This document shows positions 1 to 64,000 of a DNA stretch of 64,000 nucleotides, piece after piece. Source of the stretch: a virus (lineage: Duplodnaviria > Caudoviricetes); the IMG/VR virus record IMGVR_UViG_2690316366_000001, positions 44,555 to 108,554 of that record; one strand, 5' to 3'. The position numbers were made by a program, and so were the translations under genes. How positions within the stretch are numbered: the stretch's first letter is position 1; each line of letters starts with the position of its first letter. The notes under the pieces were generated by a model that worked only from the letters and a program-made list of their open reading frames with translations, had not been told where the DNA came from and ran no database searches.

Positions 1-2
1 CT

Positions 3-542
3 GCCCAAGCCGCCCTCGATTCCGCGAACCTTTCACGTATTCGCAACGCGCAGGCAGAAGCTGCCGCGCAGAACGAGGTCAATAACACCGCGAAGAATAA
101 GTTGCGCGGGACATACGCCCAGACCCAGGCGCAAGGCCTGCATAACGAAGCTGCCAAGCTGGCGCTGGATCTCGTCGAGGGCGGTGACGAAGCCATCGAC
201 GAGTTTTGCGAGAAGGTCCGGAAGGCAGGCGTCTACGTCGGGTATCTCGGCAAGGTGCTTAGCCCGAGACAGTTCGAACTGTTCGGCATGGCCGGCGTCG
301 GCCCGACGCCCGAGGACGAGAGGGCAAAGCTCGAGGGCCGCGCCGCCGGCTTCCGTCTCGATAGCGAGCCCGGCTCGAAAGAAACCGACAACCCATACGA
401 AATCGGCTCGCTCAAGGGACAGGCGTGGCTTTCCGCATTCCGCGATGCGCGCTCGGAGCGAGATCACGTCCTGTCGATGCCGGCGCCTGCGACCGAAGGC
501 GAGAAGGGTGGAGCCAGCGATGCCGAAGAGGGCAAGGCCTGA
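3..542 (+). CDS. Phage hypothetical protein, 5'-truncated; C-terminal NPY...AWL motif reminiscent of Rmf-like phage proteins
   Basis: Frame is open from position 3 to TGA at 540-542; co-oriented with the operon. Confidence 0.6.
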   Translation, partial: AQAALDSANLSRIRNAQAEAAAQNEVNNTAKNKLRGTYAQTQAQGLHNEAAKLALDLVEGGDEAIDEFCEKVRKAGVYVGYLGKVLSPRQFELFGMAGVGPTPEDERAKLEGRAAGFRLDSEPGSKETDNPYEIGSLKGQAWLSAFRDARSERDHVLSMPAPATEGEKGGASDAEEGKA

Positions 543-594
543 TTGAGGCGACCGGCAGCAATTCCGCAGCCGGTAAACGTCAAGGAGAGAGACC

Positions 595-783
595 ATGAAG
601 AGTAAGCCGTTCCTGTACGAGCTCAAATCGACCGTGAAGATGGTCGAGAGCAACGAGCAGGGCACTGTGATCGGCCGTGCCGAATATCTCAGCCATGCCA
701 ACAGCTATCTCGTCCGGTACCGGTCTGGCGACAACCGGCAGACCGAAGCGTGGTTCGACGAGTCCGCGATCGAGGCGGCGTGA
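595..783 (+). CDS. Small phage hypothetical protein (62 aa)
   Basis: AAGGAG RBS upstream; tightly packed in operon. Confidence 0.7.
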   Translation: MKSKPFLYELKSTVKMVESNEQGTVIGRAEYLSHANSYLVRYRSGDNRQTEAWFDESAIEAA

Positions 784-788
784 CCACA

Positions 789-1361
789 ATGAAGATCCTG
801 GGCTTAGATATCGCGACGACAACGGGCATCACGCTGCTCGACGGCGATCGCTATGTCTTTGCCCGGGCATTCCATTGGGACGGCAAGAATTCAGGGCAGG
901 TGTTCCGGCATTTCCGGAAGACGCTATACCAGATCATCCAGGACAACGCGGTCAAGTACGTGGCTGCGGAGGAACCGCTTCGTACCGATATCGAGCTCAA
1001 GGGCAAGCCGACCGAGGAAAACCCGGAGCCGGAGCCAACCCGGCCTCCGATGAAGACGTTCCAGCGGATCTACGGTCTGTGCGCGATCGCCGAGGAAACC
1101 TGCGCCGCCCATGACGTCCCGTTCATTTACGTCAATCAAGGCACTTGGCGGAAGGCCTTCACCGGCAGCGGCCGCGCGACCAAAGACACGTCCCTCGGAT
1201 TCGCGCAACTGATCGACAAAACCATCACCTCATACGACGCCGCCGAGAGCCTCGGCGTGGCCTGGTGGCTGCGCGGCCACCTCGATCCGCACTTCGCAGC
1301 GCCGCGCGGCGACCTCTTCGAACCGACACTCACCCCATCTCGAAAGGAGACCCCGTTTTGA
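789..1361 (+). CDS. RuvC-like Holliday junction resolvase
   Basis: MKILGLDIATTTG N-terminal RNase H strand, VAAEEP, WRKAFTGSGRATK and D-AA-E-S-L-G motifs. Confidence 0.85.
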   Translation: MKILGLDIATTTGITLLDGDRYVFARAFHWDGKNSGQVFRHFRKTLYQIIQDNAVKYVAAEEPLRTDIELKGKPTEENPEPEPTRPPMKTFQRIYGLCAIAEETCAAHDVPFIYVNQGTWRKAFTGSGRATKDTSLGFAQLIDKTITSYDAAESLGVAWWLRGHLDPHFAAPRGDLFEPTLTPSRKETPF

Positions 1362-2470
1362 AAGCCGTCATGGAACAAGCCGCGCTCGCAAAGCTGCTCG
1401 GCCGCGTCGCGCGCGCCGTGGAGCAGCGCAACACCATTCCAATCTTGAGCAACGTCCTGATCGATATCAGTCAGGATAAGTTGAGCGTCAAGGCCACCGA
1501 CCTTGACCTCGAGGTCATCGACTCGATCAGCGCCGAGGTGGCCGAGAAAGGCAGCACGACGGTGCCGGCCAGGCTCTTCCATGACATCGTCCGGAAGATG
1601 CCCGCCGGCTCGCAGGTGGTGCTGGAGCAGACCGGGGACTCTACTGCAATCGTCAAGTCGGGCCGCTCTCGGTTCACGCTCCAGACCTTGCCGGTGAGCG
1701 ATTATCCGAACCTCTCGGCCGATGACCTCAATGTCAGTTTCACCGTCGCCGGGAAGGATCTGCGGCGGCTGGTCGATCGGGCGGCGTTCGCGATCTCGAC
1801 GGAAGAGACCCGCTACTACCTCAACGGCATCTATCTGCATGCCGTGAAACAGGGGAATGTCGCGACCCTGCGAGCGGTCGCCACCGACGGGCATCGCCTC
1901 GCCCAGGTCGAGTATCCCTTGCCGGAGGGCGCAGAGGACCTAAAGGGGATCATCGTGCCCCGGAAAACGGTCGGCGAAATCACGCGTCTCTTTGACGCTG
2001 GCGAGAACGAAATCCTCGTCGAGGCCTCCAGCAGCAAGATCCGATTCTCGGGCAGCGACCTAGTGCTGACATCGAAGCTGATCGACGGCACTTTCCCGGA
2101 CTACGGTCGTGTGATCCCGGTCAACAACGACAAAAAGATCGCGGTCGTCTGCAAGGACATGCTCGCCGCCACGGATCGCGTTGCCACGATCTCCAGTGAG
2201 AGAGGCCGCGCCGTGAAGATGACCCTTGGTGCCGGCAAGATAACCCTTAGCTGTCAAAACCCGGACGCTGGCACGGCCACCGACGAGTTGGAGGCCGAGT
2301 ACGCTGGGGACGGAATGGATATCGGTTTCAACAGCCGGTACCTGCACGACATTTTCACGCAGATCCAGGGCGATACCGTGAAGCTGGATCTCGGCGACCC
2401 GGGTTCGCCGGCGCTGCTGCGCGGCACCGACGAGTCGATCCTCTACGTCCTCATGCCGATGAGGGTGTAG
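1358..2470 (+). CDS. dnaN: DNA polymerase III beta sliding clamp (phage copy)
   Basis: RNTIPILSNV, ATDLDL, STEETRYYLNG, VATDGHRLA, SKLIDGTFPDY, GFNSRYL and C-terminal YVLMPMRV; TTG start after AAGGAG. Confidence 0.95.
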   Translation: MKAVMEQAALAKLLGRVARAVEQRNTIPILSNVLIDISQDKLSVKATDLDLEVIDSISAEVAEKGSTTVPARLFHDIVRKMPAGSQVVLEQTGDSTAIVKSGRSRFTLQTLPVSDYPNLSADDLNVSFTVAGKDLRRLVDRAAFAISTEETRYYLNGIYLHAVKQGNVATLRAVATDGHRLAQVEYPLPEGAEDLKGIIVPRKTVGEITRLFDAGENEILVEASSSKIRFSGSDLVLTSKLIDGTFPDYGRVIPVNNDKKIAVVCKDMLAATDRVATISSERGRAVKMTLGAGKITLSCQNPDAGTATDELEAEYAGDGMDIGFNSRYLHDIFTQIQGDTVKLDLGDPGSPALLRGTDESILYVLMPMRV

Positions 2471-2473
2471 CCG

Positions 2474-2701
2474 ATGGCGATCATCAAGCACGATGAGCGC
2501 AAGCTGGAAGCCGAACTGCTGCGCATTTTCAGAAGTCACGGCGTGCCGGCGCTGAACATCGAGGGCCTTCAGCACATTGGTCTGATCTCCGTCCGACAGG
2601 TCGGAGACAAGGGCGGCCCATATGTGCCGGGCGCGCCCCCGAATTCGGCGGCGATCGCGGTACCGACGCTGGTGCGGGACATCTTGGAGGCGCTGAGTTG
2701 A
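2474..2701 (+). CDS. Hypothetical protein (75 aa)
   Basis: Fills the gap between dnaN and the methyltransferase; overlapping stop/start. Confidence 0.6.
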   Translation: MAIIKHDERKLEAELLRIFRSHGVPALNIEGLQHIGLISVRQVGDKGGPYVPGAPPNSAAIAVPTLVRDILEALS

Positions 2702-4623
2702 GCCGCCGCAAGATCCTCGTTGCTGACCTTCTCTGCGGCGCCGGTGGTTCGTCCACCGGCTGCGCGCGGGCTCTCGCTGAGCTCGGGCTCGAGATGGAAT
2801 TGGTCTGCGTCAATCATTGGGGCGTCGCGATCGAGACGCACAAGAAGAACCATCCGCTCGCCCGCCATTATTGCGAAGATATCGCCGCGGTGCGTCCGCA
2901 CATTATCGTGCCGGAGGGATATCTCGACCTGCTGATGGCGTCGCCGACGTGCACCCATCACTCCGTCGCGCGCGGCGGCAAGCCGACTTCGGACCAGCAG
3001 CGCTCCGACCCGTGGCACATCATCACCTGGCTGACCGAACTTCGCGTCAAGCGGCTGATTATCGAGAACGTCTGGGAATTCGTGGGGTGGGGCCCGGTCG
3101 ATCCGCGCACCGGCAAGCCGATCAAATGCCGGAAGGGCGAGTATTTCGCGCTCTGGATCGACACCATCCGCCGGCTGGGTTTCGACCCCGAATGGCGAAA
3201 GTTGAACGCCGCCAATTACGGCGACGCGACCACCCGGCAGAGGTTCATCCTGAAGGCGCGCATCGACCGCAAGATGGTCGCCTGGGCGCCGCTGACCCAT
3301 GCCAAGAGGGCCGAAGATACGTTGCTGTTCCCGGGCATGAAGCCGTGGAAGCCGGCCCGCGAAATCATCGATTGGGACATCAAGGGCCGCTCGATCTTCG
3401 ACCGGAAGAAACCCCTCGCGCCGAAGACGCTGGCCCGCATCTACGCCGGCGCCGTCAAGTTCAAGTGGCCTGAGCCGTTTCTCGTCGTCCTGCGCAATCA
3501 CATGGGCGGCCGGAGCCTGGACCAGCCGCTGCCGACCGTCGCGGCCAACGGCACTCACATCGCGCTCGCCGAGCCGATCTTGCTGAAGCAGAATTTCAGG
3601 CGGGATGCGCAGTGCGTCAATGACCCGGCGCCGACCGTGATGACACAGGCTCGAATTGGGCTCGCCGAGCCGCTCGTCCTGGCAACCGGTAGCGGCGCGG
3701 CCCGTCCGACGAACGATCCGTTACCCACGATTACCACCGGCGGCGCTGGATCTGATGACCCCGGCTGCGCGCGGCCGATGCTGGTCGAGCCGTTCATCCT
3801 CAACCGCCACGGCGACGGCTATGCCGAGTCTCGGGCGCATTCGCTGGGCGATCCGGCGCCGACCGCAAACTGTGACGGTGGCGGGTACCTGGTTGAGCCG
3901 TTCATGCTGTCTCGTCATGCCGGCGGAGCGCCGCGATCGGTCGACGACCCGACGCCGACCCAGGTCGCGAAGCAGAGCCACGTCCTGATATCGCCGTACT
4001 ACGGTTCGGGATCCGGAGAGACCTGCAAAAGCGCCGAGGAGCCTCTGGACACCGTCACGTCGAAGGGGCGCTTCGGCATGGTGGTGCCGGTCACCCATAC
4101 CCAGGGCGGCAATGTGGCGCGCGATCTCGGAGAGCCGCTGCCGACGCTGACGACGGCGAAGGGCGGCGAGTTCGCCATGGTCATGCCGGTCACCCATCAC
4201 GATAACAGCGACCGCGTCAGGGACCTGGCCGAGCCGATCCCGACCGTCACGACAGCCAACCGCGGCGAGCTCGCCTTCATCGCGGCCCAGTTTGGCGAAC
4301 GGGCAGGGCAGGCACCACGGGTGCACGACATCGCCGGGCCGACCCCTGCGATCACTGCCACGGGCCACATCAACCTCGTCGAGGCGACCCCACAGTACGA
4401 CATCCTCTTCCGAATGCTTGAGCCGCACGAGCTCGCCGCGGCAATGGGCTTCAACGAAGATGAAGCCGAGTACGAGTTCGCTGGTACCAAGACCCAGAAG
4501 ATCAAGCAAATAGGGAATGCCGTTTCGGTTTCGCTGATGAAGGCCGAGGTCTCCGCGATCATGTCGGATGCCGCCGTCTTGTCCAAAGTTGAGTCGCCGG
4601 CGAAACGTCGCGCGAGTGCCTGA
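2698..4623 (+). CDS. C5 DNA cytosine methyltransferase with internal repeats
   Basis: DLLCGAGG (motif I), ASPTC (IV), IENV (VI), RQR (VIII), QIGNAV (X); repeated P-(L/A)-PT units in the variable region. Confidence 0.9.
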   Translation: MSRRKILVADLLCGAGGSSTGCARALAELGLEMELVCVNHWGVAIETHKKNHPLARHYCEDIAAVRPHIIVPEGYLDLLMASPTCTHHSVARGGKPTSDQQRSDPWHIITWLTELRVKRLIIENVWEFVGWGPVDPRTGKPIKCRKGEYFALWIDTIRRLGFDPEWRKLNAANYGDATTRQRFILKARIDRKMVAWAPLTHAKRAEDTLLFPGMKPWKPAREIIDWDIKGRSIFDRKKPLAPKTLARIYAGAVKFKWPEPFLVVLRNHMGGRSLDQPLPTVAANGTHIALAEPILLKQNFRRDAQCVNDPAPTVMTQARIGLAEPLVLATGSGAARPTNDPLPTITTGGAGSDDPGCARPMLVEPFILNRHGDGYAESRAHSLGDPAPTANCDGGGYLVEPFMLSRHAGGAPRSVDDPTPTQVAKQSHVLISPYYGSGSGETCKSAEEPLDTVTSKGRFGMVVPVTHTQGGNVARDLGEPLPTLTTAKGGEFAMVMPVTHHDNSDRVRDLAEPIPTVTTANRGELAFIAAQFGERAGQAPRVHDIAGPTPAITATGHINLVEATPQYDILFRMLEPHELAAAMGFNEDEAEYEFAGTKTQKIKQIGNAVSVSLMKAEVSAIMSDAAVLSKVESPAKRRASA

Positions 4624-5433
4624 ATGGCAAAGCCGAAACCATTCGCCTCCGAAGTCGAACTGTGCAAGCGGTTCATCTCCTCGCTGCCCGAGGGATGGAC
4701 CGCTTACGCCGAGTCCTGTGGCTGGGACATCCTGCTGGTGCGGGATGCCGACGGCTTCCAGATTGGCGTCGAGGCAAAGCTCCGGCTCAATACCGAGGTG
4801 ATCAGCCAGGCGCTCGAGGAGTATGGTGCTTACTCCGCTGATCGCGAGGGGCCGGATTGTCGCGGTGTGCTCGTCCCCGCGGACTCGCAAGGTGGGTTTG
4901 ACCGCATCTGCGATTACATCGGTCTCACCATCATCTATGTTCGGTCGGAGGAGCAGGTCGAGGCCAAGAAGACTTACTACGGCTATAAGCCTAGGGTCTT
5001 CGAGCCGCCATTGCCCGGCGATCCGCACCGCGGCAGCAACAGTAACTGGTACGAATGGGCTCCGGCCAAGCGTCACACCTTGCCGGATTATGTGCCGGAC
5101 GTTGATGCCGGCGCGCCATCACCGGTGCAACTGACAAGCTGGAAGATCGCGGCGATCAAGATCGCGATCATCCTGGAGAAGCGCGGCTTCCTCGTCCGTG
5201 CCGACTTCAAGCACATCAATATCGATCACCGCCGTTGGCTGCCTTCCGGCGCCGGCTGGCTGGTGCTCGACAATGGAGTGTACCGCGGGGCGCCAGGCTT
5301 CCCGGATTTCAAGGCGCAGCACCCGCGCGTATGGGACCAGATAGCCGCCGACTTCGAGCGCTGGAAACCCACCGATCCGCTGGCCCCGCGGCCGGCCGCT
5401 AAACCTGTGCCGAAGCAGGAGACCTTGCTGTGA
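4624..5433 (+). CDS. Hypothetical protein, possible PD-(D/E)XK nuclease-like fold
   Basis: WDILLV...IGVEAK motif; operon position. Confidence 0.55.
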   Translation: MAKPKPFASEVELCKRFISSLPEGWTAYAESCGWDILLVRDADGFQIGVEAKLRLNTEVISQALEEYGAYSADREGPDCRGVLVPADSQGGFDRICDYIGLTIIYVRSEEQVEAKKTYYGYKPRVFEPPLPGDPHRGSNSNWYEWAPAKRHTLPDYVPDVDAGAPSPVQLTSWKIAAIKIAIILEKRGFLVRADFKHINIDHRRWLPSGAGWLVLDNGVYRGAPGFPDFKAQHPRVWDQIAADFERWKPTDPLAPRPAAKPVPKQETLL

Positions 5434-5780
5434 AACGGATCGGCTGCTGCATTCCAGGTTGCGGGCGCACCTTCAAGCGCGAGGCCGGCGACGCCGAGGG
5501 TGTGATGATCATGTGCGGTCGTCACTGGCATATGGGCGACGTCGCCATGCGGAATCGCCACAAGCAGTTGCGCGCGCGGGCGAGGTGGTTCCAGCGCCGC
5601 TATGACAAGCGCGGCAACGCAATCGAGCGGTCGCCGAAGCGCGCCAAGTTTTTCAACGCATGGAGGCGGACATGGACCGAATGCAATGCGCTCTTTGAGC
5701 GGATAAAGGACGACGTCGCGATCAAAGCGTCATTCGGCGCCGAGGACGCGCCGCGCCGCCGGCCGAAGGTTGAGGCATGA
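5430..5780 (+). CDS. Hypothetical protein with N-terminal Cys/His (zinc-binding) motif
   Basis: CCIPGC...CGRHW; overlaps neighbours by 4 nt. Confidence 0.6.
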   Translation: MKRIGCCIPGCGRTFKREAGDAEGVMIMCGRHWHMGDVAMRNRHKQLRARARWFQRRYDKRGNAIERSPKRAKFFNAWRRTWTECNALFERIKDDVAIKASFGAEDAPRRRPKVEA

Positions 5781-6868
5781 CGCGCGAAGACACCGCCGAG
5801 ATCAAGAAGCGGCTGAACGAGCAGTTGGAGCGCGTCCTTGACCATTTCTGGAAGGGGTACAAGACGCGCGGCAAGATCGCGTATCCCACTCCCGGCGTCA
5901 GAGGCGACCTCGGTTCGTTTCAGGTCTATCTGGGGACAGTCGGTAAATACGCGCGCGGGTCTTGGGTGCGGAGCTCGGCCAGCATCGGAGGCGACGAGAT
6001 CAATCTCTTCGCCTACGGCCTGACTGGAAGCCATCGCGCCGACGCTGAGGTGTTCGATCGCGCCCGTGAATTCGTCGGGCTCGATCGCGCCCGGGAGGAG
6101 ACACCAGAGCAGCAGAGACGGCGAGAGGACAGAGCAGCCGAGGCCGCGGCGAAGCGGGCCGCAGACGACCAACGCGCCGCCGAGCACGTCCAGGCGCGCC
6201 AGCACACCGCCGCAGAGATATGGCAGCAGGCCGTCCCGATCGCCGGCACGCATGCAGAGGCCTATCTGCTGGCCCGTGGCATCCCTGTCCCGCCCTGCGG
6301 GTGGGATGAGTGTCTGCGCTTTCATGGCCGGGTGATATACGACCTCGATGACCGGCTATCCTTTCCCACGCTGGTTGCCCGCGTCGATGACGTCTTCGGC
6401 GACCTGACCGCGATCTGGAAAGTCCACCTCGATCCCGCAAAAGCGGCGAAGGCTCCCGTCAACAAAGCCAAGATTGGCGCTGGTGCGGCTGCCGGCGGCG
6501 CCGTGCGGATCGGCGGCGTAGCGGCTCATATAGGCCTCGGCGAGGGGCTGGAAACCTGTCTCGCCGCGCGCGCGCTGATCAAGTACCGACGCCCGGTATG
6601 GGCGGGCCTCAGCACCAGCGGCGTCGCCGGGCTCGAGCCGCCGATCGAGGTGGAGCGGATCACCTCGTTCCCGGACGGCGACAAGCCGTGGCGGCGCCAG
6701 GACGGTGAGCTCATCCTGGCCGAGCCCGCCGGTCGCGCCGCGGTGCGGAAGCTTCATGAACGCATGGTCGCAATCGGAAAACTGCACGACAGCCAGCCGG
6801 AGCCGCGCATGCGGACCGACTATCTCGACATCTGGAATGCGCGGCGACGCGTGGAGGCCTCAGCTTGA
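5777..6868 (+). CDS. Toprim-domain primase-like protein (DUF7146/Toprim type)
   Basis: AEAYLLARGI, LRFH, GGAVRI, GEGLET, VWAGLS, FPDGD motifs. Confidence 0.85.
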   Translation: MTREDTAEIKKRLNEQLERVLDHFWKGYKTRGKIAYPTPGVRGDLGSFQVYLGTVGKYARGSWVRSSASIGGDEINLFAYGLTGSHRADAEVFDRAREFVGLDRAREETPEQQRRREDRAAEAAAKRAADDQRAAEHVQARQHTAAEIWQQAVPIAGTHAEAYLLARGIPVPPCGWDECLRFHGRVIYDLDDRLSFPTLVARVDDVFGDLTAIWKVHLDPAKAAKAPVNKAKIGAGAAAGGAVRIGGVAAHIGLGEGLETCLAARALIKYRRPVWAGLSTSGVAGLEPPIEVERITSFPDGDKPWRRQDGELILAEPAGRAAVRKLHERMVAIGKLHDSQPEPRMRTDYLDIWNARRRVEASA

Positions 6869-8187
6869 CGGTTCGAATTCTCAATGGTGATTGCCGGGCC
6901 GTCGTCCGGCTCCTGCCTTCCAACTCGGTGCACGCCTGCGTCTGCTCGCCGCCGTACTTCCGCCTCCGCGACTACAAGATGGCTGGCCAGATCGGGCTCG
7001 AGAACTCGCCGGAGGCCTATATCGCGGAGCTCGTCGACCTCTTCCGGGAGATCCGGCGCGTTCTGCGGGATGACGGCTCGCTCTGGATTAACATCGGCGA
7101 CTGCTATGCAGGATCCGGCCGTGGCGGCAATCCGGCGGCGGCGTCATCGACGCTTCTCGGCACTTTGCAGTCACAGGAAGCGTCGATGGTGGTCCGACAG
7201 AACTGGGAGATTGGTGCCAGCTCGAGGACCGCGGCGCAGACCGAGCGCGGCAGCCGCTTGCCGGCCGGCATCCAGGCGAAAGCCCAGGGTGACGGCGCGA
7301 TCGGGCGAGCATGGGAGCCGCCGCCGGGCGGCTTGAAGCAGAAAGACCTGATCGGCATCCCGTGGATGCTGGCGTTCGCGCTGCGCGCGGACGGCTGGTG
7401 GCTGCGCAAAGACAACATTTGGGCCAAGCCAAATGGCATGCCCGAAAGCACGCGGGATCGGTCGACCAGCGCGCACGAATACGTCTTCCATCTCACGAAG
7501 TCGGAGACATATTACCACGGCTATGAGGACGTCAGGCTGCCAGCGGCGCCGGAGTCGGTAACACGTCTTGCGCGCGCTATGCGCGACCGCCTCGGCGCAG
7601 AGGATGGCGGCCTTGTTGTCAGCGGCGGCGGCTACGCGCCTGATGGGCAGCCGCCGCACGCAGGCGCGCGCAAGCGCGATCGCCAGCGAGGGCACGGGCG
7701 GCGCCATGCCGGCTTCAACGATCGCTGGGACGGCATGTCGGTGGCCGAACAGCGCGCCAACGGCGCGGCTCTTCGGTCTGTCTGGTGGGTCGCGCCGGGC
7801 GGCTTCAATGACGAGTTCTGCACCGGTTGCCGGCGGTTTTACGCGAGCGCCGACGTCGGGAGGCTCCGAACTGAGAAGGTCGAGCGGGACGGTCGCAAGT
7901 TCACGCTCCGATATTGCGAATGTGGTTCGCATCAGGACTGGCTGAACCATTTCGCGGTGATGCCGCCGGAGGTCGCAGCGGTTTGCATCCTGGCCGGCGT
8001 ACCGCCTGGCGGTACCGTGCTTGATCCCTTCGCGGGCGCCGGCACCACCGGACTGGTTGCGGATCGGCTGCAGCGCGACGCCATCCTGATCGAGTTGAAC
8101 GCTGACTATGCCGAAATGGCGGCCAGGCGCATCAGTGCCAGCCACCCCATGCTGACCTCTGTTGAGCTCGAGGCGGTGTCCGCATGA
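6865..8187 (+). CDS. DNA amino-methyltransferase (N4-C/N6-A, beta class)
   Basis: CSPPY catalytic motif near the N-terminus, IWAKPN, HEYVF, HFAVMP, VLDPFAGAGTTG. Confidence 0.9.
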   Translation: MTVRILNGDCRAVVRLLPSNSVHACVCSPPYFRLRDYKMAGQIGLENSPEAYIAELVDLFREIRRVLRDDGSLWINIGDCYAGSGRGGNPAAASSTLLGTLQSQEASMVVRQNWEIGASSRTAAQTERGSRLPAGIQAKAQGDGAIGRAWEPPPGGLKQKDLIGIPWMLAFALRADGWWLRKDNIWAKPNGMPESTRDRSTSAHEYVFHLTKSETYYHGYEDVRLPAAPESVTRLARAMRDRLGAEDGGLVVSGGGYAPDGQPPHAGARKRDRQRGHGRRHAGFNDRWDGMSVAEQRANGAALRSVWWVAPGGFNDEFCTGCRRFYASADVGRLRTEKVERDGRKFTLRYCECGSHQDWLNHFAVMPPEVAAVCILAGVPPGGTVLDPFAGAGTTGLVADRLQRDAILIELNADYAEMAARRISASHPMLTSVELEAVSA

Positions 8188-9614
8188 GCAAACGCCCCGC
8201 CGCCGCGCCCAATAGGCCGACCCAAAATGTCCGGGCTGAGGAAGCCATCATCGGAAAAATTTTGGGGTCGGCCGAGACTTTCTGGGCCGTCTCGGATCGC
8301 GTGTCGGCGGACCAATTCACGCTGCACCACCACCGCCTGATCTTCTCCGCCGTGGAGGACTGCTGCGTCAACGGTGCCGGGCCCGCCCTGTCGCTGCTCG
8401 AGTCCAAGCTGCCGACCGAATTCGACGGCGTCGGCGATACCGAAGCTGTGCTCCAGATCCTGATCGAGAAAGCTGCCGACGTCAGCAGCGCGCTGGATTT
8501 CGTTGACGATATTGTGCTGGCATGGCGGGAACGCGCGCGGATCGAGCTCGGCAAGGTTGCGAGCGCTCCAAATAAGACCTTCGACCAAACCCGGCAGGAC
8601 ATCGACGACCTGCTCCGCGTCGTCGACGATCATGACCGGGTACGGCATGCCGTCAGCCTGGCCGACGCCGCCGGGACTGCCATGATCAAGGCGGCCGAAG
8701 CCTACGAGCGCCGCGGCAGGCGCGCCGTCGGCGTGCTTACCAAGATCCCGGAACTGGATGAAGTGCTCGGACCCATCGTCGGCGGCACAACCGTCACGCT
8801 GGCCGCGCCATCCGGCCACGGCAAATCGGCGTTAATGGCTCAGATCCTGCGGGACAACGCCGGGCCATCGCTGGATGATACGAGCATTTTCCCGGGGTTC
8901 TCGCTGAGCCTCGAAATGTCTGCGGAGCAGATTGCATATCGCGACATTGCGTCGCTATCCGGCGTCGCGGTCAAGAAGCAGATCAGCGGCGACTTCAACC
9001 AGAAGGAATTCCTGGACATCCGCCGGGCGAAGGAGCAGCTCGAGTCGACCAAGGTCTGGGTCCAAGACCGTAGCCGGATGACGATCAAGCAAATCGGCAA
9101 TGAATTCCGGAAGGCGAAGCGCCGGTACGGTGTGAAGCAGTTTTGCATCGACCACCTGAAGCTGGTCGAGCCCGAGCAGGAGCATTGGAACGTCGTCCGT
9201 ACGGTCGAATACGCCTCGGCCTACACCAAGGATCTCGCGAAGGAGCTCGACGGCGTTGTCTGGCAACTCGCGCAACTGACTCGTGAGGGACAGCGCGCAC
9301 CCAGCTGGAAATTCGGAAGCGGCGACATCTACGGTGGCGGCCTCATCGTTGAGAACAGCGACATCATCATCGGCCTGACAATTCCCAAGATTTGGCTCCG
9401 CGACAATGAGCCAGAGCCTGCCAGCGAGGAAAACCCGAAAGGACGAGAGCAGCGCGACCGTTGGCTTCGAGAATGGGAGATTTGGAAGGAGAAGGCGGCC
9501 TTTGCTGTCTTCAAGAACCGCAGCGGCACCGGCAGCAAGTGGAAGGAGGTCGACTTCAATGGACCGCGGATGCTGTTCGGGGGTATCGCAAATAGAGAGG
9601 AGATACCCTTTTGA
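8184..9614 (+). CDS. dnaB: DnaB-like replicative helicase
   Basis: Walker A APSGHGKS, SLEMSAEQ, IDHLKL, LAQLTR, KNRSG. Confidence 0.88.
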   Translation: MSKRPAAAPNRPTQNVRAEEAIIGKILGSAETFWAVSDRVSADQFTLHHHRLIFSAVEDCCVNGAGPALSLLESKLPTEFDGVGDTEAVLQILIEKAADVSSALDFVDDIVLAWRERARIELGKVASAPNKTFDQTRQDIDDLLRVVDDHDRVRHAVSLADAAGTAMIKAAEAYERRGRRAVGVLTKIPELDEVLGPIVGGTTVTLAAPSGHGKSALMAQILRDNAGPSLDDTSIFPGFSLSLEMSAEQIAYRDIASLSGVAVKKQISGDFNQKEFLDIRRAKEQLESTKVWVQDRSRMTIKQIGNEFRKAKRRYGVKQFCIDHLKLVEPEQEHWNVVRTVEYASAYTKDLAKELDGVVWQLAQLTREGQRAPSWKFGSGDIYGGGLIVENSDIIIGLTIPKIWLRDNEPEPASEENPKGREQRDRWLREWEIWKEKAAFAVFKNRSGTGSKWKEVDFNGPRMLFGGIANREEIPF

Positions 9615-9877
9615 CAAACGTCACTTAATCCCGGATCGGGTTTCGGCCGAGATTGGCACTCCGCAGAGGGCTCGCAGGGTGCAGCCAACGGGCTCGGCCA
9701 ATAGGCCGGCCCCACTTCGATGTGCGCGATCGACAGAGACCACAGTCAGTTCGTGGGCAGCAGGATATAAGCTATTCAAGTTGGGTTCATGTCCGCTGGG
9801 TTATGAGCATTCAGCAACTTCCACCCGATTGAAAGTTGCGCTAGAGTTCCAGAATTACTCGCTTTAAAGGAGTAGTT

Positions 9878-10249
9878 ATGAAACGTCTCGGTATTGTTTT
9901 GTGCATTGCGAGCATCGTTGGACTGGCCAGCGCAGCGTCAGCGAAAGATCAATTCACTTACCTAGAAGGCAAGTGGACGCCAGTTACAGGCGATGACATT
10001 GGCGACTCCATCTGGTTTCACGAGAGTTTTGGTGGATGGGACGCAAACATCGCCTGGTGGGGGCAGACGGACATAAGCCGCTCGAATGGATATCGCGGTT
10101 CGCACATCAAGGTTGAGGGTCGAGCCGGAGACCGATGCTATTACTATGTAAGCCCGATAAACAAAAATAGGATGGCCTGGAATTTGAGATTTGCTGAGTC
10201 TGGCAACTGTCCTCGCTCGATTGTATTGGAACGTGACCCACTGCCGTAA
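9878..10249 (+). CDS. Secreted hypothetical protein (moron, lower GC)
   Basis: AAGGAG RBS, signal peptide MKRLGIVLCIASIVGLASAASA, AT-richer codons. Confidence 0.75.
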   Translation: MKRLGIVLCIASIVGLASAASAKDQFTYLEGKWTPVTGDDIGDSIWFHESFGGWDANIAWWGQTDISRSNGYRGSHIKVEGRAGDRCYYYVSPINKNRMAWNLRFAESGNCPRSIVLERDPLP

Positions 10250-10281
10250 AGACTTGCCAGTAGTTTCGATCAGGTACATCG

Positions 10282-11493
10282 ATGCGCTTGGTATTCTTTT
10301 TCCTTGCATATCTCTCTTCGATGAGTGCGTCGTTCGCTTCTAACGACTTCGATTACCTAATCGGTAAGTGGACGCCGATTACCGGACCGAAGACCGGTGA
10401 TCCATTTTGGTTTAGCAAGGCCTTCGCCGGTTACGATGCGAATATCCCATGGTGGGGGCAGGCTGCGATTGTGGAGTCAGAGGGAAAGTACGGTTCACAT
10501 CTCAAAGTCGCAGCTGGCAAGGGCGGAGCCAACGCGGAGTGCTTCTACTACGTTAGTAAGATTGGGGAGCGCAAAATGGCGTGGAACTTGCGATATCCTC
10601 CGAATGAGACATCGGAATGTCCTGGATCTCTGGTTTTCGAACGGGAAAACTCTGGTGAGTTGGATGCAAGCTTGAAGAGAGTGAGAGGGTTTTTGCAGTC
10701 AACTGATTATGACACCGCGCTCTCGGAGGCTAACGCGGCCGTTAAGATTGATGGAAGCTCTCCAGCAGCCTTCGAAATTCGGGGAGAAGTTAACTGGACT
10801 AGAAAGAATTATTCCGCGGCTTTGTCCGATTTCAGCGATGCCATCAGATTGTGTCCGGAGTCGGATACGCTACGGCTATCCCGACTCTATCTCTGGAGGG
10901 GAGTGACACACGCCAATTTAAAAGAGATGGATCAGGCTGTCGGAGATTACAGTTCAGTAATCAGGCTTAGTCCGGATGGCCCATACAGCAAGCGAGGCTT
11001 AAACAATCGGGGATGGATTTATTACGATCGGAACAATTTTTCTGCTGCGAAGCGCGACTTTGAAGCGGCGTTAGCGAAAGATCCAAACTATGAGAACGCT
11101 CGTAACGGATTGAACAATACCAAGGAGCGGCTGGCGACAGTCGATATGAATTTCTGCAACGATACCAGCACTGTTCTCTGGGTGGCCGTTTCAGCTGGGC
11201 AGTGGCCGTCTACGGACGCTGTTGTCAGGGGATGGTATGAAGTTGATCCGAAAAAATGCGAAACTGTGGGGCGAGTTTCCAAGTCGGTACCATTCTTATT
11301 CATCGCCGACGGCACAGATGGCAGGAAATGGCGCGGGGAGGGCGAGAACTCCAGAAGAATTTGCATAAATAATAAAACTTACAATCGAAAAGTGGTTCCT
11401 CAATATCGATGCAGTCCCGATGAAACGCTTCAAGTTTTCCACAGGACATTCTTCGGTGAGAATGAGTACGAGCATACAGAACGCATTCAGTAG
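10282..11493 (+). CDS. Secreted TPR-repeat protein with C-terminal DUF1036-like domain (moron)
   Basis: Signal peptide, TPR helices (ALSDFSDAIRL, AVGDYSSVIRLSP), FCNDT...VRGWYEVDPKKC. Confidence 0.8.
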   Translation: MRLVFFFLAYLSSMSASFASNDFDYLIGKWTPITGPKTGDPFWFSKAFAGYDANIPWWGQAAIVESEGKYGSHLKVAAGKGGANAECFYYVSKIGERKMAWNLRYPPNETSECPGSLVFERENSGELDASLKRVRGFLQSTDYDTALSEANAAVKIDGSSPAAFEIRGEVNWTRKNYSAALSDFSDAIRLCPESDTLRLSRLYLWRGVTHANLKEMDQAVGDYSSVIRLSPDGPYSKRGLNNRGWIYYDRNNFSAAKRDFEAALAKDPNYENARNGLNNTKERLATVDMNFCNDTSTVLWVAVSAGQWPSTDAVVRGWYEVDPKKCETVGRVSKSVPFLFIADGTDGRKWRGEGENSRRICINNKTYNRKVVPQYRCSPDETLQVFHRTFFGENEYEHTERIQ

Positions 11494-11903
11494 GTTGTCC
11501 TCGTCAGCTGCGTGGGCAACTCCTGAGCTTCCGACCAGGCGGCTTGCACTCGATGAACTGTAGCCCGAAACCCGGGAAGTGATGAGAAGCATCACTCTCG
11601 TTGTCGTCATCGGAGTCCACCACTCCGCACATCGAGTAACCTGTCGCGCGCGTTGTTCGGGTCGGTGTCCCGGTCGCCGGTAAGCGTTGATCCAAACCTT
11701 GAGCGGGCTTGGGAGCGAGGCTGAGGGCTGGCGGCAGAGTTGACGCACACTGCCGGTCCATGCGCCTGCCGACGAGGTGGAGGATATCGGAGCAGTCACG
11801 GTGCCCTCCGATAAACACGGTGGATGACGATCCAACTTTCCGCTTGCAATCGTAGACAAATCACCTCAGCGAAATCTATTCGTGATTCTGCGTGGAGGAT
11901 GGA

Positions 11904-12806
11904 ATGTCTGAAGCACGGATCACGGATGTCTCGACGACGCACGTCGACAAGGAGCGAGATCGCCGCGCTCGCGTTTTCCAGCGTGATATTCGGCGGGCCA
12001 AGCCGATGTGCTCGTACGCCGGTCTTTCGTACGACGCGCAGATCGTGCTTGAAGAAGAGCGCGCAAGGGCCCGCCGCATTGGCGAAGCCGGCATCGAATG
12101 GGCCATGGGCTACGACACCCCCGTCGCACGCCTGGTGACGGAGTATTTCCGTTCGAACAAGCTGTTTCAGCAAGGCTACCAGCATGCTGCAGTTCGCGCT
12201 GCTGACTTGCTCAATATTCTGGGCAAGCCGCTGACGAAGAAGGAGCGGAAGGCGAAGGACGAGGAGGGCCGTCTTGCCAGCGGCAAGCGCAAGCACGTCA
12301 TCCCGGATCCCCAAAACCCGTCGCTCAACGTGATGGTCGACACCGTGCGGGCATCGCACCTGAACCTGACGGAATCCAAAAAGCGGGGCGCGGCCGACCC
12401 GGAAGACAAGCTCCGTCAAAGTGCCGCGGACCGATTTCGCCGAGACTTCGACTTGGCCATGTTCCACGGGTCGAGAGGGTTCGCGCTGCAGGACAAGGTC
12501 GATGGTGTGGGTGGCGGATCGCCATCTCATACCATCGCCCTCGAGGCTAGCGGCCGTCTGAAAGAAGTCGAGCGGCTCCTCGGCGAGCGTCAGTTCGACA
12601 TCCTGTTCGCCAGGATCGGACTCGAGCACAGCAGCGAGGACGTCCGCCTGCAAGGCGGCGAAGAGCACAGAACAAACAACGCTGACTTCCGTGTCGCACT
12701 GAACGCGCTCGTCAAGCTCTACGACGGCATCGTGATCGTCGACCGGACGTGGGATGCGGTGCGCCGGCTCAAGACCGCCTCCGGCATGGGCTTGCGGAAG
12801 AAGTAG
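11904..12806 (+). CDS. Putative late transcription activator (DUF6456-like C-terminal domain)
   Basis: GGAGG RBS; AADRFRRDF motif; position between replication genes and packaging HNH. Confidence 0.55.
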   Translation: MSEARITDVSTTHVDKERDRRARVFQRDIRRAKPMCSYAGLSYDAQIVLEEERARARRIGEAGIEWAMGYDTPVARLVTEYFRSNKLFQQGYQHAAVRAADLLNILGKPLTKKERKAKDEEGRLASGKRKHVIPDPQNPSLNVMVDTVRASHLNLTESKKRGAADPEDKLRQSAADRFRRDFDLAMFHGSRGFALQDKVDGVGGGSPSHTIALEASGRLKEVERLLGERQFDILFARIGLEHSSEDVRLQGGEEHRTNNADFRVALNALVKLYDGIVIVDRTWDAVRRLKTASGMGLRKK

Positions 12807-12817
12807 GGGCCGGATCG

Positions 12818-13012
12818 ATGTCGCTCGGACGGTTTGCTCCCAACGCCCGCGAAACCCCGCTGGAGACCAAGCAGCGGGTTTGGCGTGAATACGGTCTCCT
12901 TCTGGTTGACGTCGATAAGGACCAGATGACCTGGGACCAGCGCGAAATGCTGCGCTCGATGGGCCGCAAAATGTTCGGTCCGAGGCGCAACGAGAAGGTG
13001 AGCGGTCGATGA
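12818..13012 (+). CDS. Small phage hypothetical protein
   Basis: Operon packing, ATGA overlap with next gene. Confidence 0.6.
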   Translation: MSLGRFAPNARETPLETKQRVWREYGLLLVDVDKDQMTWDQREMLRSMGRKMFGPRRNEKVSGR

Positions 13013-13233
13013 GCCGAGAGAGCCGCAGAGAGCGGGCCATGAATCTGTTCGAGGAATGGAAGCGAGATCCGGACGCGTTCAACGAGCGCTATCGAATTCC
13101 GATGACGTTTCAGTGCGGACAGGACCCGAAGGTTGGAGCGCTCAACTCGATCGCCAACCATGTGCTCGGCAGCGGTTATGTCGTCCACGAAGTCATCTGC
13201 GCCGATCCGGTCCTGTTCCTGGAGCCGGTATGA
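13009..13233 (+). CDS. Small phage hypothetical protein
   Basis: ATGA overlaps on both sides. Confidence 0.6.
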   Translation: MSRESRRERAMNLFEEWKRDPDAFNERYRIPMTFQCGQDPKVGALNSIANHVLGSGYVVHEVICADPVLFLEPV

Positions 13234-13574
13234 CCCGCGCCCGTATCCCGACGCTCGGCCCACGCGTGCCGACGCTCGACACCCGCAAAGTGAAACCGCC
13301 ACCCAAGCTGGCCGACCCGCATTACCAGACCGCTGAGCACAAGGACTGGGCCCGGAAGGTTAAGGGCCGCGCCGGCTGGCGGTGTGAGCACGTCGAGGAC
13401 GGTCGCCGATGCGAGCGGAGCCGGGCCAACGGCGACCAGGTCTATGCCGACCACGTCATCGAGATCCGGGACGATCGATCACGCGCGTTGGATCTAGACA
13501 ATGGAGCCTGCAAATGCGCCGAGCACAACGTCCGGAAGGGACTGGAAGCTCGAGCAAACCGCATGAGATCGTAG
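13230..13574 (+). CDS. Packaging-associated HNH endonuclease (HK97 gp74-like)
   Basis: RAGWRCE...C...ADHVIEIRD...LDLDNGACKCAEHNVRK. Confidence 0.85.
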   Translation: MTRARIPTLGPRVPTLDTRKVKPPPKLADPHYQTAEHKDWARKVKGRAGWRCEHVEDGRRCERSRANGDQVYADHVIEIRDDRSRALDLDNGACKCAEHNVRKGLEARANRMRS

Positions 13575-13583
13575 GAGGGAGCA

Positions 13584-13865
13584 ATGTCGAGAGAGCCGAC
13601 ATCGCGCGCTGACGCGCTCCGTGCCCAGCGGGAAGCTAACTGGGAGCGGAATCAGGCACTGAAGCGCGAACTCGACGCACGCGACGCCGTAGCAGCGGCG
13701 GCCGCTGCCAAGGATGAAACGCCGGCGCCGAAGCGGGCACCGACGAAGAGGGGCAGAAGCGCGGAAGGGTCCGAAGGAGATAGCCAGCGCACTAACTCTG
13801 GATCTCTCCGATCACTCGATAGTGCTTGCGGGGTAAAACGCCGACCTCGGAACGTCCGCGGATGA
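13584..13865 (+). CDS. Hypothetical protein; 3' end overlaps the convergent island gene
   Basis: AGGAGG RBS; helical N-terminus. Confidence 0.45.
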   Translation: MSREPTSRADALRAQREANWERNQALKRELDARDAVAAAAAAKDETPAPKRAPTKRGRSAEGSEGDSQRTNSGSLRSLDSACGVKRRPRNVRG

Positions 13866-14778
13866 ACGGACGCCACCAGTATATCCCGCTCTTGCGGACC
13901 TTGAAGTGGCCCCGAACCTCATGCTCTCGTATCTCCGCATCGGATAGGTGCTGGGCCTCGGCACTTGCGGACTGTCGGGATGAGAGTTTGATCGTTACAA
14001 TCGAATGACTGAGACGCTTTGGCTTGGTGCCGGTGCGCTTCCGATTGATCTTTGAAAGGTCGGCATCGACTATGTCGATGGCATTGCGGCTGTTCAAGAG
14101 CGCAATTGCTGCGATTACTCGCTTGCTCTCGCCGACCAAATTCTCAGCTGCTGAAGCCTCTAATTGCTTTAACTGCAACGGTGGAACAGTTTTGATTAAT
14201 GCACCGTAGAAACGGCAGGGGGTGGCCGACTCTAGGCTGGTCAGTGCTTTGATTGCATCCCACTCACGTTCGTTGCCGCTAAACCTCTGGACGTATTCAT
14301 CGGATATCTCCCATTTGGATCGAGGCACCCAATCGGGGAATTGCCCGCTGGGACAGATAAATGAACTCAAATATGAAAGGTTCAACCGGGCGGACTCGTC
14401 GTGCAAGCCTCTCGCGACCGCAGAGGCTCGGGAGTGCAGCCAAACGTAGCTAGCCAAAATCAGCCCTTCTTCGGGCGTTTCAAGGAGCACGCCGAACTTG
14501 TCGGGCATCGGCAAGCTTTCAGTTGCCTCGCTGCGGTGAAGTGACCTGCGCTCAGACCATTCGAGCCAAACCGTTGGGAAAGGCAGTCGAACCATCGGAA
14601 CCGCTGACAGCAGGCTCGACGGCTTTGCGAAAGCAACTTGGCTCATGGCCTCGGCGGAGGTATCGCTGAATAGAAACCGCTGGGCCGTCCTGAGTTGGGT
14701 GGCAAGTTGGGTGATGGCTCCGCGAAACTGGCGATCGGCTGCAGATCCGACATTCTCGAGAACGATATCGGCTAACAT
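13792..14778 (-). CDS. Hypothetical protein (328 aa, lower GC) with C-terminal HEVRGH...WWRPF motif
   Basis: Long ORF with AGGA RBS; last gene of the leftward island. Confidence 0.75.
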   Translation of the reverse strand: MLADIVLENVGSAADRQFRGAITQLATQLRTAQRFLFSDTSAEAMSQVAFAKPSSLLSAVPMVRLPFPTVWLEWSERRSLHRSEATESLPMPDKFGVLLETPEEGLILASYVWLHSRASAVARGLHDESARLNLSYLSSFICPSGQFPDWVPRSKWEISDEYVQRFSGNEREWDAIKALTSLESATPCRFYGALIKTVPPLQLKQLEASAAENLVGESKRVIAAIALLNSRNAIDIVDADLSKINRKRTGTKPKRLSHSIVTIKLSSRQSASAEAQHLSDAEIREHEVRGHFKVRKSGIYWWRPFIRGRSEVGVLPRKHYRVIGEIQS

Positions 14779-14784
14779 GCGGTC

Positions 14785-15114
14785 CTACTCGCCCTGTTCG
14801 ATATCGGCGTCCGCCGGCATCTGCCTCAGCTTCTGATAGGGAAATTCACCGAGATCCGGATGCAGCCGGTCGTGCTGGATCATCGCAGCCGCAGCCATGC
14901 GAGCTGTCCCGTGCGCGTTCGGCAGCGTCATCATGGTCAGCGCTATCGGCACCCAAGTCGGGATGTCGTTCCCCCCGTTGGCCCATTTCGTGACCGTGGT
15001 AAGGTTCTGGCACCAGATCCTGGCGAATGCGGGCACGGACATGCCTTGCTTGGCCAACTCGGCCTTGAAGTCCGCGGCCGAGATCTTGCGGTGAACAAAT
15101 CGGGGTGGGGACAT
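14785..15114 (-). CDS. XRE/Cro-like helix-turn-helix protein
   Basis: ISAADFKAELAKQGMSVPAFARIWCQNLTTVTKWANGGNDIP; AAAGGA RBS preceded by island hairpin. Confidence 0.75.
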   Translation of the reverse strand: MSPPRFVHRKISAADFKAELAKQGMSVPAFARIWCQNLTTVTKWANGGNDIPTWVPIALTMMTLPNAHGTARMAAAAMIQHDRLHPDLGEFPYQKLRQMPADADIEQGE

Positions 15115-15207
15115 CTGGAGATTCCTTTCCGGTTGGGCACAATCGCCCGGAATCGGCCGTAGCCGAGGGGGTAGCACAAAATCGATCGTAGCCGGGAGTC
15201 CCGGCCG

Positions 15208-15579
15208 TCAGGTGTAGTCGAGCGGATTGACCATCTGCTTGCCGACGGTCATCACCGGCGGGATGACGCCGCCGCGCTTAATCGCTGCCAGCCATTGCGC
15301 CTCCGTTCCCGTGAAGCCTGGTGCAGCCTCCACATGATGGTCGGCCAGCCATTTGGCGAGGGCCTCGGGCGAGGCGCACGGCGGCGAAACCGGTGTGCCG
15401 GCGCTGGTGGTCTCGTATAGCTGCCAATGCGTTCGCTCCGCGGCTGGCCAGGCCGGCATGCTGCGCGCGGGATCGGGCGAGGGCGCATCCGGGCCGGACT
15501 CGAGCAGCGGGACATATCGGCCGCCGGAGTTGCGGGGGTGCTGCCAGTCAGCGGGCACTTGCCTGACGGTTCTTGACAT
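15208..15579 (-). CDS. Phage hypothetical protein (THWQLYETTSAGTPVSP motif)
   Basis: AAAGGAG RBS; clean ORF. Confidence 0.75.
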   Translation of the reverse strand: MSRTVRQVPADWQHPRNSGGRYVPLLESGPDAPSPDPARSMPAWPAAERTHWQLYETTSAGTPVSPPCASPEALAKWLADHHVEAAPGFTGTEAQWLAAIKRGGVIPPVMTVGKQMVNPLDYT

Positions 15580-15615
15580 AGCAATCTCCTTTCAAAATCG
15601 ATCGTATCCGGGGGA

Positions 15616-15888
15616 TCAGAACAGCGAGCCTTGCGCGGGCGCCGGCGGCTCAGGTTTAAGACGTCCGAGGTGCTCGACCGTCTCGCCTATGATCTGGTCG
15701 CGATCATCATCGATCAGCAGCCAACCATCATCGCCGCCCGCTGGATCGTAAACCACGAAGTCACCGCCCCAACGCTTGAAGATGCGTTGGGCCACCAGGC
15801 GCACGGCCGCGGGAACGTCCGTTGCGGCGTCGAACCCGGCCCGCGTCACGATCTTGAAGCCGGCCGCCGTCAGTATCTGTTCGGTCAT
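15616..15888 (-). CDS. Hypothetical protein ending in QGSLF (beta-clamp-binding-like motif)
   Basis: ORF coupled to the upstream gene; C-terminal QGSLF after a Pro-rich linker. Confidence 0.7.
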   Translation of the reverse strand: MTEQILTAAGFKIVTRAGFDAATDVPAAVRLVAQRIFKRWGGDFVVYDPAGGDDGWLLIDDDRDQIIGETVEHLGRLKPEPPAPAQGSLF

Positions 15889-16079
15889 GTTCGCTGGCCC
15901 TTCGCTCGTTCAAGGGCCGCTTGCACCTCCCAAGCCTGATAGATCGCCCCTCGGGCTTCCGTAAGCTTCTCCCGAACCTCTGGCCGCAATCGCTGGTCAT
16001 TCGAGTCCATGACGCGCGTGAGGCCGTCCAGGAGCCGGTTATAGGTGTCCCAGTGGAAAGGGTGCTTGCGTGCTGTCAC
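15885..16079 (-). CDS. Small helical hypothetical protein (GTG start)
   Basis: GTGA overlap with upstream stop; GAGGG upstream. Confidence 0.6.
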   Translation of the reverse strand: MTARKHPFHWDTYNRLLDGLTRVMDSNDQRLRPEVREKLTEARGAIYQAWEVQAALERAKGQRT

Positions 16080-16387
16080 CGCCGCGCCCTCGCGGCTGCA
16101 TGAACCTTGCGGGCGAGCTCGTCGCGGATCGCGCGGCCAACGTCGGAGTCCTCCATAGCGGTCAGCCAAAGGCGTTCATCGTCCTTGACGACGGCCGCCG
16201 CGGCTTCCTCCAGCGTTTTGCCGGCCATGAAGTGCGGCGCCACGCGGGCAATGAAGGTCTTTTCGTCGTCCGTCAGCTGACGGCCCGGAGCCGGCGGCGC
16301 AGCGAAGGCACCTCCGAGCGCTTCGAGGACGCCGGCGCGCGCGCCTTCAACGGGACCGGAATAGATTTCAGTCTTCTTGGCCGTCAT
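16076..16387 (-). CDS. Hypothetical protein (103 aa)
   Basis: GGAGG RBS. Confidence 0.7.
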   Translation of the reverse strand: MTAKKTEIYSGPVEGARAGVLEALGGAFAAPPAPGRQLTDDEKTFIARVAPHFMAGKTLEEAAAAVVKDDERLWLTAMEDSDVGRAIRDELARKVHAAARARR

Positions 16388-16470
16388 GGGTGAACCTCCG
16401 TTCAAATCGGTCGTAGCCGAGGGGGTGATGGGAAATCGATCGTAGCCGGGGAGGTGGGCGCAGCCGGGGG

Positions 16471-18831
16471 CTATCCCGGCGGCGGCCCATCGATCACGAC
16501 GAGCGCTGTGTTGACCATGGTACCGGCGGCCTTGAATGACCCCGCGGGCAGAGGGCGGTATTCCACCGCCATCGGTTCGAGCTTCGCCCGCTGGCGCGGA
16601 CCGTCGGCGCAGATCGCGACGAGCCGGCCACGAGGCTTCAAGAACTTCCGGCCATGCGTGATGTGCTTGATGTCGGCGCCGTTCTCAAATGGCGGGTTCA
16701 TCAAGACAATGTCGAAACGCTCGGCCGGCGGGTCGAAGTCCAGGAAGTCGCCGCAGTGGACGAACGTGCCGGGGAACGCTGCGCGCAGGTGCTCCGAAAG
16801 TTTTGCGTTGATCTCGACCGCCACCACCTGCAGACCATCGGCGCAGTTGCGCGCAGCTTCGATCAGTGCGCCCGTTCCGGCGCTCGGCTCCAAGATGCGC
16901 TGCCCGGGCCGGATGTCGGCCGCCTCTGCCACGTCCGCGGCGAGTTCGCCCGATGTCGGGAAGAGCTGAGGCGCAACGACGACTTGCACGCCGCCGCCTT
17001 TCAGCATCGCCCGCATGGCCTCGAAACTATCCGCCGCCGTCGGCGCGGGCAAATCGGCCGTATCCGGGACCGGGGCGAGAACGCGCGGCCGAAGGTCCGC
17101 CGGCACGGGCTCGGCCTCGAACGGCACGCCAGCCAGTCCGCAGAATTGCCGCCAGGCGGTCGCCTCGTCGTCGCACCAATCTGTAACGTGCTGGCCGAGG
17201 CCAACACGGAATTTGCCGAGTCCGGTGATGATCTCGGCGCCCGCGCGCTGCGCCTCCGCCTTGGCATCGCCGAGGCGCCGCGGCTCTTCCGCGGGCGCAA
17301 CCGGGACCAGCGCCGCCACGGCCTCGGGCTCGTCCTGGGCCTCCCTCTCGACCGGTGCGCCGATGATCGCGCCGACCGTTGCCAGCATGGCGTCAAGATC
17401 AACCGCGGGCGGCGCGACATACTCGGCGACGAATTCGGCCGGCTCGGTTGGCTCCGGTGCTGGCGCGATCTTGGGCGGATCGACCCGCTTTGCATCCGTG
17501 ATGTAAACTTGGACCTTCTTCCAGTATTCACCGGGCTTCGGCATCTGGCGGACGCGGTGCGCGCTGTGGGTCTCGGTCTCCTTCACTTTGCCGATATAGG
17601 GGAAATCCGAGAACTGCGGGCGCGCCTTCCATTCGGCCTCCGTCATCTCGCGGAATCCTTCGCCGGGATAGTTGCAGATCGGCGGGAGCTTGGCGGCGGA
17701 CTTCGCCGCGGCGACGTTCTCCGCGCTCGGCGGCCGATAATCGCTGATGCTCTCCACGCTCCATTGCGCGCGCTTGGAGCGCGAGCCAGTCGGCGCGGTC
17801 GTCGTCATGCTGGAAACCGAACCGTTGGCGCCCTTGTTGACCTTCAGCACGGTAAGCCACTCGTCGCAGCGGCTCGTCTGCACCTGACCGCCGACCGCGA
17901 AGGCGAAGCGGTCCGCAAGCGGGTTGGCGGTCGCCTCCGCTCCGATCTGCTCGGCCAGCATCGCCCGTTCATAGGCCAGCCGGTTGTCATAGTGCGCAAT
18001 CCAGCGGGCGCGCCGAGGCCCGGAGCGCTCCAGGCTCGGAATCGCAATCGCGGCGGCCTGCGCGGCGGTGATGACGTTCCCATCAATCGCCGACCAAAGG
18101 CCCATTGGCCCCTCATACTGCGAGGCCGGCGGGTCGCGCGGATAATCGGCCAACGGAAACGACATCGACCAATAACCGCCGACATTGGCCACGGCCAAGC
18201 CGGCCGCGCGCTGCTTCTCGGGGTCATTGATGCCGGCGACGATTTGCCAGGCCTTCAGCTGCCTTTCGGTCTCCGCCTGCTGGCGCTCCACCTTCCGCTT
18301 GTCGGACTCAATGCCCTTGATGCGGCGATGACGCACCGCCGGCAGTTCCTTGTATTTCGCATGAGCGATTGCGCCGGCCGCGCGCGCAGTCCAATAATTC
18401 GAGGTGTCCCAGAGCCTGACCGCCTTGCGCATGTTGCTGTGTATGCGCTCTTGATCCTTGCGGGCACGCTTCTCGCTGTGGTGCCCAACCAAAATAGGCT
18501 GCCCCCCATAGAAGCGCTCGGCGATCTCATCGGACACTTTCCGCGCGCTCTCGGCTTCCGCCAAGCGCTTTTCGCTATACCCCTCGAAGCGGTCGGCGCG
18601 CTGCTCGGCGCGGTCGGTCAGCGCGGTGTCTTCGTCGCCGATCTCGCCACACATCTCAATCAGCAAGTCTTCGGCGCCGGGGCTCCAGGTTGGTTTGACG
18701 AACAGTTCTTGACGCGGCGCCCACTTGAAGCCGGCGGCCTTCACGCGCGCGTAATCCTCGGCGTCGAGCCGGTGCGCCGGATAAAGGCGCAGCTTGTTGT
18801 CATCGGGCGAATAGGTGGCGGAATGCTGCAT
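16471..18831 (-). CDS. DUF3560-like N-terminal domain fused to a gamma-class DNA adenine methyltransferase
   Basis: GQPILVGHHSEKRARKD motif; C-terminal FPT, LEPSAGTG, AVEIN, LMNPPF; preceded by island hairpin and AAAGGA. Confidence 0.85.
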   Translation of the reverse strand: MQHSATYSPDDNKLRLYPAHRLDAEDYARVKAAGFKWAPRQELFVKPTWSPGAEDLLIEMCGEIGDEDTALTDRAEQRADRFEGYSEKRLAEAESARKVSDEIAERFYGGQPILVGHHSEKRARKDQERIHSNMRKAVRLWDTSNYWTARAAGAIAHAKYKELPAVRHRRIKGIESDKRKVERQQAETERQLKAWQIVAGINDPEKQRAAGLAVANVGGYWSMSFPLADYPRDPPASQYEGPMGLWSAIDGNVITAAQAAAIAIPSLERSGPRRARWIAHYDNRLAYERAMLAEQIGAEATANPLADRFAFAVGGQVQTSRCDEWLTVLKVNKGANGSVSSMTTTAPTGSRSKRAQWSVESISDYRPPSAENVAAAKSAAKLPPICNYPGEGFREMTEAEWKARPQFSDFPYIGKVKETETHSAHRVRQMPKPGEYWKKVQVYITDAKRVDPPKIAPAPEPTEPAEFVAEYVAPPAVDLDAMLATVGAIIGAPVEREAQDEPEAVAALVPVAPAEEPRRLGDAKAEAQRAGAEIITGLGKFRVGLGQHVTDWCDDEATAWRQFCGLAGVPFEAEPVPADLRPRVLAPVPDTADLPAPTAADSFEAMRAMLKGGGVQVVVAPQLFPTSGELAADVAEAADIRPGQRILEPSAGTGALIEAARNCADGLQVVAVEINAKLSEHLRAAFPGTFVHCGDFLDFDPPAERFDIVLMNPPFENGADIKHITHGRKFLKPRGRLVAICADGPRQRAKLEPMAVEYRPLPAGSFKAAGTMVNTALVVIDGPPPG

Positions 18832-18875
18832 GTGTTTTCATCCTTTCAACTTGCGCACAATCGCGCGGGGCTGCT

Positions 18876-18905
18876 TCTCTAATTTGTGTCGGCCGAATCT
18901 GTCAA
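18876..18905 (-). promoter_or_regulatory. Candidate sigma70-type promoter for the methyltransferase sub-operon
   Basis: Perfect TTGACA (18905-18900) followed after 18 bp by a weak TAGAGA -10. Confidence 0.45.
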
Positions 18906-18960
18906 GCGTGTTTGCAAAATCGGCCGTAGCTCGGGGGTGGAAAATCGATCGTAGCCGGGA

Positions 18961-19863
18961 CTACTGCGCAGTGCCGACGCGCAGGAGTGCCAAGGCGTGA
19001 TACTCGCTGCCCTCGGCGGCCTTGGCCTTTACGAATGCCTCGGCCTCGTCGTCGCGGCTCACGCCGTCGCGGACAAATATTGAAGACTCGGCGTCCGCCT
19101 GAATCTCAAGCGTGCCGGTGTCGCTGTTCTCGAACAGGCCCCATCCTTCCGAGCAAGCGCGGTCATCCTGCCCGATGAATTGCGCCGCGGGCGCAGCCGG
19201 GAGGCCGGCGGCCGCTCGGCGATAGGCCTCGGCCGCCTCGTCAGCGTCGGAGACCGCTTCCGCAATCGTGCCGTCCTCGTCGCTGAACATGCCGCGCATC
19301 TGGTCAATCTGATGGGTGCAGGCGTCGAGCGCGCCGGCCAGGTCGCGGGCGATCTGGCGCCAGTCCTGCGCAGGCGCAACCGGGACTGTGCCGCCGACAA
19401 TCTCCAATTCCTCGACCCGGAAGAAGTCGCCGCGCATTTCGCCGACGCGCTCAAAATAGGCTTCCGCTAGCTCGTCAGGATCGGCCGGCTTGTCCTCGTC
19501 CATCCGTGCGGCCCAATTCTCGGCCGCGATCTCACGGCGCCAGGCGCGCGCCGTGTCGCTGTTAGGATAGAGGCGCGTTTCGTCGCCGTGCCGGGTTTCA
19601 TGGGTAGCCACGGCGAGCGGTGGCAGCGTCACGGTCTGCTCTTCGATGATGCAGGGGCCGTCAACGGCATCTTCCCATAGCTCGCTGATATTGTCCGCCG
19701 TCGCGGCCTCGACCGCGGCCAGGCGCTCGGGGGTCCGCTTGAGGATGTCGCGCAGGCTCGTGCGGACATATTCCGCCGCCTCGGACTGCGTGGCGTGCAC
19801 CGTGGTTTCGGTCCCGCAGTTGTCGCCCTCAGTGGTGCAAGTCCAAATCGTGATTGTGCTCAT
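18961..19863 (-). CDS. Acidic hypothetical protein (300 aa), probably multidomain
   Basis: AAAGGAG RBS; D/E-rich. Confidence 0.75.
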   Translation of the reverse strand: MSTITIWTCTTEGDNCGTETTVHATQSEAAEYVRTSLRDILKRTPERLAAVEAATADNISELWEDAVDGPCIIEEQTVTLPPLAVATHETRHGDETRLYPNSDTARAWRREIAAENWAARMDEDKPADPDELAEAYFERVGEMRGDFFRVEELEIVGGTVPVAPAQDWRQIARDLAGALDACTHQIDQMRGMFSDEDGTIAEAVSDADEAAEAYRRAAAGLPAAPAAQFIGQDDRACSEGWGLFENSDTGTLEIQADAESSIFVRDGVSRDDEAEAFVKAKAAEGSEYHALALLRVGTAQ

Positions 19864-19907
19864 TGTGATGATCTCCTTTCAAAAACAACCGTAGCCAAGG
19901 GGCGGAA

Positions 19908-20258
19908 TCAGTCGCGGGCGGGGGGATTGGTGCGGGTTTCGAGGCAGCGCGCGTGGCGCTCGGCGCCCTCTACGGATTTCAGCGCGCGCGCCACGTAATC
20001 CGCTGCATTGTTGGCGTCGGCGATCCGCAGGTGATTGCGCGCGGTGCGGATCAACTGCGCGGCAAGCCGGACACGCTCCAGGCGGGAGGCCGGCGGCGTT
20101 TCCAACAGCGACAACTGCGCGTCACGCTTCTGCAGGCGCTCAATCTCGGCCAGCGCCAAGTCAGCTTGTGCGCTCGGGCTGTCGCTGTCCTCGTGCGGAA
20201 CGTCAACATTCAGCGCGTCAAGAATCGAGTCGGTAAAGTCGGTGCAGGTGTAAGTCAT
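19908..20258 (-). CDS. Hypothetical protein with internal QLSLL motif
   Basis: AAAGGA RBS preceded by island hairpin. Confidence 0.75.
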   Translation of the reverse strand: MTYTCTDFTDSILDALNVDVPHEDSDSPSAQADLALAEIERLQKRDAQLSLLETPPASRLERVRLAAQLIRTARNHLRIADANNAADYVARALKSVEGAERHARCLETRTNPPARD

Positions 20259-20398
20259 TTGGCTTTCGTCCTTTCGTTTTACGCACTATCGCGCAGATGG
20301 TGGAGCGACCGCGGCCAGGTGCGCGCGTCATCCACCGCGCAAAATCAGCCGTAGTCGGGAGGTGCGCCGCCGGCCGGGAAATCAGCCGGCCCCGGGGG

Positions 20399-20790
20399 TT
20401 ACTCGGCGAGCTCCTCCAGGGTGACGCCGTCTTCGGCCGCATACTCGGAAATCAGAGTCAGCGCCCAATCTTCCGCCGCGCCGATCATTTCGCCGTCGCC
20501 GCCGCCGTGTTTCGAGTTGACCCGGGCGCATGCGTCCGCGGTCCATCGTTCAAGGCCGGGAACGTCGCCGAAAAAGTCGCGCGCGCGTTCCAAAACGGAT
20601 TCCTCCGACAAGCACGCGAGGCCGTAAATCCCGGCGATGTGCTCGTCAATCCGTCATCGCGGGTTGAGCGCTGGCGCGCGTAGCGCCAGGCTACGCCGTA
20701 GCGTTGCAGCGCGGAGCGGACGCGCCATCGATACTTTGAAGCCTCGTTAACGAGCGTGGCGAGCGGCGAGCGGGGCAAGGTGAGATGCAT
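20399..20790 (-). pseudogene. Hypothetical gene split by a probable 1-nt deletion near 20651
   Basis: AAAGGA RBS and MHLTLPR... start; span is 392 nt (3n-1); the second frame continues IDEHIAGIYGLACLSEESVLERA... but has TGA two codons upstream. Confidence 0.55.
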
Positions 20791-20837
20791 AACGGTTCCT
20801 TTGTTCTGTGATGGGAGATCGGCCGGCGACGGGACTG

Positions 20838-21116
20838 TTAGCAATTCACTTCGTGAAAGCCGCGCGCACCGTTCAAGACCTTGAAGCCCGGCGGGGAACG
20901 ATCGCCCTTGCCAATCCGCATAGTGGCAACCGCCGGCTTTCCCGTTGCCGCCAGGTCCGCGCAGTAGTCCGCGAATGCCTTTTCTGCATCGGCCGCGCGC
21001 TTGATCTCGACTTCGCGCCGTGGGAGCGGGCTTTTGTCCTCTCCGATGCAAAGCGCCACGCTAACGAATGCGCCGTTACGTTCCGCCGCGTAGCTATTCA
21101 AGATCAGTTTTGCCAT
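20838..21116 (-). CDS. Hypothetical protein (92 aa)
   Basis: AAAGGAG RBS preceded by island hairpin. Confidence 0.75.
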   Translation of the reverse strand: MAKLILNSYAAERNGAFVSVALCIGEDKSPLPRREVEIKRAADAEKAFADYCADLAATGKPAVATMRIGKGDRSPPGFKVLNGARGFHEVNC

Positions 21117-21202
21117 GTCGTTTAACTCCTTTCGAATTGCGCACCATTGCGCCGAAAAAATCGGCCTAGCCGACGGATTGGGGAAATCGGCCGCAACCGG
21201 GA

Positions 21203-21616
21203 CTAGGCCGCGGCGACTTGCTCGGCCGGCTTTTCGTCGGTCTGCGAAACGTCGAAAACCGGGACCAGGATAAACCGCACCGACTCCGCCACGGCCTCGG
21301 CTGCGGCGCCGTCCGCGCTCGGAGCCGCTGAGGCCTCGGCCGTTGCGCGCCGGCCGGACGGCGCAAAGATGTAGATTGCGGACTCGCCTTTGCGGACCGC
21401 GCGGCCGGCGGCAAGCCATTGATTGAAGCCGCCCAGCATGGTTGCGCCTTCGCATTGCATCGCCGCCAGCATGTGATTTTTGCCGGATATCGGCCGCGCG
21501 TCCGCGGTGAGGATCGGCGCGCGCTGCAGCCAAAGCGCCTTCTGCTCTTCCGTCATGTTGGCAATCTGGCGCGCCAGCTGCGCGGCCTTTTCTTTGTTGG
21601 GATTCGGTTTCCGCAT
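21203..21616 (-). CDS. Stand-alone ArdC-like N-terminal ssDNA-binding domain protein
   Basis: SGKNHML...GFNQWLAAGRAVRKGESAIYIFAP...F..VPVFDVSQT matches the ArdC-N pattern; hairpin plus AAAGGA. Confidence 0.75.
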   Translation of the reverse strand: MRKPNPNKEKAAQLARQIANMTEEQKALWLQRAPILTADARPISGKNHMLAAMQCEGATMLGGFNQWLAAGRAVRKGESAIYIFAPSGRRATAEASAAPSADGAAAEAVAESVRFILVPVFDVSQTDEKPAEQVAAA

Positions 21617-21686
21617 GGTCTGTTTTCCTTTCCGGTTGCGCACAATCGCGCGTGTTGCATTCCGTGAGGCCGAGGCGCGCCGCTTC

Positions 21687-21884
21687 TTAGTGCAGTTCCC
21701 AGGCGCGCAATTCGACGCCTGAACGCTTGCCGCGCTTGAATTCGTCGCAGCGGCGCGCGTATTCCTCGGCCTCGGCGGCAATATCAAACCGCCGCGATAG
21801 TTCGCCCCAATTGTTGAATTCGCAGCGATCAACCAGGCGAAACTTTGCGCCATCGGGCAAGATATCGAATCCATAGGCTCGCAT
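21687..21884 (-). CDS. Small hypothetical protein (65 aa)
   Basis: GGAG RBS; fits between neighbours. Confidence 0.6.
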   Translation of the reverse strand: MRAYGFDILPDGAKFRLVDRCEFNNWGELSRRFDIAAEAEEYARRCDEFKRGKRSGVELRAWELH

Positions 21885-21899
21885 TGCTGGCGACTCCGA

Positions 21900-22997
21900 C
21901 TAGCTGGCGCGGATCGCGCAGAGAGGCGCAACCGGGAGGGATGGCCGAGGCGCGCCGAGCGATGACGAGGCCAGGAAGCGCGCGGCGCGGGAAGGCGCAA
22001 CCGGGATAGGGGCCGCGGAGTTGGGCGCGGGCGCAACCGGGAGGGAATCGGCCGTATCCGGGAGGGAGGCCGCCGCGGTTTCGACGCCGGCGGAATTGTC
22101 TGCGACAAGCCGCAACCGCGGCGCCTCGGCCTCGGCCTTGGCTGCAGCTGCGCGCGCCTCGGCCTCTTGCTCGGCGCGCCGGCCGGCCTCGGCCTCGGCC
22201 TTTGCCGCGGCTTTGGCCTCGGCCTCGGCCGCGCGAACGATGGCGCGGCGCCGCGCTTCAATTTCCAGCCATGCCATACCGCCGAGGCGCGACCGATAGT
22301 CTGCAATCTGCGCGCCGAGCTCGGCCGCGCGTTCCTCGTCGGCGCCGGCCAAAATCTCGGCCTCGGCCGAGGCAATGAGGTAGTGCCCGCGGTAGAAGTC
22401 GGCGCGCGTCAACCCGCCGGCCTCGGCGGTTTCCGGCAAGGCCGAGGCCTCGGCGGAAAGTGCGACATGATCGAAACGGCCGCGGCGATATTCGGCCGTC
22501 CGCGCGTTGCATTCCTCGGCCGGATATTCGGCGCCGGTAGCGTCACAGATGGCGGAAATGATGGACGGGACCGCGACACAATCGGAACCGATGGCCGAGG
22601 CTTTCCCGAATTCCCGCGCGATCCGCGCGCGGTAGAAGGCAAAGGCAACACGCAAGCCGCGGCCGATATTGACCGGCTTGCCAGGCAGTGAAACCGCTGG
22701 CGCGCGTACCACGGCGCCGCATGCGAACGTCACAACGATGATAGGTGACTTGCCTAGCTTTTTCGTCGCGCTTGCAGGAATGACGTAGTCCGCCCATGGA
22801 TCCGCCGCGCCGTCCGGGATCTTGGCCGCGCCGGATCCAGCTTTCTGCGCCGGCAATGCGAGGCGCAGCAAATCGGCAATGCCGCGCCAGTTCGCGCCGT
22901 CGGGATTCGCGGTCGCGTTGTCATAGGCGAGGATCGCCAGCGCGCGCCGTTCCGTTGCCTTTGCGGCCTTGGCCGCGATCAAATCAACTTGTTGCAT
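21900..22997 (-). CDS. Ala-rich hypothetical protein (365 aa) with coiled-coil and PVAP-repeat tail
   Basis: AAAGGA RBS preceded by island hairpin; start MQQVDL. Confidence 0.75.
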   Translation of the reverse strand: MQQVDLIAAKAAKATERRALAILAYDNATANPDGANWRGIADLLRLALPAQKAGSGAAKIPDGAADPWADYVIPASATKKLGKSPIIVVTFACGAVVRAPAVSLPGKPVNIGRGLRVAFAFYRARIAREFGKASAIGSDCVAVPSIISAICDATGAEYPAEECNARTAEYRRGRFDHVALSAEASALPETAEAGGLTRADFYRGHYLIASAEAEILAGADEERAAELGAQIADYRSRLGGMAWLEIEARRRAIVRAAEAEAKAAAKAEAEAGRRAEQEAEARAAAAKAEAEAPRLRLVADNSAGVETAAASLPDTADSLPVAPAPNSAAPIPVAPSRAARFLASSSLGAPRPSLPVAPLCAIRAS

Positions 22998-23061
22998 GGT
23001 CCATTGTCCTTTCTGATTTGCGCACGATTGCGCCGAGAATTGAGGGAAGGCCGAGGCCAGG

Positions 23062-23360
23062 TTAGGCCGTAGCTTTGGCGCGGCGCCGCGCGTCAATCGC
23101 GGCGCGTATCTCTTTCTTGAACCGGGGCGCATAACGGCCGTTGAATGCGCGCAATTCAGAAAAGGCGATATCGGCCGCGGCCTTGGCAATCCGGTATCGC
23201 GGATCGAATTTAATTCGGTCCGGAGTCAGTCCCATCGGACCGCGCGCCGGAATCCCATTTCGGCCGCAAGGCCTTCTGTCACGGCGCCGAGGCGCGCGCC
23301 GGCCTCTTTCATCCGATTATCCAACTCGGCCGCGGCGGCTTGGAATGCTGCAAAATCCAT
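23062..23360 (-). pseudogene. Phage hypothetical gene (RGPMGLTPD...LRAFN type) split by a probable 1-nt deletion near 23255
   Basis: AGGTG RBS and MDFAAFQ...AEMG, then a frame change to IPARGPMGLTPDRIKFDPRYRIAK...; span 299 nt (3n-1). Confidence 0.6.
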
Positions 23361-23368
23361 CGGTGCAC

Positions 23369-23557
23369 CTAGACGCTTTCGTCAAAGCGCGCGGCCTCAA
23401 AGTCGCGGCTTGCCTGTTCTGCCTCGGCGCCGGTAAGCATGCGGCGGCTTGTCGGATAATAGAACGCGCGCGTTCCGACCGGGATGAAATGCCCGTTGCG
23501 GTCATTGGCCGGATATTTGGTAATGATCCATCGCGGATCGCCGCCATAGCGTGCCAT
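23369..23557 (-). CDS. Small hypothetical protein (62 aa, MARYGGDPRWI)
   Basis: AAAGGA RBS preceded by island hairpin. Confidence 0.75.
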   Translation of the reverse strand: MARYGGDPRWIITKYPANDRNGHFIPVGTRAFYYPTSRRMLTGAEAEQASRDFEAARFDESV

Positions 23558-23615
23558 TGTAGTCTGTCCTTTCCAGTTTGCGCACAATCGCGCGAATGAA
23601 TTCGACGGCGCCGGC

Positions 23616-23954
23616 CTAGTAACCTGCGGCCTCGGCGGAATAGTCGCGCTGGCCAGTCTCGGCGATTTGCCAGTCCGGAAAGCGCGCGCCGTTTTCGGTA
23701 TCGTTGTACCCCGCCGAGAGCCTATCGGCCGCGCAGCTGCAAACGCCATCGCGGGTTATGCGTCCATCGCAGTCCGCGCCATCGTTGCACCATTCGTTAG
23801 TCACGGTTTGCCCGTCGAAAGAAAAGATATTTGACTCGCGCGTCCATCCTTCGTCCGTTCTGGCGCCGTGCGAATGGTGCAACGTTTGGCCAGTCCGCAA
23901 CGCGATACGGACAAGGCCGGATTTGTGATAGTGCCAAAAGCGCGCTGTTTTCAT
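23616..23954 (-). CDS. Hypothetical protein (112 aa; TDEGW, DCDGR, QRDYSAEAAGY motifs)
   Basis: AAGGGA RBS; clean ORF. Confidence 0.75.
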   Translation of the reverse strand: MKTARFWHYHKSGLVRIALRTGQTLHHSHGARTDEGWTRESNIFSFDGQTVTNEWCNDGADCDGRITRDGVCSCAADRLSAGYNDTENGARFPDWQIAETGQRDYSAEAAGY

Positions 23955-23967
23955 GGTGCGGTATCCC

Positions 23968-24297
23968 TTACGGAAGGCGGTTGAAAACGGAATGATAGGC
24001 CGAGGCCTCGGCGATGCATTCCCGCGCGGCCTCCAGATTGCGAGCGCGGCTCATGGGCGAGAGTTTCGCCGCGCGCCGATAGTAAGCCGCCCAGTGCAAA
24101 GCCTCGGCCGCAAGCGCGCGGCGCGGCCGGCAAGATAGGCGAGAGGTACGCAAGGCAACCGGACCGGCCGCGCGTTCTGCGCGCGCCGTGAATTCGATTC
24201 CGTTACAGACAATCCAGAACGTTGCCACGTTGTGGCGCCGGACGCGCGCCTCGGCGCGTAGCGCGGAAATGGTGCGGCGGTATGCATCGCGATTCAT
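23968..24297 (-). CDS. Basic hypothetical protein (109 aa)
   Basis: ATGA overlap with the upstream gene; GGAG RBS. Confidence 0.6.
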   Translation of the reverse strand: MNRDAYRRTISALRAEARVRRHNVATFWIVCNGIEFTARAERAAGPVALRTSRLSCRPRRALAAEALHWAAYYRRAAKLSPMSRARNLEAARECIAEASAYHSVFNRLP

Positions 24298-24698
24298 GCT
24301 GCGCGCTCCAGTTCGCAAGCCGCGGTCCATCCGGTTGCGCGATCATAGGAGGCCGCGCGCGCGATCATTGGCGGCTTGCGCAATTCGTCATCCGGCGGAA
24401 TCACGCCATAGCGTTCCGGCGCAGCGTCAAGTTTCGCCATGGCTGCAGCATGCTCGGCCGCGCGCCACACATTGAAGGCCGCGACGATATGCGCCGGTAG
24501 CGGTTCAGCGTATCGGACAAGCATGCCGATTCCGGTCCGCATGGCGCGGCGGACGTCATCGCCATTTGCTATCGATAGCTCATAGTCAGAAACGGAATGA
24601 CGGATGGAAACTTCATAGCTGCCGGTTTCATCTGTCACGCGATAGTAAACGGTCCCCATGTAGGAACACGTCCAAGCGAATTGCGGTTTGCGGTTCAT
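24294..24698 (-). CDS. Hypothetical protein (134 aa)
   Basis: AAAGG RBS preceded by island hairpin. Confidence 0.75.
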   Translation of the reverse strand: MNRKPQFAWTCSYMGTVYYRVTDETGSYEVSIRHSVSDYELSIANGDDVRRAMRTGIGMLVRYAEPLPAHIVAAFNVWRAAEHAAAMAKLDAAPERYGVIPPDDELRKPPMIARAASYDRATGWTAACELERAA

Positions 24699-24736
24699 GG
24701 TCGAAAGCCTTTTTCGATTGCGCACAATCGCGCGGG

Positions 24737-24979
24737 TTAGTTGGCCAGGTTCCTAGCTTCACGGTTGAGCGCGGAAACCTCGCGACGAAACGCCGTGATT
24801 CCCTTTTCTCCGATATCCAACTTTCCGCCGGTCGGAGTCGGCAGATATCCGACATAACCGCGAATGTTGAAATACAGCTGGCCAGTCCGCGCGCCGTTCA
24901 AGAGAACGTCATAGCGCGGCGTCTTTTCCAGCGTTTGGCAACCGCGGCGGGTTTCCTGCAATTCCAATTTCCAAGGCAT
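24737..24979 (-). CDS. Hypothetical protein (80 aa)
   Basis: AAAGGA RBS preceded by island hairpin. Confidence 0.75.
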   Translation of the reverse strand: MPWKLELQETRRGCQTLEKTPRYDVLLNGARTGQLYFNIRGYVGYLPTPTGGKLDIGEKGITAFRREVSALNREARNLAN

Positions 24980-25072
24980 TGGCCGTTGTCCTTTTCGAGT
25001 TTGCGCACAATCGCGCTTTGGTCCGCTTTGGCGTTCCGTTGTACGGCGCGCGCGGCGCCGTACAGGGGAAAG

Positions 25073-25384
25073 TCAGAAGGCGGCTTGATTGGGCGGCTTA
25101 GGCAATCCGGAAAGCGCGCTTAACGTTTGCGCAACAGACTGCGCGGCCTCGGCCGTTGGGCAATCGGTAATTGCTTCGCAACCGCCGGCTTTGAGATGGG
25201 CGTAAACGGTCCAAAACTCGGCCTCGGAATCCGGGATTCCGCCATTGGTGAAAGTGAACCCGGTTTCGTCCGTTTCCGTGTTGCATCCGCCGACTTCAAG
25301 CCAATCAAATGGCGACCAATCCGGCGCCGTGTTACCAGTGCAGCAATTGAAATAGACGGCGCCGTCAAGTGACACTGCAGGCAT
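25073..25384 (-). CDS. Acidic Cys-containing hypothetical protein (103 aa)
   Basis: GAGGAG RBS. Confidence 0.7.
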   Translation of the reverse strand: MPAVSLDGAVYFNCCTGNTAPDWSPFDWLEVGGCNTETDETGFTFTNGGIPDSEAEFWTVYAHLKAGGCEAITDCPTAEAAQSVAQTLSALSGLPKPPNQAAF

Positions 25385-25396
25385 TGCCCTAACTCC

Positions 25397-25501
25397 TCAA
25401 AGGCAAGAATTCAGAAAAGCACGCTTGCCATTGCGGTCCGCGGCGCGCCGAGTCCGCTTGTCCATCGGCCGGCGCTCGGAATCATGCTTGCGATACTTCA
25501 T
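25397..25501 (-). CDS. Very small basic peptide (34 aa, MKYRKHDSERR)
   Basis: AAAGGA RBS preceded by island hairpin at the usual spacing. Confidence 0.65.
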   Translation of the reverse strand: MKYRKHDSERRPMDKRTRRAADRNGKRAFLNSCL

Positions 25502-25593
25502 AGCTCGTTTTCCTTTTCCAGTTTGCGCACAATTGCGCGGTTTCGGCGGTTTGTCGGTTATGCCGTGACGTGCACGGCATAGGCTGCAAACCG

Positions 25594-25902
25594 TTAGCGG
25601 CGATCCTGCAGCGCGCTGGCGATGGTATCGCCAAAGCCTAACAGGATCGAAACGGAATCCGATTGGGCCAGGTCGGCGCCAGTTTCGCAACGAATGACGG
25701 CCGGCGCGGTCCCGCGCCATTCGCGGCGAATGATCGAATTTGCGAAACGATGGTGCGCATAGTCGGGATTCGATAGGAGCACGGCGCAATGTGCTGCGCG
25801 CTGCATTGTCCGCCTATCAGCTGCAGCCATCCAAGCCATATCGAATTCGTCGCGCAGTGCATGCCGCGCCGCGTCCAGTGCTACAGGGTTTCCGATTTGC
25901 AT
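25594..25902 (-). CDS. Hypothetical protein (102 aa)
   Basis: GAGGAG RBS overlapping the upstream stop. Confidence 0.65.
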   Translation of the reverse strand: MQIGNPVALDAARHALRDEFDMAWMAAADRRTMQRAAHCAVLLSNPDYAHHRFANSIIRREWRGTAPAVIRCETGADLAQSDSVSILLGFGDTIASALQDRR

Positions 25903-25915
25903 TGTTGCGCGCTCC

Positions 25916-26101
25916 TCAATTCGCGATTGCGAGCGCAAGCCGCGCGGTGCGGATATGGCCGAGGCGGTCCGCTGGAATGGTGCGATCGGCCGAGGCCAGG
26001 GTTTCGGCATTGGACACAAGCCGCAATGCGAGTGTGAGGTTTCCGAGGCGGATCGCCGCGGCCGCATGATGCAACAGGCTTCTAACGGTTGAGTTTGTCA
26101 C
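25916..26101 (-). CDS. Small helical hypothetical protein (61 aa, GTG start)
   Basis: GAAGG RBS preceded by island hairpin. Confidence 0.65.
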   Translation of the reverse strand: MTNSTVRSLLHHAAAAIRLGNLTLALRLVSNAETLASADRTIPADRLGHIRTARLALAIAN

Positions 26102-26152
26102 TGCTCTTGCCTTCAAGTTTGCGCACAATCGCGCGGGTTGAGCCGGACCGGG

Positions 26153-26344
26153 CTAGCGGCGCGGCGGACTGGAACGGCGCGCGCGGCGCCGGATCATGAG
26201 GCGCCGAGGCTTTGCCGGCGCGTAAAGGAAGGGAGCTAGGCCAGCCCAGCAAAGGGTATAGATCGCCGCAACAATCAAACCGGCAACCGGTGGGTTAGCT
26301 GCGCAAAGGGAAAGGAAGGCGTGCACGGCGCGGCCCCTAAGCAT
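26153..26344 (-). CDS. Small membrane protein (one TM segment, basic tail)
   Basis: VAGLIVAAIYTLCWAGLAPFLY hydrophobic segment; start overlaps upstream stop. Confidence 0.5.
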   Translation of the reverse strand: MLRGRAVHAFLSLCAANPPVAGLIVAAIYTLCWAGLAPFLYAPAKPRRLMIRRRARRSSPPRR

Positions 26345-26573
26345 TCGGCCGCGATTGGTCGGCGGACACTTCGCACGATATGACGCGAAAGCACGCAATG
26401 CCTTTGGCGTTCAATTCGCGATACTTGGCCAACGAAATACGCTCGGCAAAGCGCGCGCGGTCTTTGGCACGGTCGCAGGCATGATCAGCGGAATGGGAAA
26501 AGAGGCGGATATGATAATCGCAACCGGTTGCGATACGGCGGACAGTGACTTGATAGGCGAGGGTCTTTGCCAT
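26337..26573 (-). CDS. Hypothetical protein (78 aa), first hairpin-associated gene of the island
   Basis: AAAAGG RBS preceded by island hairpin; TTGACA at 26649-26644 upstream. Confidence 0.7.
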   Translation of the reverse strand: MAKTLAYQVTVRRIATGCDYHIRLFSHSADHACDRAKDRARFAERISLAKYRELNAKGIACFRVISCEVSADQSRPNA

Positions 26574-26722
26574 GTCGGCGGCCTTTTGAGTTGCGCACAA
26601 TCGCGCTTTCCGTTCGCCGCACATGCCTATAAAGCGCGGCGCGTGTCAATCCCTTAATTCGCTATTCTGTGAAAAAAGATAGCGGTTAGACCGGCCGGAC
26701 TCACACTAGAGGGAATTCCGGC

Positions 26723-27034
26723 CTATTCCTGCAGAATGGCGTTTATCCGCCCGAGGCGAAAGGCCTCTTGCATGGGTACCGCGGGCGAAAGGCCGGCCGC
26801 AACGGCGCGACACTTCAAGGCGAGTTCAGCGCTACCGCCTTCCGCGCGTACAGCCGTGACAGTGTTAGGCGAGATAAACAGCGCTGCAGCTGCGGCGCCA
26901 TTGGATAGGCCTAGCTCCTCTTGCCAGGCCTTGAATTCGGCCGCGCTGATTCGCATTGCGGCGCCGGCCGAGGCATAGGCGCGGCCTTTGCCAGCTTGCC
27001 TCGGCGCCGAGTTATCCGCCTTCGCTGCAGGCAT
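26723..27034 (-). CDS. XRE/Cro-like helix-turn-helix protein
   Basis: ISAAEFKAWQEELGLSNGAAAAALFISPNTV...LALKCRAV; GAGGG RBS (alternative start 26956). Confidence 0.7.
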   Translation of the reverse strand: MPAAKADNSAPRQAGKGRAYASAGAAMRISAAEFKAWQEELGLSNGAAAAALFISPNTVTAVRAEGGSAELALKCRAVAAGLSPAVPMQEAFRLGRINAILQE

Positions 27035-27209
27035 GTGCTTTCCCTCTTGCGTGAGTCCGGAACGTTCATTGCCGGGTTACCTATCACAGAACAGGGAAAG
27101 GCCGAGGCCGCGCCGCGCCGTCATGCACCGCCGAGTAGCGGAACCGGATTTGACACTCCGACTCCGATTATGATTCAGAACAGGCATTCGGCGCATTGTC
27201 GCTGCAGCC

Positions 27210-27239
27210 AACCCGCCGCGGGAAACCTCGGCGGGTTTT
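27210..27239 (+). terminator. Intrinsic terminator-like hairpin
   Basis: AACCCGCCG-cGG-GAAA-CCt-CGGCGGGTT followed by TT. Confidence 0.6.
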
Positions 27240-27498
27240 GCGTTTCTGGCCTCGGCGCCTCGGCCTCGGCGGATGGACGCAAGGCCGCAACGTCAACCGC
27301 AACACGCCACTAGGTCGAGCTAGTGAGAGGGAAGCGCGGGAGGTTACCGCGCGCGGCGCGGGCGCCAGCGGCACCCATGCGTTAGGCCAGCGCGGCAAGG
27401 CCAGGTCGCTCCGATTGACGCGCAACGCGCCAGCGCCCGCCGCATGACGCGCGCAGCACCACGCCAGCCATCCGGACCGGCCAGCGCCTCGAGGCCAA

Positions 27499-27573
27499 GG
27501 GGTATGGGGTCGGAAAGTCTAGGAATCGACGGGACCCCCTACCGCACGGGGGCTCATTCGCACATTTTTTTTT
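27499..27573. other. Probable cos/packaging-site region
   Basis: G-rich run, GAAAGTCT, ACCGC and a T9 run immediately before terS, the pattern typical of HNH-dependent cos phages; exact cut site not determinable. Confidence 0.5.
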
Positions 27574-27631
27574 GGTCGACCGGAAATTTCATCCAGTTCG
27601 CCCAAAACGGCAAAGAAATTGGAGTTTCGGC

Positions 27632-28087
27632 ATGGCCCGAGGTCGGCCGGCGTTCAAACCGACGAAAGCGCAGCGCACGAAGGTCGAGGAGTGGATCGCG
27701 TGCGGAATGTCCCAGGATGAATGCGCTCGAGTGCTCGGGATCTCGACGCCGACGCTGGTGAAGTCCTTCCCCGAGGAGATCGCGACCGGTGTGGCCAAGA
27801 AGCGGGCCGAGGTTGTCGGGATGCTCTTCAAGCAGGCGAAGAAGGGCAATGCCACCTGCATCAAGAAACTCGAGGAGATGACCCGGGTATCGGCCGCTGC
27901 TCAGGCGATCGCCGATCTCGGCAACGCCGGTGTCGAGGTTCCGGCTGCACCACGTGCACCAGAGAAGGTTGGGAAAAAGGCGGAGCGAAAGGCCGCGGCC
28001 GAACGAGTTGCGGCATCGGGAGCGTTTCAGCCCCCTGAGCCGCCAAAGATTGGCCTTGTGATCGACAATACTGCGGTTAACGAGTAG
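27632..28087 (+). CDS. terS: Terminase small subunit
   Basis: MARGRPAFKPT N-terminus, HTH ARVLGISTPTL, GKK...AA tail; directly upstream of terL. Confidence 0.8.
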   Translation: MARGRPAFKPTKAQRTKVEEWIACGMSQDECARVLGISTPTLVKSFPEEIATGVAKKRAEVVGMLFKQAKKGNATCIKKLEEMTRVSAAAQAIADLGNAGVEVPAAPRAPEKVGKKAERKAAAERVAASGAFQPPEPPKIGLVIDNTAVNE

Positions 28088-28092
28088 CCGGC

Positions 28093-28290
28093 ATGCGCGG
28101 GCGGCAGTCCTATGAAGAGCGCCCGGGTCGCCGCATCATCACCATGCGGATCATGCGTCGCCTGCCGCACTGTCCCCTTGATCGGGCCGTCGGCATCCTA
28201 TCGCGGTGTGGCAAGCGGCGCGCTGAGCCTCTCGTGACCGGCCGGCACAAGGGGTTTCGCCTGCGTCATAGGTCCACGCGATCGCAATGA
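28093..28290 (+). CDS. Small basic hypothetical protein between terS and terL
   Basis: Fills the gap exactly, ATGA overlap with terL; weak RBS. Confidence 0.35.
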   Translation: MRGRQSYEERPGRRIITMRIMRRLPHCPLDRAVGILSRCGKRRAEPLVTGRHKGFRLRHRSTRSQ

Positions 28291-29972
28291 CCACTCCGGT
28301 TTGGTCAACCGCGTGCATCGATTGGGAACGGAGGATAGTTGCGGGTGAGGGGCTGATCGCGTTCGAGCCGCTGTTCCCGAGCGAGGCCGATGCCGCCCTC
28401 GAGGTGTTCAAGTCGCTCCGGATCTACGATCTGCCGCGGCAGCCCACCTTCGGCGAGGTCTGCGAGCCATGGGTATTCGACTTTGTCCGCGCGATCTTCG
28501 GCGCCTATGACCACGGGCAGGCGAAGCGGCTGATCCGCGAGTTCTTGCTGCTGATCAGCAAGAAGAACACGAAGTCGACGATTGCCGCCGGCATCATGGT
28601 TACCGCGCTGGTGCGGAATTGGCGGCACGGCGCCGAACTGCTGATCCTGGCGCCGACGATCGAGATCGCCAACAACTCGTTCGTGCCTGCGGCAGCCATG
28701 GTCAGGCTGCACCCCAAGCTGAGGGAACTGCTGCACGTCCAGGACAACTACCGGCAGATCACGCATCTGACCACGGATGCTGTTCTGAAGGTCGTCGCCG
28801 CCGATACCGATGTGGTCGGCGGCAAGAAAGCAGCCTTCGTCCTGGTCGACGAGCTCTGGATATTCGGCAAGCGTGCGAACGCCTCGGCGATGCTGCAGGA
28901 GGCGCTCGGCGGCCTAGTCTCGAGGCCGGAAGGTTTCGTCATTTTCCTGACGACCCAGTCAGATGCTCCCCCGACCGGCGTGTTCAAGGAGAAGCTGGAC
29001 TACTTCCGCGATGTCCGGGACGGAAAGATCGTGGATCCGACCAGCCTCGGCGTGCTGTACGAATTCCCTGCGGCGATAATCGCAGCGAAGGCCTATCTCG
29101 ATCCGTCAAATTGGCGGATCACCAACCCCAACCTCGACAAATCCGTCAGCACGGAATGGCTGCTGAGCGAATTGATCAAGGCCCAGCGCGGGAACGAGGA
29201 CGCACTCCGGACCTTCCTCGCCAAGCATCTCAACGTCGAGATCGGCATGAACCTCCGGGCCAATCGTTGGCCTGGCGCAACGCATTGGCAGAAGCGCGGC
29301 GATCAGAAGATCACGCTGCGCTACCTGTTCAAGGTCTGCGACGTCATCGTGCCCGGTATAGACGGCGGCGGGCTCGACGACCTCTTTGGGCTCAGCTTGC
29401 TGGGCCGGCACAAGATCACGAAGGACTGGCTCCTCTGGGTGCATGCGTGGTGCCACCGCGGCGTGCTCGATCTGCGGCAGTCGATCGCACCGCGCCTGCT
29501 GCAATTCGAAAAGGAGGGCGATCTCACGATCGTCGATGACGAACTCGAGGACATCTCGAAGATCGTTCGCATCATCAAGTTGGTGAAGAAGAAGCGGCTC
29601 CTGGGCGGTGTTTCGGTCGACCCTGCCGGCCTCGGCGAATTCGTTGACGCCTTGGCCGACAAGGAAATCGACATCACGGTCGAGAACAAGCTGCTCATCG
29701 GCGCCCCGCAGGGCTTCGGCATGATGAACAGCATCAAGACCTGCGAGCGCAAGCTGGTCAAAGGAACGCTGCGGCACGCGCCGAGTCCGATGATGGATTG
29801 GTGCGTCAGCAATCTGAAGATCGAGCCGACTGCCACGGCAATCAGGGCAACGAAGCAGACCGCGGGCGATGCCAAGATCGACCCCGCGATTGCGATGTTC
29901 AATTCAGCCTACCTGATGGCGACCAATCCAAAGGCTCATGGCCACGCGAAGCCGAGGGCCATGGTTCTTTGA
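28287..29972 (+). CDS. terL: Terminase large subunit
   Basis: LISKKNTKS Walker A, VLVDELW Walker B, FLTTQS, GIDGGGLDD, KIDP nuclease motifs. Confidence 0.95.
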   Translation: MTTPVWSTACIDWERRIVAGEGLIAFEPLFPSEADAALEVFKSLRIYDLPRQPTFGEVCEPWVFDFVRAIFGAYDHGQAKRLIREFLLLISKKNTKSTIAAGIMVTALVRNWRHGAELLILAPTIEIANNSFVPAAAMVRLHPKLRELLHVQDNYRQITHLTTDAVLKVVAADTDVVGGKKAAFVLVDELWIFGKRANASAMLQEALGGLVSRPEGFVIFLTTQSDAPPTGVFKEKLDYFRDVRDGKIVDPTSLGVLYEFPAAIIAAKAYLDPSNWRITNPNLDKSVSTEWLLSELIKAQRGNEDALRTFLAKHLNVEIGMNLRANRWPGATHWQKRGDQKITLRYLFKVCDVIVPGIDGGGLDDLFGLSLLGRHKITKDWLLWVHAWCHRGVLDLRQSIAPRLLQFEKEGDLTIVDDELEDISKIVRIIKLVKKKRLLGGVSVDPAGLGEFVDALADKEIDITVENKLLIGAPQGFGMMNSIKTCERKLVKGTLRHAPSPMMDWCVSNLKIEPTATAIRATKQTAGDAKIDPAIAMFNSAYLMATNPKAHGHAKPRAMVL

Positions 29973-29980
29973 GGGTCTGA

Positions 29981-31273
29981 ATGGGCATCTTCGATATCTT
30001 CAGATCCCGTGGCGGCGTTCCGGTGGAGCAGCGGCGCGAGCCGCGGGTCATGGCCTCCGCCGAGGTTTCGTCGATCGCGGACCTCGATGATCCGCGTATC
30101 CAGGAATATCTGCGCGGCCGCGGTTTCGGCAGCGAGGCCGGCGCGCCGGTGAACCCGCACTCCGCGTTGAAGGTGGCCACCGCTTTTCGCTGCGCGGCCA
30201 TCATCAATGGTGCCATCGCGACGCTGCCGATGGACATCAAGCGGCGGACCGGCAACACCCGCGTCGATGCCAACGATGCCATCATCTGGGACGTGCTGAA
30301 GACGAAGCCGAACCCCTGGCAGACGCCGAGCGAATTCAAGCGCCTCATGCAGATGATGGTGCTGATGCGCGGCAATGGCTATGCGCTGATCGTGAGAGGA
30401 GCGTTTGGCAAGATCAAGTGGCTGATCCCGCTGGTCGGCGCGATGCAGGTCAAGCAGAACACCGACTTCACGCTGACCTATACGTACACTCGGCCGGATG
30501 GTGCACAGATCACGATTGCGCAAGAGGACATCCTTCACCTCCGCGGCATGTCGTTGGACGGCATCAACGGGCTTTCGGTTCTCGGTTTCGCTCGCGAGAC
30601 GATCGGCATCTCGATCCAGTCGGAGAAGCACCTGGCCAAGGTGTTCAAGAACGGCACTTCCGTGGGGACCGTTCTCTCAACCGCCGGCGAGGTTGACGAC
30701 AGGGAAAGGTTGAAGGCTGATCTTGAGGAGTACCGTGGTGCGGAGAACGCGCACAAGACCCTCATCCTCGAGGGTGGTCTGAAATGGGAAAAGGTCGACC
30801 TCAGCAACCTTGATCTCCAGTTCATCCAGAACCGTGAGATCACGGCGACCGAGATCTGCATGTTCTTCGGAGTGCCGCCGTTCATGGTCGGTCTGACCAC
30901 GAAGCAAACGTCGTGGGGCTCCGGCGTTGAACAGATGGGTATCGGGTTCGTGGCCTATACGCTTCAGGACTGGTTCACGATGTGGCAGGACGCGATCAAG
31001 CGCGATCTGCAGCCGCCGGATGACCCAACCCTTTACGTGCGGATCAATCCGTCGGGATTGTTGCGGGCCGACATCAAGACGCGAGTGCTGTCGTATGCCG
31101 TCGGTCGCCAATGGGGCTGGTGGTCTGCCGACGACGTACGCGAGATGGAAGACGAGAACCCGCTGCCCGACGGCATCGGCCAGACATACCTGCAGGCGGT
31201 CAACATGCAGGACGCCAGCAAGGCGACGGCCGATCTGGCCGCGCACGATCCAAACGCTCCGACATCCAAGTAA
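29981..31273 (+). CDS. HK97-family portal protein
   Basis: KPNPWQT, GNGYA, ILHLRG...DGINGLS, ILEGGL, FGVPP. Confidence 0.95.
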   Translation: MGIFDIFRSRGGVPVEQRREPRVMASAEVSSIADLDDPRIQEYLRGRGFGSEAGAPVNPHSALKVATAFRCAAIINGAIATLPMDIKRRTGNTRVDANDAIIWDVLKTKPNPWQTPSEFKRLMQMMVLMRGNGYALIVRGAFGKIKWLIPLVGAMQVKQNTDFTLTYTYTRPDGAQITIAQEDILHLRGMSLDGINGLSVLGFARETIGISIQSEKHLAKVFKNGTSVGTVLSTAGEVDDRERLKADLEEYRGAENAHKTLILEGGLKWEKVDLSNLDLQFIQNREITATEICMFFGVPPFMVGLTTKQTSWGSGVEQMGIGFVAYTLQDWFTMWQDAIKRDLQPPDDPTLYVRINPSGLLRADIKTRVLSYAVGRQWGWWSADDVREMEDENPLPDGIGQTYLQAVNMQDASKATADLAAHDPNAPTSK

Positions 31274-31288
31274 TTGACGAGAGGGCAC

Positions 31289-32692
31289 ATGGCTGATCTC
31301 AATCGCGCCGGCCGCGCGTTCGCGCGCGACCTTATCGCCGGTGACAACATCGATCGGGACTCGGCGTGGTCGTTCACTGCCGATGATGGCAATACGCTGC
31401 TCGGCGACGCTGGCTCCGACTGGGCGAATTACGGCAAGCATCATCTCGGTATCGACACGACCGAGAACTTCGACACCAAGGACCATTGGAAGTACCCGTT
31501 CGCTAAAGACGGCAAGATCTATCGGAGCGCCCTGGTCGCGATCCGGCAGCGGTCGAGCTCGCAAAAGGACAAGGTAGTCTATGATGCAGCCGGCGCGCTC
31601 CTCGACGAGATCGACGGCGACACTGACTCGAGCCAGGCTGATGCCGGCAAGGGCCCGAACGCCGGTGGTGGGGTGATCACCGTAGCGAACCGGCCCCCGC
31701 GCATTGAGGTGCAGCCGCGCTCGGACCTTGCATCGTCAGCGCCGGCGAGTCCTGATTGCTTCTCGCGCTGGAATCCCGGCATCCGCGCCGCGACCGCAGA
31801 CGAACCGAACGTCATCGAGATGTTCGACGTGATTGGATACGACTTCTGGAGCGGCGGCGGGATCACCGCGGAGTCAGTTTCCAGCCAGTTGAAGAGCTTC
31901 AGCGGCCAGCCGGTCGAGGTGCAGATCAATTCGCCCGGCGGCGATATGTTCGAGGGCATCGCGATCTACAACCTGCTGAATCAGTATCCCGGCAAGGTCA
32001 CGGTCAAAGTGATGGCGCTCGCGGCAAGTGCGGCCTCGGTGATCGCCATGGCCGGCGATGACGTCCAGATCGGGCAGGGCGCCTTCATCATGATCCACAA
32101 CTGCTGGGTCATGGCGATCGGCAACCGCAACGATATGCGTGAAGTCGCGGACTATCTCGAACCGTTTGACCAGGCGCTGTGCGACATCTACGTCGCCCGG
32201 ACCAGCATGAAGGCGAACGACGTCGCCACCTATATGGACGACGAGACGTTCATCGGCGCGCAGCAGGCGATCGACGAGGGCTTTGCAGACACCCTCCTGT
32301 CGCAGGAGAAGATCAAGGAAGACAAGAAGGCCGCCGCAAGCTCGAAGTCCAAGATTGCTGCCCTTCACATTGAAGCTGCCCTGGTTCGCCGCGGGCACGT
32401 CCCCGCGGCACAGGCGCGCAGCATGATTGTGAATGCGGCCGGTGCCGGCGCCGACGGTACGCCGGCAGTCCGTGAGATCGAGAAGATCCTGACCCGGAAC
32501 GATGGCGAGCATGAAGGCATGTCTCGCGGCACGTTCCGTGCGCTCATCCGAGATTTGAAGAGCGGCACGCCTGCGGCGGCCGCCAATCAAAGTGACGTCA
32601 TGCCTGGCGCTGATGTCGGGTCCAAGCCTGGCGCTGGACAAGCCGAACTGCTGACGGCGATCGCCGCCTTCAGGCAGGTCGCGAAGTCGTAA
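31289..32692 (+). CDS. ClpP-like (S14/S49) prohead protease with an extra N-terminal domain
   Basis: INSPGGDMFEGIAIYN, ALAASAASVIAMAG, MIHN, DETF, GFAD. Confidence 0.9.
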   Translation: MADLNRAGRAFARDLIAGDNIDRDSAWSFTADDGNTLLGDAGSDWANYGKHHLGIDTTENFDTKDHWKYPFAKDGKIYRSALVAIRQRSSSQKDKVVYDAAGALLDEIDGDTDSSQADAGKGPNAGGGVITVANRPPRIEVQPRSDLASSAPASPDCFSRWNPGIRAATADEPNVIEMFDVIGYDFWSGGGITAESVSSQLKSFSGQPVEVQINSPGGDMFEGIAIYNLLNQYPGKVTVKVMALAASAASVIAMAGDDVQIGQGAFIMIHNCWVMAIGNRNDMREVADYLEPFDQALCDIYVARTSMKANDVATYMDDETFIGAQQAIDEGFADTLLSQEKIKEDKKAAASSKSKIAALHIEAALVRRGHVPAAQARSMIVNAAGAGADGTPAVREIEKILTRNDGEHEGMSRGTFRALIRDLKSGTPAAAANQSDVMPGADVGSKPGAGQAELLTAIAAFRQVAKS

Positions 32693-32728
32693 CGCTCAAC
32701 GCAATCCATCCAATCGGAGAATTTGGCC

Positions 32729-34141
32729 ATGACGCGCCATTTCGCGCCGCGCAGCCTGCTGTCTGCTGCGCCTCGTGCACTCATGCTCCCGGGAGTCCGC
32801 GCCGACGTAAGTCCGGCCGAGCTCGTCCAGGGGCTCACCAAGGATCTGGGCGACTTCAAGTCGGCTCAAGTCGAAGCCATGAAGCAGCTCGAGAAGGTCG
32901 TGAACGACTTCCGTGCTGCCAACGACACGTCGTTGAAGGCGAAGGTCGACGATGCCGTGATGACCGAGCAGGTCAACCGCATCAACGCCGCGATCGACGA
33001 GGGCGTGAAGCAGCAGAAGGATATCGGCGCCAAGATCGACAAGATCACCGCTGAGATCGAGAAGCTGACCGAGAAGCAGGCGTCCCTGACCGTTCTGGGC
33101 AATGGCACCAAGGCGAGCAAGGATCCGCGCACGTCGAACCCGAACTTGCCGGAGTACGCGAAGGCGTTCAACCGGTACTTCCGCCGCGGCGAGAATGCCG
33201 TGGAAGGTGGCGCCTCGGCGCTGCGCGACCTCGAGGTGAAGGCCGCGATGTCCGTCGGCTCCGATCCGGATGGTGGCTACACCGTCCTGCCGGAGATCGA
33301 GCAGACCATCGACGAGGTCGTCCAGCAGATCTCGCCGATGCGCGATCTCGCGACCGTCATGACGATCGGCACCTCGGAGTACCGCAAGCTGGTCAACCAG
33401 CACGGCACCGCCTCGGGCTGGGTCGGTGAGGTGGACTCGCGTCCGCAGACGGCCGGCTCGAACCTGAGCGAGCTGAAGTTCCCGATCATGGAGATGTATG
33501 CCATGCCGGCAGCGTCCCAGAGCCTGCTCGACGACTCGTTCGTCGACATCGGCGCCTGGATCGCCGGTGAGGTGCAGCTCGAGTTCGCCCGCCAGGAAGG
33601 CAACGCCTTCGTGGTCGGCGACGGCCAGAACAAGCCGAATGGCATCGTCGGTGGCTACCAGACCGTGGCCAACAACGCCTATGCCTGGGGCAAGATCGGC
33701 TTCGTGACCACCGGCGCCGCCGGCGCCTTCGCGAACGCCAACCCGGCCGACTGCTTGGTCGACCTCCTGCACTCGGTGAAGAGCCCGTACCGCATCAATT
33801 CGACCTTCGTGGCGAACCGCGGCACGCTCGGCGCGATCCGGAAGCTGAAGGACGGCCAGGGCAACTACCTCCTGAACATGGTCCTTCGTCAGGAGGGCTT
33901 CATCGAGGAGATCCTCGGTCGTCCCGCGGTCGAGATGCCTGACATGCCGGACATGGGCGCGAACTCGCTCTCGGTCGCTTACGGCGATTTCAAGCGCGCC
34001 TATCTGATCATCGACCGGATCGGCATCCGCGTCCTGCGCGACCCGTACACCGCCAAGCCCTACGTGCTGTTCTACACGACCAAGCGCGTCGGCGGTGGCG
34101 TGCAGAACTTCGAGGCGTTCAAGCTCCTGAAGTTCGCGTAA
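32729..34141 (+). CDS. HK97-fold major capsid protein
   Basis: Coiled-coil delta domain, DGGYTV, GWVGE, GDGQNKPNG, GDFKRAY, KRVGGG. Confidence 0.95.
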   Translation: MTRHFAPRSLLSAAPRALMLPGVRADVSPAELVQGLTKDLGDFKSAQVEAMKQLEKVVNDFRAANDTSLKAKVDDAVMTEQVNRINAAIDEGVKQQKDIGAKIDKITAEIEKLTEKQASLTVLGNGTKASKDPRTSNPNLPEYAKAFNRYFRRGENAVEGGASALRDLEVKAAMSVGSDPDGGYTVLPEIEQTIDEVVQQISPMRDLATVMTIGTSEYRKLVNQHGTASGWVGEVDSRPQTAGSNLSELKFPIMEMYAMPAASQSLLDDSFVDIGAWIAGEVQLEFARQEGNAFVVGDGQNKPNGIVGGYQTVANNAYAWGKIGFVTTGAAGAFANANPADCLVDLLHSVKSPYRINSTFVANRGTLGAIRKLKDGQGNYLLNMVLRQEGFIEEILGRPAVEMPDMPDMGANSLSVAYGDFKRAYLIIDRIGIRVLRDPYTAKPYVLFYTTKRVGGGVQNFEAFKLLKFA

Positions 34142-34237
34142 GCGCGCTCCGAGCCACGTTCGCAAGCGCGGCTCGGCCAACGCCGGGCCGCGGCACCTTC
34201 CCCCCAATTTCCTCAACCTTCAGAAGGGACCTGCGCT

Positions 34238-34633
34238 ATGAAGCGTGATCTCCGGAGCAACGTTGACGTTGCTCAGACTCTTGCGCCGGCGGCCCGTGTG
34301 AACGGCACCGCAAACGGCGTAACCGTCGACCTCCAGGGCTACGAGAGCGCGATGTTTGCGTTCGAGGCCGGTGCATGGACCGACGGCTCGCACACCCCGT
34401 CGATCCAGCACAGTGATGACGGCACGACCTTCGTTGCCGCCGCAGCCCCGGACATCCAGGGCGCATTCGCTCCGGTTACCAGCGGCACCGGCCAGAATGC
34501 CGTGCAGCGCGTCGGCTATGTCGGCAGCAAGCGCTACGTCCGCGGATCGGTCCTCACGTCCGGCGCGACCACCGGCCTGGTGCAGTCGATGGCCGTCGTC
34601 CGCTCGCGGGCCCGTGTGTCGCCGCTTCCGTAA
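34238..34633 (+). CDS. Putative capsid decoration protein
   Basis: VDLQGY, QHSDDG, GYVGSKRYVR; immediately after the capsid gene. Confidence 0.6.
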   Translation: MKRDLRSNVDVAQTLAPAARVNGTANGVTVDLQGYESAMFAFEAGAWTDGSHTPSIQHSDDGTTFVAAAAPDIQGAFAPVTSGTGQNAVQRVGYVGSKRYVRGSVLTSGATTGLVQSMAVVRSRARVSPLP

Positions 34634-34720
34634 CCGAATGCAGAGTGATCAGGTGCGGCCCCGTATCCATGACGGCGCCGCAGCCTGTGAGCCGGTGTTC
34701 AACATTTAGGGAGACCTGCC

Positions 34721-35224
34721 ATGAGCGCGGTAGTCGTGACGCCGTTTCCTGGCGTCAAGGATGGCGAGACCAATCCAACCCATTTCGTCGAGGGAGACGT
34801 GATTGATGGGGACCTCGCTGAGACCGCCTTGAGGTATGGCCTAGCGGTCCAGGAGGGGAGCGAAGGGGCCGATACCGCCGGTGCTGGCGATGGCGGCGGA
34901 AAGGTGATCGTCGTCGATGGCCAGGTCGAGATCCCGGAGAACTGGCCGAAACTGAAATGGTTTGCCCTGAAGGCCTTGGCCGAGAAGATCCTCGGCAAGC
35001 CCGTGGCAGGAACCGATGAGGCCCGCAACGTCGTGCAGGCGGAGGTCGACCGGCGCGCGAATCCCGAGACGTCGGAAGCGGGCGCGGCTGGTGCTGGCGG
35101 CGATGTGGCGCCCGTCGGTCAAGAGGAAGGTGGTGAAAGCCAGGCTGGTGCCGGAAGCGCGCAGGCCGATGCCGGTGGCAAGCCTGTCGCCGGCACGGAT
35201 GCCGGCGCTGCCACGGCCGGCTGA
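34721..35224 (+). CDS. Hypothetical head-associated protein
   Basis: AGGAG RBS; position in the head module. Confidence 0.6.
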   Translation: MSAVVVTPFPGVKDGETNPTHFVEGDVIDGDLAETALRYGLAVQEGSEGADTAGAGDGGGKVIVVDGQVEIPENWPKLKWFALKALAEKILGKPVAGTDEARNVVQAEVDRRANPETSEAGAAGAGGDVAPVGQEEGGESQAGAGSAQADAGGKPVAGTDAGAATAG

Positions 35225-35255
35225 TATCTGGATCGGCTGCGACGGCGAGGCGTAG

Positions 35256-35915
35256 ATGCTCAGCACCATCGTTCGCGCCGTCGCGGCGACCACAACAAGC
35301 TTGACCACGCGAGACCGCGTCAAGAGCGACCTCAAAATCACTGGAACAGCCGAGGACGCATATATTGACGAGGCGATCGCGCGCGTTTCGGCGCTGATCT
35401 GCTCGTACCTCAAGGTGCCGATGGCCGATGACGGATCCCGTACCCTAGCGTCCGAGGATCTCGTCCAGACCTTTCGGTTTCGCCACCACGACCATCATCG
35501 GGAGAGCTTGGTCCTGGCCCGCAAGCCGGTCACCGCGGTGGCGTACGTCAAGATCAACGATGTCGAGATCGACCAGGACGACTATGAACTGATCGGCCGA
35601 AGCGGCATCCTTTATCGGCTTCGCTTCGGACATCCAAGTCATTGGCCGTGCCGCGGCAAGGTCGAGGTACGCAGCACCGCCGGTTGGCTCCTGCCCAACG
35701 ACACCGGACAGTCGACATTGCCGTCGGATATCGAGGGCGTCGCTGTGGACCTGATCAAGGCCGCGCGCGAGGCGCGGACACGGGATCCGATGGTCAAGTC
35801 GGTTGCGGTGGTCGATGTCGACCAAGTCGACTACTGGGTCGGCAATATCGGGCAGGGGCCATTCCCGCCGGATATCGAAGCCAAGCTCGAAGCCTACAGG
35901 TATCGATCGCTGTGA
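35256..35915 (+). CDS. Head-tail connector (gp6-like adaptor)
   Basis: VKSDLKI...EDAYI...I...S..ICSY, TAGW...LPSDI; synteny. Confidence 0.75.
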   Translation: MLSTIVRAVAATTTSLTTRDRVKSDLKITGTAEDAYIDEAIARVSALICSYLKVPMADDGSRTLASEDLVQTFRFRHHDHHRESLVLARKPVTAVAYVKINDVEIDQDDYELIGRSGILYRLRFGHPSHWPCRGKVEVRSTAGWLLPNDTGQSTLPSDIEGVAVDLIKAAREARTRDPMVKSVAVVDVDQVDYWVGNIGQGPFPPDIEAKLEAYRYRSL

Positions 35916-36292
35916 GCGAATACACCGATCGGCAGGATGCCTCCCTCGCGGCTCGAGGCGAAAACATCCTTTTGCGCCGAACCATCGGCGCGAGTAGGGA
36001 TGAGGTCGGGATTCCAGCGCACGTCCGCAGCTATCGGATGAATGCCGACGAACTCGCCAGGGGAATCTACAAGCAGCCGTACGTCGTCATCATCACGCTG
36101 ACGCAGATCACGGCAGCGGGGTGGCCGGAGCATGCATCGGCGGCTGCTGCGGCGCCATTCGATGTCGACCCACGCATTCCAGTGATCGGCGACGTCACCA
36201 TCATCAAGGGCAGCGCCAAAACAGTGAAGGCAGTCGATCCGGTTGCGGTCGACGACGAAGTCGTCCGCGTCAAGATGATCGTCGATGGTTAG
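35912..36292 (+). CDS. Putative head closure protein
   Basis: GTGA overlap; synteny after the adaptor. Confidence 0.6.
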   Translation: MSEYTDRQDASLAARGENILLRRTIGASRDEVGIPAHVRSYRMNADELARGIYKQPYVVIITLTQITAAGWPEHASAAAAAPFDVDPRIPVIGDVTIIKGSAKTVKAVDPVAVDDEVVRVKMIVDG

Positions 36293-36294
36293 AG

Positions 36295-36948
36295 ATGGCC
36301 CGCATCTCGACCTTCGAGCGCGATCTGAAACTCGCCACGGCGGGGATGGCGCCAGAGAACATCGCAAAGGAGTTGGCCGCATTCGCGAGGCAGGAACTGG
36401 CGGCCGTCATTCAATCCGGAGAGGGATCTGAGCGCTACGATCGCTACGTGAACGGAAATCTCGGCGCCGCGGAGGAAACAGTCGTTCCGCCGGGCCCGAT
36501 CCTCTACGTCTTCCATTGGTGGCGTGAGATCGTCGAGTTCGCGCTGCAAACCGCAGTCGAGCGGTCGCCTGAGAAGTCGGGCCGTTACAAGCGGGCTTGG
36601 TTCATCATGACGCCAGGTGGCGTCGTGAAGAGCTTCGACGAGATCCCGATCAACTCGACGGTCATCCTGACCAACAACCAGCCCTACAGCCGGAAAATCG
36701 ACGTCGGTCACATGCTGATGTCGGTGCCGCCCGGTGTTGTTGAAGATGTCCGCAAGGCGGTTATGGCGAGATTTGGCAACTTCGTCACGGCGAAGCGCAC
36801 GATGATCACGTTGCCAGGTGGCTACATCCTCAAAGGGCACTTTCGCCGCGGCTATCGACCGTTCGCGCGGACAAAGCTGCGGAAAGACACTATGGCGGGA
36901 GCGCAGATGACGTATCCGGCGCTCGTTCTGACGATGAAGGTCTCCTGA
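36295..36948 (+). CDS. Putative neck/tail completion protein
   Basis: RSPEKSGRYKRAW and NNQPYSRKI motifs; synteny. Confidence 0.7.
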   Translation: MARISTFERDLKLATAGMAPENIAKELAAFARQELAAVIQSGEGSERYDRYVNGNLGAAEETVVPPGPILYVFHWWREIVEFALQTAVERSPEKSGRYKRAWFIMTPGGVVKSFDEIPINSTVILTNNQPYSRKIDVGHMLMSVPPGVVEDVRKAVMARFGNFVTAKRTMITLPGGYILKGHFRRGYRPFARTKLRKDTMAGAQMTYPALVLTMKVS

Positions 36949-37421
36949 TGGATCTGCCGTACGACGAGGTATTCGACGCCATTCGTGACTATCTCGGCTA
37001 CTTCGATGTCCATACCAACGCTCCGATCATTGGCAACTGGGATTTCAGCGTTGCGCCGCTGGTCTATGAAAACGAAGGGGACGGCTCTCCCAGCGGAGAG
37101 ATCAAGAGCTGGGTCCTCGTCATCCTGAACAGCCAACTTTACGGCCAGCAGTCGATAGGCGGCGGCATCGACGCCGGCGACAACCGCTGGGATGAAGACG
37201 GCACCATCTGGTTTCACGTCTTCACGCCTCGCGGCATCGGCTCGCGTGAGGCGCGGCGCATCGCGAAGGGCCTTGCCAATATGTTCCGCGGCAAGACGAT
37301 GCTCAATGACCGGCTCGAGTTCTTGGATGCCGACATGGGCGCGGGCGATCCCGGTGCGGAGAACGCGAACTATTACCTGATGTCCGTCAGCATCGAATGG
37401 CGCCTGATCGAGGCGGAATAG
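36948..37421 (+). CDS. Putative tail terminator protein
   Basis: VFTPRGIG...A..LANMFRG pattern; precedes tail tube. Confidence 0.7.
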   Translation: MDLPYDEVFDAIRDYLGYFDVHTNAPIIGNWDFSVAPLVYENEGDGSPSGEIKSWVLVILNSQLYGQQSIGGGIDAGDNRWDEDGTIWFHVFTPRGIGSREARRIAKGLANMFRGKTMLNDRLEFLDADMGAGDPGAENANYYLMSVSIEWRLIEAE

Positions 37422-37430
37422 GAGACTCCA

Positions 37431-37679
37431 ATGGACGAGCACGACGTTCTCAAGCCCTTCAACACCGTGAACCGGCGCTTCAGGCCCGATGACGAGCGCT
37501 GCAACGTGGTGCGCTCGGATGATCATCTCGAGCCGCACTCGATCGAGACACTGAAGGCCCGCGGCTTCATCAAGGAGCGCGGCGAGGCTGTAGCGCTGCC
37601 GACGTCCGTGGCGGCGGAGGTGCCCCCGAACAAGCTTGAGGTGAGCCGGCCGGCCACCCCAGCGACCTCCGAGAAGTAA
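37431..37679 (+). CDS. Small hypothetical protein
   Basis: AGGAG RBS. Confidence 0.6.
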   Translation: MDEHDVLKPFNTVNRRFRPDDERCNVVRSDDHLEPHSIETLKARGFIKERGEAVALPTSVAAEVPPNKLEVSRPATPATSEK

Positions 37680-37707
37680 CTCACCCCATCCATCGCTGAC
37701 CTCACGC

Positions 37708-37732
37708 AAGGCGCCCCAACGGGCGCCTTTTT
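37708..37732 (+). terminator. Intrinsic terminator-like hairpin
   Basis: AAGGCGCCC-CAAC-GGGCGCCTT followed by TTT. Confidence 0.7.
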
Positions 37733-37747
37733 CATTGGGAGAACGCC

Positions 37748-39229
37748 GTGACCTCATCCAACCGCACGCAACTTGCTCTCGTTCGGGAGACCACGCCCGG
37801 CGTCACCCCGACGACGCCGCGCATGCGCAAGGTCAGGATGACCGGGGAGTCCTTGCAGTTCGGTCCGACCTATGTGGACTCGGAAGAGATCCGCGACGAC
37901 CGTATGCTTGGTGACCCGATCAAGACGAACCAGGCGTCGTCCGGCGGAATCAACGGCGAAATCTCGTATCCCGATGACGGCTCGCCGCTGTCCGAGATCC
38001 TGATGTCGGCGTTTGAGAACGTCTGGGCGAACACGCCGCAGTTCTTCAACGACGGTACCGCGGATAGCGTCATCACGGATGCCGGCACGGTCGCGAGCAC
38101 CTATGCGGTGGCTTCCGGCGGTGCAGCGGTGAAGCTCGGCCATCTCGTCCGTGCCAGCGGCTTCGCCCAGGGCCCCAACAACCAGGTCTTCAGAGCCTCG
38201 GCCTCGACGGGAACCACGGTTGTCGGCGCCGCCGGACTGGTCGCCGAGGTCGCTCCTCCCGGCACGGCCAAGCTCAAGGTGGTGGGCTTCGCCGGCGCCG
38301 CCGGCGACATCACGGCCTTGGTCGACGGCCTCGGCTCGACCGCGCTGGATTTCACGACGCTTGGCTTGGTCGTTGGGCAGTGGATCAAGGTCGGCGGCGC
38401 CGCGGATATCACCCAGTTCGCCTTCCTCGTCACTGCCGGTGCCAAGGCGCGAGCGGCCGCATACGCTCGCGTCACCGCGATCGCGGCGCAGAAGCTCACG
38501 CTGGACAACCTGCCGTCCGGATGGGCGGCCGATCCCGGTACCGGCAAGACGATCTGGGCTTTCTTCGGCGACCAGATCAAGAACGGTGTCGCTCCGAACT
38601 CCATGACGATCGAGCGCGGCTTCCTCGGCCAGCCGGTGCCGTCCTACATCGTGAACATCGGCATGCAGGCGAACACCTTCAACGTCGACATGCAGAGCGG
38701 CGACAAGCTGAAGTGGCAGGCGACGTTCACTGGCCTCGGCGGCAGCATCGGGACGGTGACCTTGGACGCGAGCCCGGATCCGGTGACGACCGGCGTCGTC
38801 ATGGCCGCGAACGCTAACGTCGGACGCCTCGGCGTCAACCAGGTGCAGTTGGGCTCGCCGAACTGGGCGAAGGGCTTTTCGATCCAGATCAACAACAACC
38901 TCCGGACGCTCGACGCTGTCGACTCCGACGCGCCGGTGGCGATCAATGACGGCGAGTGCACAGTCACCGGCAAGGTGACGACGTATTTCGGCAGCGCGAC
39001 CGAGGTGCAGGCCTTCTACAATGGTACGCCGCGGCCGATCAACTCGCGCATCGCGAAGAACGGCCAGGCGCTGATCTTCCAGGTGCCGCGCGCCGTCTAC
39101 CGTGGTGGCGGCAACCCGCAGGCCACGGCCAAGAACACCGACGTCATGGCCGATTTCGACTACCAGGCCTCGCAGGACGTCGTGACCAACGCGCACGTCC
39201 TTCTCGATCGGCTCGAATACGTGGAGTAG
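37748..39229 (+). CDS. Major tail tube protein
   Basis: ETTPGVTP...RMTGESL...SEEIRDDR N-terminus, INNNLR, VTGKVTTYF. Confidence 0.85.
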   Translation: MTSSNRTQLALVRETTPGVTPTTPRMRKVRMTGESLQFGPTYVDSEEIRDDRMLGDPIKTNQASSGGINGEISYPDDGSPLSEILMSAFENVWANTPQFFNDGTADSVITDAGTVASTYAVASGGAAVKLGHLVRASGFAQGPNNQVFRASASTGTTVVGAAGLVAEVAPPGTAKLKVVGFAGAAGDITALVDGLGSTALDFTTLGLVVGQWIKVGGAADITQFAFLVTAGAKARAAAYARVTAIAAQKLTLDNLPSGWAADPGTGKTIWAFFGDQIKNGVAPNSMTIERGFLGQPVPSYIVNIGMQANTFNVDMQSGDKLKWQATFTGLGGSIGTVTLDASPDPVTTGVVMAANANVGRLGVNQVQLGSPNWAKGFSIQINNNLRTLDAVDSDAPVAINDGECTVTGKVTTYFGSATEVQAFYNGTPRPINSRIAKNGQALIFQVPRAVYRGGGNPQATAKNTDVMADFDYQASQDVVTNAHVLLDRLEYVE

Positions 39230-39276
39230 GCCGGCCGCCAAACTCTGGTCCCATCGCTAAAGACGAGGCTGACGAC

Positions 39277-39648
39277 ATGAAGTGGTTCGTGGCGCTGATC
39301 GCTGCTGCCGGTGTGTTGGGTGCCACCCAGGCGCTCGCCGCGAAGGCACATATTGCCGAGTTCACTGATGTCGGAGTGACCGCGACGAACATTCGGGCGC
39401 AGATTGCGGCCATGCCGCCGGCGGTCGAGCAACCGATTGTCGACTTCACGTCCGGTCATGCTGAGTCTGCGGCGTTCACGACCGGTACGACGTACATCCG
39501 CGTAAATTGCGACACGAGGTGTGCGGTGAAGATCGGTCCAGCCGGATCGACCACGGCGACAACGGTGAACACGCCGCTCGGACCGGATGCCCCGGAATAT
39601 TTCGGGGTCAAAGCCGGCCAGATCATCTCGATCGTGGCCAACCCATGA
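39277..39648 (+). CDS. Signal-peptide-bearing hypothetical protein
   Basis: MKWFVALIAAAGVLGATQALA; GAGG RBS; PEYFGVKAGQII. Confidence 0.7.
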   Translation: MKWFVALIAAAGVLGATQALAAKAHIAEFTDVGVTATNIRAQIAAMPPAVEQPIVDFTSGHAESAAFTTGTTYIRVNCDTRCAVKIGPAGSTTATTVNTPLGPDAPEYFGVKAGQIISIVANP

Positions 39649-39875
39649 AGCGCGCTATCGCAGCGCTGACGGTCGCCGCTCTGCTGGCCTCCGCGCTTTG
39701 GGGGACGGACGTGCAAGCCCTCGGCCTCGGCAAGCTGGGCGTTGGCTTCGGGAAGATGGGCCGCGTCGTCATGAAGAAGCAGTCCGGTGGCACTCAGCCG
39801 GCAGGCTGCACCGGCCCTGGCCAGTTGGATTTCTCCGACACCTGCCAAACCGCAATCATTTCAGCTCTGCTCTGA
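39645..39875 (+). CDS. Small signal-peptide-bearing protein
   Basis: MKRAIAALTVAALLASALW...VQA; ATGA overlap. Confidence 0.6.
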   Translation: MKRAIAALTVAALLASALWGTDVQALGLGKLGVGFGKMGRVVMKKQSGGTQPAGCTGPGQLDFSDTCQTAIISALL

Positions 39876-39884
39876 GGTCATATT

Positions 39885-40937
39885 ATGCGCAAGATTTTAC
39901 TTGCTCTTGCTCTGGCCGCTGGTCTGATCAGTTCGGCTAAGGCCGACTTCACCAGCAAGAACCAAGCCGGCGCAACGATCACGTTCAAGAGCAGCGGCGA
40001 CTGTACCAGCATTGTTTGCGTCGTCCCGCATTATTTGACCGACAGCACCGGCGCCGCGGTCGGTACGGCGGCCAATCCGCTTTCGTTTCAGTTCGGCACC
40101 GGTGTTTTGCTTCCCGCTTTTGCGGCGACGCCGACCTTCAATCTCGGCACGCTGAACGGAGCCGCAACCGCCGCGGCCCAAGCGACCGGCAATACGTCGG
40201 TGGGCAACATCGATACCTCCATCGGCGCCCAGGGCAATACGACGTGGGATGGCTCGAGCGCGGCCACGTTGATGGCGATCAATCGCTATCAGGGTGTCAA
40301 GCTCGAGGCGATCCGCGCGCTGCTGGCCAGCACGCTTACCGTCAATTTGCCGTCCGGTGCCGCTACCGCAGCGAACCAGACCAATGGCAGCCAAAAGAGC
40401 CAGAACGTCGATGCCTCGGGCAATACGATCGGAGCGGGTTTCGCGGCGTACGCGACGGCCTCGATCACTCGCCCGGCCAACACGACGACCTATACCGTCA
40501 ACACCGGCTGGAACAACGCAACGTCGGGCGCTACCAATTTCTTTTCGCTGACTGGCGTGTGCCGCGTGAATGGCGGTCAGGTGCTGATCACGCGGGTGGA
40601 TGTCTGGTCGAGCGCAAATCCGACGTTGAAACTGAGCGGCGTGTTTTGGCCGTTCTCGGCGATCCCCGGCACCAACGTCAACGATAACGCCGCCTTCAAC
40701 ATCGCGTCGGCTGACTTCGCTAACCTGACGGGCAGCTTCAATGGCATCCCGTTTACGCTCGGCAGCAATCAGTCGTCGGGCTCGAACAGCGGCGTCTCGC
40801 TGTCCGGCACCTCGTATCAGGCGCAGTGTGCATCGGGCACGACGACGATCACCGGCATGGTCGAGGTCACCAACGCCTACGTTCCGGTGAGCGGCGAGGT
40901 GCTGCGCGTCGGAATCGCGACGGTGGGGCTCAACTGA
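39885..40937 (+). CDS. Signal-peptide-bearing Thr/Ala/Gly-rich fibre-like protein
   Basis: MRKILLALALAAGLISSAKA; beta-rich composition. Confidence 0.75.
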   Translation: MRKILLALALAAGLISSAKADFTSKNQAGATITFKSSGDCTSIVCVVPHYLTDSTGAAVGTAANPLSFQFGTGVLLPAFAATPTFNLGTLNGAATAAAQATGNTSVGNIDTSIGAQGNTTWDGSSAATLMAINRYQGVKLEAIRALLASTLTVNLPSGAATAANQTNGSQKSQNVDASGNTIGAGFAAYATASITRPANTTTYTVNTGWNNATSGATNFFSLTGVCRVNGGQVLITRVDVWSSANPTLKLSGVFWPFSAIPGTNVNDNAAFNIASADFANLTGSFNGIPFTLGSNQSSGSNSGVSLSGTSYQAQCASGTTTITGMVEVTNAYVPVSGEVLRVGIATVGLN

Positions 40938-42166
40938 TGTATGATCGTCCCAGATGGGCAGGATGGATTGTTCCGATCCTTGCGCTGGTCGCCTTCGTCG
41001 CGATCTTCATCAACTTCCTGCAGCATGTCACTGAAGCGCACGCTCTTGAACAGCGCACGCGCGCGTCGCTGCTGGCCAAGCCACAGCCGTTCGCGCAATA
41101 CCTGGCGTATGACGATTACACGGGCGCAACCAAGTCGCTGAATGGCCGCATCCCGCCGAAGGGGCCGGCGTATCAGGCCAGCGGCACTGGCGCGGCGAAC
41201 GGCATCGCAGGCGGCGGCCGGATGACGCTGCCGGTCGCGAGTCAGGCTCTCTACGCCTTCCAGCAATTCAATCAGGTGCCGCGCCGCATCTCGTGCCTGT
41301 GGAATTATCCGTCCGGCACGGTGAACACTCCGCCGACCTACGCGTTCACCAACGACACCACCGGGACGCTGCCCTATCTGCACGGCGAGAGTGACGCCTC
41401 GTTCTTCCTCCTGCGTCTCGGCGTGAACGGTGCCAACTTTACCCAGCCCGCATGGTGGGTGTCCGCCAGCTACTCGCTGACATCAGGTGTCGAGTACCAG
41501 TCCGAACTCAACTACGACGGTGGCACCAACGCGTCCATGGTGATGCGGAACGCCTCGACCGGGGCCGTGCTGGGCAGCGAGACCGTTCATGATCCGCAGC
41601 TGGCGACCTACGCCGGAAAGTTGACGTTCTCGGAGTTTCTCGACAATCTCCTGCAGATCAATCGCTGCACGGTCGAGGCGACCACCAGCTATCCGTTCCC
41701 GACGCTGAGTCCCTACGTCGAGACGACCTTTCCGACCAGCGCGTCTCCGTTCGTCTCCGATCCGGGCTTCGGCGGCTCGGTTGTCTTCAACGCCGCCGGG
41801 TCCGTCACGATCTCCGGGTCGGCCTTCCCGGCTGGTGGCGGCATGACGCTCGGCGCTCTCAATAGTGGCGACACTCTCTGGGCGTCGCTGGACGTCACGT
41901 CCTGGACCGGGTGCACGTCAGGCAATCCGTGCGCGTTCAGCATCGTCGCCAATTCTGGCACCACGATCACAGCTATTCAGCCCATCCCGACCGCGGCGGG
42001 ACGATATCAATTCAACTTTCCGATCAATACCTCGGACTCGAACGCTCGCTTCATCGTGACCGGCCCGCTGAACCCCGGCGGCGTCGCATACTCTGTGACG
42101 ATCTCGGCCGCAAACCTCTATCGCAACACTCCGTCGGCGCCTCCGACGCCTCCGCAGCTTCAATAA
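40937..42166 (+). CDS. N-terminally anchored or secreted beta-rich (lectin-like) protein
   Basis: WIVPILALVAFVAIFINFL...AHA; TGATG overlap. Confidence 0.7.
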   Translation: MYDRPRWAGWIVPILALVAFVAIFINFLQHVTEAHALEQRTRASLLAKPQPFAQYLAYDDYTGATKSLNGRIPPKGPAYQASGTGAANGIAGGGRMTLPVASQALYAFQQFNQVPRRISCLWNYPSGTVNTPPTYAFTNDTTGTLPYLHGESDASFFLLRLGVNGANFTQPAWWVSASYSLTSGVEYQSELNYDGGTNASMVMRNASTGAVLGSETVHDPQLATYAGKLTFSEFLDNLLQINRCTVEATTSYPFPTLSPYVETTFPTSASPFVSDPGFGGSVVFNAAGSVTISGSAFPAGGGMTLGALNSGDTLWASLDVTSWTGCTSGNPCAFSIVANSGTTITAIQPIPTAAGRYQFNFPINTSDSNARFIVTGPLNPGGVAYSVTISAANLYRNTPSAPPTPPQLQ

Positions 42167-42336
42167 CGAGGCGTTGCTGCTACGCCCATCGCGGACGGCA
42201 GGTCACTCACCCTAGCTCCATCTTCCCCGCCTTCAGGACCGGTTGGTGCCGGTAGAGGATTGGTGTCCTCGTGAAGTGCGGTTTCACCCCCTGGCGCCAG
42301 CCAGGCTCCCTTGTTTCTCCAAGGTGACACCAAACC

Positions 42337-42771
42337 ATGACTGAAACCCCCAAAAAGAAGCTGAAACTGTCGTCGATGAAGGTCGACCTCGACAAGGAGC
42401 GCGAAGGAAGCTGGGAGCCAGCCCTGGATATCGATCCAGATATCAGTTGGTTCGTGCGGTCGACAAACTACGGTCCGTTCAAGACTGCGCGCGACGCCGT
42501 CCAGATCCGGTTGTCACGCAAGCACGGCAACAACGTGCCGGATGACGTTCTCGCGGAAGAATACGGCAAGTTGGCCGTCCAGCACCTGCTGCTCGGATGG
42601 GAAGGTCTGGCCGAGGACGACGAGATCACCGACATCCCGTATTCGCCAGAGAAAGCCCGCGATATCCTGACCGATCCGGCATACCGCCTCATCCGAGGTT
42701 CGATCTACATGGCTGCCTCGCGCGTCGGTATCGGCGAAGCCGAGTTCGTCGGAGCCGGCGCAAAAAACTGA
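42337..42771 (+). CDS. Tail assembly chaperone (gpG-like)
   Basis: LLLGWEGL...IPYSPE motif; upstream of tape measure; ends in a slippery site. Confidence 0.8.
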   Translation: MTETPKKKLKLSSMKVDLDKEREGSWEPALDIDPDISWFVRSTNYGPFKTARDAVQIRLSRKHGNNVPDDVLAEEYGKLAVQHLLLGWEGLAEDDEITDIPYSPEKARDILTDPAYRLIRGSIYMAASRVGIGEAEFVGAGAKN

Positions 42772-43205
42772 GAGCGGCCCTTCGCTACGAGCTCGAGCAG
42801 AAGGGCACGGACGATTGGCTTACCGAGCTCGCTGAAGAAGATCCTGACGCCGCAGAGTTTGCGGCGCAGGCGGAACGGCCAGAGGAAGCCACGCTTCCGA
42901 TCTGGGCTGAAACGTATTGGCGCGCCTGGCATGCCCTTCGGTTCGATCGGCAATACGGCGCCATGGGTGGCCAGTCACCCATCAGCTTCCTTTCCATCGA
43001 TACCTACGCGCGGCGCTACGACATTCGTGGCGTCGAGTTCGAGACCTTCTTGGCGTTCGTGAGCGCCATGGATGAGGAATATCTCGAGCATGTTCAGCGT
43101 GAGGCCGATCGGGAGAAGAAAGCCGAAGAAAACCGCAGGGCATTGAGAGAGGGAGGGCAGGCAAATGGCGGGAGTAGCGCTGTCGTCCCTGCGAGTCACG
43201 TCTGA
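42762..43205 (+). CDS. Tail assembly chaperone gpT part, expressed by -1 frameshift at A AAA AAC
   Basis: Heptamer 42762-42768 just before the gpG stop; the -1 frame is open to 43205 (W.AW..L..DR..GAMG..PI motif). Confidence 0.75.
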   Translation, partial: KKLRAALRYELEQKGTDDWLTELAEEDPDAAEFAAQAERPEEATLPIWAETYWRAWHALRFDRQYGAMGGQSPISFLSIDTYARRYDIRGVEFETFLAFVSAMDEEYLEHVQREADREKKAEENRRALREGGQANGGSSAVVPASHV

Positions 43206-46200
43206 TTTCGACGCCGCGGGCTATGTCCGGGGCGCCGCTCAGAAGGTGGACGCCGACAACAAGATGATTGCGAGCGACAAGGCTCGCAATGCGGCACTGG
43301 CGCAGTCGGATGCCGCCCTGGCCAAGATCCCGGGTGGGATGACGTCGGTCAGCAAGGCGCTGCTCGACGGCTACGGCGCCGGCGCTCAGTTCGAGGCGAT
43401 CATCCGTCGTATCGGCAACGCCGCCGACCGAGGGATGGGGCTGGATCGCGTCAATCTGCTCCTCGACGCGGCCTACCAGAAGTTTGGGCTCACCGCGGAT
43501 GCGGCTTCGTTGGCCGAGAAGGGCTTCGTCTCGATTTCCGGGGCCGTTACCCAGCTCAATGAGCAATATTCCGTCCACGCCGAGGTCGCGACGCGCGCGG
43601 CGGCTGCAATTGAGCAACTCGCCGCAGCACAGAAGAGCCAAGCCGCGATCAACTCGACACTTGGCATCGGTGGCGACACAACGAAGTCGGCACAGGAGAG
43701 CGCAGACGCCTTCATGGCGCAGTATGGCGGCTTGGCTGGTGTCGCGCGCGCGCAGGCCGAAGAGGCTGGCAAGGCGTTCTCGCAGGATCTGGATCAACTG
43801 ATGATCGCCGGCGCCGCGAAGTCCGCCAAGGATTCCGCCAGCGTCTTCGATCAGAACCTGCGGCAGCTGGACGAAATTGCTACCCAACGGGCGCAGCAGG
43901 CAGGTGCCAACTTCCAACGCAGCCTAACCGAGGCGCTGGGCGGCGGTGGCGCGGCGGCGACGTCGCTCGGCGCGACCTATGAGGCGCTGGCGGCGGAGAT
44001 GCAGCGGCTCGACCAGATTGACCAGGCGAGGGCGGCGCATGTCGCGCAAAGCACTCAGCAGGCGATCGCGCAGGCCTACGGGTTCGACCAGGTCACGAAG
44101 TCGGCGAGGGTGTCGGCTGCAGCATTCATGGAGATCGACGCCGCCGGCGCCGCGTTGGCCGCCGAATTCGACGAGGCCGCCGCTGCGGAACAGAAGGCAG
44201 TCGCGGCCGCGGAGCAGTTGCGCGCCCAGTTGAACCCTCTCCAGGCCGAGATGATCAACCTCGGCAAGCAAACGGCGGCCAATCGGCAACTGTTGAATGA
44301 CGGCGTAATCTCCACTGCCGAATACGAGCAGGCGCAGGTGTTGCTGGCGAAGCGGCTGACCGACGTCCAGATGCAGCTCAAGAATACCAGTTCGACCGGG
44401 CGCGTTGCATCCGGCGAGCTCGTCAACCTGTCCTACCAGTTGAACGACGTCGTGACCGGCCTTGCGCTGGGGCAGTCGCCGTTCATGATCTTGGCGCAGC
44501 AGGGTGGCCAGGTATTCCAAATCTTCCAGTCCTCGAAAGCGAGCATCACCGACTTCGCGGCGACGATCGGGTCGAAGTTCCTCGGCCTGCTGAGCGTGAG
44601 CCGGGTGGTCTGGGGCGGTATCGCGGCCGCGGTCGGCCTCGGCATCGCGGCCTTGATCTCGTATCAGAGCAAGCAGTCGGAGGTGCAGCGGTCGCTCCTT
44701 GGCGCCGGCCGGGCCAGCGGCGCTACCGTGGGCAGCATCAACTCCGTCGCGGATGCCGGTGCCTCGCGGACCGGTCTGTCGGTGAACGAAGCGCGCGAGC
44801 TCGCCACGGCTTTGGCGCAGACCGGCAAGGTCGCGAACGACAACATCCTGCCCATCGTCAAAATGGGCAAGGATATCGCGACGGTCTACGGCACCGACGC
44901 CGCCGAAGCCGCCAAAATGCTGGCCGACGCCTTCGCCGATCCGGTCAAGGGTGCGGACGACCTCAATCAGCGGCTCGGCTTTCTCGACGGCGCCACCAAG
45001 CAGCTCATCACCAACCTTGTGGCGCAGAACAACGTCTATGCGGCGCAGGTGGTACTCGCAAACGCGGTCAAAACGGGCCTGCTGGACGTTTCCACGACGG
45101 TGTCGACAACGAAGTCCGCATGGACGGCGCTTGGCAATGCCGTCTCGAATGCGTGGGCTTCGATCGGCAAGAGCATCTACAACGTCCTGAATCCGCTGCA
45201 GGGCCTCGATGCTCAGTTGGATGCGGCAAAGCGCAAACTTGATCTCCTGCAGAAAACAGGAGGACGGACGGTCGACCCCGATACCGGCATGCTCGGGGCT
45301 ATTGCTGACCCTGCTGCAATCGCCGCGGCCCAAGCGCAGATCGAGAAGCTCACCGCCGCGCTCCAGCGCCAGAAGACGGCGGCCGATGATGCCCGAAACG
45401 CGCAGCAATCGTTGGCTCAGCAGCAAGCGATCCGGACCGCGCTGCCGCAGATCGCGCAGACGCAGGATCTCCAAAATCAACTGAAGCTGTTGCAGGACCT
45501 CGCCGCGGCCCCTGACGTCGACCAGAAGCTCGCCAAGGTCGGACAGTCCATGGATCAGCTTCAGCGGTCGATCATCGCCACAAGCGCCGCGCTGGCGGCA
45601 ATCCCAAAGAACGCGCTTGTCGACTTCCTGGGCAACGCGGCGAGCCCGGCTGAACGTCTAGCCGCGGGACTCGAGCAGATCCGCGCGAAATCTGCCCAGA
45701 TCAACGCCTCGCCGGCCGACACCAGCCGCGCGACGTCGGCGCTCCAACTCGATATTGCCTCCAGCGTCCAGTCGGCGCGGATGTCGGCTTTGGGCCAGTC
45801 GGCCGGCGTAGCGGACAGCGTCAAGCAGAAGTTCCTCGAGCTCCAGCGAGCTCAGGAGGCCGGGGCTGGCCTGACGGCGAAGCAGATCCAGGACCAGCTG
45901 GCGCTGGCGCGCGCGCAGGCCGACGGATCGCTGCAGATCAAGGCGCAGGTCGACGCCACCACGATCCAGGCAGCCACCATCGGCATGTCCGCCGGTGCCG
46001 CGGCTGAATACACCGCGAAGATGACGGCACTCGCCGATGCCGTCCGCAATCACAAGGAACTGACCGACCAGGACAAGGCAGCGATCGACGCGCAGGCCAA
46101 GGCCCTCGGCGCCGCGGCGCAGGCGAATGCACTCAAGCAGATCCAGAACGACATCCGGTTCGGCCGGCAGACCGCGCTGTTGTCGCCGGATGATGTCCAG

Positions 46201-46995
46201 ATCGCGCAGCAGTTGAAGTCGGTCTATCCGGACGTCGCCGCCGCGCTGGCATCGGTCGAGGCGCAGGCGCTGCGCACCAACGCCGCGATCGGTCAAGCCT
46301 CGTCGACCATATCGAGCGATCTCGTGACCGGCATCACGGACGCGCTCGATGGGACCAAGAGCTTCGGGCAGGCCTTCACCGACACCTCGAAGCTTGTGAT
46401 CCGAGCGATCGAGGAAATGATCATCAAGCTGCTCGTTGTCGGCCCGCTGATGCGCAGCCTGCAGAGCTCGTTCAGTGGCCTGGGCGGCGGCGCCGACCTC
46501 GGTTCGCTCCTCGGTTCCGCCGGCGTCTCCTTCGGCTCCCCTGGCACCGCCGGCAGCAACCTGTTCGGCCCGGTCGCGCCGAGCGCGCTGGGCAACGTCT
46601 TCGCCCGCGGCAACATCATCCCGTTCGCCCGCGGCGGTGTCGTGACGCGGCCAACGCTGTTTCCGATGGCCAATGGCGGTACCGGCCTCATGGGTGAGGC
46701 TGGAGAGGAGGCGGTGATGCCCCTGCGCCGCGGTCCTGACGGTCGCCTCGGCGTCTCGGCCGGCGGACTCGGTGGCGCCGCCAATGACAACTCGGCATCG
46801 GGAAATGTCGTCGTGAACATCTACAACGCGCCCTCGGGTTCGGATCCGCAGACCAGCGTCAGTCGGACGAACAACGGCAGCCAGGTGGACATCGTGTTCA
46901 AGAATGCGGTCACCGGTCTGATGGTGGACGACGCTGCGAAGAATGGCCCGATCTCTCAGGCCATCTCATCCCGTCAGCGTGGTTTCGGGAGTTAA
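43165..46995 (+). CDS. Tail tape measure protein
   Basis: 1276 aa Ala/Gln-rich; YQLNDVVTGL..GQSPF.IL.QQGGQ; C-terminal FARGGVV...GLMGEAGEEAVMPL. Confidence 0.95.
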   Translation: MAGVALSSLRVTSDFDAAGYVRGAAQKVDADNKMIASDKARNAALAQSDAALAKIPGGMTSVSKALLDGYGAGAQFEAIIRRIGNAADRGMGLDRVNLLLDAAYQKFGLTADAASLAEKGFVSISGAVTQLNEQYSVHAEVATRAAAAIEQLAAAQKSQAAINSTLGIGGDTTKSAQESADAFMAQYGGLAGVARAQAEEAGKAFSQDLDQLMIAGAAKSAKDSASVFDQNLRQLDEIATQRAQQAGANFQRSLTEALGGGGAAATSLGATYEALAAEMQRLDQIDQARAAHVAQSTQQAIAQAYGFDQVTKSARVSAAAFMEIDAAGAALAAEFDEAAAAEQKAVAAAEQLRAQLNPLQAEMINLGKQTAANRQLLNDGVISTAEYEQAQVLLAKRLTDVQMQLKNTSSTGRVASGELVNLSYQLNDVVTGLALGQSPFMILAQQGGQVFQIFQSSKASITDFAATIGSKFLGLLSVSRVVWGGIAAAVGLGIAALISYQSKQSEVQRSLLGAGRASGATVGSINSVADAGASRTGLSVNEARELATALAQTGKVANDNILPIVKMGKDIATVYGTDAAEAAKMLADAFADPVKGADDLNQRLGFLDGATKQLITNLVAQNNVYAAQVVLANAVKTGLLDVSTTVSTTKSAWTALGNAVSNAWASIGKSIYNVLNPLQGLDAQLDAAKRKLDLLQKTGGRTVDPDTGMLGAIADPAAIAAAQAQIEKLTAALQRQKTAADDARNAQQSLAQQQAIRTALPQIAQTQDLQNQLKLLQDLAAAPDVDQKLAKVGQSMDQLQRSIIATSAALAAIPKNALVDFLGNAASPAERLAAGLEQIRAKSAQINASPADTSRATSALQLDIASSVQSARMSALGQSAGVADSVKQKFLELQRAQEAGAGLTAKQIQDQLALARAQADGSLQIKAQVDATTIQAATIGMSAGAAAEYTAKMTALADAVRNHKELTDQDKAAIDAQAKALGAAAQANALKQIQNDIRFGRQTALLSPDDVQIAQQLKSVYPDVAAALASVEAQALRTNAAIGQASSTISSDLVTGITDALDGTKSFGQAFTDTSKLVIRAIEEMIIKLLVVGPLMRSLQSSFSGLGGGADLGSLLGSAGVSFGSPGTAGSNLFGPVAPSALGNVFARGNIIPFARGGVVTRPTLFPMANGGTGLMGEAGEEAVMPLRRGPDGRLGVSAGGLGGAANDNSASGNVVVNIYNAPSGSDPQTSVSRTNNGSQVDIVFKNAVTGLMVDDAAKNGPISQAISSRQRGFGS

Positions 46996-46998
46996 ACG

Positions 46999-47370
46999 AT
47001 GGCTATCCCAACCTGGCCCGCGGTCAATTATCGGCCGCAGAAGAGTGGCTTCCAGATCACGAAGCGGTTTCTTGATCCGATCGCGACCGACATGGAGGGC
47101 GGCAATACCCGCGAGCGGCCGCGCCCTGGCGATAATGTCGGAACCGTTGTGCAGACGATCAACCTGACACTTGCTGAGCATGACGCCTTCGTGGCTTGGG
47201 TCCGGGACACGATTGGCAACGGGAGCGGGCGGTTCACGGCGAGCATCTGGCTCGGATCGGCCTACGTCTCGAAGACGTGCAAGTTCGCCAAGGGTGGCAA
47301 GCCGTCCTACGTCCCGGTCGGGACAAGGTATGTCGCAGTATCCATGACGCTGATGGTGTTTGACCTCTGA
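46999..47370 (+). CDS. Putative distal tail protein
   Basis: TDMEGGNTRER motif; directly after tape measure. Confidence 0.7.
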   Translation: MAIPTWPAVNYRPQKSGFQITKRFLDPIATDMEGGNTRERPRPGDNVGTVVQTINLTLAEHDAFVAWVRDTIGNGSGRFTASIWLGSAYVSKTCKFAKGGKPSYVPVGTRYVAVSMTLMVFDL

Positions 47371-47894
47371 TGGCGAGTCACAGCGAAGCCCTGCTCGAGG
47401 CATATGCGTCGTGCCCGCCGAGCGCGCGCGTCTATCACACGCTCGAGATCTGGCAGTCGTCATTCGATGTTCCGGCGCGCGTCGTCGCAAATGTCGGCGA
47501 CGACATGACTTTCGGGATCGAATTGTCCGGTCCGCGCAATCCCGGCGAGACAGCGACGTTCATCGCTTGCCCGTTCGAGTCGACATATCCGGAGCAGCGG
47601 CAAGGCCAACCGCCGCAGACCAACATCAAGATCGACAACGTCAACCGCCAATTGCTGCCGAAGATCCGTGCGGCGCTGGGCTACCGCGAATACATCTCGG
47701 TCCTGTACCGAGAATATCTCGCGACGGATCTTACCCAACCGTCATACGGCGCCGTCGAGTTTGAGCTCCGCAACGTGAAGGTGGTTGGCACCTCGATTAC
47801 CGGCACCGTGATGGTGAAGAACCTGCAGAACAAGCGGTTTCCGCGGCTGACCAGGAATTACGATTATGTGCAATTTCCGTCGTTGCTGCCCTAG
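47370..47894 (+). CDS. Tail tip/hub protein (DUF1833-like)
   Basis: EAYAS, HTLEI, IDNV, YREYL, FP.L. Confidence 0.75.
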   Translation: MASHSEALLEAYASCPPSARVYHTLEIWQSSFDVPARVVANVGDDMTFGIELSGPRNPGETATFIACPFESTYPEQRQGQPPQTNIKIDNVNRQLLPKIRAALGYREYISVLYREYLATDLTQPSYGAVEFELRNVKVVGTSITGTVMVKNLQNKRFPRLTRNYDYVQFPSLLP

Positions 47895-48006
47895 TGGCCG
47901 GATGTCGGGCAAGAAGGTCGGCTCCTCGTCGCCTCAAATGGAAGCCGGAATACTTGCGGTGAGTAAATCGGGTCGCCGCTGCTCCGACAGGAGACCTCAG
48001 CAAGAC

Positions 48007-48396
48007 CTACAACGCTTGCCGCGATGAACCAGTTTCGGACTCTCCATTCAGCAGGAAAGCATCGATTGTGTGCTTGAGCGTATCCAGCGTACATGGTTTG
48101 AGTATGACCGGCGTTCCTTCGAATCCGTCGGGCGCGGCGTTGCTAACGTATCCACTCAAGAAAAAGAAGGGCAGCCCTCGGCGCTTTACTGCCTCGGCAA
48201 CTGGCCGCACGTTGGCGCCTTGCAAATTGATGTCGAGGATCGCGAGATCGTAGCCCTCAATCTCTGCAAGAGATCGCGCATCATCTACACAACCCGCTTC
48301 AGCGATGACTCTATGTCCGAGTTCCTCGACCATCTCGGCAAGCATCATTCGAATAAGCGCCTCATCTTCCACGAGGAGTATCGATGCCTGCGTCAT
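48007..48396 (-). CDS. Single-domain response regulator (receiver)
   Basis: ILLVEDE, AILDINL, FLSGY, ILKP. Confidence 0.9.
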   Translation of the reverse strand: MTQASILLVEDEALIRMMLAEMVEELGHRVIAEAGCVDDARSLAEIEGYDLAILDINLQGANVRPVAEAVKRRGLPFFFLSGYVSNAAPDGFEGTPVILKPCTLDTLKHTIDAFLLNGESETGSSRQAL

Positions 48397-48404
48397 GTCT
48401 CGCC

Positions 48405-48797
48405 TCAAGCCTTGCCTAAATCGGCTGCTGAGCGCTCGTTAAGGAGCTGAGAGACCGCTGTTGTAAGCTGGGCGGGGGCAAACGGTTTCTGAAGAATTGT
48501 GCTGTTGGGAACGCCTCGCGCCGGCCATTCGTGGGCTGCTGCGCCCGATATGTAGACGACGGGAAAATTTGGATCGACCTCGCGCGCCGCCCGCGCGACC
48601 TCCCAGCCGTTGAACCTTCCTAACAGATTGATGTCAGTCACAAGAGCGCAGTATGCAACGAGCCGACTCTTGAGCAGCGTCACCGCCTCCTCGCCGGACC
48701 TGGCGATGGCGGCCTTGAAGCCCCCCTCCGTCAGCGCATCCTCGACAATGCCTTGGATCGCATCATCGTCTTCTACGAGCAGAACTGTCGGCAGCAT
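48405..48797 (-). CDS. Single-domain response regulator (receiver)
   Basis: VLLVEDD, LVTDINL, YISG, LQKPF. Confidence 0.9.
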   Translation of the reverse strand: MLPTVLLVEDDDAIQGIVEDALTEGGFKAAIARSGEEAVTLLKSRLVAYCALVTDINLLGRFNGWEVARAAREVDPNFPVVYISGAAAHEWPARGVPNSTILQKPFAPAQLTTAVSQLLNERSAADLGKA

Positions 48798-48901
48798 TTC
48801 CGGCAAAGTTTCCCCCCGGGGCACACGTGAACTGGACGTTACAAAGTGCACGCAACAAAAGTTCCTAGGATCGGGAAAATTTGGCAGTCTTGGAACCCGG
48901 T

Positions 48902-49207
48902 TTAGCTCGTGTCGGAGGATTTCTTCGCCTTAGCCTTTTGGCGAATGAAGCTGACCTGCAACTCTTCGCCGTTTACTCGTTCGAGCTGACAGCGACGATA
49001 GGCAAGTCCTGTGGACGAAAGCAGAAGAAAGAACTCCTTCAGGATCAACCCCTCAATTGAGGTCTCAACTTGAAGTTTCGCCCCGAGATCTGAGATATCC
49101 TTAAGCACGCATGAGCGACACCACGTGCCATCGATGGCCATCATCAGCGCGGGCAACGGATGCTCAAAGGTGACCCGTCGGCCTTCTTGCTCTTTTTTTG
49201 CGGGCAT
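48902..49207 (-). CDS. PilZ-domain protein (RxxxR motif degenerate)
   Basis: AIDGTW.RSC.LKDISDLGAKL, EFFLLLSSTGLAYRRC. Confidence 0.85.
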   Translation of the reverse strand: MPAKKEQEGRRVTFEHPLPALMMAIDGTWCRSCVLKDISDLGAKLQVETSIEGLILKEFFLLLSSTGLAYRRCQLERVNGEELQVSFIRQKAKAKKSSDTS

Positions 49208-49318
49208 TGCGTAAACAGAAGTGATCCCGCCGTTGTATGTCCAACCAACTAACAGGACGTAACCAGGCTCGGGAAAACTTGGCAAGTTAGCCCGGGCCCA
49301 CTCTGATAATTGGCGCAG

Positions 49319-49498
49319 CTAGACCTCTGGGCGAGACTGCTTCATCGCGCGCTCCACCTCATCAGCCAGATTGCGGTGATGGGCAGCGAGCTTGGCGAAT
49401 AGCTCTTTCTTAATTGCATTGGTCGCGAGCTTGCTGATCAGTTCGCACTCTTCCGCCTCGGTACGAAGCTTCTCTAGGTGCGCCGCCATGTCCTTCAT
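49319..49498 (-). CDS. Small helical hypothetical protein of host type
   Basis: MKDMAAHLEKLRTEAEECELIS..AT...K.ELFAKLA.H. Confidence 0.7.
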   Translation of the reverse strand: MKDMAAHLEKLRTEAEECELISKLATNAIKKELFAKLAAHHRNLADEVERAMKQSRPEV

Positions 49499-49595
49499 TT
49501 CGGTCTTCCCCCGCGACGTTAGGGAGCGTTCCGCAGAGGGAACTGAAACGCAATAACCTATGATAACCCTCTCCAAGGCGGGAGCGCGAAACCGC

Positions 49596-49805
49596 TCAGT
49601 TGGGTGCCAGCAATTGCCCTCGTAGCCATCTGTTCGTTCTCGGGGATTTCATTGGATCAACCAGATCGGCGACGGTTTGGGCGACGTCATTGCATTCGGG
49701 GCACTCAAAGGTGAGGATTTTGAAGCCCGAGGGGCTCGGTGTGATCCGTGCCAGCGTGGCTGCTGTTCGACACGTAGAGCATAGCGTTCGCGGATAGGGG
49801 AACAT
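49596..49805 (-). CDS. Small zinc-ribbon protein
   Basis: CSTC...TFECPEC...DPMKS; GAGG RBS. Confidence 0.7.
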   Translation of the reverse strand: MFPYPRTLCSTCRTAATLARITPSPSGFKILTFECPECNDVAQTVADLVDPMKSPRTNRWLRGQLLAPN

Positions 49806-50076
49806 GTTGCGCGCCTCTATCAGGCGGGAGCGTTACAGAACTCTCAGTCGCCGGGTGGTTGCCAGAGGTGGGCCGGCGATGACGTAATATGGGAACTTCC
49901 GGTGTTCCGGCGCTGGTCAAAAAGGATCACACGCCAAAAGTAAATTAACGTGTCGTTAGCAAATCGGGACCTTTTCGGATTGAAATTAGAACAATTGCAC
50001 TAAAACTACGCCCAAATTCGTTGTTTGTTCTCATCGGACTAAATCCCTTGATCTAGATCAACTGGTCGAGGGGCGA

Positions 50077-50091
50077 GAACGGACCTAGAAC
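50077..50091. promoter_or_regulatory. Alphaproteobacterial LexA box (GAAC-N7-GAAC)
   Basis: GAAC-GGACCTA-GAAC in an intergenic AT-rich region; near-match ATTC-N7-GTTC at 50016-50030. Confidence 0.5.
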
Positions 50092-50226
50092 TCGCTTCAC
50101 GAACTGCCGCCAAGCCCGGATCGGGTCAAAAAGCGGCCCATGGCGTCAAACCGACCGACGTCCGCCCTTTCTTCAATAAACCGCTGCCATCAAGGCACCC
50201 GCCAAGCCATCGGGAGGCAACGGCTC

Positions 50227-50643
50227 TTGCCCATTAACCGTTCGTCCTTCCTGTCGGCCCTGATCGGCGAGCCGTGGGCCTGGCAGTCCCGCAACTGCTG
50301 GGATTTCGCCTGCCATGTGCAGCGCGAGCTGTTCGGCCGCGAGCTGCCGCGCGTCCCGGTGCCAAACGACTTCTCGAAGCGCTGGGTGCTCGAGTCCTTT
50401 GAGGGACATCCAGAACGGGATTTCTGGCGCGAGGTGCCGGAGGGGCCCGGCGGTCTCGTCATTGCCGCGGATGGTGCGCTGGTCCTGATGGCGCATCTCC
50501 GCACACCGGCGCACATCGGCGTCTGGCTGAAATACGAGCAGCGGGTCATCCACTGCGACGAGAAGCAGGGTGTCGCCTGCGAAACTGTTCTGGCCCTGCG
50601 ACAAATGGGTTGGAAGAAACTCCGGTTTTTCGAGCCGAACTGA
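50227..50643 (+). CDS. NlpC/P60-like tail tip assembly protein
   Basis: IGEPW...NCWDF...HIGVW...VIHC; GGAGG RBS, TTG start. Confidence 0.8.
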   Translation: MPINRSSFLSALIGEPWAWQSRNCWDFACHVQRELFGRELPRVPVPNDFSKRWVLESFEGHPERDFWREVPEGPGGLVIAADGALVLMAHLRTPAHIGVWLKYEQRVIHCDEKQGVACETVLALRQMGWKKLRFFEPN

Positions 50644-50644
50644 C

Positions 50645-53600
50645 ATGCATGGATCGTTGAAACCAGCACGGGCGCCACGCACACCGGCGCCGCGGCCGCG
50701 TGACCGCCGCCGGCGCGAGCGTGTTGCCCCCCGCCATCCCGCCCTGCATCTCGTGATGCCGGGGCTCGAGGTCGCGCGCGCTGAGCCGCGCCCGCGCGAG
50801 ACCGTGACGTCGTTTCTGCGCCGGACGAACTGGGCGTGGCGTGATCGCACCTATGGCTGGCAGTTCGCGAAGGGGCTGCCGACCATCCTCGAGATCAACG
50901 GCGAGGCGGTGCTGCGGAAGGAATGGCGCCGGCGCCGGATCGGTTCCGCGGACCAGGTCCGGTTTCTCAGCTTCCCGCGTGGGGGCGGGCAGGGCGGCAA
51001 CGCCGTCAAGCAGGTCATCGGGATCGTCGCGCTGGTTGCTGTCTCGGCGTTCGCACTGTGGGCGCCCGTCGGTCTGTTCGGTCTCACCGCCGGCAGCTTT
51101 GGCGCAACAGCACTTGGTGCCGGTCTCGCGATCGGCGGCACGCTGCTCGTCAACGCGCTGATCCTGCCGAAGGCCGGAGCGACCAATTCGCCGAGCGCGA
51201 CGCCGGACCAGATCTACTCGGTGACGGCACAGGGCAACGTCGCGAAGCTGGGACAGCCGCTGCCGGTTTGGTACGGCCGCCTGAAGGCCTTCCCGGACTT
51301 CGCTGCGACACCGTGGGCCGAATTCGTCGGCAACGATCAATACCTCAACCTGCTGCTGTCGGTCTCGATGGGCACCATGTCCTACGAAAAGATCTACGTC
51401 GAAGACACGGTCTTCTGGGATCCGGTCAACGGCGTCTCGGCGGCGTTTGCCGGCGCGCAGGTCGCGTTCTACGCGCCGGGCGCTACGGTCACGCTGTTCC
51501 CGACCAACGTCGACCAGTCGACCGAAGTCACTGGCCAGCAGCTGCCGTCCGGTTCGGGCACATCTGGCGGTCAATACGATGCCATGGGCGCGCCGTTGCC
51601 CCCGTCGGCAAGGACGCCCGGTCCCTGGGTGGGGCCGTTCGTCGCCAACCCGGCCGGCACGCTGTCCCAGTCGATCGCTGTCGACTTCGCGTTCCCGGCC
51701 GGCTGCTTCACCATTAATGGCAAGGACAATTCGATTGGGTTTTCGAACGTCGGGCTGACGGCCGAATACGCTACCTGCGATGATGCCGGCACCCAAACTG
51801 GTCCGTTCACGACGCTCTTTTCGACCTCGTTCCAGTACGCATCCCAAGCGCCTGTACGCAACAGCGTGAAGGTCGACGTCTTCCCGGGCCGATACCTGGT
51901 CCGCTTCCGGCGCGAAGATGCCGAGCTCGCTGGTACCGGCGGCTCCAATTCTGTGATCTGGGCCGGCTTGCGCTCGTTCTTAAAGGGAAGCAACTCGTTC
52001 CCGGACGTCTCGACGATCGCGATCCGGATCAAGGCGTCACAGTCGACGCAGGGCTCCTACAAGTTCGGCGTACTGGCCACGCGAGTGCTGCCGGTTTGGA
52101 ACGGGGCGGCCTTTGTGTCGCAGGCGACGCGGAGTCCGGGCTGGGCGTTCTTCGATTCCGTCACGAATACCCAGTACGGGTCGGGCCTCGGCATCTCGAA
52201 GGTCGATTTCAACTCCGTCGTGAACTTCGCGGCGGGCTGCACGAGCCGCGGCGATACGTTCGATTTCCGCTTCGACTCCGCCGTCGCAGTACCAGATGCG
52301 TTCGACAAGATCCTGGCCGTCGCGAGAGCGAAGCATTTCTGGCTCGGGGACACCGTCTCGATCGTCCGCGACGAATGGCGCGACGTCCCGACAATGCTGC
52401 TGACCGACCGCGAAATCGTTAGGGACTCGACCGCGATCGATTTCACGATGCTCGGCGAGGAAGACCCGGACGCGGTCATCCTCGAATATGTCGACGAGAG
52501 CACCTGGCAGGCGGCGCAGGTCCAGTATCCGCCGAACGGCGACACCTTCACCTCGCTCAACGCCACGACCATCCGTCTCGATGGCGTCGTCAATCGTCAG
52601 CAGGCCTTCCGCGAGTGCGGCTTCACCTATCTTCAGTCGTTCTACCGCCGCGAGAACGTCACGATCGGCGTCGAGTACGAGGGGCGGGCGATCACGCTCG
52701 GCTCCGTGATCCGGGTGCAGACCGAACTGCCGCAGGCCTATGGATATGGTGGCGCGGTGGTTGGCGTTGCCGGCAACGGCTTGACGCTCGATCCGGCACC
52801 CACATGGGGTAGCGGGCCCTTCTATATCCGGCTGCGCCGGCCTAATGGCAAGTTCTTCGGCCCCATCTTGTGCACGGAGGGCGCCAACGCCGCGATCGCG
52901 AACCTCGACCCGACCAGCTTGGCGGCTGCGCAATCGGCGCAATCCACAACACTTTCCGCGGTGCTGGCGCGAGAGGATGGCGGAGAGCCGCCTTCCTTTG
53001 AACTCGGTACCGGCGAGAGTTCGTCCAAGCTCTGTCTCGTCCTGAATGGCACACCGAATGGCGATACCTGCTCGCTGAGCCTGGTGGTTGACGATGAGCG
53101 GGTCCACGCAACCGATCTCGGCTCTCCTCCGATACTGCCGAGTCCGCAATATCCGTCGAATGCCAAGGTCCCGCTGGTCTACGGTCTGAACGCCTACATC
53201 AGCCAAGGCACTGCCGAGCCGCGGCTGTTCGCGAGCTGGTTTCCGACCGAGGGCGCCATCTACTACGTCGCCGGCATCTCCTACGACGACGGTAAGAACT
53301 GGACGCAGGTCTACGAGGGTGCCGAGAACCAATTCGACGTTATCGTCAGCCTGGCTGCCGCCACGCTACGGGTGCAGGCCGTCAACGCGACCATGCGCGG
53401 AGCGTATTCGACCGTGGAGCTCGACGCGCCAACGGTCAAGCTGTCGCCGGGCCTCGTCACGCTAGAGTCGTTCAACGCCGCTCTGAAGAAGCAGGTGGCC
53501 GACGTCACCGATCAGAACAACGATGAGATCAATGCAGCACTGCAAGCGACCTTTGCGAACGTCGCCAATCAGGATGCCCGCAACTGGTTGGACAAGAAGA

Positions 53601-54151
53601 CGCTCAGGTCCGAATTCTCGACCCGCGTCGGTGCAGCATTCGCGCAGATCGCCACAGTCCAGACCGTGGCCGTCGACGCGCAGCAGGCGGTAGCGGATCT
53701 CAGCACGTCCGTTTCAGCCCAGTTCGGCGACGTCAACGCGTCGATCACCGAACAGTCGACGGCGATCGCGCAACTCGGTGGATATGCTGCCGCTGCCTGG
53801 TCTCTGACCCTCAACGTGAACGGCTACATTTCCGGCATTCAGCTGGTTAACGGCGGATCGGGAGTTTCGGCATTCACGGTCGTTGCCGACAAGTTCCAGA
53901 TCCAGCTGCCTGGTTACAACGGCGGCGCACCGAAGGCGGTCTTCACCGTTGGCACAATTGGCGGCGTCGCCTCGATCGGGATCACAGCCAATCTGTTTTT
54001 GGACGGCGTCCTCACGGCGCGCATGATGAACATCGGCGTGTTGAGCGCGATTACCGCCAACATCGGGACGGTGACTGCTGGCATCATCCAAAGCACGGAT
54101 GGCAAGACGGTATTCAACCTGACAGCCGGTACGCTCATCATCTCGGAGTGA
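50645..54151 (+). CDS. Central tail tip / host specificity protein (gpI+gpJ-like)
   Basis: Ubiquitin-like N-terminal part, GQPLPVWYG, coiled coil and C-terminal NGYISGI...F.V.ADKF.I. Confidence 0.88.
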   Translation: MHGSLKPARAPRTPAPRPRDRRRRERVAPRHPALHLVMPGLEVARAEPRPRETVTSFLRRTNWAWRDRTYGWQFAKGLPTILEINGEAVLRKEWRRRRIGSADQVRFLSFPRGGGQGGNAVKQVIGIVALVAVSAFALWAPVGLFGLTAGSFGATALGAGLAIGGTLLVNALILPKAGATNSPSATPDQIYSVTAQGNVAKLGQPLPVWYGRLKAFPDFAATPWAEFVGNDQYLNLLLSVSMGTMSYEKIYVEDTVFWDPVNGVSAAFAGAQVAFYAPGATVTLFPTNVDQSTEVTGQQLPSGSGTSGGQYDAMGAPLPPSARTPGPWVGPFVANPAGTLSQSIAVDFAFPAGCFTINGKDNSIGFSNVGLTAEYATCDDAGTQTGPFTTLFSTSFQYASQAPVRNSVKVDVFPGRYLVRFRREDAELAGTGGSNSVIWAGLRSFLKGSNSFPDVSTIAIRIKASQSTQGSYKFGVLATRVLPVWNGAAFVSQATRSPGWAFFDSVTNTQYGSGLGISKVDFNSVVNFAAGCTSRGDTFDFRFDSAVAVPDAFDKILAVARAKHFWLGDTVSIVRDEWRDVPTMLLTDREIVRDSTAIDFTMLGEEDPDAVILEYVDESTWQAAQVQYPPNGDTFTSLNATTIRLDGVVNRQQAFRECGFTYLQSFYRRENVTIGVEYEGRAITLGSVIRVQTELPQAYGYGGAVVGVAGNGLTLDPAPTWGSGPFYIRLRRPNGKFFGPILCTEGANAAIANLDPTSLAAAQSAQSTTLSAVLAREDGGEPPSFELGTGESSSKLCLVLNGTPNGDTCSLSLVVDDERVHATDLGSPPILPSPQYPSNAKVPLVYGLNAYISQGTAEPRLFASWFPTEGAIYYVAGISYDDGKNWTQVYEGAENQFDVIVSLAAATLRVQAVNATMRGAYSTVELDAPTVKLSPGLVTLESFNAALKKQVADVTDQNNDEINAALQATFANVANQDARNWLDKKTLRSEFSTRVGAAFAQIATVQTVAVDAQQAVADLSTSVSAQFGDVNASITEQSTAIAQLGGYAAAAWSLTLNVNGYISGIQLVNGGSGVSAFTVVADKFQIQLPGYNGGAPKAVFTVGTIGGVASIGITANLFLDGVLTARMMNIGVLSAITANIGTVTAGIIQSTDGKTVFNLTAGTLIISE

Positions 54152-54157
54152 TCTGAG

Positions 54158-54595
54158 ATGGCTGTCCGGATCTATATCGATGCCACGAGGGTCACGGTTT
54201 CAAAGCCCGGATACGACGCGCAGTTTCCACCAGCCGTCGACTACAAGTATCTGTCGCTGGACAGCCGGTTGAACCAAGGTCGACCCTTGGAGGTCGGGGT
54301 CATCCCGGCTTACACGTTCCTGAGCGGAGCCAAGATCCTCTACTCGGGGGCGTATCCGACGCCACCTGCGGTGGACATCGTCCTCTACAATCTCGTCTCG
54401 GGCGTCGCCGCCTATGGTCAGACGATGGTGATGAGGGATGCCAACAGTAGCACGGCCATTCAGCGATCGCCGTTCGCGGTCCAATGCTTCAAGGACGGCT
54501 TCATCCCGGACGACTCTGGCCTCGTGTTTGCGAGATACTCCAGGTTGCACGGCGTCGTTTACAGGCTGTTCTATATCGCTTGGAAGGTCTGGTAG
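54158..54595 (+). CDS. Tail tip accessory protein
   Basis: VSKPGYDA...LDS; after the J-like gene. Confidence 0.65.
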   Translation: MAVRIYIDATRVTVSKPGYDAQFPPAVDYKYLSLDSRLNQGRPLEVGVIPAYTFLSGAKILYSGAYPTPPAVDIVLYNLVSGVAAYGQTMVMRDANSSTAIQRSPFAVQCFKDGFIPDDSGLVFARYSRLHGVVYRLFYIAWKVW

Positions 54596-55035
54596 TGGCG
54601 CGGCGCTTCCTTCTCGGCCTGCACCCGACCCTCGGTCAGTACGGCCTTTGGCTATCCGTGCCGGGTGTGGATGTCGTCTCGGCCACGGCGGCCGCTAGCT
54701 TCCTGCTCAAGTCCGATGTCAAGAACGAGCAGGTGATCATGTCCGGCAGCATCTTTCTGCCGGCATTCAGCGGCGATGTCGCGGTGCCTTACCCAGCAAC
54801 GCTTCCACAGAACCCTCTTGTTTCGTTTCGGACTTACATCGACTCGGGTGTGGTGTCGTACCCGTACCGGCTGGATATGGCGATTCCGAGGGATATCACG
54901 ATCGGCGGCGTCACGGTCTACGAGATCTCGAATGGTTTCCGCATCTACAACAACCAGATGATCTTCAACAACGCGGTCAGTGAAGCGTACGGCATCTACG
55001 TCGACTACATGGTCTTCAACCGGAGTCTGGGATGA
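54595..55035 (+). CDS. Tail tip accessory protein (paralog)
   Basis: GLWLSVPGVDV; GTG start overlapping the stop. Confidence 0.6.
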   Translation: MARRFLLGLHPTLGQYGLWLSVPGVDVVSATAAASFLLKSDVKNEQVIMSGSIFLPAFSGDVAVPYPATLPQNPLVSFRTYIDSGVVSYPYRLDMAIPRDITIGGVTVYEISNGFRIYNNQMIFNNAVSEAYGIYVDYMVFNRSLG

Positions 55036-55436
55036 CCCAACGCGTCCTGATGCAGGGTGGCGCGGTTGCGAAGCTGGTTGTCAGCAAGCCCGGCGTGGAT
55101 GCGTCCGTCGCAAACCTTGACCAGACCGTGTTCGACTCCAGATGGTCGGGCCATCAGTTCTACCTGAGCGGCACGCTGGACAGCATCAACGACAGTGTTG
55201 CCACGCAGGCATTCGGAGAGACGTTGCCGGAGGTGCCATTCATGCTCGGGTACTGCGATCCCAGCATCCTTTTGAACCCTGGGGGGCAGTACCTCCAGTG
55301 CGAAGCCTATCGAGGTGGAGGCACTGACTTCTGGATCTATGCCGCGGTGACCAGCTCGTCCATCACGTTCCGGTTCAAGTTCGGCAACCAGCAGGGCCGG
55401 CTTTATTATTCGCTCTTCAGGAGGATCGCGGGATGA
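55032..55436 (+). CDS. Tail tip accessory protein (paralog)
   Basis: LVVSKPGVDA...FDS. Confidence 0.65.
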   Translation: MTQRVLMQGGAVAKLVVSKPGVDASVANLDQTVFDSRWSGHQFYLSGTLDSINDSVATQAFGETLPEVPFMLGYCDPSILLNPGGQYLQCEAYRGGGTDFWIYAAVTSSSITFRFKFGNQQGRLYYSLFRRIAG

Positions 55437-55993
55437 GCGGAGTGACGCTCGATAGTGCTTGGGCCGTCCCCGGGTTCGTACCGGTCGGTGCTGACGGACA
55501 GGCAAAAACGGTTGGCGTGGAGCCCGTCACGATCGAAGAGCCAGAAGCGCTCAACAAGACCAAAACGCTCGTCAGGCACGACGCCAACGGCTTCATCACC
55601 CAAGTCATTCTCGAGGCCGCGAGGCCGATGGATGAGATATCGAAGTCGTTCACGGAGGCGGGGATCGACCACATCCTTTATGACGGCCCAGTAGATATCA
55701 AAGAGGCCTATATCGATCTCTCGAAGGATCCACCGGAAGTTCTGCCGAAACCGGAGATCGCCATCACCGGTGACATCAGACCGATAAAGGCCGATGGTGT
55801 CGACGCGCTGCACCTGACAGTGCAGCCGGAGAAGTGCACGGTCTACGTCTGGTACGACAACAAGTTGGTGCACCAAGAAGACGTCACAGACGGTGCCATC
55901 GAGTTCGCGATCGACCAGCCCGGTACGTTCAGGGTGACGATCGTCGCCGGACATCCCTACCAGGTCGGCGCCTTTGATGTGGTGGCACAATGA
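55433..55993 (+). CDS. Tail-associated hypothetical protein
   Basis: ATGA overlaps; IKADGVD and Ig-like C-terminus. Confidence 0.6.
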   Translation: MSGVTLDSAWAVPGFVPVGADGQAKTVGVEPVTIEEPEALNKTKTLVRHDANGFITQVILEAARPMDEISKSFTEAGIDHILYDGPVDIKEAYIDLSKDPPEVLPKPEIAITGDIRPIKADGVDALHLTVQPEKCTVYVWYDNKLVHQEDVTDGAIEFAIDQPGTFRVTIVAGHPYQVGAFDVVAQ

Positions 55994-56358
55994 AGATCAG
56001 CATCTCTCCGCTTGTCCAGGAGAAGAAGCGGGCGGAACGCAGGATCAACACGTTCCTGATGGTAGACGGTCATGACGTCGCCCATGCCCGCAAGCATATG
56101 CTCGCGCTGGCCGTCCAGAGCGGAGCAGCGCCTACCGCGGAATTCGAGGAAGCCGCTAAGATCGAGGGAAAGACCGCGCAGGAACTCGCCGCCATTATCC
56201 TCGCGAAACCGGACGAGCTCATGGTCAAGGAAAACAGGCGCCGGAGTCTCCTCGTAGCGGCTCGAAACGCGGAGACCTTGGAGGAACTGAACAAGCTCCT
56301 CGAGGACAACAGGGTGCCGGCGCATTACGAGGACCAGCGGCTGGCATTGCTGCCATAG
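55990..56358 (+). CDS. Tail-associated hypothetical protein
   Basis: ATGA overlap; EA..EG.T..ELA..I pattern. Confidence 0.6.
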   Translation: MKISISPLVQEKKRAERRINTFLMVDGHDVAHARKHMLALAVQSGAAPTAEFEEAAKIEGKTAQELAAIILAKPDELMVKENRRRSLLVAARNAETLEELNKLLEDNRVPAHYEDQRLALLP

Positions 56359-56431
56359 CCCCCGTTCCTGGAGCCGATAACTCCTCCTCTCTCCAACAAC
56401 ACCACGAAGCTTCAATCGAGAGGTTCTCGAG

Positions 56432-58279
56432 ATGACGGCGCTTGCCAATTACTCGACCGGGACGGTGTCCGTCGCGGCCGGCGATACGATTGTGTCCGGA
56501 GTCGGAACGATCTGGTCCAGCACGAACGTGCGGCCCGGCGACATTCTCCAGATCGGCAATTTCCAGACGATCATCACCGACGTTACGGATCCAACGCATC
56601 TCGTCATCCCACCCTGGGGCGGCGGTGCGCAGGCAGCCGTTGCTTACGTCGTCTGGAAGGTATCGTCGCAGCGCATCGCCGGCGCGCAAGCGATGGCCGA
56701 CGTTTCGACACTCGTCGCGGCTCTGAATACGACCGGCTTCTTTTGGTTCGTCGACGTGTCGCTCGCTGCACCCGATCCTTCGCTCGGCTCGGATGGCCAG
56801 TACGCGCTGCAGCCTTCAACCGGAAAGATGTGGTTCCATGCCGGCGGCGCGTGGTCCTACCTTGGGATCTACAGGGGGTTCAATTTTCGAGGTGTCTACG
56901 ACAACGCCGCGACCTATGCAGTGGGCGACGTCCAGACGACGGCCGGCACGTCATATGTTTGGATCAACGCGACGCCAGGATCCGGCCATACCGCTCCGGA
57001 TGGGACATACTGGCAGGTGCTGGCGGCCAAGGGCGACAAGGGCGATACCGGCGCTGTGCCGTGGAGCAATACGACGGCCTGGGCAACAGCCACGAATTAC
57101 GTAGCCGCGCCGCCGACCTCGATCGTCGTGCACCCGATCAACAAAAATATTTATCAGTGCGTCGTCCCGCATCTGTCGGGTAACTTCGCAACCGATCTGG
57201 CGGCTGGCAAATGGCTGCTTATCGGTCAGAGTGCAACGGAGGCGACGAGCGCGACGGCGCTCGCGATCGGCGCGGGAACGAAGGTGTTCTCGGCGGTCAC
57301 AGGCTTTTCGTATCAGAACGGCGTCCGTCTGCGCGCGTCGTCGAATGCGTCGCCGACCAATTGGATGGAGGGCGTTTGTCTCTACGATCCCATTGCGCAG
57401 ATCATCACGATGACGGTCGACAAAACGGCCGGCGCCGGCACGTTTGGAGATTGGAATTTCAATCGCGTTGGTCAACCGGGTGCAGGCGATCTTACTTCGA
57501 GTCTCAATCTCTCCGACCTGACCAGCAAGCCGGCTGCGGTGGTGAATCTCGGTATTCCCGCGTTGCTGCGCGGGCACTTGTCAGGGTTGAAGATCACGTC
57601 GACGGGCGCCGCCACTTTCACTGTCTCGGCTGGCGTAGCGTGTGATCGCAATCAACTCGATATGATCGCGCTCAACGCTTCGATGACAAAGACTTCCGCC
57701 GCTTGGTCGGTTGGCACCGGTAACGGTTGTCTTGACACCGGTACACTCACGAGCGGTTTCTATCATGTATTCGTAATCAAGCATCCACTAGGTGTTGTTG
57801 ACATTCTCATGTCGTTGAGCGCAACGGCACCTACTTTGCCGTCCGGTTACACGATGTTCAGGCGCATCGGTGCGGTTTGGTGGTCAGTAAGTTCAACGTT
57901 CCTTCAAATCCTGCAGCGCGCGCGCGAATTTTGGTGGCCGGGAGTTGCTTTGGACATGGATACCGCGCTCGGATCGACGCTGCAAACCTATACGCTTGGC
58001 AGCATCCCGCCCGGTGTGCAGGTGCAAGCGATCCTGACGGTCATCGGTTGGTGCGCAACGCAAAATACGCAATGGTGGGTCCACGATGTTGCGGCTGTAG
58101 ATACCGCTCCGAATTTCACCAACGGAGCGACCGCGACGGAAGTGACGACCGTGTCAATGGGCAACTTCTCTGAAATACGCGTTTGGACGAATACATTGCG
58201 ACAGGTTGCAGCGCGAGCAAGCGCGGCGGGTGTCACGCTCCGCATCATTACGCGCGGTTGGTATGATCCGCTCGAATAG
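56432..58279 (+). CDS. Tail fibre protein with small carbohydrate-binding-like repeats
   Basis: YSTGTVSV N-terminus, YDNAATYAVGDV, KGDKGD, NLSDL, PTLPSGYT.FRRIG. Confidence 0.85.
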   Translation: MTALANYSTGTVSVAAGDTIVSGVGTIWSSTNVRPGDILQIGNFQTIITDVTDPTHLVIPPWGGGAQAAVAYVVWKVSSQRIAGAQAMADVSTLVAALNTTGFFWFVDVSLAAPDPSLGSDGQYALQPSTGKMWFHAGGAWSYLGIYRGFNFRGVYDNAATYAVGDVQTTAGTSYVWINATPGSGHTAPDGTYWQVLAAKGDKGDTGAVPWSNTTAWATATNYVAAPPTSIVVHPINKNIYQCVVPHLSGNFATDLAAGKWLLIGQSATEATSATALAIGAGTKVFSAVTGFSYQNGVRLRASSNASPTNWMEGVCLYDPIAQIITMTVDKTAGAGTFGDWNFNRVGQPGAGDLTSSLNLSDLTSKPAAVVNLGIPALLRGHLSGLKITSTGAATFTVSAGVACDRNQLDMIALNASMTKTSAAWSVGTGNGCLDTGTLTSGFYHVFVIKHPLGVVDILMSLSATAPTLPSGYTMFRRIGAVWWSVSSTFLQILQRAREFWWPGVALDMDTALGSTLQTYTLGSIPPGVQVQAILTVIGWCATQNTQWWVHDVAAVDTAPNFTNGATATEVTTVSMGNFSEIRVWTNTLRQVAARASAAGVTLRIITRGWYDPLE

Positions 58280-58290
58280 AGGAGGGCAGC

Positions 58291-58653
58291 ATGGGATTTG
58301 TAGCGCGAGACGATGCAGGAAAAATAGTCGGATGGTTTGCTTGTCAGCAGCCGGCGCCGATCGTGACCGAGCAGGTTGCGGATGATGACCCGGCGGTCAT
58401 TGCGTTTCTGAATCCGCCGCCGCCAGTGCCAGTTTCCTGTACCAAACTTGGGCTAAAGCGCGCCTTCGACGAATTGGGGACGTGGGCCACGGTTAGAGCA
58501 GCGATCGCCAACGACGCAAATGTTCAGGAAGAATGGGACCTTGCCACTGAGGTTCGGCGCGCTGATCCGCTCGTCCAACACATGATCACGACGATGAGCC
58601 TGACGGATCAGCAGGTCGACAATTTGCTGATACGAGCGAATGCGCTCGTCTAG
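58291..58653 (+). CDS. Putative tail fibre assembly protein
   Basis: Follows the fibre; W..ATEVRR.DPLV...L...QVD.L motif. Confidence 0.65.
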   Translation: MGFVARDDAGKIVGWFACQQPAPIVTEQVADDDPAVIAFLNPPPPVPVSCTKLGLKRAFDELGTWATVRAAIANDANVQEEWDLATEVRRADPLVQHMITTMSLTDQQVDNLLIRANALV

Positions 58654-58677
58654 GCCGGCTGACTAGCCACTCCACCG

Positions 58678-58701
58678 AAGCCGCTTCCGAGCGGCTTTTT
58701 T
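58678..58701 (+). terminator. Intrinsic terminator
   Basis: AAGCCGCT-TCCG-AGCGGCTT followed by TTTT. Confidence 0.75.
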
Positions 58702-58722
58702 CATGAGCAAAGGAGAACTGGG

Positions 58723-59508
58723 ATGACGATCGCAGCCCTCGTGGCGGCGAAACCCTTGCGCATGGGCGCATCGGGCGACGCTGTGAAACAGGTCCAACTC
58801 GCGCTGAAATCTGTCGGATATGCTCTTACCGGCACGGGTTGGTTTGGCCCGGCGACCGATACGGCAGTCGAGACGTTCCAGAAACGCGCCGGGCTCTATG
58901 TCGATGGCGAGGTCGGACCGCTCACGGGCGCCGCGCTCGATTTGGCTGTAGCGGGCAAGGTTCCAGTTCCGGCTCCAGCAAAGGAGATCGGTCGACCGCT
59001 TTGGCTCGAAGCCGGCATCAAGCTGATCGGAACGAAAGAGGGGGTTGGTTCGAAGGACAACCCGGTCATCATCGATTGGGCGAAGGACGAGGGCGGCGAT
59101 ATCGCTGCCGAATACACCCATGACTCGATCCCGTGGTGCGCTCTCTTCGCCAACCACATCCTGACCAAAGTTGGTCTCAAGGGCACCAAGACGCTTTGGG
59201 CGCTGGATTTCGCCGGTAACTGGCCGGCCGTGAAGCTGGCCGGTCCGGCGGTCGGCGCCTTCGCTCCGATGAAGCGGACCGGCGGCGGCCACATCATGGT
59301 CGTGGTCGGCAAGGATCAGCACCGCAACGTCATGGGGCTCGGTGGCAACCAGTCGGACGCCGTCAATATCGGGCCCTTCGCGACGTCGCGCCTCAACCAA
59401 GGCTTTTGGTGGCCGAAGGATGTGCCGCCGCCGCCGGCGAGCCAGATCGGCTTCAATCATCTTCCGGTCGTTCGCAGTGACGGCCGCGTGTCCACGAATG
59501 AGGCCTGA
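58723..59508 (+). CDS. Endolysin: peptidoglycan-binding domain plus CHAP/NlpC-like (TIGR02594-type) peptidase
   Basis: G.FGPAT..AV..FQ...GL.VDG.VGP.T; PWCALF, GGHI, LGGNQSD. Confidence 0.9.
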   Translation: MTIAALVAAKPLRMGASGDAVKQVQLALKSVGYALTGTGWFGPATDTAVETFQKRAGLYVDGEVGPLTGAALDLAVAGKVPVPAPAKEIGRPLWLEAGIKLIGTKEGVGSKDNPVIIDWAKDEGGDIAAEYTHDSIPWCALFANHILTKVGLKGTKTLWALDFAGNWPAVKLAGPAVGAFAPMKRTGGGHIMVVVGKDQHRNVMGLGGNQSDAVNIGPFATSRLNQGFWWPKDVPPPPASQIGFNHLPVVRSDGRVSTNEA

Positions 59509-59589
59509 CGGATCTCACCGATCCGTTTGAGGTCGCATAGCCCGCCGCGCGACGGACCTCGCGCATTTCCACATCCAAAAAGGTGAAAT

Positions 59590-60279
59590 ATGAACCGCAT
59601 CTACAGCGCGGCTTTTGCCGCGCCGCTTTTGCTTGCGCCGAGCTTGGCGCTGGCAGGCTCCAAGTCGCCCTTCGCTGCCGTGGGGCAAGCCTTCGATCCG
59701 ACCGGCACCCTGATCGTCGTGCTGCTCGGCCTGGTGCTGGCCGCCGTCGTCCTGCCGCGGAGTGTGCGGCCGTTCGCGCTCGTGTTTGCCGTGCTTGTCG
59801 GCGCATCCCTTGCGATCGACGTCGCCTTCGCGGCCGATGCCGCGGCTCCCGAGACCGTCGCTCAAACAACCAGCGACACCACGAAGGTGACGTGGGCATA
59901 TGGAGCCGCGATCTCGCAGTGGGCCAGCGCCATCGGGACGCTGATCCTCGCCTTCGTGACCTGGCTGCTCCGGAAGCTCCCGGCGCAGATCTACGCCGTC
60001 ATCGTCTCCATGCGCGCCGATCAGCTCATCTCGAAGGGGATCCACTACGCCATCAACATGGTGAAGGACGCTACGAAGGATAAGGCACTGACCGTCGACG
60101 TGCACAACCAGGTGCTGGCACAGGCTCTGCAGTACGTCCTTGACCACTCGCCGGACTGGCTGACCTCCTGGATGGGTGGCCCGGATGCCATCGCCCAGAA
60201 GATCATCGCCCGCCTGAACCTGGCGCCGGATGCCGTCCCGGACGTCACCGCCGCGGTCTCGAGCGTCTCCAAAACGTAA
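59590..60279 (+). CDS. Multi-pass membrane protein, probable holin
   Basis: Several hydrophobic segments; follows the endolysin. Confidence 0.55.
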   Translation: MNRIYSAAFAAPLLLAPSLALAGSKSPFAAVGQAFDPTGTLIVVLLGLVLAAVVLPRSVRPFALVFAVLVGASLAIDVAFAADAAAPETVAQTTSDTTKVTWAYGAAISQWASAIGTLILAFVTWLLRKLPAQIYAVIVSMRADQLISKGIHYAINMVKDATKDKALTVDVHNQVLAQALQYVLDHSPDWLTSWMGGPDAIAQKIIARLNLAPDAVPDVTAAVSSVSKT

Positions 60280-60288
60280 GGGCGCGTC

Positions 60289-60555
60289 ATGTTCAGCGGG
60301 GCAACGTTAGCCGCCGTCCTGACCGCCCTGCAGCCGCTCCTGGAGGCGTTCTTCAACGCCTTCGGGAGCTCGCTCAACGATTACTTGGCGCGGCAGCGTG
60401 CTGACCAGAACGCCAAGGATCTCGGCGCGGCTCAGGCCACGGTCCAGCAGCAGAACGCCACCATTGATGCGCAACAAGCCGAGCTCGAGGCGCAAGCCAA
60501 CGCCCCGAAATCGGTCGACGACGCCATCAAGCGGCTCGAGGAGGGCTCAGCGTGA
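60289..60555 (+). CDS. Putative i-spanin-like protein
   Basis: Hydrophobic N-terminus plus coiled coil; lysis position. Confidence 0.45.
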   Translation: MFSGATLAAVLTALQPLLEAFFNAFGSSLNDYLARQRADQNAKDLGAAQATVQQQNATIDAQQAELEAQANAPKSVDDAIKRLEEGSA

Positions 60556-60791
60556 CATTCACCTGTACGGGCTGGGCCTTCATCGCTGTCCAGCTTACCT
60601 GCACGATGCCAGATACGGCGCCGGCGGTCGTTTGTCCGCCGGTCCGCGCTTGGTCCCAGGACTTCCAGAAACTGGTTGCCACCGAGCTCCGGGCGGCGCC
60701 AAACAGCGCGCTCGCCGCGGTCGCGGTGCAGGCGATCGGTGACCGCGATATCGCCCGGGCCTGCGCTCGGCGCAAGAAGGCGGGGAAGTGA
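60552..60791 (+). CDS. Putative o-spanin-like protein
   Basis: Cys/Pro pattern (C...CPPV...D...RAC); no clear lipobox. Confidence 0.4.
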   Translation: MTFTCTGWAFIAVQLTCTMPDTAPAVVCPPVRAWSQDFQKLVATELRAAPNSALAAVAVQAIGDRDIARACARRKKAGK

Positions 60792-61318
60792 TGATGGGCG
60801 CTGCCGGCACGCCGGAGATCGTGACTCAGACGCTCGCCGGCATGGGCTTCGCCGGCGCCGTCATTACTGTCCTTCTCAGCACGATAGCAGCGCTCGTCAC
60901 GGGCCTTGTCGTCATCTTCCGGATCAACAATCGACTGCACGCCGAGCGGAAGATGGAGCTCGCCACATTCAGCAAGCTGGTCGAGGCCAACAACGCGGCC
61001 CTGACCAAGGTCGCAGAGTCGACCGAGGAGAGAAACAAGGTCACCGAAGCGCTCGCAGAAGCGATCAGAGTGCAGGCCACGGCTTTCGAGATGGTCAACC
61101 AGCGGATCGAATTCTACCACAACGGCAACATCGAAAAGCTGAAGGATGTTGCGCTAGCAATTGGGTCGCAGGCCGAGGCGGTGAGGGTGAACACCGGCAT
61201 GGTCACCGACGCCAGGAATGGGGTGCAGTCCTCCTTCAATACTGTCGTCGAAATGAAGGCGATGCTGGCGCAGGTCGCTGTGAAACTGGATGGAATGGTA
61301 TCGCGGAGGGGGCGATGA
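60791..61318 (+). CDS. Membrane-anchored coiled-coil protein
   Basis: TM AVITVLLSTIAALVTGLVVIF followed by heptad-like repeats. Confidence 0.65.
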   Translation: MMGAAGTPEIVTQTLAGMGFAGAVITVLLSTIAALVTGLVVIFRINNRLHAERKMELATFSKLVEANNAALTKVAESTEERNKVTEALAEAIRVQATAFEMVNQRIEFYHNGNIEKLKDVALAIGSQAEAVRVNTGMVTDARNGVQSSFNTVVEMKAMLAQVAVKLDGMVSRRGR

Positions 61319-61584
61319 ACCTTCTGCAGACCATTTTGCGTCAATTGCATCTCATCGATCCGTTTGATCATGACGAGATTGAGAAAGCGTCCGCGGAGAA
61401 TGCGCTCCACGATCATAACGTCACGATGCGTCGGCTCGATGCCGCAGATCGGAACATCGGCGAAGCCCAAGGCAAGTTGCGTGATTCAATTGAATATTCC
61501 CGAACCTCGAGTGTGAGGCAGTCGGACCCAATCGCCCAGCTCGTCCACGACATGAGGTCGTCGGGCCAACCTCACAGGAATTGA
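61315..61584 (+). CDS. Hypothetical protein (89 aa)
   Basis: GGAGG RBS; ATGA overlap. Confidence 0.6.
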   Translation: MNLLQTILRQLHLIDPFDHDEIEKASAENALHDHNVTMRRLDAADRNIGEAQGKLRDSIEYSRTSSVRQSDPIAQLVHDMRSSGQPHRN

Positions 61585-61585
61585 A

Positions 61586-61975
61586 ATGACGTCCAGGTTG
61601 ATCGAGGGATTGAGCGGAACGCTCTTCTTCCTGCTGGTTTTCGCTTGCACGATGTTCGTGGCTTACATGACGCGTGAAATCCTGCAAAACGGGTTTCACC
61701 GGACAAGACTCCAAGCCGCGATCTCGATCTTCGTGCTTCTCTTCTTTCAAGCGCTGATCTTCGGTCCGGTCTGGTGGATGTGCCATATCGAGAGCGCGGG
61801 CGCTGCGGTGAACTGGGACGGGCTCCGGTCGATCCTCATCGTGAGCTCGGCCGGCGAGATCCTCGGCATCGTCTGCGTCATCAGAGTATTTGCCCCGGAT
61901 AGTTGGGGACGCAACATCTGGTTCATTTCGTCGCTTGTCGCCGCCGGACTCGCCGCGGCGTTCTTCTACGTTTGA
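61586..61975 (+). CDS. Four-TM membrane protein
   Basis: Four hydrophobic segments. Confidence 0.7.
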   Translation: MTSRLIEGLSGTLFFLLVFACTMFVAYMTREILQNGFHRTRLQAAISIFVLLFFQALIFGPVWWMCHIESAGAAVNWDGLRSILIVSSAGEILGIVCVIRVFAPDSWGRNIWFISSLVAAGLAAAFFYV

Positions 61976-61988
61976 CGGGGACCGCCGC

Positions 61989-62171
61989 ATGGACCTGCTT
62001 TTGTGGGGGCTCGTCCTCCTCGGGGCGGCCGCGGTCGGCACCGGCTTTGTCATCGTGAATGTTTCGACCACGGCCGACGATCTGAACCTTGGATACGGTG
62101 CCGAGTTCGTCGGCATCCTCATCCTTGCCATCTGCCTGGTGCTGGCGAGCGTCGTAGGGGGGCTGACATGA
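61989..62171 (+). CDS. Small two-TM membrane protein
   Basis: MDLLLWGLVLLG...; two hydrophobic segments. Confidence 0.6.
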   Translation: MDLLLWGLVLLGAAAVGTGFVIVNVSTTADDLNLGYGAEFVGILILAICLVLASVVGGLT

Positions 62172-62497
62172 CAACGCGACTAGCTGACCTCGATCCGCGA
62201 TGGGTCATGAAAAACGGGAGCCGGGTGGGATTTACTTTCCGTTGTCCGACTGATCCACGGTGGCGCCAGCTCTGCAAGGTGGTGCCGCTTTCGACGCGTG
62301 AGCAATGGTCGCTTCTCAGCGGCGGCGAAGACGGGCATGAGGCTGAGCACACTCAGACCGCTAGGCACGACGTATGCTGGACGATCAAAGGCGGCATCGA
62401 AGCTGCCGAGTTCGATACGCTGACCGTCATGCCGTCGATCGATGGCAGTGCAGGCGGCCTTTGGCACGGCTTCATCACCAACGGCGAAGTTCGATAG
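62168..62497 (+). CDS. DUF6527-like hypothetical protein
   Basis: FRCP...W...G...LTVMPSI...WHGFITNGEV. Confidence 0.65.
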   Translation: MTTRLADLDPRWVMKNGSRVGFTFRCPTDPRWRQLCKVVPLSTREQWSLLSGGEDGHEAEHTQTARHDVCWTIKGGIEAAEFDTLTVMPSIDGSAGGLWHGFITNGEVR

Positions 62498-62647
62498 ACG
62501 TGATGGTGCCACCGAACGGAGCCAGACCGATCCAGCGCATGCCCGCGCCGCGATAAATCCGTCGTTGCGCTCCAAGTTGCGACGGTAACCAAGGGTTGTC
62601 GCGGAGCAATCGCGGCATCCTGGACTAGCGACCCAAAACGCGACTTG

Positions 62648-62682
62648 CCCGGCTGTCCCAAAGGGGATGGCCGGGCCTTTTT
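62648..62682 (+). terminator. Intrinsic terminator closing the late operon
   Basis: GCCCGGCTGTCCC-AAAG-GGGATGGCCGGGC followed by CTTTTT. Confidence 0.7.
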
Positions 62683-62960
62683 GCGTTTCTGAGCGCTCAC
62701 GGCGCGCTGGGACTTATTTCTTTTAGGCCACTTGCGCATGCGAGATTAGCCACCGCCTGAAGGGGCCGCTTCACGCGCGGCCGCTTGCCGGTCTGAGTAT
62801 CGAAAATTGGCTGGGAATGAAAATCTGGCCCGGCGAGGGCGCGTCAAATCTCCGTGGATAAACCGAGAGACGCCCTGTCAGCATAGGCAATTCGCCTTAT
62901 CCTCAGGTTCTATAACTGAGTCGCACAGCCTTATCGACAGGTTTTCCACAGGTTACAAAC

Positions 62961-63452
62961 ATGGCGTCACATCGCGAGATGCACGCTGTCAGCAGCGATC
63001 CGGCGAAGGTTCGAAATCTTGCCCTCAGCCTGCTCGCCTTAGCCAAGACAGCAGAGAGTGTCTTCACGGAATGGGAGTTGACATTCCTTAAAGACATTGC
63101 GGAGCAATCGGCGGAGATCATGTCGCTCACTCGCCAGGAGCGAAAGGATTTCAAGTTCAGTAAGGAACGTGCTGAGGCGCTACTTGCGTTGCGCGACTTT
63201 CGTCTCACCGCGCTTCAAGCAGAAAAGCTATTCGAAATTCGCGATGCTACCGAACTGCATGGAGACATAGCTGGCATCAGCGTCAGGAACCTAATCGTCC
63301 GCTGCCACGAAGCGCGGCTCGATCTGGATGAAGGTGATGAACGGTTCGTCGAGCGCCTCTGGAGAAGTGGTGTCGGGGAATTGCGGCGCAACGACTTGCT
63401 GCGCCTCAAGCGATGCAGCAAGCAACTGGGTGAACTGGAAGAGCATATGTGA
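62961..63452 (+). CDS. Hypothetical protein with two similar helical repeats
   Basis: TEWELTFLKDI...LTALQAEKL and DEGDERFVERL...LRRNDL. Confidence 0.65.
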   Translation: MASHREMHAVSSDPAKVRNLALSLLALAKTAESVFTEWELTFLKDIAEQSAEIMSLTRQERKDFKFSKERAEALLALRDFRLTALQAEKLFEIRDATELHGDIAGISVRNLIVRCHEARLDLDEGDERFVERLWRSGVGELRRNDLLRLKRCSKQLGELEEHM

Positions 63453-64000
63453 TGAGCCGTGAGCTTGTGGACGACTTTTCCAATTTCAAATCCGCCATTG
63501 TGTGGCCCGACGAACGAGAGCCGGAGGAAGCGCCGACAGGCGATTTTGTGCCTCTGCGCTTGGCGGTGGCGAAGGCCATCGAGAGCGCTGGAGAGAGCGT
63601 CGCAATGGCCGGTATCACGGAGAGCCCGATAGAAACCATATTTGGTGCGAAGCTCGCACTGGTGCTTCGACCAGTCTGTGAAGAGCTAGGTTGGGATTTC
63701 TCTATCGGTGCAGAATTGGGCGCTGATCTCGTTCTTTATCCACAGTACGCTCTCCAACGCTTCAGATACGATTTCGCCTTACTCGCGAAAGGACAAACGA
63801 GGCCGCTAATCCTAGTCGAATGCGACGGAAAGGACTTCCATTCGTCGCCGGAGCAGCAGGCAAACGACAGGCTGAAAGATCGGGCCGCCTTGAATGCGGG
63901 AATTCGATTGATCCGCTTTTCGGGCTCGGAGATAAATGGTGACGCGGACGGCTGCGTTCGCCAGACGCTTGCAGCATGTGTCAGTGCAGCGTTGCGATGA
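63452..64000 (+). CDS. DUF559/Vsr-like endonuclease-domain protein
   Basis: ESPIE, Q....RYDF, VECDGKDFH, DRLKDR, LIRFSGSEI. Confidence 0.85.
   Translation: MSRELVDDFSNFKSAIVWPDEREPEEAPTGDFVPLRLAVAKAIESAGESVAMAGITESPIETIFGAKLALVLRPVCEELGWDFSIGAELGADLVLYPQYALQRFRYDFALLAKGQTRPLILVECDGKDFHSSPEQQANDRLKDRAALNAGIRLIRFSGSEINGDADGCVRQTLAACVSAALR

What the first reader, a model, noticed from the sequence alone, without database searches (positions are those of the whole stretch)
13792..27034. 13-kb antisense island of about 27 small genes between the packaging HNH and cos/terS: candidate first-injected anti-defence region
Seen: in place of the usual short HNH-cos-terS interval there are 13.2 kb of tightly packed minus-strand genes, mostly 34-140 aa with strong SD sequences. 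They include an ArdC-like ssDNA-binding domain, a DUF3560-methyltransferase fusion and two HTH proteins, and are organised by two repeat families. Known: in lambda the end packaged last enters the cell first; ArdC and such methyltransferases are typical of plasmid leading regions. Inference: if cos is at ~27.5 kb, the island is the terminal segment of the virion DNA, transcribed inward from the end. It would be a plasmid-leading-region-like establishment module in a temperate phage, and its unknown ORFs are candidate new anti-defence or host-takeover proteins.
Basis: partly seen in the sequence, partly recalled or inferred. Interest (0 to 1): 0.9.

Follow-up and report, generated by a model that had tools for sequence, protein, structure and literature searches.

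The report
Antisense gene island at phage DNA end
A family of Bradyrhizobium prophages carries a 13-kb backward-facing block of about 27 mostly unknown small genes between the packaging nuclease gene and the predicted DNA end, a likely early counter-defence module whose role is still untested.

Summary
Window 13792-27034 is an unbroken minus-strand run of 27 ORFs (23 are 140 aa or shorter). It lies between a plus-strand HNH gene and terS/terL of an HK97-type head module. It contains an ArdC-N protein, a DUF3560-methyltransferase fusion and two strictly polar repeat families.

New here:
- The island sits at the same place in all 8 related Bradyrhizobium prophages compared. It has a conserved core and many swapped genes.
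- It is absent from the other relatives of the terL clade, where a detectable HNH lies directly before terS.
- The cos guess is supported indirectly. In the clade, 13 of 40 contig-end-truncated loci end just upstream of terS, and 10 of those start at one shared motif. The window has that motif once, at 27553-27570. One 38-kb contig has terS at one end and HNH at the other.

So the island is very probably the right-terminal ~13.7 kb of virion DNA, read inward.

Not shown: early expression, first entry (last-in-first-out is disputed even for lambda) and any anti-defence activity. Only 2 of 27 genes are plasmid-type. The two largest unknown proteins gave no fold match.

Earlier scan notes concern this same stretch, not other DNA.

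Verdict: a new variant of a known kind (T5 first-step region, L5 right arm, plasmid leading regions). Interest is moderate to high.

The parts
13230..13574 (+). HNH endonuclease gene (114 aa), last gene of the rightward early operon; left border of the island
   Evidence: phrog_589 E 4.5e-9, phrog_144 1.1e-5. Ortholog present in 6 of 6 compared regions. 46% identical homolog at the extreme end of linear contig G006.
13792..14778 (-). 328-aa ORF of low G+C (55.6% against about 63%), within a window-specific 1.2-kb insertion at the distal end of the island operon
   Evidence: Composition and translation. No DNA match in 5 relatives for window 13580-14797, apart from one weak 127-nt match in G001. 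No Pfam, PADLOC or NCBIfam hit.
14785..15114 (-). 109-aa conserved last core gene (family F5), distantly similar to the first gene; its hairpin carries the compensatory GGGC..GCCC variant
   Evidence: Present in 6 of 6. BLASTP to 26723-27034: 41% over 41 aa, E 0.004. Variant hairpin.
15208..16387 (-). four small genes (123, 90, 64, 103 aa; families F6-F9); F6 and F7 are core
   Evidence: Gene calls. F6 and F7 in 6 of 6, F8 and F9 in 3 of 6. No Pfam family within threshold (sub-threshold DUF3348 on the long form of 15885-16169) and no PHROG hit.
16471..18831 (-). 786-aa DUF3560 + adenine-type class-I methyltransferase fusion (F10), core gene
   Evidence: PF12083 at 1.2e-32 (residues 72-188) and MTase families at 620-740. 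PHROG DNA methyltransferase families and weak DarB-like hit. PADLOC mad2 and MTase_II on the MTase domain only. About 50% identical over 80% of its length in at least 5000 plasmid records.
18961..19863 (-). 300-aa strongly acidic protein (pI 4.3, net charge -35; F11), unknown fold
   Evidence: 16 homologs; all that carry a name are from Bradyrhizobium or Rhodopseudomonas. AF2 pLDDT 73.8. Foldseek PDB: none at E<=1e-3. VIA best Z 7.2 on one helical hairpin.
19908..21116 (-). three small genes (116, 64, 92 aa; F12-F14), variable
   Evidence: No Pfam or PHROG hit.
21203..21616 (-). 137-aa ArdC N-terminal (ssDNA-binding) domain protein without the metalloprotease half (F15)
   Evidence: PF08401 at 2.3e-6, 28.2 bits above the cutoff of 22.6. 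phrog_7245 'anti-restriction protein' at 8.5e-7. Present in 5 of 6.
21687..22997 (-). 65-aa gene (F16) and 365-aa core protein (F17): confident alpha/beta N-terminal domain, long single helix 243-301, disordered tail
   Evidence: F17 in 5 of 6. 38 homologs, none with a Pfam domain. AF2 pLDDT 77.9. No Foldseek match at E<=1e-3. VIA matches only the long helix, Z<=6.6.
23062..23360 (-). F18 gene split by a 1-nt deletion in a G run (99 aa intact in relatives; 44 + 57 aa here)
   Evidence: Alignment to the intact copy in L048. The intact copy hits phrog_7560.
23369..26573 (-). eleven small genes (34-134 aa; F19-F28), the most variable half of the island
   Evidence: Only phrog_23974 (unknown function) for 25073-25384.
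26723..27034 (-). 103-aa first gene of the island (F29), probable HTH regulator, core
   Evidence: Present in 6 of 6, also in L057, L058 and L132. Sub-threshold HTH_30, GerE and HTH_23 at residues 38-63. Alignment A1.
26660..27095 (.). about 55-nt inverted repeat flanking the first gene (26660-26715 against 27040-27095); the 5' copy covers its Shine-Dalgarno
   Evidence: I20. Duplex energies and sequences in 6 phages are. In G1, G4 and G5 both sides carry GTCAC-N6-GTGA(C) palindromes.
15133..26606 (-). 12 copies of the hairpin cassette GCGC(G/A)-AYNG-UGCGC-AA, followed by 3-5 nt, GAAAGG(A), 7-10 nt and a start codon
   Evidence: 76 distinct copies in 8 phages: 99.7% of 380 cells paired, closing pair GU 50 / AU 25 / GC 1, one pair CG to GC in 3 rows. 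No Rfam family.
15150..23182 (-). 13 copies of the second polar repeat (CCC)GGCTACGRYCGATTT; 10 intergenic, often in pairs 25-29 nt apart; it replaces the hairpin directly before the Shine-Dalgarno of 15208-15579, 16076-16387 and 18961-19863
   Evidence: for the 13 copies. Families D6, D8 and D9. Upstream sequences of the three genes.
27151..27250 (+). conserved rightward TTGACA box followed by a stem-loop with a T run (27211-27250), pointing at cos and terS; candidate late promoter plus terminator
   Evidence: Conserved in 6 of 6 aligned intergenic regions. Fold -37.3 kcal/mol. Not called by the consensus scan.
27547..27600 (+). predicted cos region: G run 27547-27552, then CTCATTCGCACATTTTTT (27553-27570) where relatives' linear contigs begin, then a conserved A/T-rich block (candidate terS-binding side)
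   Evidence: Single match in the window against 0.02 expected.
27632..29972 (+). terS (151 aa), a 65-aa ORF and terL (561 aa); right border of the island and start of the HK97-type head module
   Evidence: terL is 55% identical to Burkholderia phage Bcep176 terL.

Best explanation
The island is the right-terminal ~13.7 kb of the virion chromosome of an HK97-type cos-packaging temperate Bradyrhizobium phage. It is specific to this lineage and lies between the HNH gene and cos.

Proposed mechanism, with status of each step:
1. Terminase cuts about 80 nt upstream of terS, near window 27.55 kb, and packages terS-end first. The island is therefore packaged last. This step is inferred.
2. The island is one leftward, largely polycistronic unit that starts about 0.5 kb from the DNA end. 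Its first gene is a small HTH-like regulator whose gene is bracketed by inverted operator-like repeats.
3. Most cistrons carry a standard translation-start cassette: a 5-bp hairpin with a 4-nt loop, then GAAAGG(A), then the start codon. The same cassettes mark the borders at which genes have been exchanged between related phages.
4. The conserved cargo includes an ArdC-type ssDNA-binding domain protein and a plasmid-type DUF3560-adenine-methyltransferase. I therefore think the most likely role is establishment and counter-defence early after DNA entry or induction: self-methylation, DNA protection and inhibitors among the unknown small, often acidic proteins.

Shown: the anatomy, conservation, mosaicism and plasmid affinity of one gene. 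Supported indirectly: the cos position. Inferred: packaging direction, entry order, timing of expression and any anti-defence activity.
For: Anatomy.

Conservation of position. 5 of 5 IMG/VR relatives examined have both flanks and island segments. The ortholog table gives F5, F6, F7, F10 and F29 in 6 of 6, and F15 (ArdC-N), F17, F18 and F19 in 5 of 6, with many singletons. Two further Bradyrhizobium genomes and one metagenome contig add to this. Island length is 10.7-14.3 kb in 8 phages.

Lineage specificity. Of 34 terL-clade loci with a full 10-kb upstream flank, only the one that is itself a group member has a long minus-strand array and the motif. Island protein homologs occur in 1 of 79 other loci. 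A detectable HNH lies 528-1664 nt before terL in 12 of 12 cases.

cos. 40 of 80 clade loci are cut by a contig end upstream of terL. In 13 of those 40 the end lies 384-589 nt before terL. 10 of the 13 begin within a few nt of C(C/T)CA(C/T)GCGCA..TTTTTT, and 2 more contain it 17 and 40 nt inside. The 38.2-kb contig G006 has terS 47 nt from one end and an HNH homolog (E 3e-20) 55 nt from the other. The window has the motif once, at 27553-27570, against 0.02 expected. It is conserved in the relatives' intergenic alignment.

Cassettes. 12 hairpin copies sit at a fixed distance from the Shine-Dalgarno and 99.7% of cells are paired. All exact copies in 4 whole host genomes (6, 4, 3 and 3) lie in the island, with 0 in the control. 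96 of 624 homology-block ends lie within 25 nt of a cassette, against 33.3 +/- 5.6 at random.

Counter-defence flavour. The F10 family occurs in at least 5000 plasmid records, of which 3892 are conjugative. Its neighbours there are antirestriction, DUF1380, DNA methylase, ssb, DUF932, kleA and radC genes. Orphan MTases and anti-defence islands are enriched in plasmid leading regions (PMC11541004, passages read). ArdC-N is a hallmark of proteins that protect incoming DNA (PMC5512222, passages read). PADLOC finds no defence system in the 10 proteins tested (9 island genes and the neighbouring TPR gene), beyond the MTase domain and one marginal Cas12u1 row.
Against: - No expression data exist and no promoter is identified. 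The consensus scan found 1 promoter-like site against 3.3 expected. The TTGACA boxes I saw at about 26650 and 18900 have non-canonical spacing.
- 23 of the 27 ORFs have no family match at all. The exceptions are F10, F15, the intact form of F18 and 25073-25384; the last two hit only PHROGs of unknown function.
- The two largest unknowns have no recognisable fold.
- ArdC-N and DUF3560-MTase are associated with ssDNA transfer, which a dsDNA phage does not perform.
- cos is inferred from relatives at 55-70% terL identity, not mapped. L076/L077 and L111/L112 are near-duplicates, so the 13 contig ends are fewer independent events. L080 lacks the motif.
- Last-in-first-out ejection was found to be only about 50% in lambda in vitro (PMC10287942, abstract).
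- Fast dsDNA injection may make entry order irrelevant.
- One core gene is frameshifted in this phage, so not every gene is needed.
Confidence: 0.5

Rival explanations
1. An ordinary accessory ('moron' or nin/b-region-like) hot spot next to cos. The position reflects where insertions are tolerated, not entry order. The genes are a mixed bag (DNA metabolism, host takeover, regulation) expressed as part of the normal early programme.
For: Mosaic content with many singletons. A window-specific low-G+C insertion. A frameshifted core gene. Most genes without any anti-defence signature. LIFO is disputed.
Against: The operon has a conserved architecture, its own regulator, dedicated start cassettes and a conserved ArdC-N/MTase core across 8 phages. 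This argues for a coherent module rather than random accretion. The strict inward orientation is kept in all relatives.
Confidence: 0.25
2. A lysogeny-expressed island (superinfection exclusion, defence or lysogenic conversion) transcribed from its own promoter in the prophage, opposite to the lytic operons.
For: Antisense orientation to both lytic operons is typical of prophage-expressed morons. It has its own HTH regulator. No k-mer of 10 nt or more is shared between the immunity region and the island's control region, so CI control is not evident. Cos-adjacent hot spots in P2-like phages carry defence genes (recalled, not checked in a call).
Against: PADLOC finds no defence-system protein among the 10 proteins tested (9 island genes and the neighbouring TPR gene); the only rows are for the MTase domain and one marginal Cas12u1 hit at E 0.0098 on the 109-aa gene. 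The recognisable genes are offence or establishment types. About 27 tiny genes with uniform strong start cassettes look like a burst-expression array.
Confidence: 0.17
3. An independent mobile element or satellite inserted into the phage.
For: It is absent from other members of the terL clade, where HNH abuts terS. It carries plasmid-type genes.
Against: No integrase, transposase, relaxase or replication gene appears among its proteins. It has the same position and orientation in 8 of 8 related prophages, even where terL is only 55-59% identical. The motif is found nowhere else in 4 host genomes.
Confidence: 0.03

Closest known systems
Phage T5 first-step-transfer (pre-early) region
   Same: A terminal segment of roughly 10 kb with many small genes that act before the rest of the programme, including restriction evasion. 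Seen only as abstracts in the search listing: 10.64898/2026.04.02.716235 and PMC10644984.
   Different: T5 is virulent, has long terminal repeats and a two-step injection with a stop signal. None of these was seen or tested here. This phage is temperate with predicted cohesive ends.
Mycobacteriophage L5/D29 right arm with Pleft and stoperators
   Same: A cos phage whose early lytic genes are read leftward from a promoter at the extreme right end. Many copies of an asymmetric site, in one orientation, lie in intergenic regions (PMC5712189, passages read).
   Different: In L5 the sites are repressor-binding DNA sites spread over the whole genome, and the right arm includes the replication genes. 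Here the repeats are confined to the island and sit at a fixed distance from the Shine-Dalgarno. They tolerate G-U pairs on the sense strand only. Replication genes lie elsewhere.
Leading regions and anti-defence islands of conjugative plasmids
   Same: Clusters of small genes oriented for expression from the entering end, rich in orphan methyltransferases, ssDNA-binding and antirestriction proteins (PMC11541004, passages). The DUF3560-MTase gene itself is a common plasmid gene in such neighbourhoods.
   Different: There is no oriT, relaxase, ssb or psiB here. ssDNA promoters were not tested. DNA enters double-stranded. 25 of 27 genes have no plasmid counterpart detected (at nucleotide level only).
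Polyvalent proteins and ArdC (Iyer et al. 2017)
   Same: An ArdC-N domain, and an adenine methylase fused to a further conserved domain. These are domains that paper assigns to protection of incoming DNA (PMC5512222, passages).
   Different: ArdC-N stands alone here (137 aa) without the metallopeptidase. The fusion has 2 recognised domains, not a giant multi-domain protein. Nothing shows that either is packaged in the virion.
HK97-type HNH-cos-terS packaging module
   Same: HNH gene, terS, Terminase_1-type terL, PF04860 portal, ClpP-type protease and HK97-fold capsid. Relatives have HNH and terS at opposite ends of a linear contig.
   Different: HNH is separated from cos and terS by about 14 kb of antisense genes.

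Membership tests
HK97-type HNH-assisted cos packaging module | Terminase_1-type large terminase, small terminase, PF04860 portal, prohead protease and HK97-fold capsid in one block | tested here: met
   PF03354 + PF20441, PF04860, PF00574, PF05065; PHROG terS and terL.
HK97-type HNH-assisted cos packaging module | HNH endonuclease gene immediately adjacent to cos and terS | tested here: not met
   HNH ends at 13574 and terS starts at 27632. In 12 of 12 other clade loci with a detectable HNH, it lies 528-1664 nt before terL.
HK97-type HNH-assisted cos packaging module | Cohesive ends at a fixed site upstream of terS | not testable with these tools
   Indirect only: contig ends of relatives cluster at a shared motif that is present once in the window. 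No run with raw reads holds the window.
Plasmid leading region / anti-defence island | Lies next to oriT and enters the recipient first | tested here: not met
   No relaxase or oriT-associated gene among the island proteins. The element is a phage. The analogous property (next to the DNA end) is inferred.
Plasmid leading region / anti-defence island | Enrichment of known anti-defence, orphan MTase, SSB or anti-SOS genes | tested here: inconclusive
   2 of 27 ORFs qualify (ArdC-N, DUF3560-MTase). No dedicated anti-defence HMM library was available.
Plasmid leading region / anti-defence island | ssDNA (Frpo-type) promoters | not tested
   No model of these promoters was at hand. Rfam gave no match in 13000-28500.
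ArdC antirestriction protein | N-terminal ssDNA-binding domain PF08401 | tested here: met
   28.2 bits, above the gathering score of 22.6.
ArdC antirestriction protein | C-terminal metalloprotease domain | tested here: not met
   The protein is 137 aa and only residues 11-90 match, to the N-terminal domain.
Stoperator system (cluster A mycobacteriophages) | Many asymmetric sites in one orientation relative to transcription, mostly intergenic | tested here: met
   12 + 13 copies, all on the minus strand.
Stoperator system (cluster A mycobacteriophages) | Sites spread over the genome and bound by the immunity repressor | tested here: not met
   The sites are confined to the island within the 108-kb record. 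No sequence is shared with the immunity region. Binding itself is not testable here.
Integron-like cassette array | Tyrosine-recombinase integrase next to the array, and attC sites at cassette 3' ends | tested here: not met
   No integrase among the island proteins. The only integrase found is at the far left of the record. The conserved element is a 16-nt hairpin at the 5' side of each gene.

The most novel reading that the evidence does not exclude
These phages keep a dedicated 'leading region': an exchangeable array of counter-defence genes at the DNA end that enters first. Each gene is plugged in behind a standard hairpin-plus-Shine-Dalgarno cassette. The cassette both guarantees immediate translation and serves as the recombination joint for swapping genes between phages. 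This would be a recombinase-free, integron-like gene-cassette system for anti-defence, and its roughly 20 unknown proteins would include new inhibitor families.
Probability: 0.25. Interest if true: 0.85.

Novelty: new variant of a known kind. Interest (0 to 1): 0.6.

Why it matters
If the island is an early counter-defence array, it offers a compact, comparative source of new anti-defence candidates. There are about 20 unknown families, with natural presence/absence variation across at least 8 phages, in an agriculturally important host genus.

It would extend the 'first DNA in carries the weapons' rule from plasmids and virulent phages (T5, T7) to temperate cos phages.

It also shows that one plasmid establishment gene (DUF3560-methyltransferase) has moved into a phage.

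The uniform hairpin start cassette is a testable natural example of context-insulated translation starts and of modular gene exchange.

Independently of function, the contig-end analysis gives a usable prediction of the cos site for this phage group.

Tried and rejected
Function searches that gave nothing
- Pfam, PHROGs, PADLOC and NCBIfam on island proteins gave only the hits listed above. Each library was given a subset of the island proteins: PADLOC and NCBIfam 9-10 each, PHROGs 20. The last seven small genes (25397-27034) were not sent to PHROGs.
- ESM Atlas: F11 had a best score of 0.79 with unnamed clusters, which is within the chance range. F17 residues 1-240 had no usable hit.
- AlphaFold models of F11 and F17 gave no Foldseek PDB match at E<=1e-3. 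VIA-align wide gave only single-helix or helical-hairpin matches, Z<=7.2 and <=6.6. The other parts of both models were barely tested, so I do not claim new folds. The BFVD viral library was not searched.
- PDB sequence search with F10 returned only remote adenine MTases, E >= 6e-4.

Similarity searches
- Megablast of 13000-30000 against phages matched only Bcep176, in terL.
- F10 against phages: 225 records, none covering 80% or more, MTase domain only.
- blastn of 19001-27000 against plasmids: 4 Streptomyces records, all on a low-complexity Ala-rich stretch. The left half of the island was not searched this way.

Regulation
- No k-mer of 10 nt or more is shared between the immunity region and 26600-27640.
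- The promoter consensus scan was not enriched.
- Rfam gave two chance-level snoRNA rows. There are no tRNAs.

Sequencing runs
- No RNA holder is listed. The best DNA holder has 0.28 of the words, as contigs only. I did not lay reads because contigs cannot show ends.

cos
- A terS scan of IMG/VR gave 4 loci, one cut inside terS, so it was uninformative.
- The far ends of G007-G009 are repeats or mid-gene, so they are not physical ends.
- The degenerate pattern was written to cover both the contig starts and the window's copy. Its 0 mismatches are therefore by construction; only the uniqueness counts.

Papers
I could not check whether DUF3560 or ArdC-N families are listed. 'ArdC' has 0 occurrences in its main text.
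- A full-text search for DUF3560 found 5 papers. None of the 4 listed has the term in title or abstract, and I did not open them.
- The Bradyrhizobium prophage paper PMC10127595 (passages read) predicts cos3 packaging for two other prophages. It does not mention methyltransferase, ArdC or antirestriction (0 occurrences each). I found no paper describing this island.

Considered and rejected
- A single-subunit or N4-like RNA polymerase promoter as the meaning of the motif: no RNAP gene was seen among the proteins scanned (not all were), and the motif lies only about 20 nt from the start codon.
- An FNR/NnrR-type box: the half-sites are not palindromic.

Full report
**What the window is**

The window is the last 64 kb of a 108.5-kb IMG/VR provirus record. 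The hosts of its relatives are Bradyrhizobium species.

The record reads like a lambda-style temperate phage:
- an integrase at the far left and a leftward early block with recombination genes;
- an S24-peptidase repressor;
- a rightward early operon with a beta clamp, a C5 methylase, a Toprim primase, an N6/N4 methylase and a DnaB helicase;
- an HNH gene at 13230-13574;
- the island;
- terS, terL, portal, ClpP-type protease and HK97-fold capsid.

**The observation**

It is correct. From 27034 down to 13792 every gene I call is on the minus strand. There are 27 ORFs, of which 23 are 140 aa or shorter.

The ArdC N-terminal domain protein is 21203-21616. The DUF3560-methyltransferase fusion is 16471-18831. 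Both pass Pfam's own thresholds.

The 'two HTH proteins' are weaker. The first gene, 26723-27034, has only sub-threshold HTH hits. The last core gene, 14785-15114, has none. The two are faintly similar to each other.

Both repeat families are real and strictly polar.

The first is a 16-nt element with 12 copies, found only in the island and only on the coding strand. It always lies 3-5 nt before GAAAGG(A) and about 20 nt before the start codon. It can form a 5-bp stem with a 4-nt loop.

In 76 distinct copies from 8 phages, 99.7% of 380 stem cells pair. The closing pair alternates between G-U (50), A-U (25) and G-C (1). One pair is swapped from C-G to G-C in 3 rows, all before the same ortholog, so this is one event.

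G-U pairs work only on the sense strand, which favours an RNA element. The near-invariant stem sequence also fits a sequence-specific binding site. I cannot decide between these.

The second repeat has 13 copies against 0.48 expected. It lies after genes, often in pairs. In three cases it sits where the hairpin would be, directly before the Shine-Dalgarno.

**Relatives**

An exact-motif scan of IMG/VR found 9 contigs with two or more copies.

In 5 of 5 records examined, the HNH flank, island segments and the terS/terL flank are collinear with the window. Two further Bradyrhizobium genomes and one metagenome contig also carry the island.

Distances from HNH to terS are 10.7-14.3 kb.

The ortholog table shows:
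- a core of F5, F6, F7, the DUF3560-MTase and the first gene F29 in 6 of 6;
- ArdC-N, the 365-aa F17, F18 and F19 in 5 of 6;
- many genes found in one or two phages only.

The island is kept even where terL is only 55-59% identical.

Ends of nucleotide homology blocks fall within 25 nt of a hairpin cassette in 96 of 624 cases, against 33.3 +/- 5.6 at random. Part of this is expected simply because the cassette is the only conserved sequence between unrelated neighbours. It does show that the exchanged unit is one gene behind its cassette.

In four whole host genomes every exact copy of the motif lies in the island. In a sample of 301 genomes of the genus, 10 have an exact copy, and only the 4 known carriers have several.

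**Where cos is**

A scan of IMG/VR with a terL alignment returned 80 loci. 40 of them are cut by a contig end upstream of terL. In 13 of these 40 the end lies 384-589 nt before terL, which is just upstream of terS. A uniform spread over 10 kb would put fewer than one there.

10 of the 13 begin within a few bases of the same motif, C(C/T)CA(C/T)GCGCA..TTTTTT. Two more contain it 17 and 40 nt inside, and one lacks it. Two pairs are near-duplicates, so the number of independent ends is nearer 10.

One contig of 38.2 kb has terS 47 nt from one end. It has an HNH homolog (46% identity, E 3e-20) reading outward 55 nt from the other end. That is what a linear HK97-type genome cut at cos looks like.

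The window carries the motif once, at 27553-27570, 79 nt before terS, against 0.02 expected. A G run precedes it and a conserved A/T-rich block follows it. All of this is conserved in the related prophages.

The terL is of the Terminase_1 type. The Bradyrhizobium prophage study assigns that type to 3'-cohesive-end packaging (PMC10127595, passage read).

So the cut is very probably at about 27.55 kb, and the island is the right-terminal ~13.7 kb of the virion DNA.

In other members of the clade a detectable HNH abuts terS (12 of 12). Long antisense arrays are missing in 33 of the 34 loci with full flanks; the exception is a group member. The island is therefore a lineage-specific insertion between HNH and cos.

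**The control region**

Between the predicted end and the first gene lie about 500 nt.

They hold a conserved rightward TTGACA box followed by a strong stem-loop with a T run (27151-27250). This looks like a late promoter with an early terminator that would read across the joined cos into terS. That is a reading by analogy with lambda pR'/tR', which I recall and did not check.

The first gene is bracketed by a ~55-nt inverted repeat whose 5' copy covers its Shine-Dalgarno. In the more distant relatives, both sides carry GTCAC-N6-GTGA(C) palindromes. This fits autoregulation by the HTH-like product.

No canonical sigma-70 promoter was found for the island.

**Function**

The 786-aa protein is about 50% identical, over 80% of its length, to a family found in at least 5000 plasmid records, of which 3892 are typed conjugative.

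In an E. coli IncFIB plasmid its neighbours are an antirestriction gene, DUF1380 genes, a DNA methylase and a Pol III theta homolog. In a Denitratisoma plasmid they are ssb, DUF932, kleA and radC.

Among isolated phages only its methylase domain has matches, often inside giant virion or DarB-like proteins.

Published analyses tie orphan methylases and ArdC-N to protection of incoming DNA (PMC11541004 and PMC5512222, passages read).

Several small products are strongly acidic: 300 aa with net charge -35, and others at -11, -10 and -7. This is compatible with DNA mimics but proves nothing.

Everything else is unknown. No defence-system model matched the 10 proteins tested beyond the methylase domain and one marginal Cas12u1 row. 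The two largest unknowns gave confident but unmatched models.

**What remains inference**

- Packaging direction is inferred from the conserved block on the terS side of the cut.
- Entry order is inferred. The last-in-first-out rule was found to hold only about half the time for lambda in vitro (PMC10287942, abstract).
- Timing of expression and all counter-defence activity are untested.

**Comparison with the known**

The arrangement works like three known systems:
- the T5 first-step-transfer region;
- the L5/D29 right arm, read from Pleft at the right genome end and punctuated by polar stoperators (PMC5712189);
- plasmid leading regions.

It is a member of none. It lacks terminal repeats, genome-wide repressor sites and oriT. 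Its ArdC homolog lacks the protease half.

I rate it a new variant of a known kind. The uniform hairpin start cassettes, which coincide with gene-exchange borders, are its most unusual feature.

**Earlier notes of this scan**

One search lists first-reader notes on the same stretch of the same genome, read in other windows (hairpin, second repeat, two HTH genes, same leading-region idea). I had found the hairpin before opening them. I took from them the lead to compare the two putative HTH genes.

Noticed in passing
window 9000-12000 (ORF 10282-11493, +): A G+C trough (0.52-0.54 against about 0.63) holds a 403-aa TPR + DUF1036 protein between DnaB and the 300-aa gene. It is probably a moron inside the early-right operon.
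   Followed up: partly
window 13580-14797: A window-specific 1.2-kb insertion with a 328-aa basic ORF of 55.6% G+C. It is appended 7 nt after the stop of the last core island gene and has no family hit.
   Followed up: partly
window 23062-23360: Core gene F18 is broken by a 1-nt deletion in a G run relative to the intact 99-aa copy in a relative.
   Followed up: yes
window 27151-27250: A conserved rightward TTGACA box plus a stem-loop with a T run lies about 300 nt before the predicted cos. It is a candidate late promoter with terminator, or a small RNA.
   Followed up: partly
window 26660-26715 and 27040-27095: A ~55-nt inverted repeat brackets the first island gene and overlaps its Shine-Dalgarno. 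Relatives have GTCAC-N6-GTGA(C) palindromes at both sides.
   Followed up: partly
window 2698-4623 and 6865-8187: Two more DNA methyltransferases (C5 and N6/N4 type) and a phage-borne beta clamp lie in the replication operon. The phage therefore carries three methylase genes in all.
   Followed up: no
loci L076, L077, L098, L099, L101, L111, L112, L122, L135, L142 (position 1): Independent metagenome contigs of the terL clade begin at the same short motif 20-70 nt before terS. This can serve as a marker of the left cohesive end for this phage group.
   Followed up: yes
record G000 1-44554 (upstream of the window): The provirus call is 108.5 kb, with the integrase at 911-2182 and a 17-kb leftward block (HerA-like, PD-(D/E)XK, AAA_23). 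Whether all of it is one phage was not checked.
   Followed up: no
L046/L056/L058 against window/L048/L057 (terL): Island-bearing prophages carry two terL types only 55-59% identical. The island has therefore been kept, or moved, across different packaging modules.
   Followed up: partly

Follow-up and report, generated by a model that had tools for sequence, protein, structure and literature searches.

The question raised by this locus is what a short hairpin does that recurs, always in the orientation of the gene, ahead of the start codons of unrelated genes in a phage accessory array. The hairpins lie in a leftward array between the replication module and the terminase, within the 64,000-nucleotide stretch that was analysed in full (hereafter the window). 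The cargo of the array includes an ArdC-N protein, a DUF3560-methyltransferase and many ORFans. Pfam assigned DUF3560, methyltransferase and ArdC-N alone among the array proteins, and no family at window positions 13056-13574, while PHROGs comparison of twenty array proteins returned four families of 'unknown function' and nothing else.

Hairpin copies in the accessory array

Twelve hairpin copies had been reported in an earlier note made from the letters of the sequence. All twelve could be found at those sites, on the coding (minus) strand, and their sequences read as given; the coordinates of the earlier note equal the core starts minus two, as it counted a trailing AA. The features of the array are as follows.

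13792..27034, minus strand: leftward accessory array, approximately 27 genes in units of one to three genes
26723..27034, minus strand: g1, 103 aa, XRE-like helix-turn-helix (HTH) protein at the array head, without a preceding hairpin; candidate reader/regulator
26593..26606, minus strand: hairpin copy 1, GCGCG-ATTG-TGCGC, preceding g2 (78 aa, 26337-26573)
26121..26134, minus strand: hairpin copy 2, preceding g3 (61 aa, GTG start at 26101)
25525..25538, minus strand: hairpin copy 3, GCGCA-ATTG-TGCGC, preceding g5 (34-aa Arg-rich peptide, 25397-25501)
25003..25016, minus strand: hairpin copy 4, preceding g7 (80 aa, 24737-24979), a one-gene cassette
24720..24733, minus strand: hairpin copy 5, 3 nt past the g7 stop, preceding g8 (24294-24698), head of the coupled three-gene unit g8-g10
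23580..23593, minus strand: hairpin copy 6, preceding g11 (62 aa, 23369-23557)
23020..23033, minus strand: hairpin copy 7, GCGCA-ATCG-TGCGC, preceding g13 (365 aa, 21900-22997)
21638..21651, minus strand: hairpin copy 8, preceding the ArdC-N-domain protein g15 (21203-21616)
21139..21152, minus strand: hairpin copy 9, GCGCA-ATGG-TGCGC, preceding g16 (92 aa, 20838-21116)
20281..20294, minus strand: hairpin copy 10, GCGCG-ATAG-TGCGT, preceding g19 (116 aa, 19908-20258)
18877..18905, minus strand: sigma-70-like TTGACA-N17-TTAGAG, recognised by eye, ending 10 nt before hairpin copy 11 and not in the output of a consensus scan
18853..18866, minus strand: hairpin copy 11, preceding g21 (DUF3560 and methyltransferase, 786 aa, 16471-18831)
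15135..15148, minus strand: hairpin copy 12, GGGCG-ATTG-TGCCC, with outer pair 2 swapped, preceding the HTH-like g26
14785..15114, minus strand: g26, 109 aa, a further HTH-like protein at the array tail, with 41% identity to g1 over 41 aa; candidate reader/regulator

A search of the window with the pattern GYGCRATNGTGCRC gave ten matches, all on the minus strand (0.09 expected; maximum of one among 100 shuffles). With up to two mismatches, GCGCGATTGTGCGC gave twelve, again all on the minus strand and spanning 15135-26606, a number reached in 0/100 shuffles (shuffle mean 3.76). Neither pattern search found a copy beyond the island within the window. In the 108,554-base provirus record all of the exact-pattern matches (10/10) fell inside the island, with none on the other strand and none for a reversed control pattern; the earlier remark that no copies occur outside the island is thus true of the window and of the whole 108-kb record.

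The geometry of the copies relative to the translation start is well established. The 3' end of the 14-nt core is located 19-23 nt from the start codon in eleven window copies, equivalent to the 17-21 nt reported previously with the trailing AA counted. The copy at 23020 lies 22 nt from the ATG of the 365-aa ORF at 22997, and an earlier in-frame ATG is also present. An AAGG/AGGA-type Shine-Dalgarno sequence (SD) begins 7-9 nt past the core, in agreement with the AAGG(A) SD described before as lying a few nucleotides 3' of the hairpin. By comparison with these distances, that to the upstream stop codon is highly variable, from 3 nt to more than 300 nt, and genes that follow their neighbour by 6-15 nt are without a hairpin. 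No T-run or U-run follows the hairpin stem. A second repeat, element B, contributes U-rich tracts just 5' of several hairpin copies, and T-runs after a short stem in some of its own copies. Element B was also considered as a hairpin in its own right, and this was rejected because the changes among its copies disrupt the supposed stem instead of restoring its pairing.

Covariation and distribution of the hairpin family

The earlier note had proposed a covariation test, a wider search and a comparison with Rfam. The wider search recovered the same hairpin in related arrays of Bradyrhizobium-, Rhodopseudomonas- and Mesorhizobium-type prophages, a family from root-nodule-type bacteria, with between eight and thirteen copies per array, and its membership of this wider family had gone unnoticed. 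The copy set was defined by C[GA]A[ACT]NGTG followed by an SD and a start on the gene strand in fourteen arrays, ignoring the outer bases, and comprises 128 copies with thirty-nine distinct 14-mers. Among these, the gap between the hairpin end and the SD is 3-9 nt (7 nt in 68/128 copies) and that between the hairpin and the start is 11-24 nt. All three outer pairs are formed in 117 copies, two in ten and one in a single copy, whereas controls matching the pattern are fully paired in 10/108 (sense, without SD or start) and 10/141 (antisense) cases, or about 7-9%. The outer stems include GCG/CGC, GGG/CCC, AGT/ACT, GGC/GCC, CGC/GCG, TGC/GCA, GCT/AGC, GGT/ACC and CGG/CCG. Relatives keep an apical C-R-[A-Y-N-G]-U-G while the three outer pairs change in step. 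C4, A6, G9, U10 and G11 are constant across the three genera as the outer stem drifts, an invariance that is partly set by the search pattern itself; mismatch-tolerant searches inside the arrays found no alternative apex. Two copies (L049:13482 and L235:5791) carry a 2-nt deletion and still form a 4-bp hairpin. In locus L237, three copies have an A opposite C at pair 5.

The covariation is equally established. Over the ninety-five distinct rows, paired cells (97.5% against 74.7 ± 1.4% in shuffles) and double-sided changes (72 against 20.4 ± 3.2) both far exceeded the shuffled values, with 0/500 shuffles as high in either case, and the covariation score was 0.545 against 0.191, falling to at most 0.145 with the partners slid. 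Pair 2 is CG in 63 and GC in 31 of these rows, and pair 3 is GC in 67, CG in 22 and UA in six. That the hairpin is real, selected and tied to translation starts is strongly supported. Pairing-preserving changes had further been taken to mark the coding strand. This stands within the window, where the stem is nearly constant among the twelve copies, but in the wider family the wobble pairs fail to separate the strands. At pair 1, seven C.A mismatches (wobble pairs on the other strand) are found versus four G.U/U.G pairs, and the 18-mers fold with a mean energy of -6.63 kcal/mol on the sense and -6.67 kcal/mol on the antisense strand, the latter being the stabler in 36/66. The proposal of an RNA-level signal at the edge of the ribosome footprint is upheld as regards a selected hairpin at translation starts, while the coding-strand argument from G.U pairs is weaker than was claimed.

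Restriction of the hairpin to such arrays could also be established. Two whole Bradyrhizobium genomes (8.3-8.4 Mb) contain nine and eleven matches of at least 25 bits, each in one single-strand cluster of approximately 10 kb, and one such match elsewhere, with 150 of about 4,100 first-look candidates scored per genome. The off-array matches inspected have no SD or start after them, and on the basis of these two Bradyrhizobium genomes the hairpin is not a host-gene motif. In an exact 16-mer scan of genome contigs, almost all of the matches listed were single and probably due to chance, with two Bradyrhizobium records informative. Outside the close family, 65/71 distant DUF3560/methyltransferase loci have between zero and one match to model R2, and the hairpin thus does not accompany this gene in general. 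Rfam comparison of window positions 13000-29000 (cmscan, E <= 5) gave three sub-threshold chance matches to snoRNA and lncRNA models and no known family at any hairpin. A literature text search with four family 14-mers found no paper containing them, supplementary motif lists (e.g. PMC13551039) lying outside the search, and among literature on Bradyrhizobium prophage stem-loop repeats or anti-defence UTR hairpins only the Aca paper (PMC13551039) was relevant. The family is thus absent from Rfam and from the papers searched, and looks like an undescribed control tag of whole arrays.

Cassette junctions and array-encoded candidate readers

The hairpin doubles as a cassette junction, a property missed by the earlier note. 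BLAST segment ends within the arrays fall at -8 to +30 of a hairpin start in 70/544 cases, where 19.3 are expected, and forty-four segment starts lie at -5 to +4. For example, G002 lacks precisely the g7 cassette between two hairpin copies, and in G004 and G005 the cassettes follow one another in a permuted order. Related phages exchange gene cassettes at the hairpin.

XRE-type HTH genes bracket each array checked for them. A g1-like HTH gene heads the other Bradyrhizobium-type arrays (8/8) and the Rhodopseudomonas-type array (ORF 3007-3375 of L182), and is divergently placed in two Mesorhizobium-type arrays. A g26-like gene is found at the array tail in all three genera, and the GGG/CCC stem of copy 12 recurs before the g26 orthologue in eight Bradyrhizobium-type arrays (G001-G008). 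Pfam gave only sub-threshold generic HTH matches for g1 and none for g26, with no Aca family (DUF1870 not found). A word-based search recovered four relatives of g1, and its profile matched XRE/HigA-type PDB sequences weakly (best relevant E 0.013). The AlphaFold model of g1 is mediocre (mean pLDDT 65.3), and Foldseek comparison of this model against the PDB gave no match at E <= 0.001, the best being generic XRE-type HTH proteins (E >= 0.055). The g1-like proteins share 38-40% identity over about 50 residues between genera, yet the apex is identical, a combination which also fits a conserved host reader, or none. The g5 family, with the core DKRTRR...GKRAFLNSCL, occurs in 9/9 Bradyrhizobium-type arrays (the window and G001-G008), the Rhodopseudomonas-type array and the metagenomic L240, while a g5-family HMM found no relative in two Mesorhizobium-type arrays (best E 0.082). 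The best score for g5 in the ESM Atlas was 0.77, a lead only. The co-occurrence of HTH gene and hairpin may be explained by shared descent alone.

Readings of the hairpin and known systems

The explanation we favour, tentatively and with slightly less than even confidence, is that the hairpin forms a portable ribosome-site module in the transcribed leader and serves also as a cassette joint, and that it is read in trans, probably by an HTH protein, so that the tagged genes are switched together. The hairpin would sit in the leader of each independently translated unit, its stem of 4-5 bp consisting of three outer pairs of any complementary bases and then an apex with a C-G pair, an R.U pair and the loop A-Y-N-G. 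About seven A-rich nucleotides, predicted to be unpaired, the SD and the start codon would complete the module on the 3' side. A trans-acting factor would recognise the invariant, asymmetric apex in the folded RNA, and the likeliest candidates are the XRE-type HTH proteins at either end of the array, one or other of which would act by analogy with Aca proteins on 5'-UTR hairpins. As the hairpin abuts the 30S binding site, binding of the factor would turn translation of every tagged gene on or off at once, and as 14-20 nt are repeated before every unit, the element also acts as a joint for the gain, loss and reordering of cassettes. The asymmetric apex, fixed SD spacing and gene orientation are best read as an RNA-level signal at the ribosome site's 5' edge; we infer its action as RNA, the existence of a reader and which way the effect runs. 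It is possible, if doubtful, that the hairpin serves the whole operon as an RNA address label, with one small array protein (an XRE-type HTH protein or the 34-aa peptide) reading the invariant apex on up to thirteen leaders and switching translation or read-through of a first-expressed counter-defence arsenal. The free outer stem and the repetition of the module would then allow any captured gene to enter the regulon via recombination. This would represent a self-extending translational regulon without a described equivalent at such scale.

Several other readings were weighed against this one. A cis element acting without any factor, which insulates the ribosome site and/or, as a 5'-proximal stem-loop, shields the mRNA of each unit from 5'-end-dependent decay, and is copied since it makes new genes translatable, is rather unlikely. 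It would account for the fixed SD distance, the occurrence of the hairpin only where the ribosome must load de novo, and the freely varying outer stem, and the proposed reader is a candidate only. Furthermore, related arrays also have the TTGAC(A/G) hexamer, and in several arrays a TTGAC(A/G)-N17 hexamer pair ends 10 nt before the methyltransferase-gene hairpin, an arrangement in which a transcript would open with the hairpin. However, promoter-like hexamers are absent from the output of the sigma-70 consensus scan of 15 kb (one promoter-like site, away from the hairpins; 3.0 expected), and an invariant loop is not required of a purely structural hairpin, whereas C4, A6, G9, U10 and G11 are kept in three genera. 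Phage early operons have intercistronic processing sites, and a host or phage endoribonuclease cutting beside the hairpin could likewise split a long transcript into units, with the hairpin as end cap. The repeats at unit boundaries and the U-rich element B tracts accord with such a signal, which is nevertheless improbable: RNase III needs a stem much longer than 4-5 bp, the scanned array proteins yielded no nuclease family, and the spacing is fixed to the SD and not to the upstream gene end.

A signal at the DNA level could be an operator that the HTH proteins bind as duplex DNA, or a promoter that extrudes a hairpin, as in phage N4, whose virion RNA polymerase reads hairpins of the template strand. 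Such a signal would suit an imperfect palindrome each copy of which precedes a unit, in an array bracketed by HTH genes, and the lack of strand preference among wobble pairs. It appears quite improbable, as the conserved CRAYNGTG and 3' A are asymmetric and the symmetric arms vary, which is the reverse of a site for a symmetric dimer and argues against such an operator, and the arm spacing is 2 bp shorter in two copies. For a promoter, no RNA polymerase or sigma factor was found among approximately forty proteins scanned from the window, which begins 44.5 kb into the record; a GC-rich stem immediately 5' of the supposed start would resist melting, and with a start about 7 nt downstream the transcript would have the SD at its extreme 5' end. 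Nut-like antitermination, in which the Arg-rich g5 binds nascent hairpins so that polymerase passes weak terminators between units, draws on the hairpin tag of g5 itself, its spread among Bradyrhizobium-type arrays and the element B T-runs. It is very unlikely given its failure to explain the tight SD coupling, the missing g5 relatives in the two Mesorhizobium-type arrays and the inconsistency of element B as a hairpin; we know of no nut system with twelve sites per operon. Similarly, the enriched breakpoints, exact cassette presence/absence and permuted order could reflect a folded-strand target of a site-specific recombinase, integron-like and without a role in expression. This seems highly improbable, since no integrase or HUH-type family was detected among the array proteins scanned, 14 nt is far below the size of attC (a 57-141-nt imperfect inverted repeat served by IntI), the fixed 7-nt SD distance is left unexplained, and short-homology recombination between identical repeats suffices for the junctions.

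Should the hairpin be a read tag, as we favour, it would provide compact and portable translational co-control of a dozen unrelated phage genes. It offers a sequence handle for new accessory and counter-defence genes, with approximately 128 tagged genes, mostly ORFans, in the fourteen arrays, and would represent a natural case of a repeated regulatory module that also drives cassette shuffling. The role of start-associated repeats in phages becomes directly testable, as Bradyrhizobium and Mesorhizobium hosts are genetically tractable, and a part for synthetic biology might be made from the 14-nt element by its rules, namely a stem with free outer pairs, an apex that is fixed and a 7-nt spacer.

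Comparison with described systems shows partial likenesses. As reported in PMC13551039, HTH Aca proteins bind 5'-UTR hairpins adjoining the ribosome-binding site, and Aca motifs are found as well inside anti-defence operons, between their genes, and ahead of as many as three neighbouring operons. The Aca2/Aca1 motifs as described there share with the array a short covarying hairpin by the ribosome-binding site, in what is here a presumed 5' leader, accessory or anti-defence cargo and a co-encoded HTH regulator. The present arrays differ in their 8-13 copies and in bracketing HTH proteins that match no Aca family; no hairpin-like inverted repeat was identified in a promoter here, and HTH binding is putative. 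The start-associated sequences (SAS) of Cluster K mycobacteriophages, according to PMC3203893, occur in 11-19 copies, in one orientation in the non-structural genome half, at a fixed place before the starts of unrelated genes, and are absent from the host. Many copies, a single orientation, confinement to the non-structural half, the position just before starts of unrelated genes and absence from the host are shared. SAS is, however, linear and asymmetric, a 13-bp motif that includes AGGAG and stands 3-7 bp before the start, and the extended SAS (ESAS) are imperfect inverted repeats of 17 bp, with a spacer that varies and with departures that give no support to RNA pairing (PMC3203893). In contrast, the hairpin lies 3-9 nt 5' of the SD and does not contain it, and has 5-nt arms, a fixed 4-nt loop and compensatory departures. 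The PeSLs (promoter-early stem-loops) of T4-type phages are presented in PMC4122927 as composites of a terminator stem-loop and a host-type early promoter, lying between small accessory genes and serving as points of cassette exchange. As a junction the hairpin behaves alike, marking indels and replacements between related phages, but it is tied to the SD, has no U-run and lacks a sigma-70 site at most copies. The coat-protein operator hairpins of RNA phages and the N-protein hairpins of lambdoid phages, of which a genome has one or two, consist of a generic stem that holds up a sequence-specific loop for a protein to bind. While their loop sequences and proteins are unrelated to those of the arrays, they have in common with the array hairpin an invariant apex above a freely varying lower stem.

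Hairpin copies and the accessory array of the prophage

The window is a prophage, in which the hairpin-tagged genes belong to a leftward accessory array. A recognisable family could be distinguished for only three array genes on the basis of family searches of the array proteins.

Features of the prophage and its array
Left part of the window, plus strand: replication genes (C5 and N6 methylases, Toprim primase, DnaB)
13792-27034, minus strand: array of 13 kb and about 27 genes, between the replication genes and the terminase block
15135-26606, minus strand: hairpin copies of the array
From 28287, plus strand: terminase, portal, protease, HK97-type capsid, tail tube and tape measure
Array gene with recognised family: DUF3560 plus methyltransferase, 786 aa
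Array gene with recognised family: ArdC N-terminal domain, 137 aa
Array: HTH, weak signals only

The twelve hairpin copies reported in the earlier note were all recovered, with a consensus search allowing two mismatches giving exactly these twelve in the 64 kb, a number reached in 0/100 shuffles. A degenerate pattern gave ten matches in the window where 0.09 are expected, every one of them on the minus strand. In coding-strand orientation, each copy comprises N5-A-T-N-G-N5, followed by AA, an AAGG/AGGA Shine-Dalgarno (SD) sequence and the start codon. The fixed distance before the start codon was borne out, at 19 to 23 nt from the 14-nt core (for example 22 nt for the copy at 23020, where the start lies at 22997), and the restriction of the copies to the island holds across the whole 108,554-base provirus record. 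The hairpin tags the first gene of units of one to three genes, and array genes which overlap a neighbour or lie 6-15 nt behind it are without a hairpin.

The last array gene (13792-14778, minus strand; 328 aa) belongs to PHROG 20769, of unknown function. A tblastn comparison with 13 other loci gave no match for it, and it is cargo unique to the phage in the window.

Distribution and covariation of the hairpin

Nine further IMG/VR provirus records each contain more than one exact copy of the 16-mer, with a mismatch-tolerant search locating between five and twelve copies per record in a one-strand cluster, in every case with an SD and start downstream. As the stem is nearly invariant in these close relatives, they carry little structural information. 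The earlier note had called for relatives to be sought with a covariance model; one built from the twelve window copies and run on 80 loci (78 fetched by methyltransferase homology) recovered the distant arrays L182, L228 and L235, and later L240. By the source names of their proteins, L228 and L235 belong to Mesorhizobium and L182 to Rhodopseudomonas, while the near-identical relatives of the window proteins carry the name Bradyrhizobium. In the distant arrays the apex, C-R-[A-Y-N-G]-U-G, is unchanged and the three outer pairs vary from copy to copy with complementarity kept. Beyond the close family, four of 71 loci hold arrays and 65 have zero or one match. An apex variant, A-AUGG-C, is seen in L237. 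In each of two complete genomes of Bradyrhizobium, the scored candidates that reach 25 bits or more lie in a single cluster (9 and 11 copies), but for one match in the two genomes together, and off-array matches lie within coding sequence or are without an SD. Further samples, 150 genomes from the order and 120 from the genus, screened under stricter filters with few candidates scored, gave at most two matches per genome. The hairpin is not a host signal.

To avoid circularity, the 8-nt apex was collected wherever an SD and start come after it on the gene strand of fourteen arrays, with the outer bases ignored. All three outer pairs are formed in 117 of these 128 copies, two in ten and one in a single copy, compared to all three in 10/108 apices without SD and start and 10/141 apices on the opposite strand. 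Thirty-nine distinct 14-mers could be distinguished. Covariation, for which a test had been proposed, is evident in the 95 distinct rows: pairing cells amount to 97.5 % versus 74.7 ± 1.4 % in shuffled rows (0/500), double-sided changes number 72 versus 20.4 ± 3.2 (0/500), and the covariation score is 0.545 versus 0.191, with slid partners at 0.145 or less, although these figures are not probabilities, as copies akin by descent are counted repeatedly. Changes on both sides occur at each of pairs 1-3, and the outer stems are of nine or more kinds, while pairs 4 and 5 carry no weight, being fixed by the search pattern. Two copies have a 2-nt deletion and still form a 4-bp hairpin. The hairpin is real and under selection. 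It proved to be absent from Rfam, a comparison also suggested earlier, and its sequence was not found in the searchable literature; the family is previously uncatalogued.

The folding molecule and candidate readers

The earlier note had argued from G.U pairs that the coding strand folds. This argument fails in the wide set, where pair 1 includes seven C.A against four G.U/U.G combinations; the two strands are about equal in folding energy, at -6.63 (sense) and -6.67 kcal/mol (antisense), with the antisense more stable in 36/66. The argument for sense RNA is therefore built on orientation, spacing, position 5, the pattern of conservation, the lack of a polymerase or sigma factor among the scanned proteins, and promoter-like hexamers. 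Orientation relative to the genes is strict. The gap between hairpin and SD is 7 nt in 68/128 copies (range 3-9), and the upstream stop lies at any distance from 3 to more than 300 nt. Position 5 is G or A facing a constant U, with G-C once, so that the pair can always form on the sense strand, while the opposite strand would mostly present A.C. The asymmetric invariant apex on symmetric variable arms shows the pattern of conservation of a protein-read RNA hairpin, which is the reverse of that of a symmetric-dimer site on duplex DNA. Neither a phage RNA polymerase nor a sigma factor was found among the scanned proteins, and in several arrays a TTGAC(A/G)-N17 hexamer pair, read by eye and not listed by a consensus promoter scan, ends 10 nt before the methyltransferase hairpin, in which case the hairpin would be the transcript's 5' end rather than a promoter. 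It is likely that the hairpin acts as RNA.

The most constant array companions are two XRE-like HTH proteins, weakly related to each other (41 % identity over 41 residues).

Candidate readers encoded in the array
26723-27034, minus strand: g1, HTH protein of 103 aa
25397-25501, minus strand: g5, arginine-rich peptide of 34 aa
14785-15114, minus strand: g26, HTH protein of 109 aa

The g1 type heads 8/8 other Bradyrhizobium-type arrays and L182 (ORF 3007-3375), and is divergently placed in L228 and L235. Its predicted structure is helix-rich, with a weak likeness to XRE-family regulators. The g26 type is found at the array tail, and is itself hairpin-tagged in Bradyrhizobium- and Mesorhizobium-type arrays. 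The g5 peptide (core DKRTRR...GKRAFLNSCL) is always hairpin-tagged and is conserved in nine Bradyrhizobium-type arrays (the window and G001-G008), the Rhodopseudomonas-type L182 and L240; it was not found in Mesorhizobium-type arrays, and has no family match in Pfam or the ESM Atlas. HTH Aca proteins have been shown to bind 5' UTR hairpins beside the ribosome-binding site and to block translation, and Aca-type hairpin motifs also occur between genes of anti-defence operons (PMC13551039). Aca hairpins are the closest mechanistic precedent for the array hairpin; membership in a known Aca family was not found. The preferred candidate mechanism is that of an operator for an array-encoded protein.

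Cassette junctions and other repeats

The hairpin forms a portable ribosome-site module and recombination joint in the accessory array of Rhizobiales prophages. Among nine arrays, 70/544 BLAST segment ends fall within -8 to +30 of a hairpin start versus 19.3 expected if uniform, although there is dependence among the compared pairs, and alignments naturally tend to end at a conserved motif. Forty-four segments start within five bases of the first base of the hairpin, and segment ends cluster 15-29 nt past it. For example, G002 lacks exactly the unit of g7 (24737-24979) between two window hairpins, while in G004 and G005 the g11 unit is placed before g8-g10. The junction pattern is nevertheless that of T4-type PeSLs (PMC4122927).

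In the other genera, a DNA polymerase III beta (sliding clamp) homologue and a DUF932 protein are among the hairpin-tagged cargo (L228, 12117-13460, and L182, 4644-5504).

A further repeat of the array, termed element B, is strictly polar and has the approximate consensus CCC(T/C)CGGCTACG(G/A)(C/T)CGATTT, with ten copies in the array of the window, 7-14 per related array and 0-3 on the other strand.

Element B copies in the window
22047-22059, 20344-20356, 19884-19896, 18944-18956, 17053-17065, minus strand
16435-16447, 16406-16418, 15597-15609, 15181-15193, 15152-15164, minus strand

The copies follow stop codons, some directly before an SD (g20, g22, g25) and some shortly before a hairpin. 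The variants disrupt the possible 5-bp stem and do not compensate it, so that element B resembles a linear (DNA or RNA) site. The copy at 17053-17065 lies inside the 786-aa DUF3560-methyltransferase ORF (16471-18831), where the two halves join. At this junction G001, G004, G005 and G008 carry two B copies, then GAGG and ATG, which suggests that the gene may be a fusion, or split in some relatives.

Long tandem arrays of 12-15-nt units at the ends of loci L190, L250, L198 and L230 dominate k-mer counts; they have no relation to the hairpin and are probably repeat-containing coding sequence. In L184, a distant phage whose methyltransferase is homologous, there are twelve copies (e.g. 112, 895, 1814) of another start-associated repeat, CTCCCTACCACGGAG. 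This repeat contains the SD and ends 6-9 nt before start codons, its CUCC could pair with GGAG, and an AT-rich repeated box is often found upstream. Another distant phage, L186, has nine copies (e.g. 7132, 9953, 12692) of the palindrome ATCACAGGGTGTGAT, flanked by A- and T-runs, which are intergenic and at variable distances to starts.
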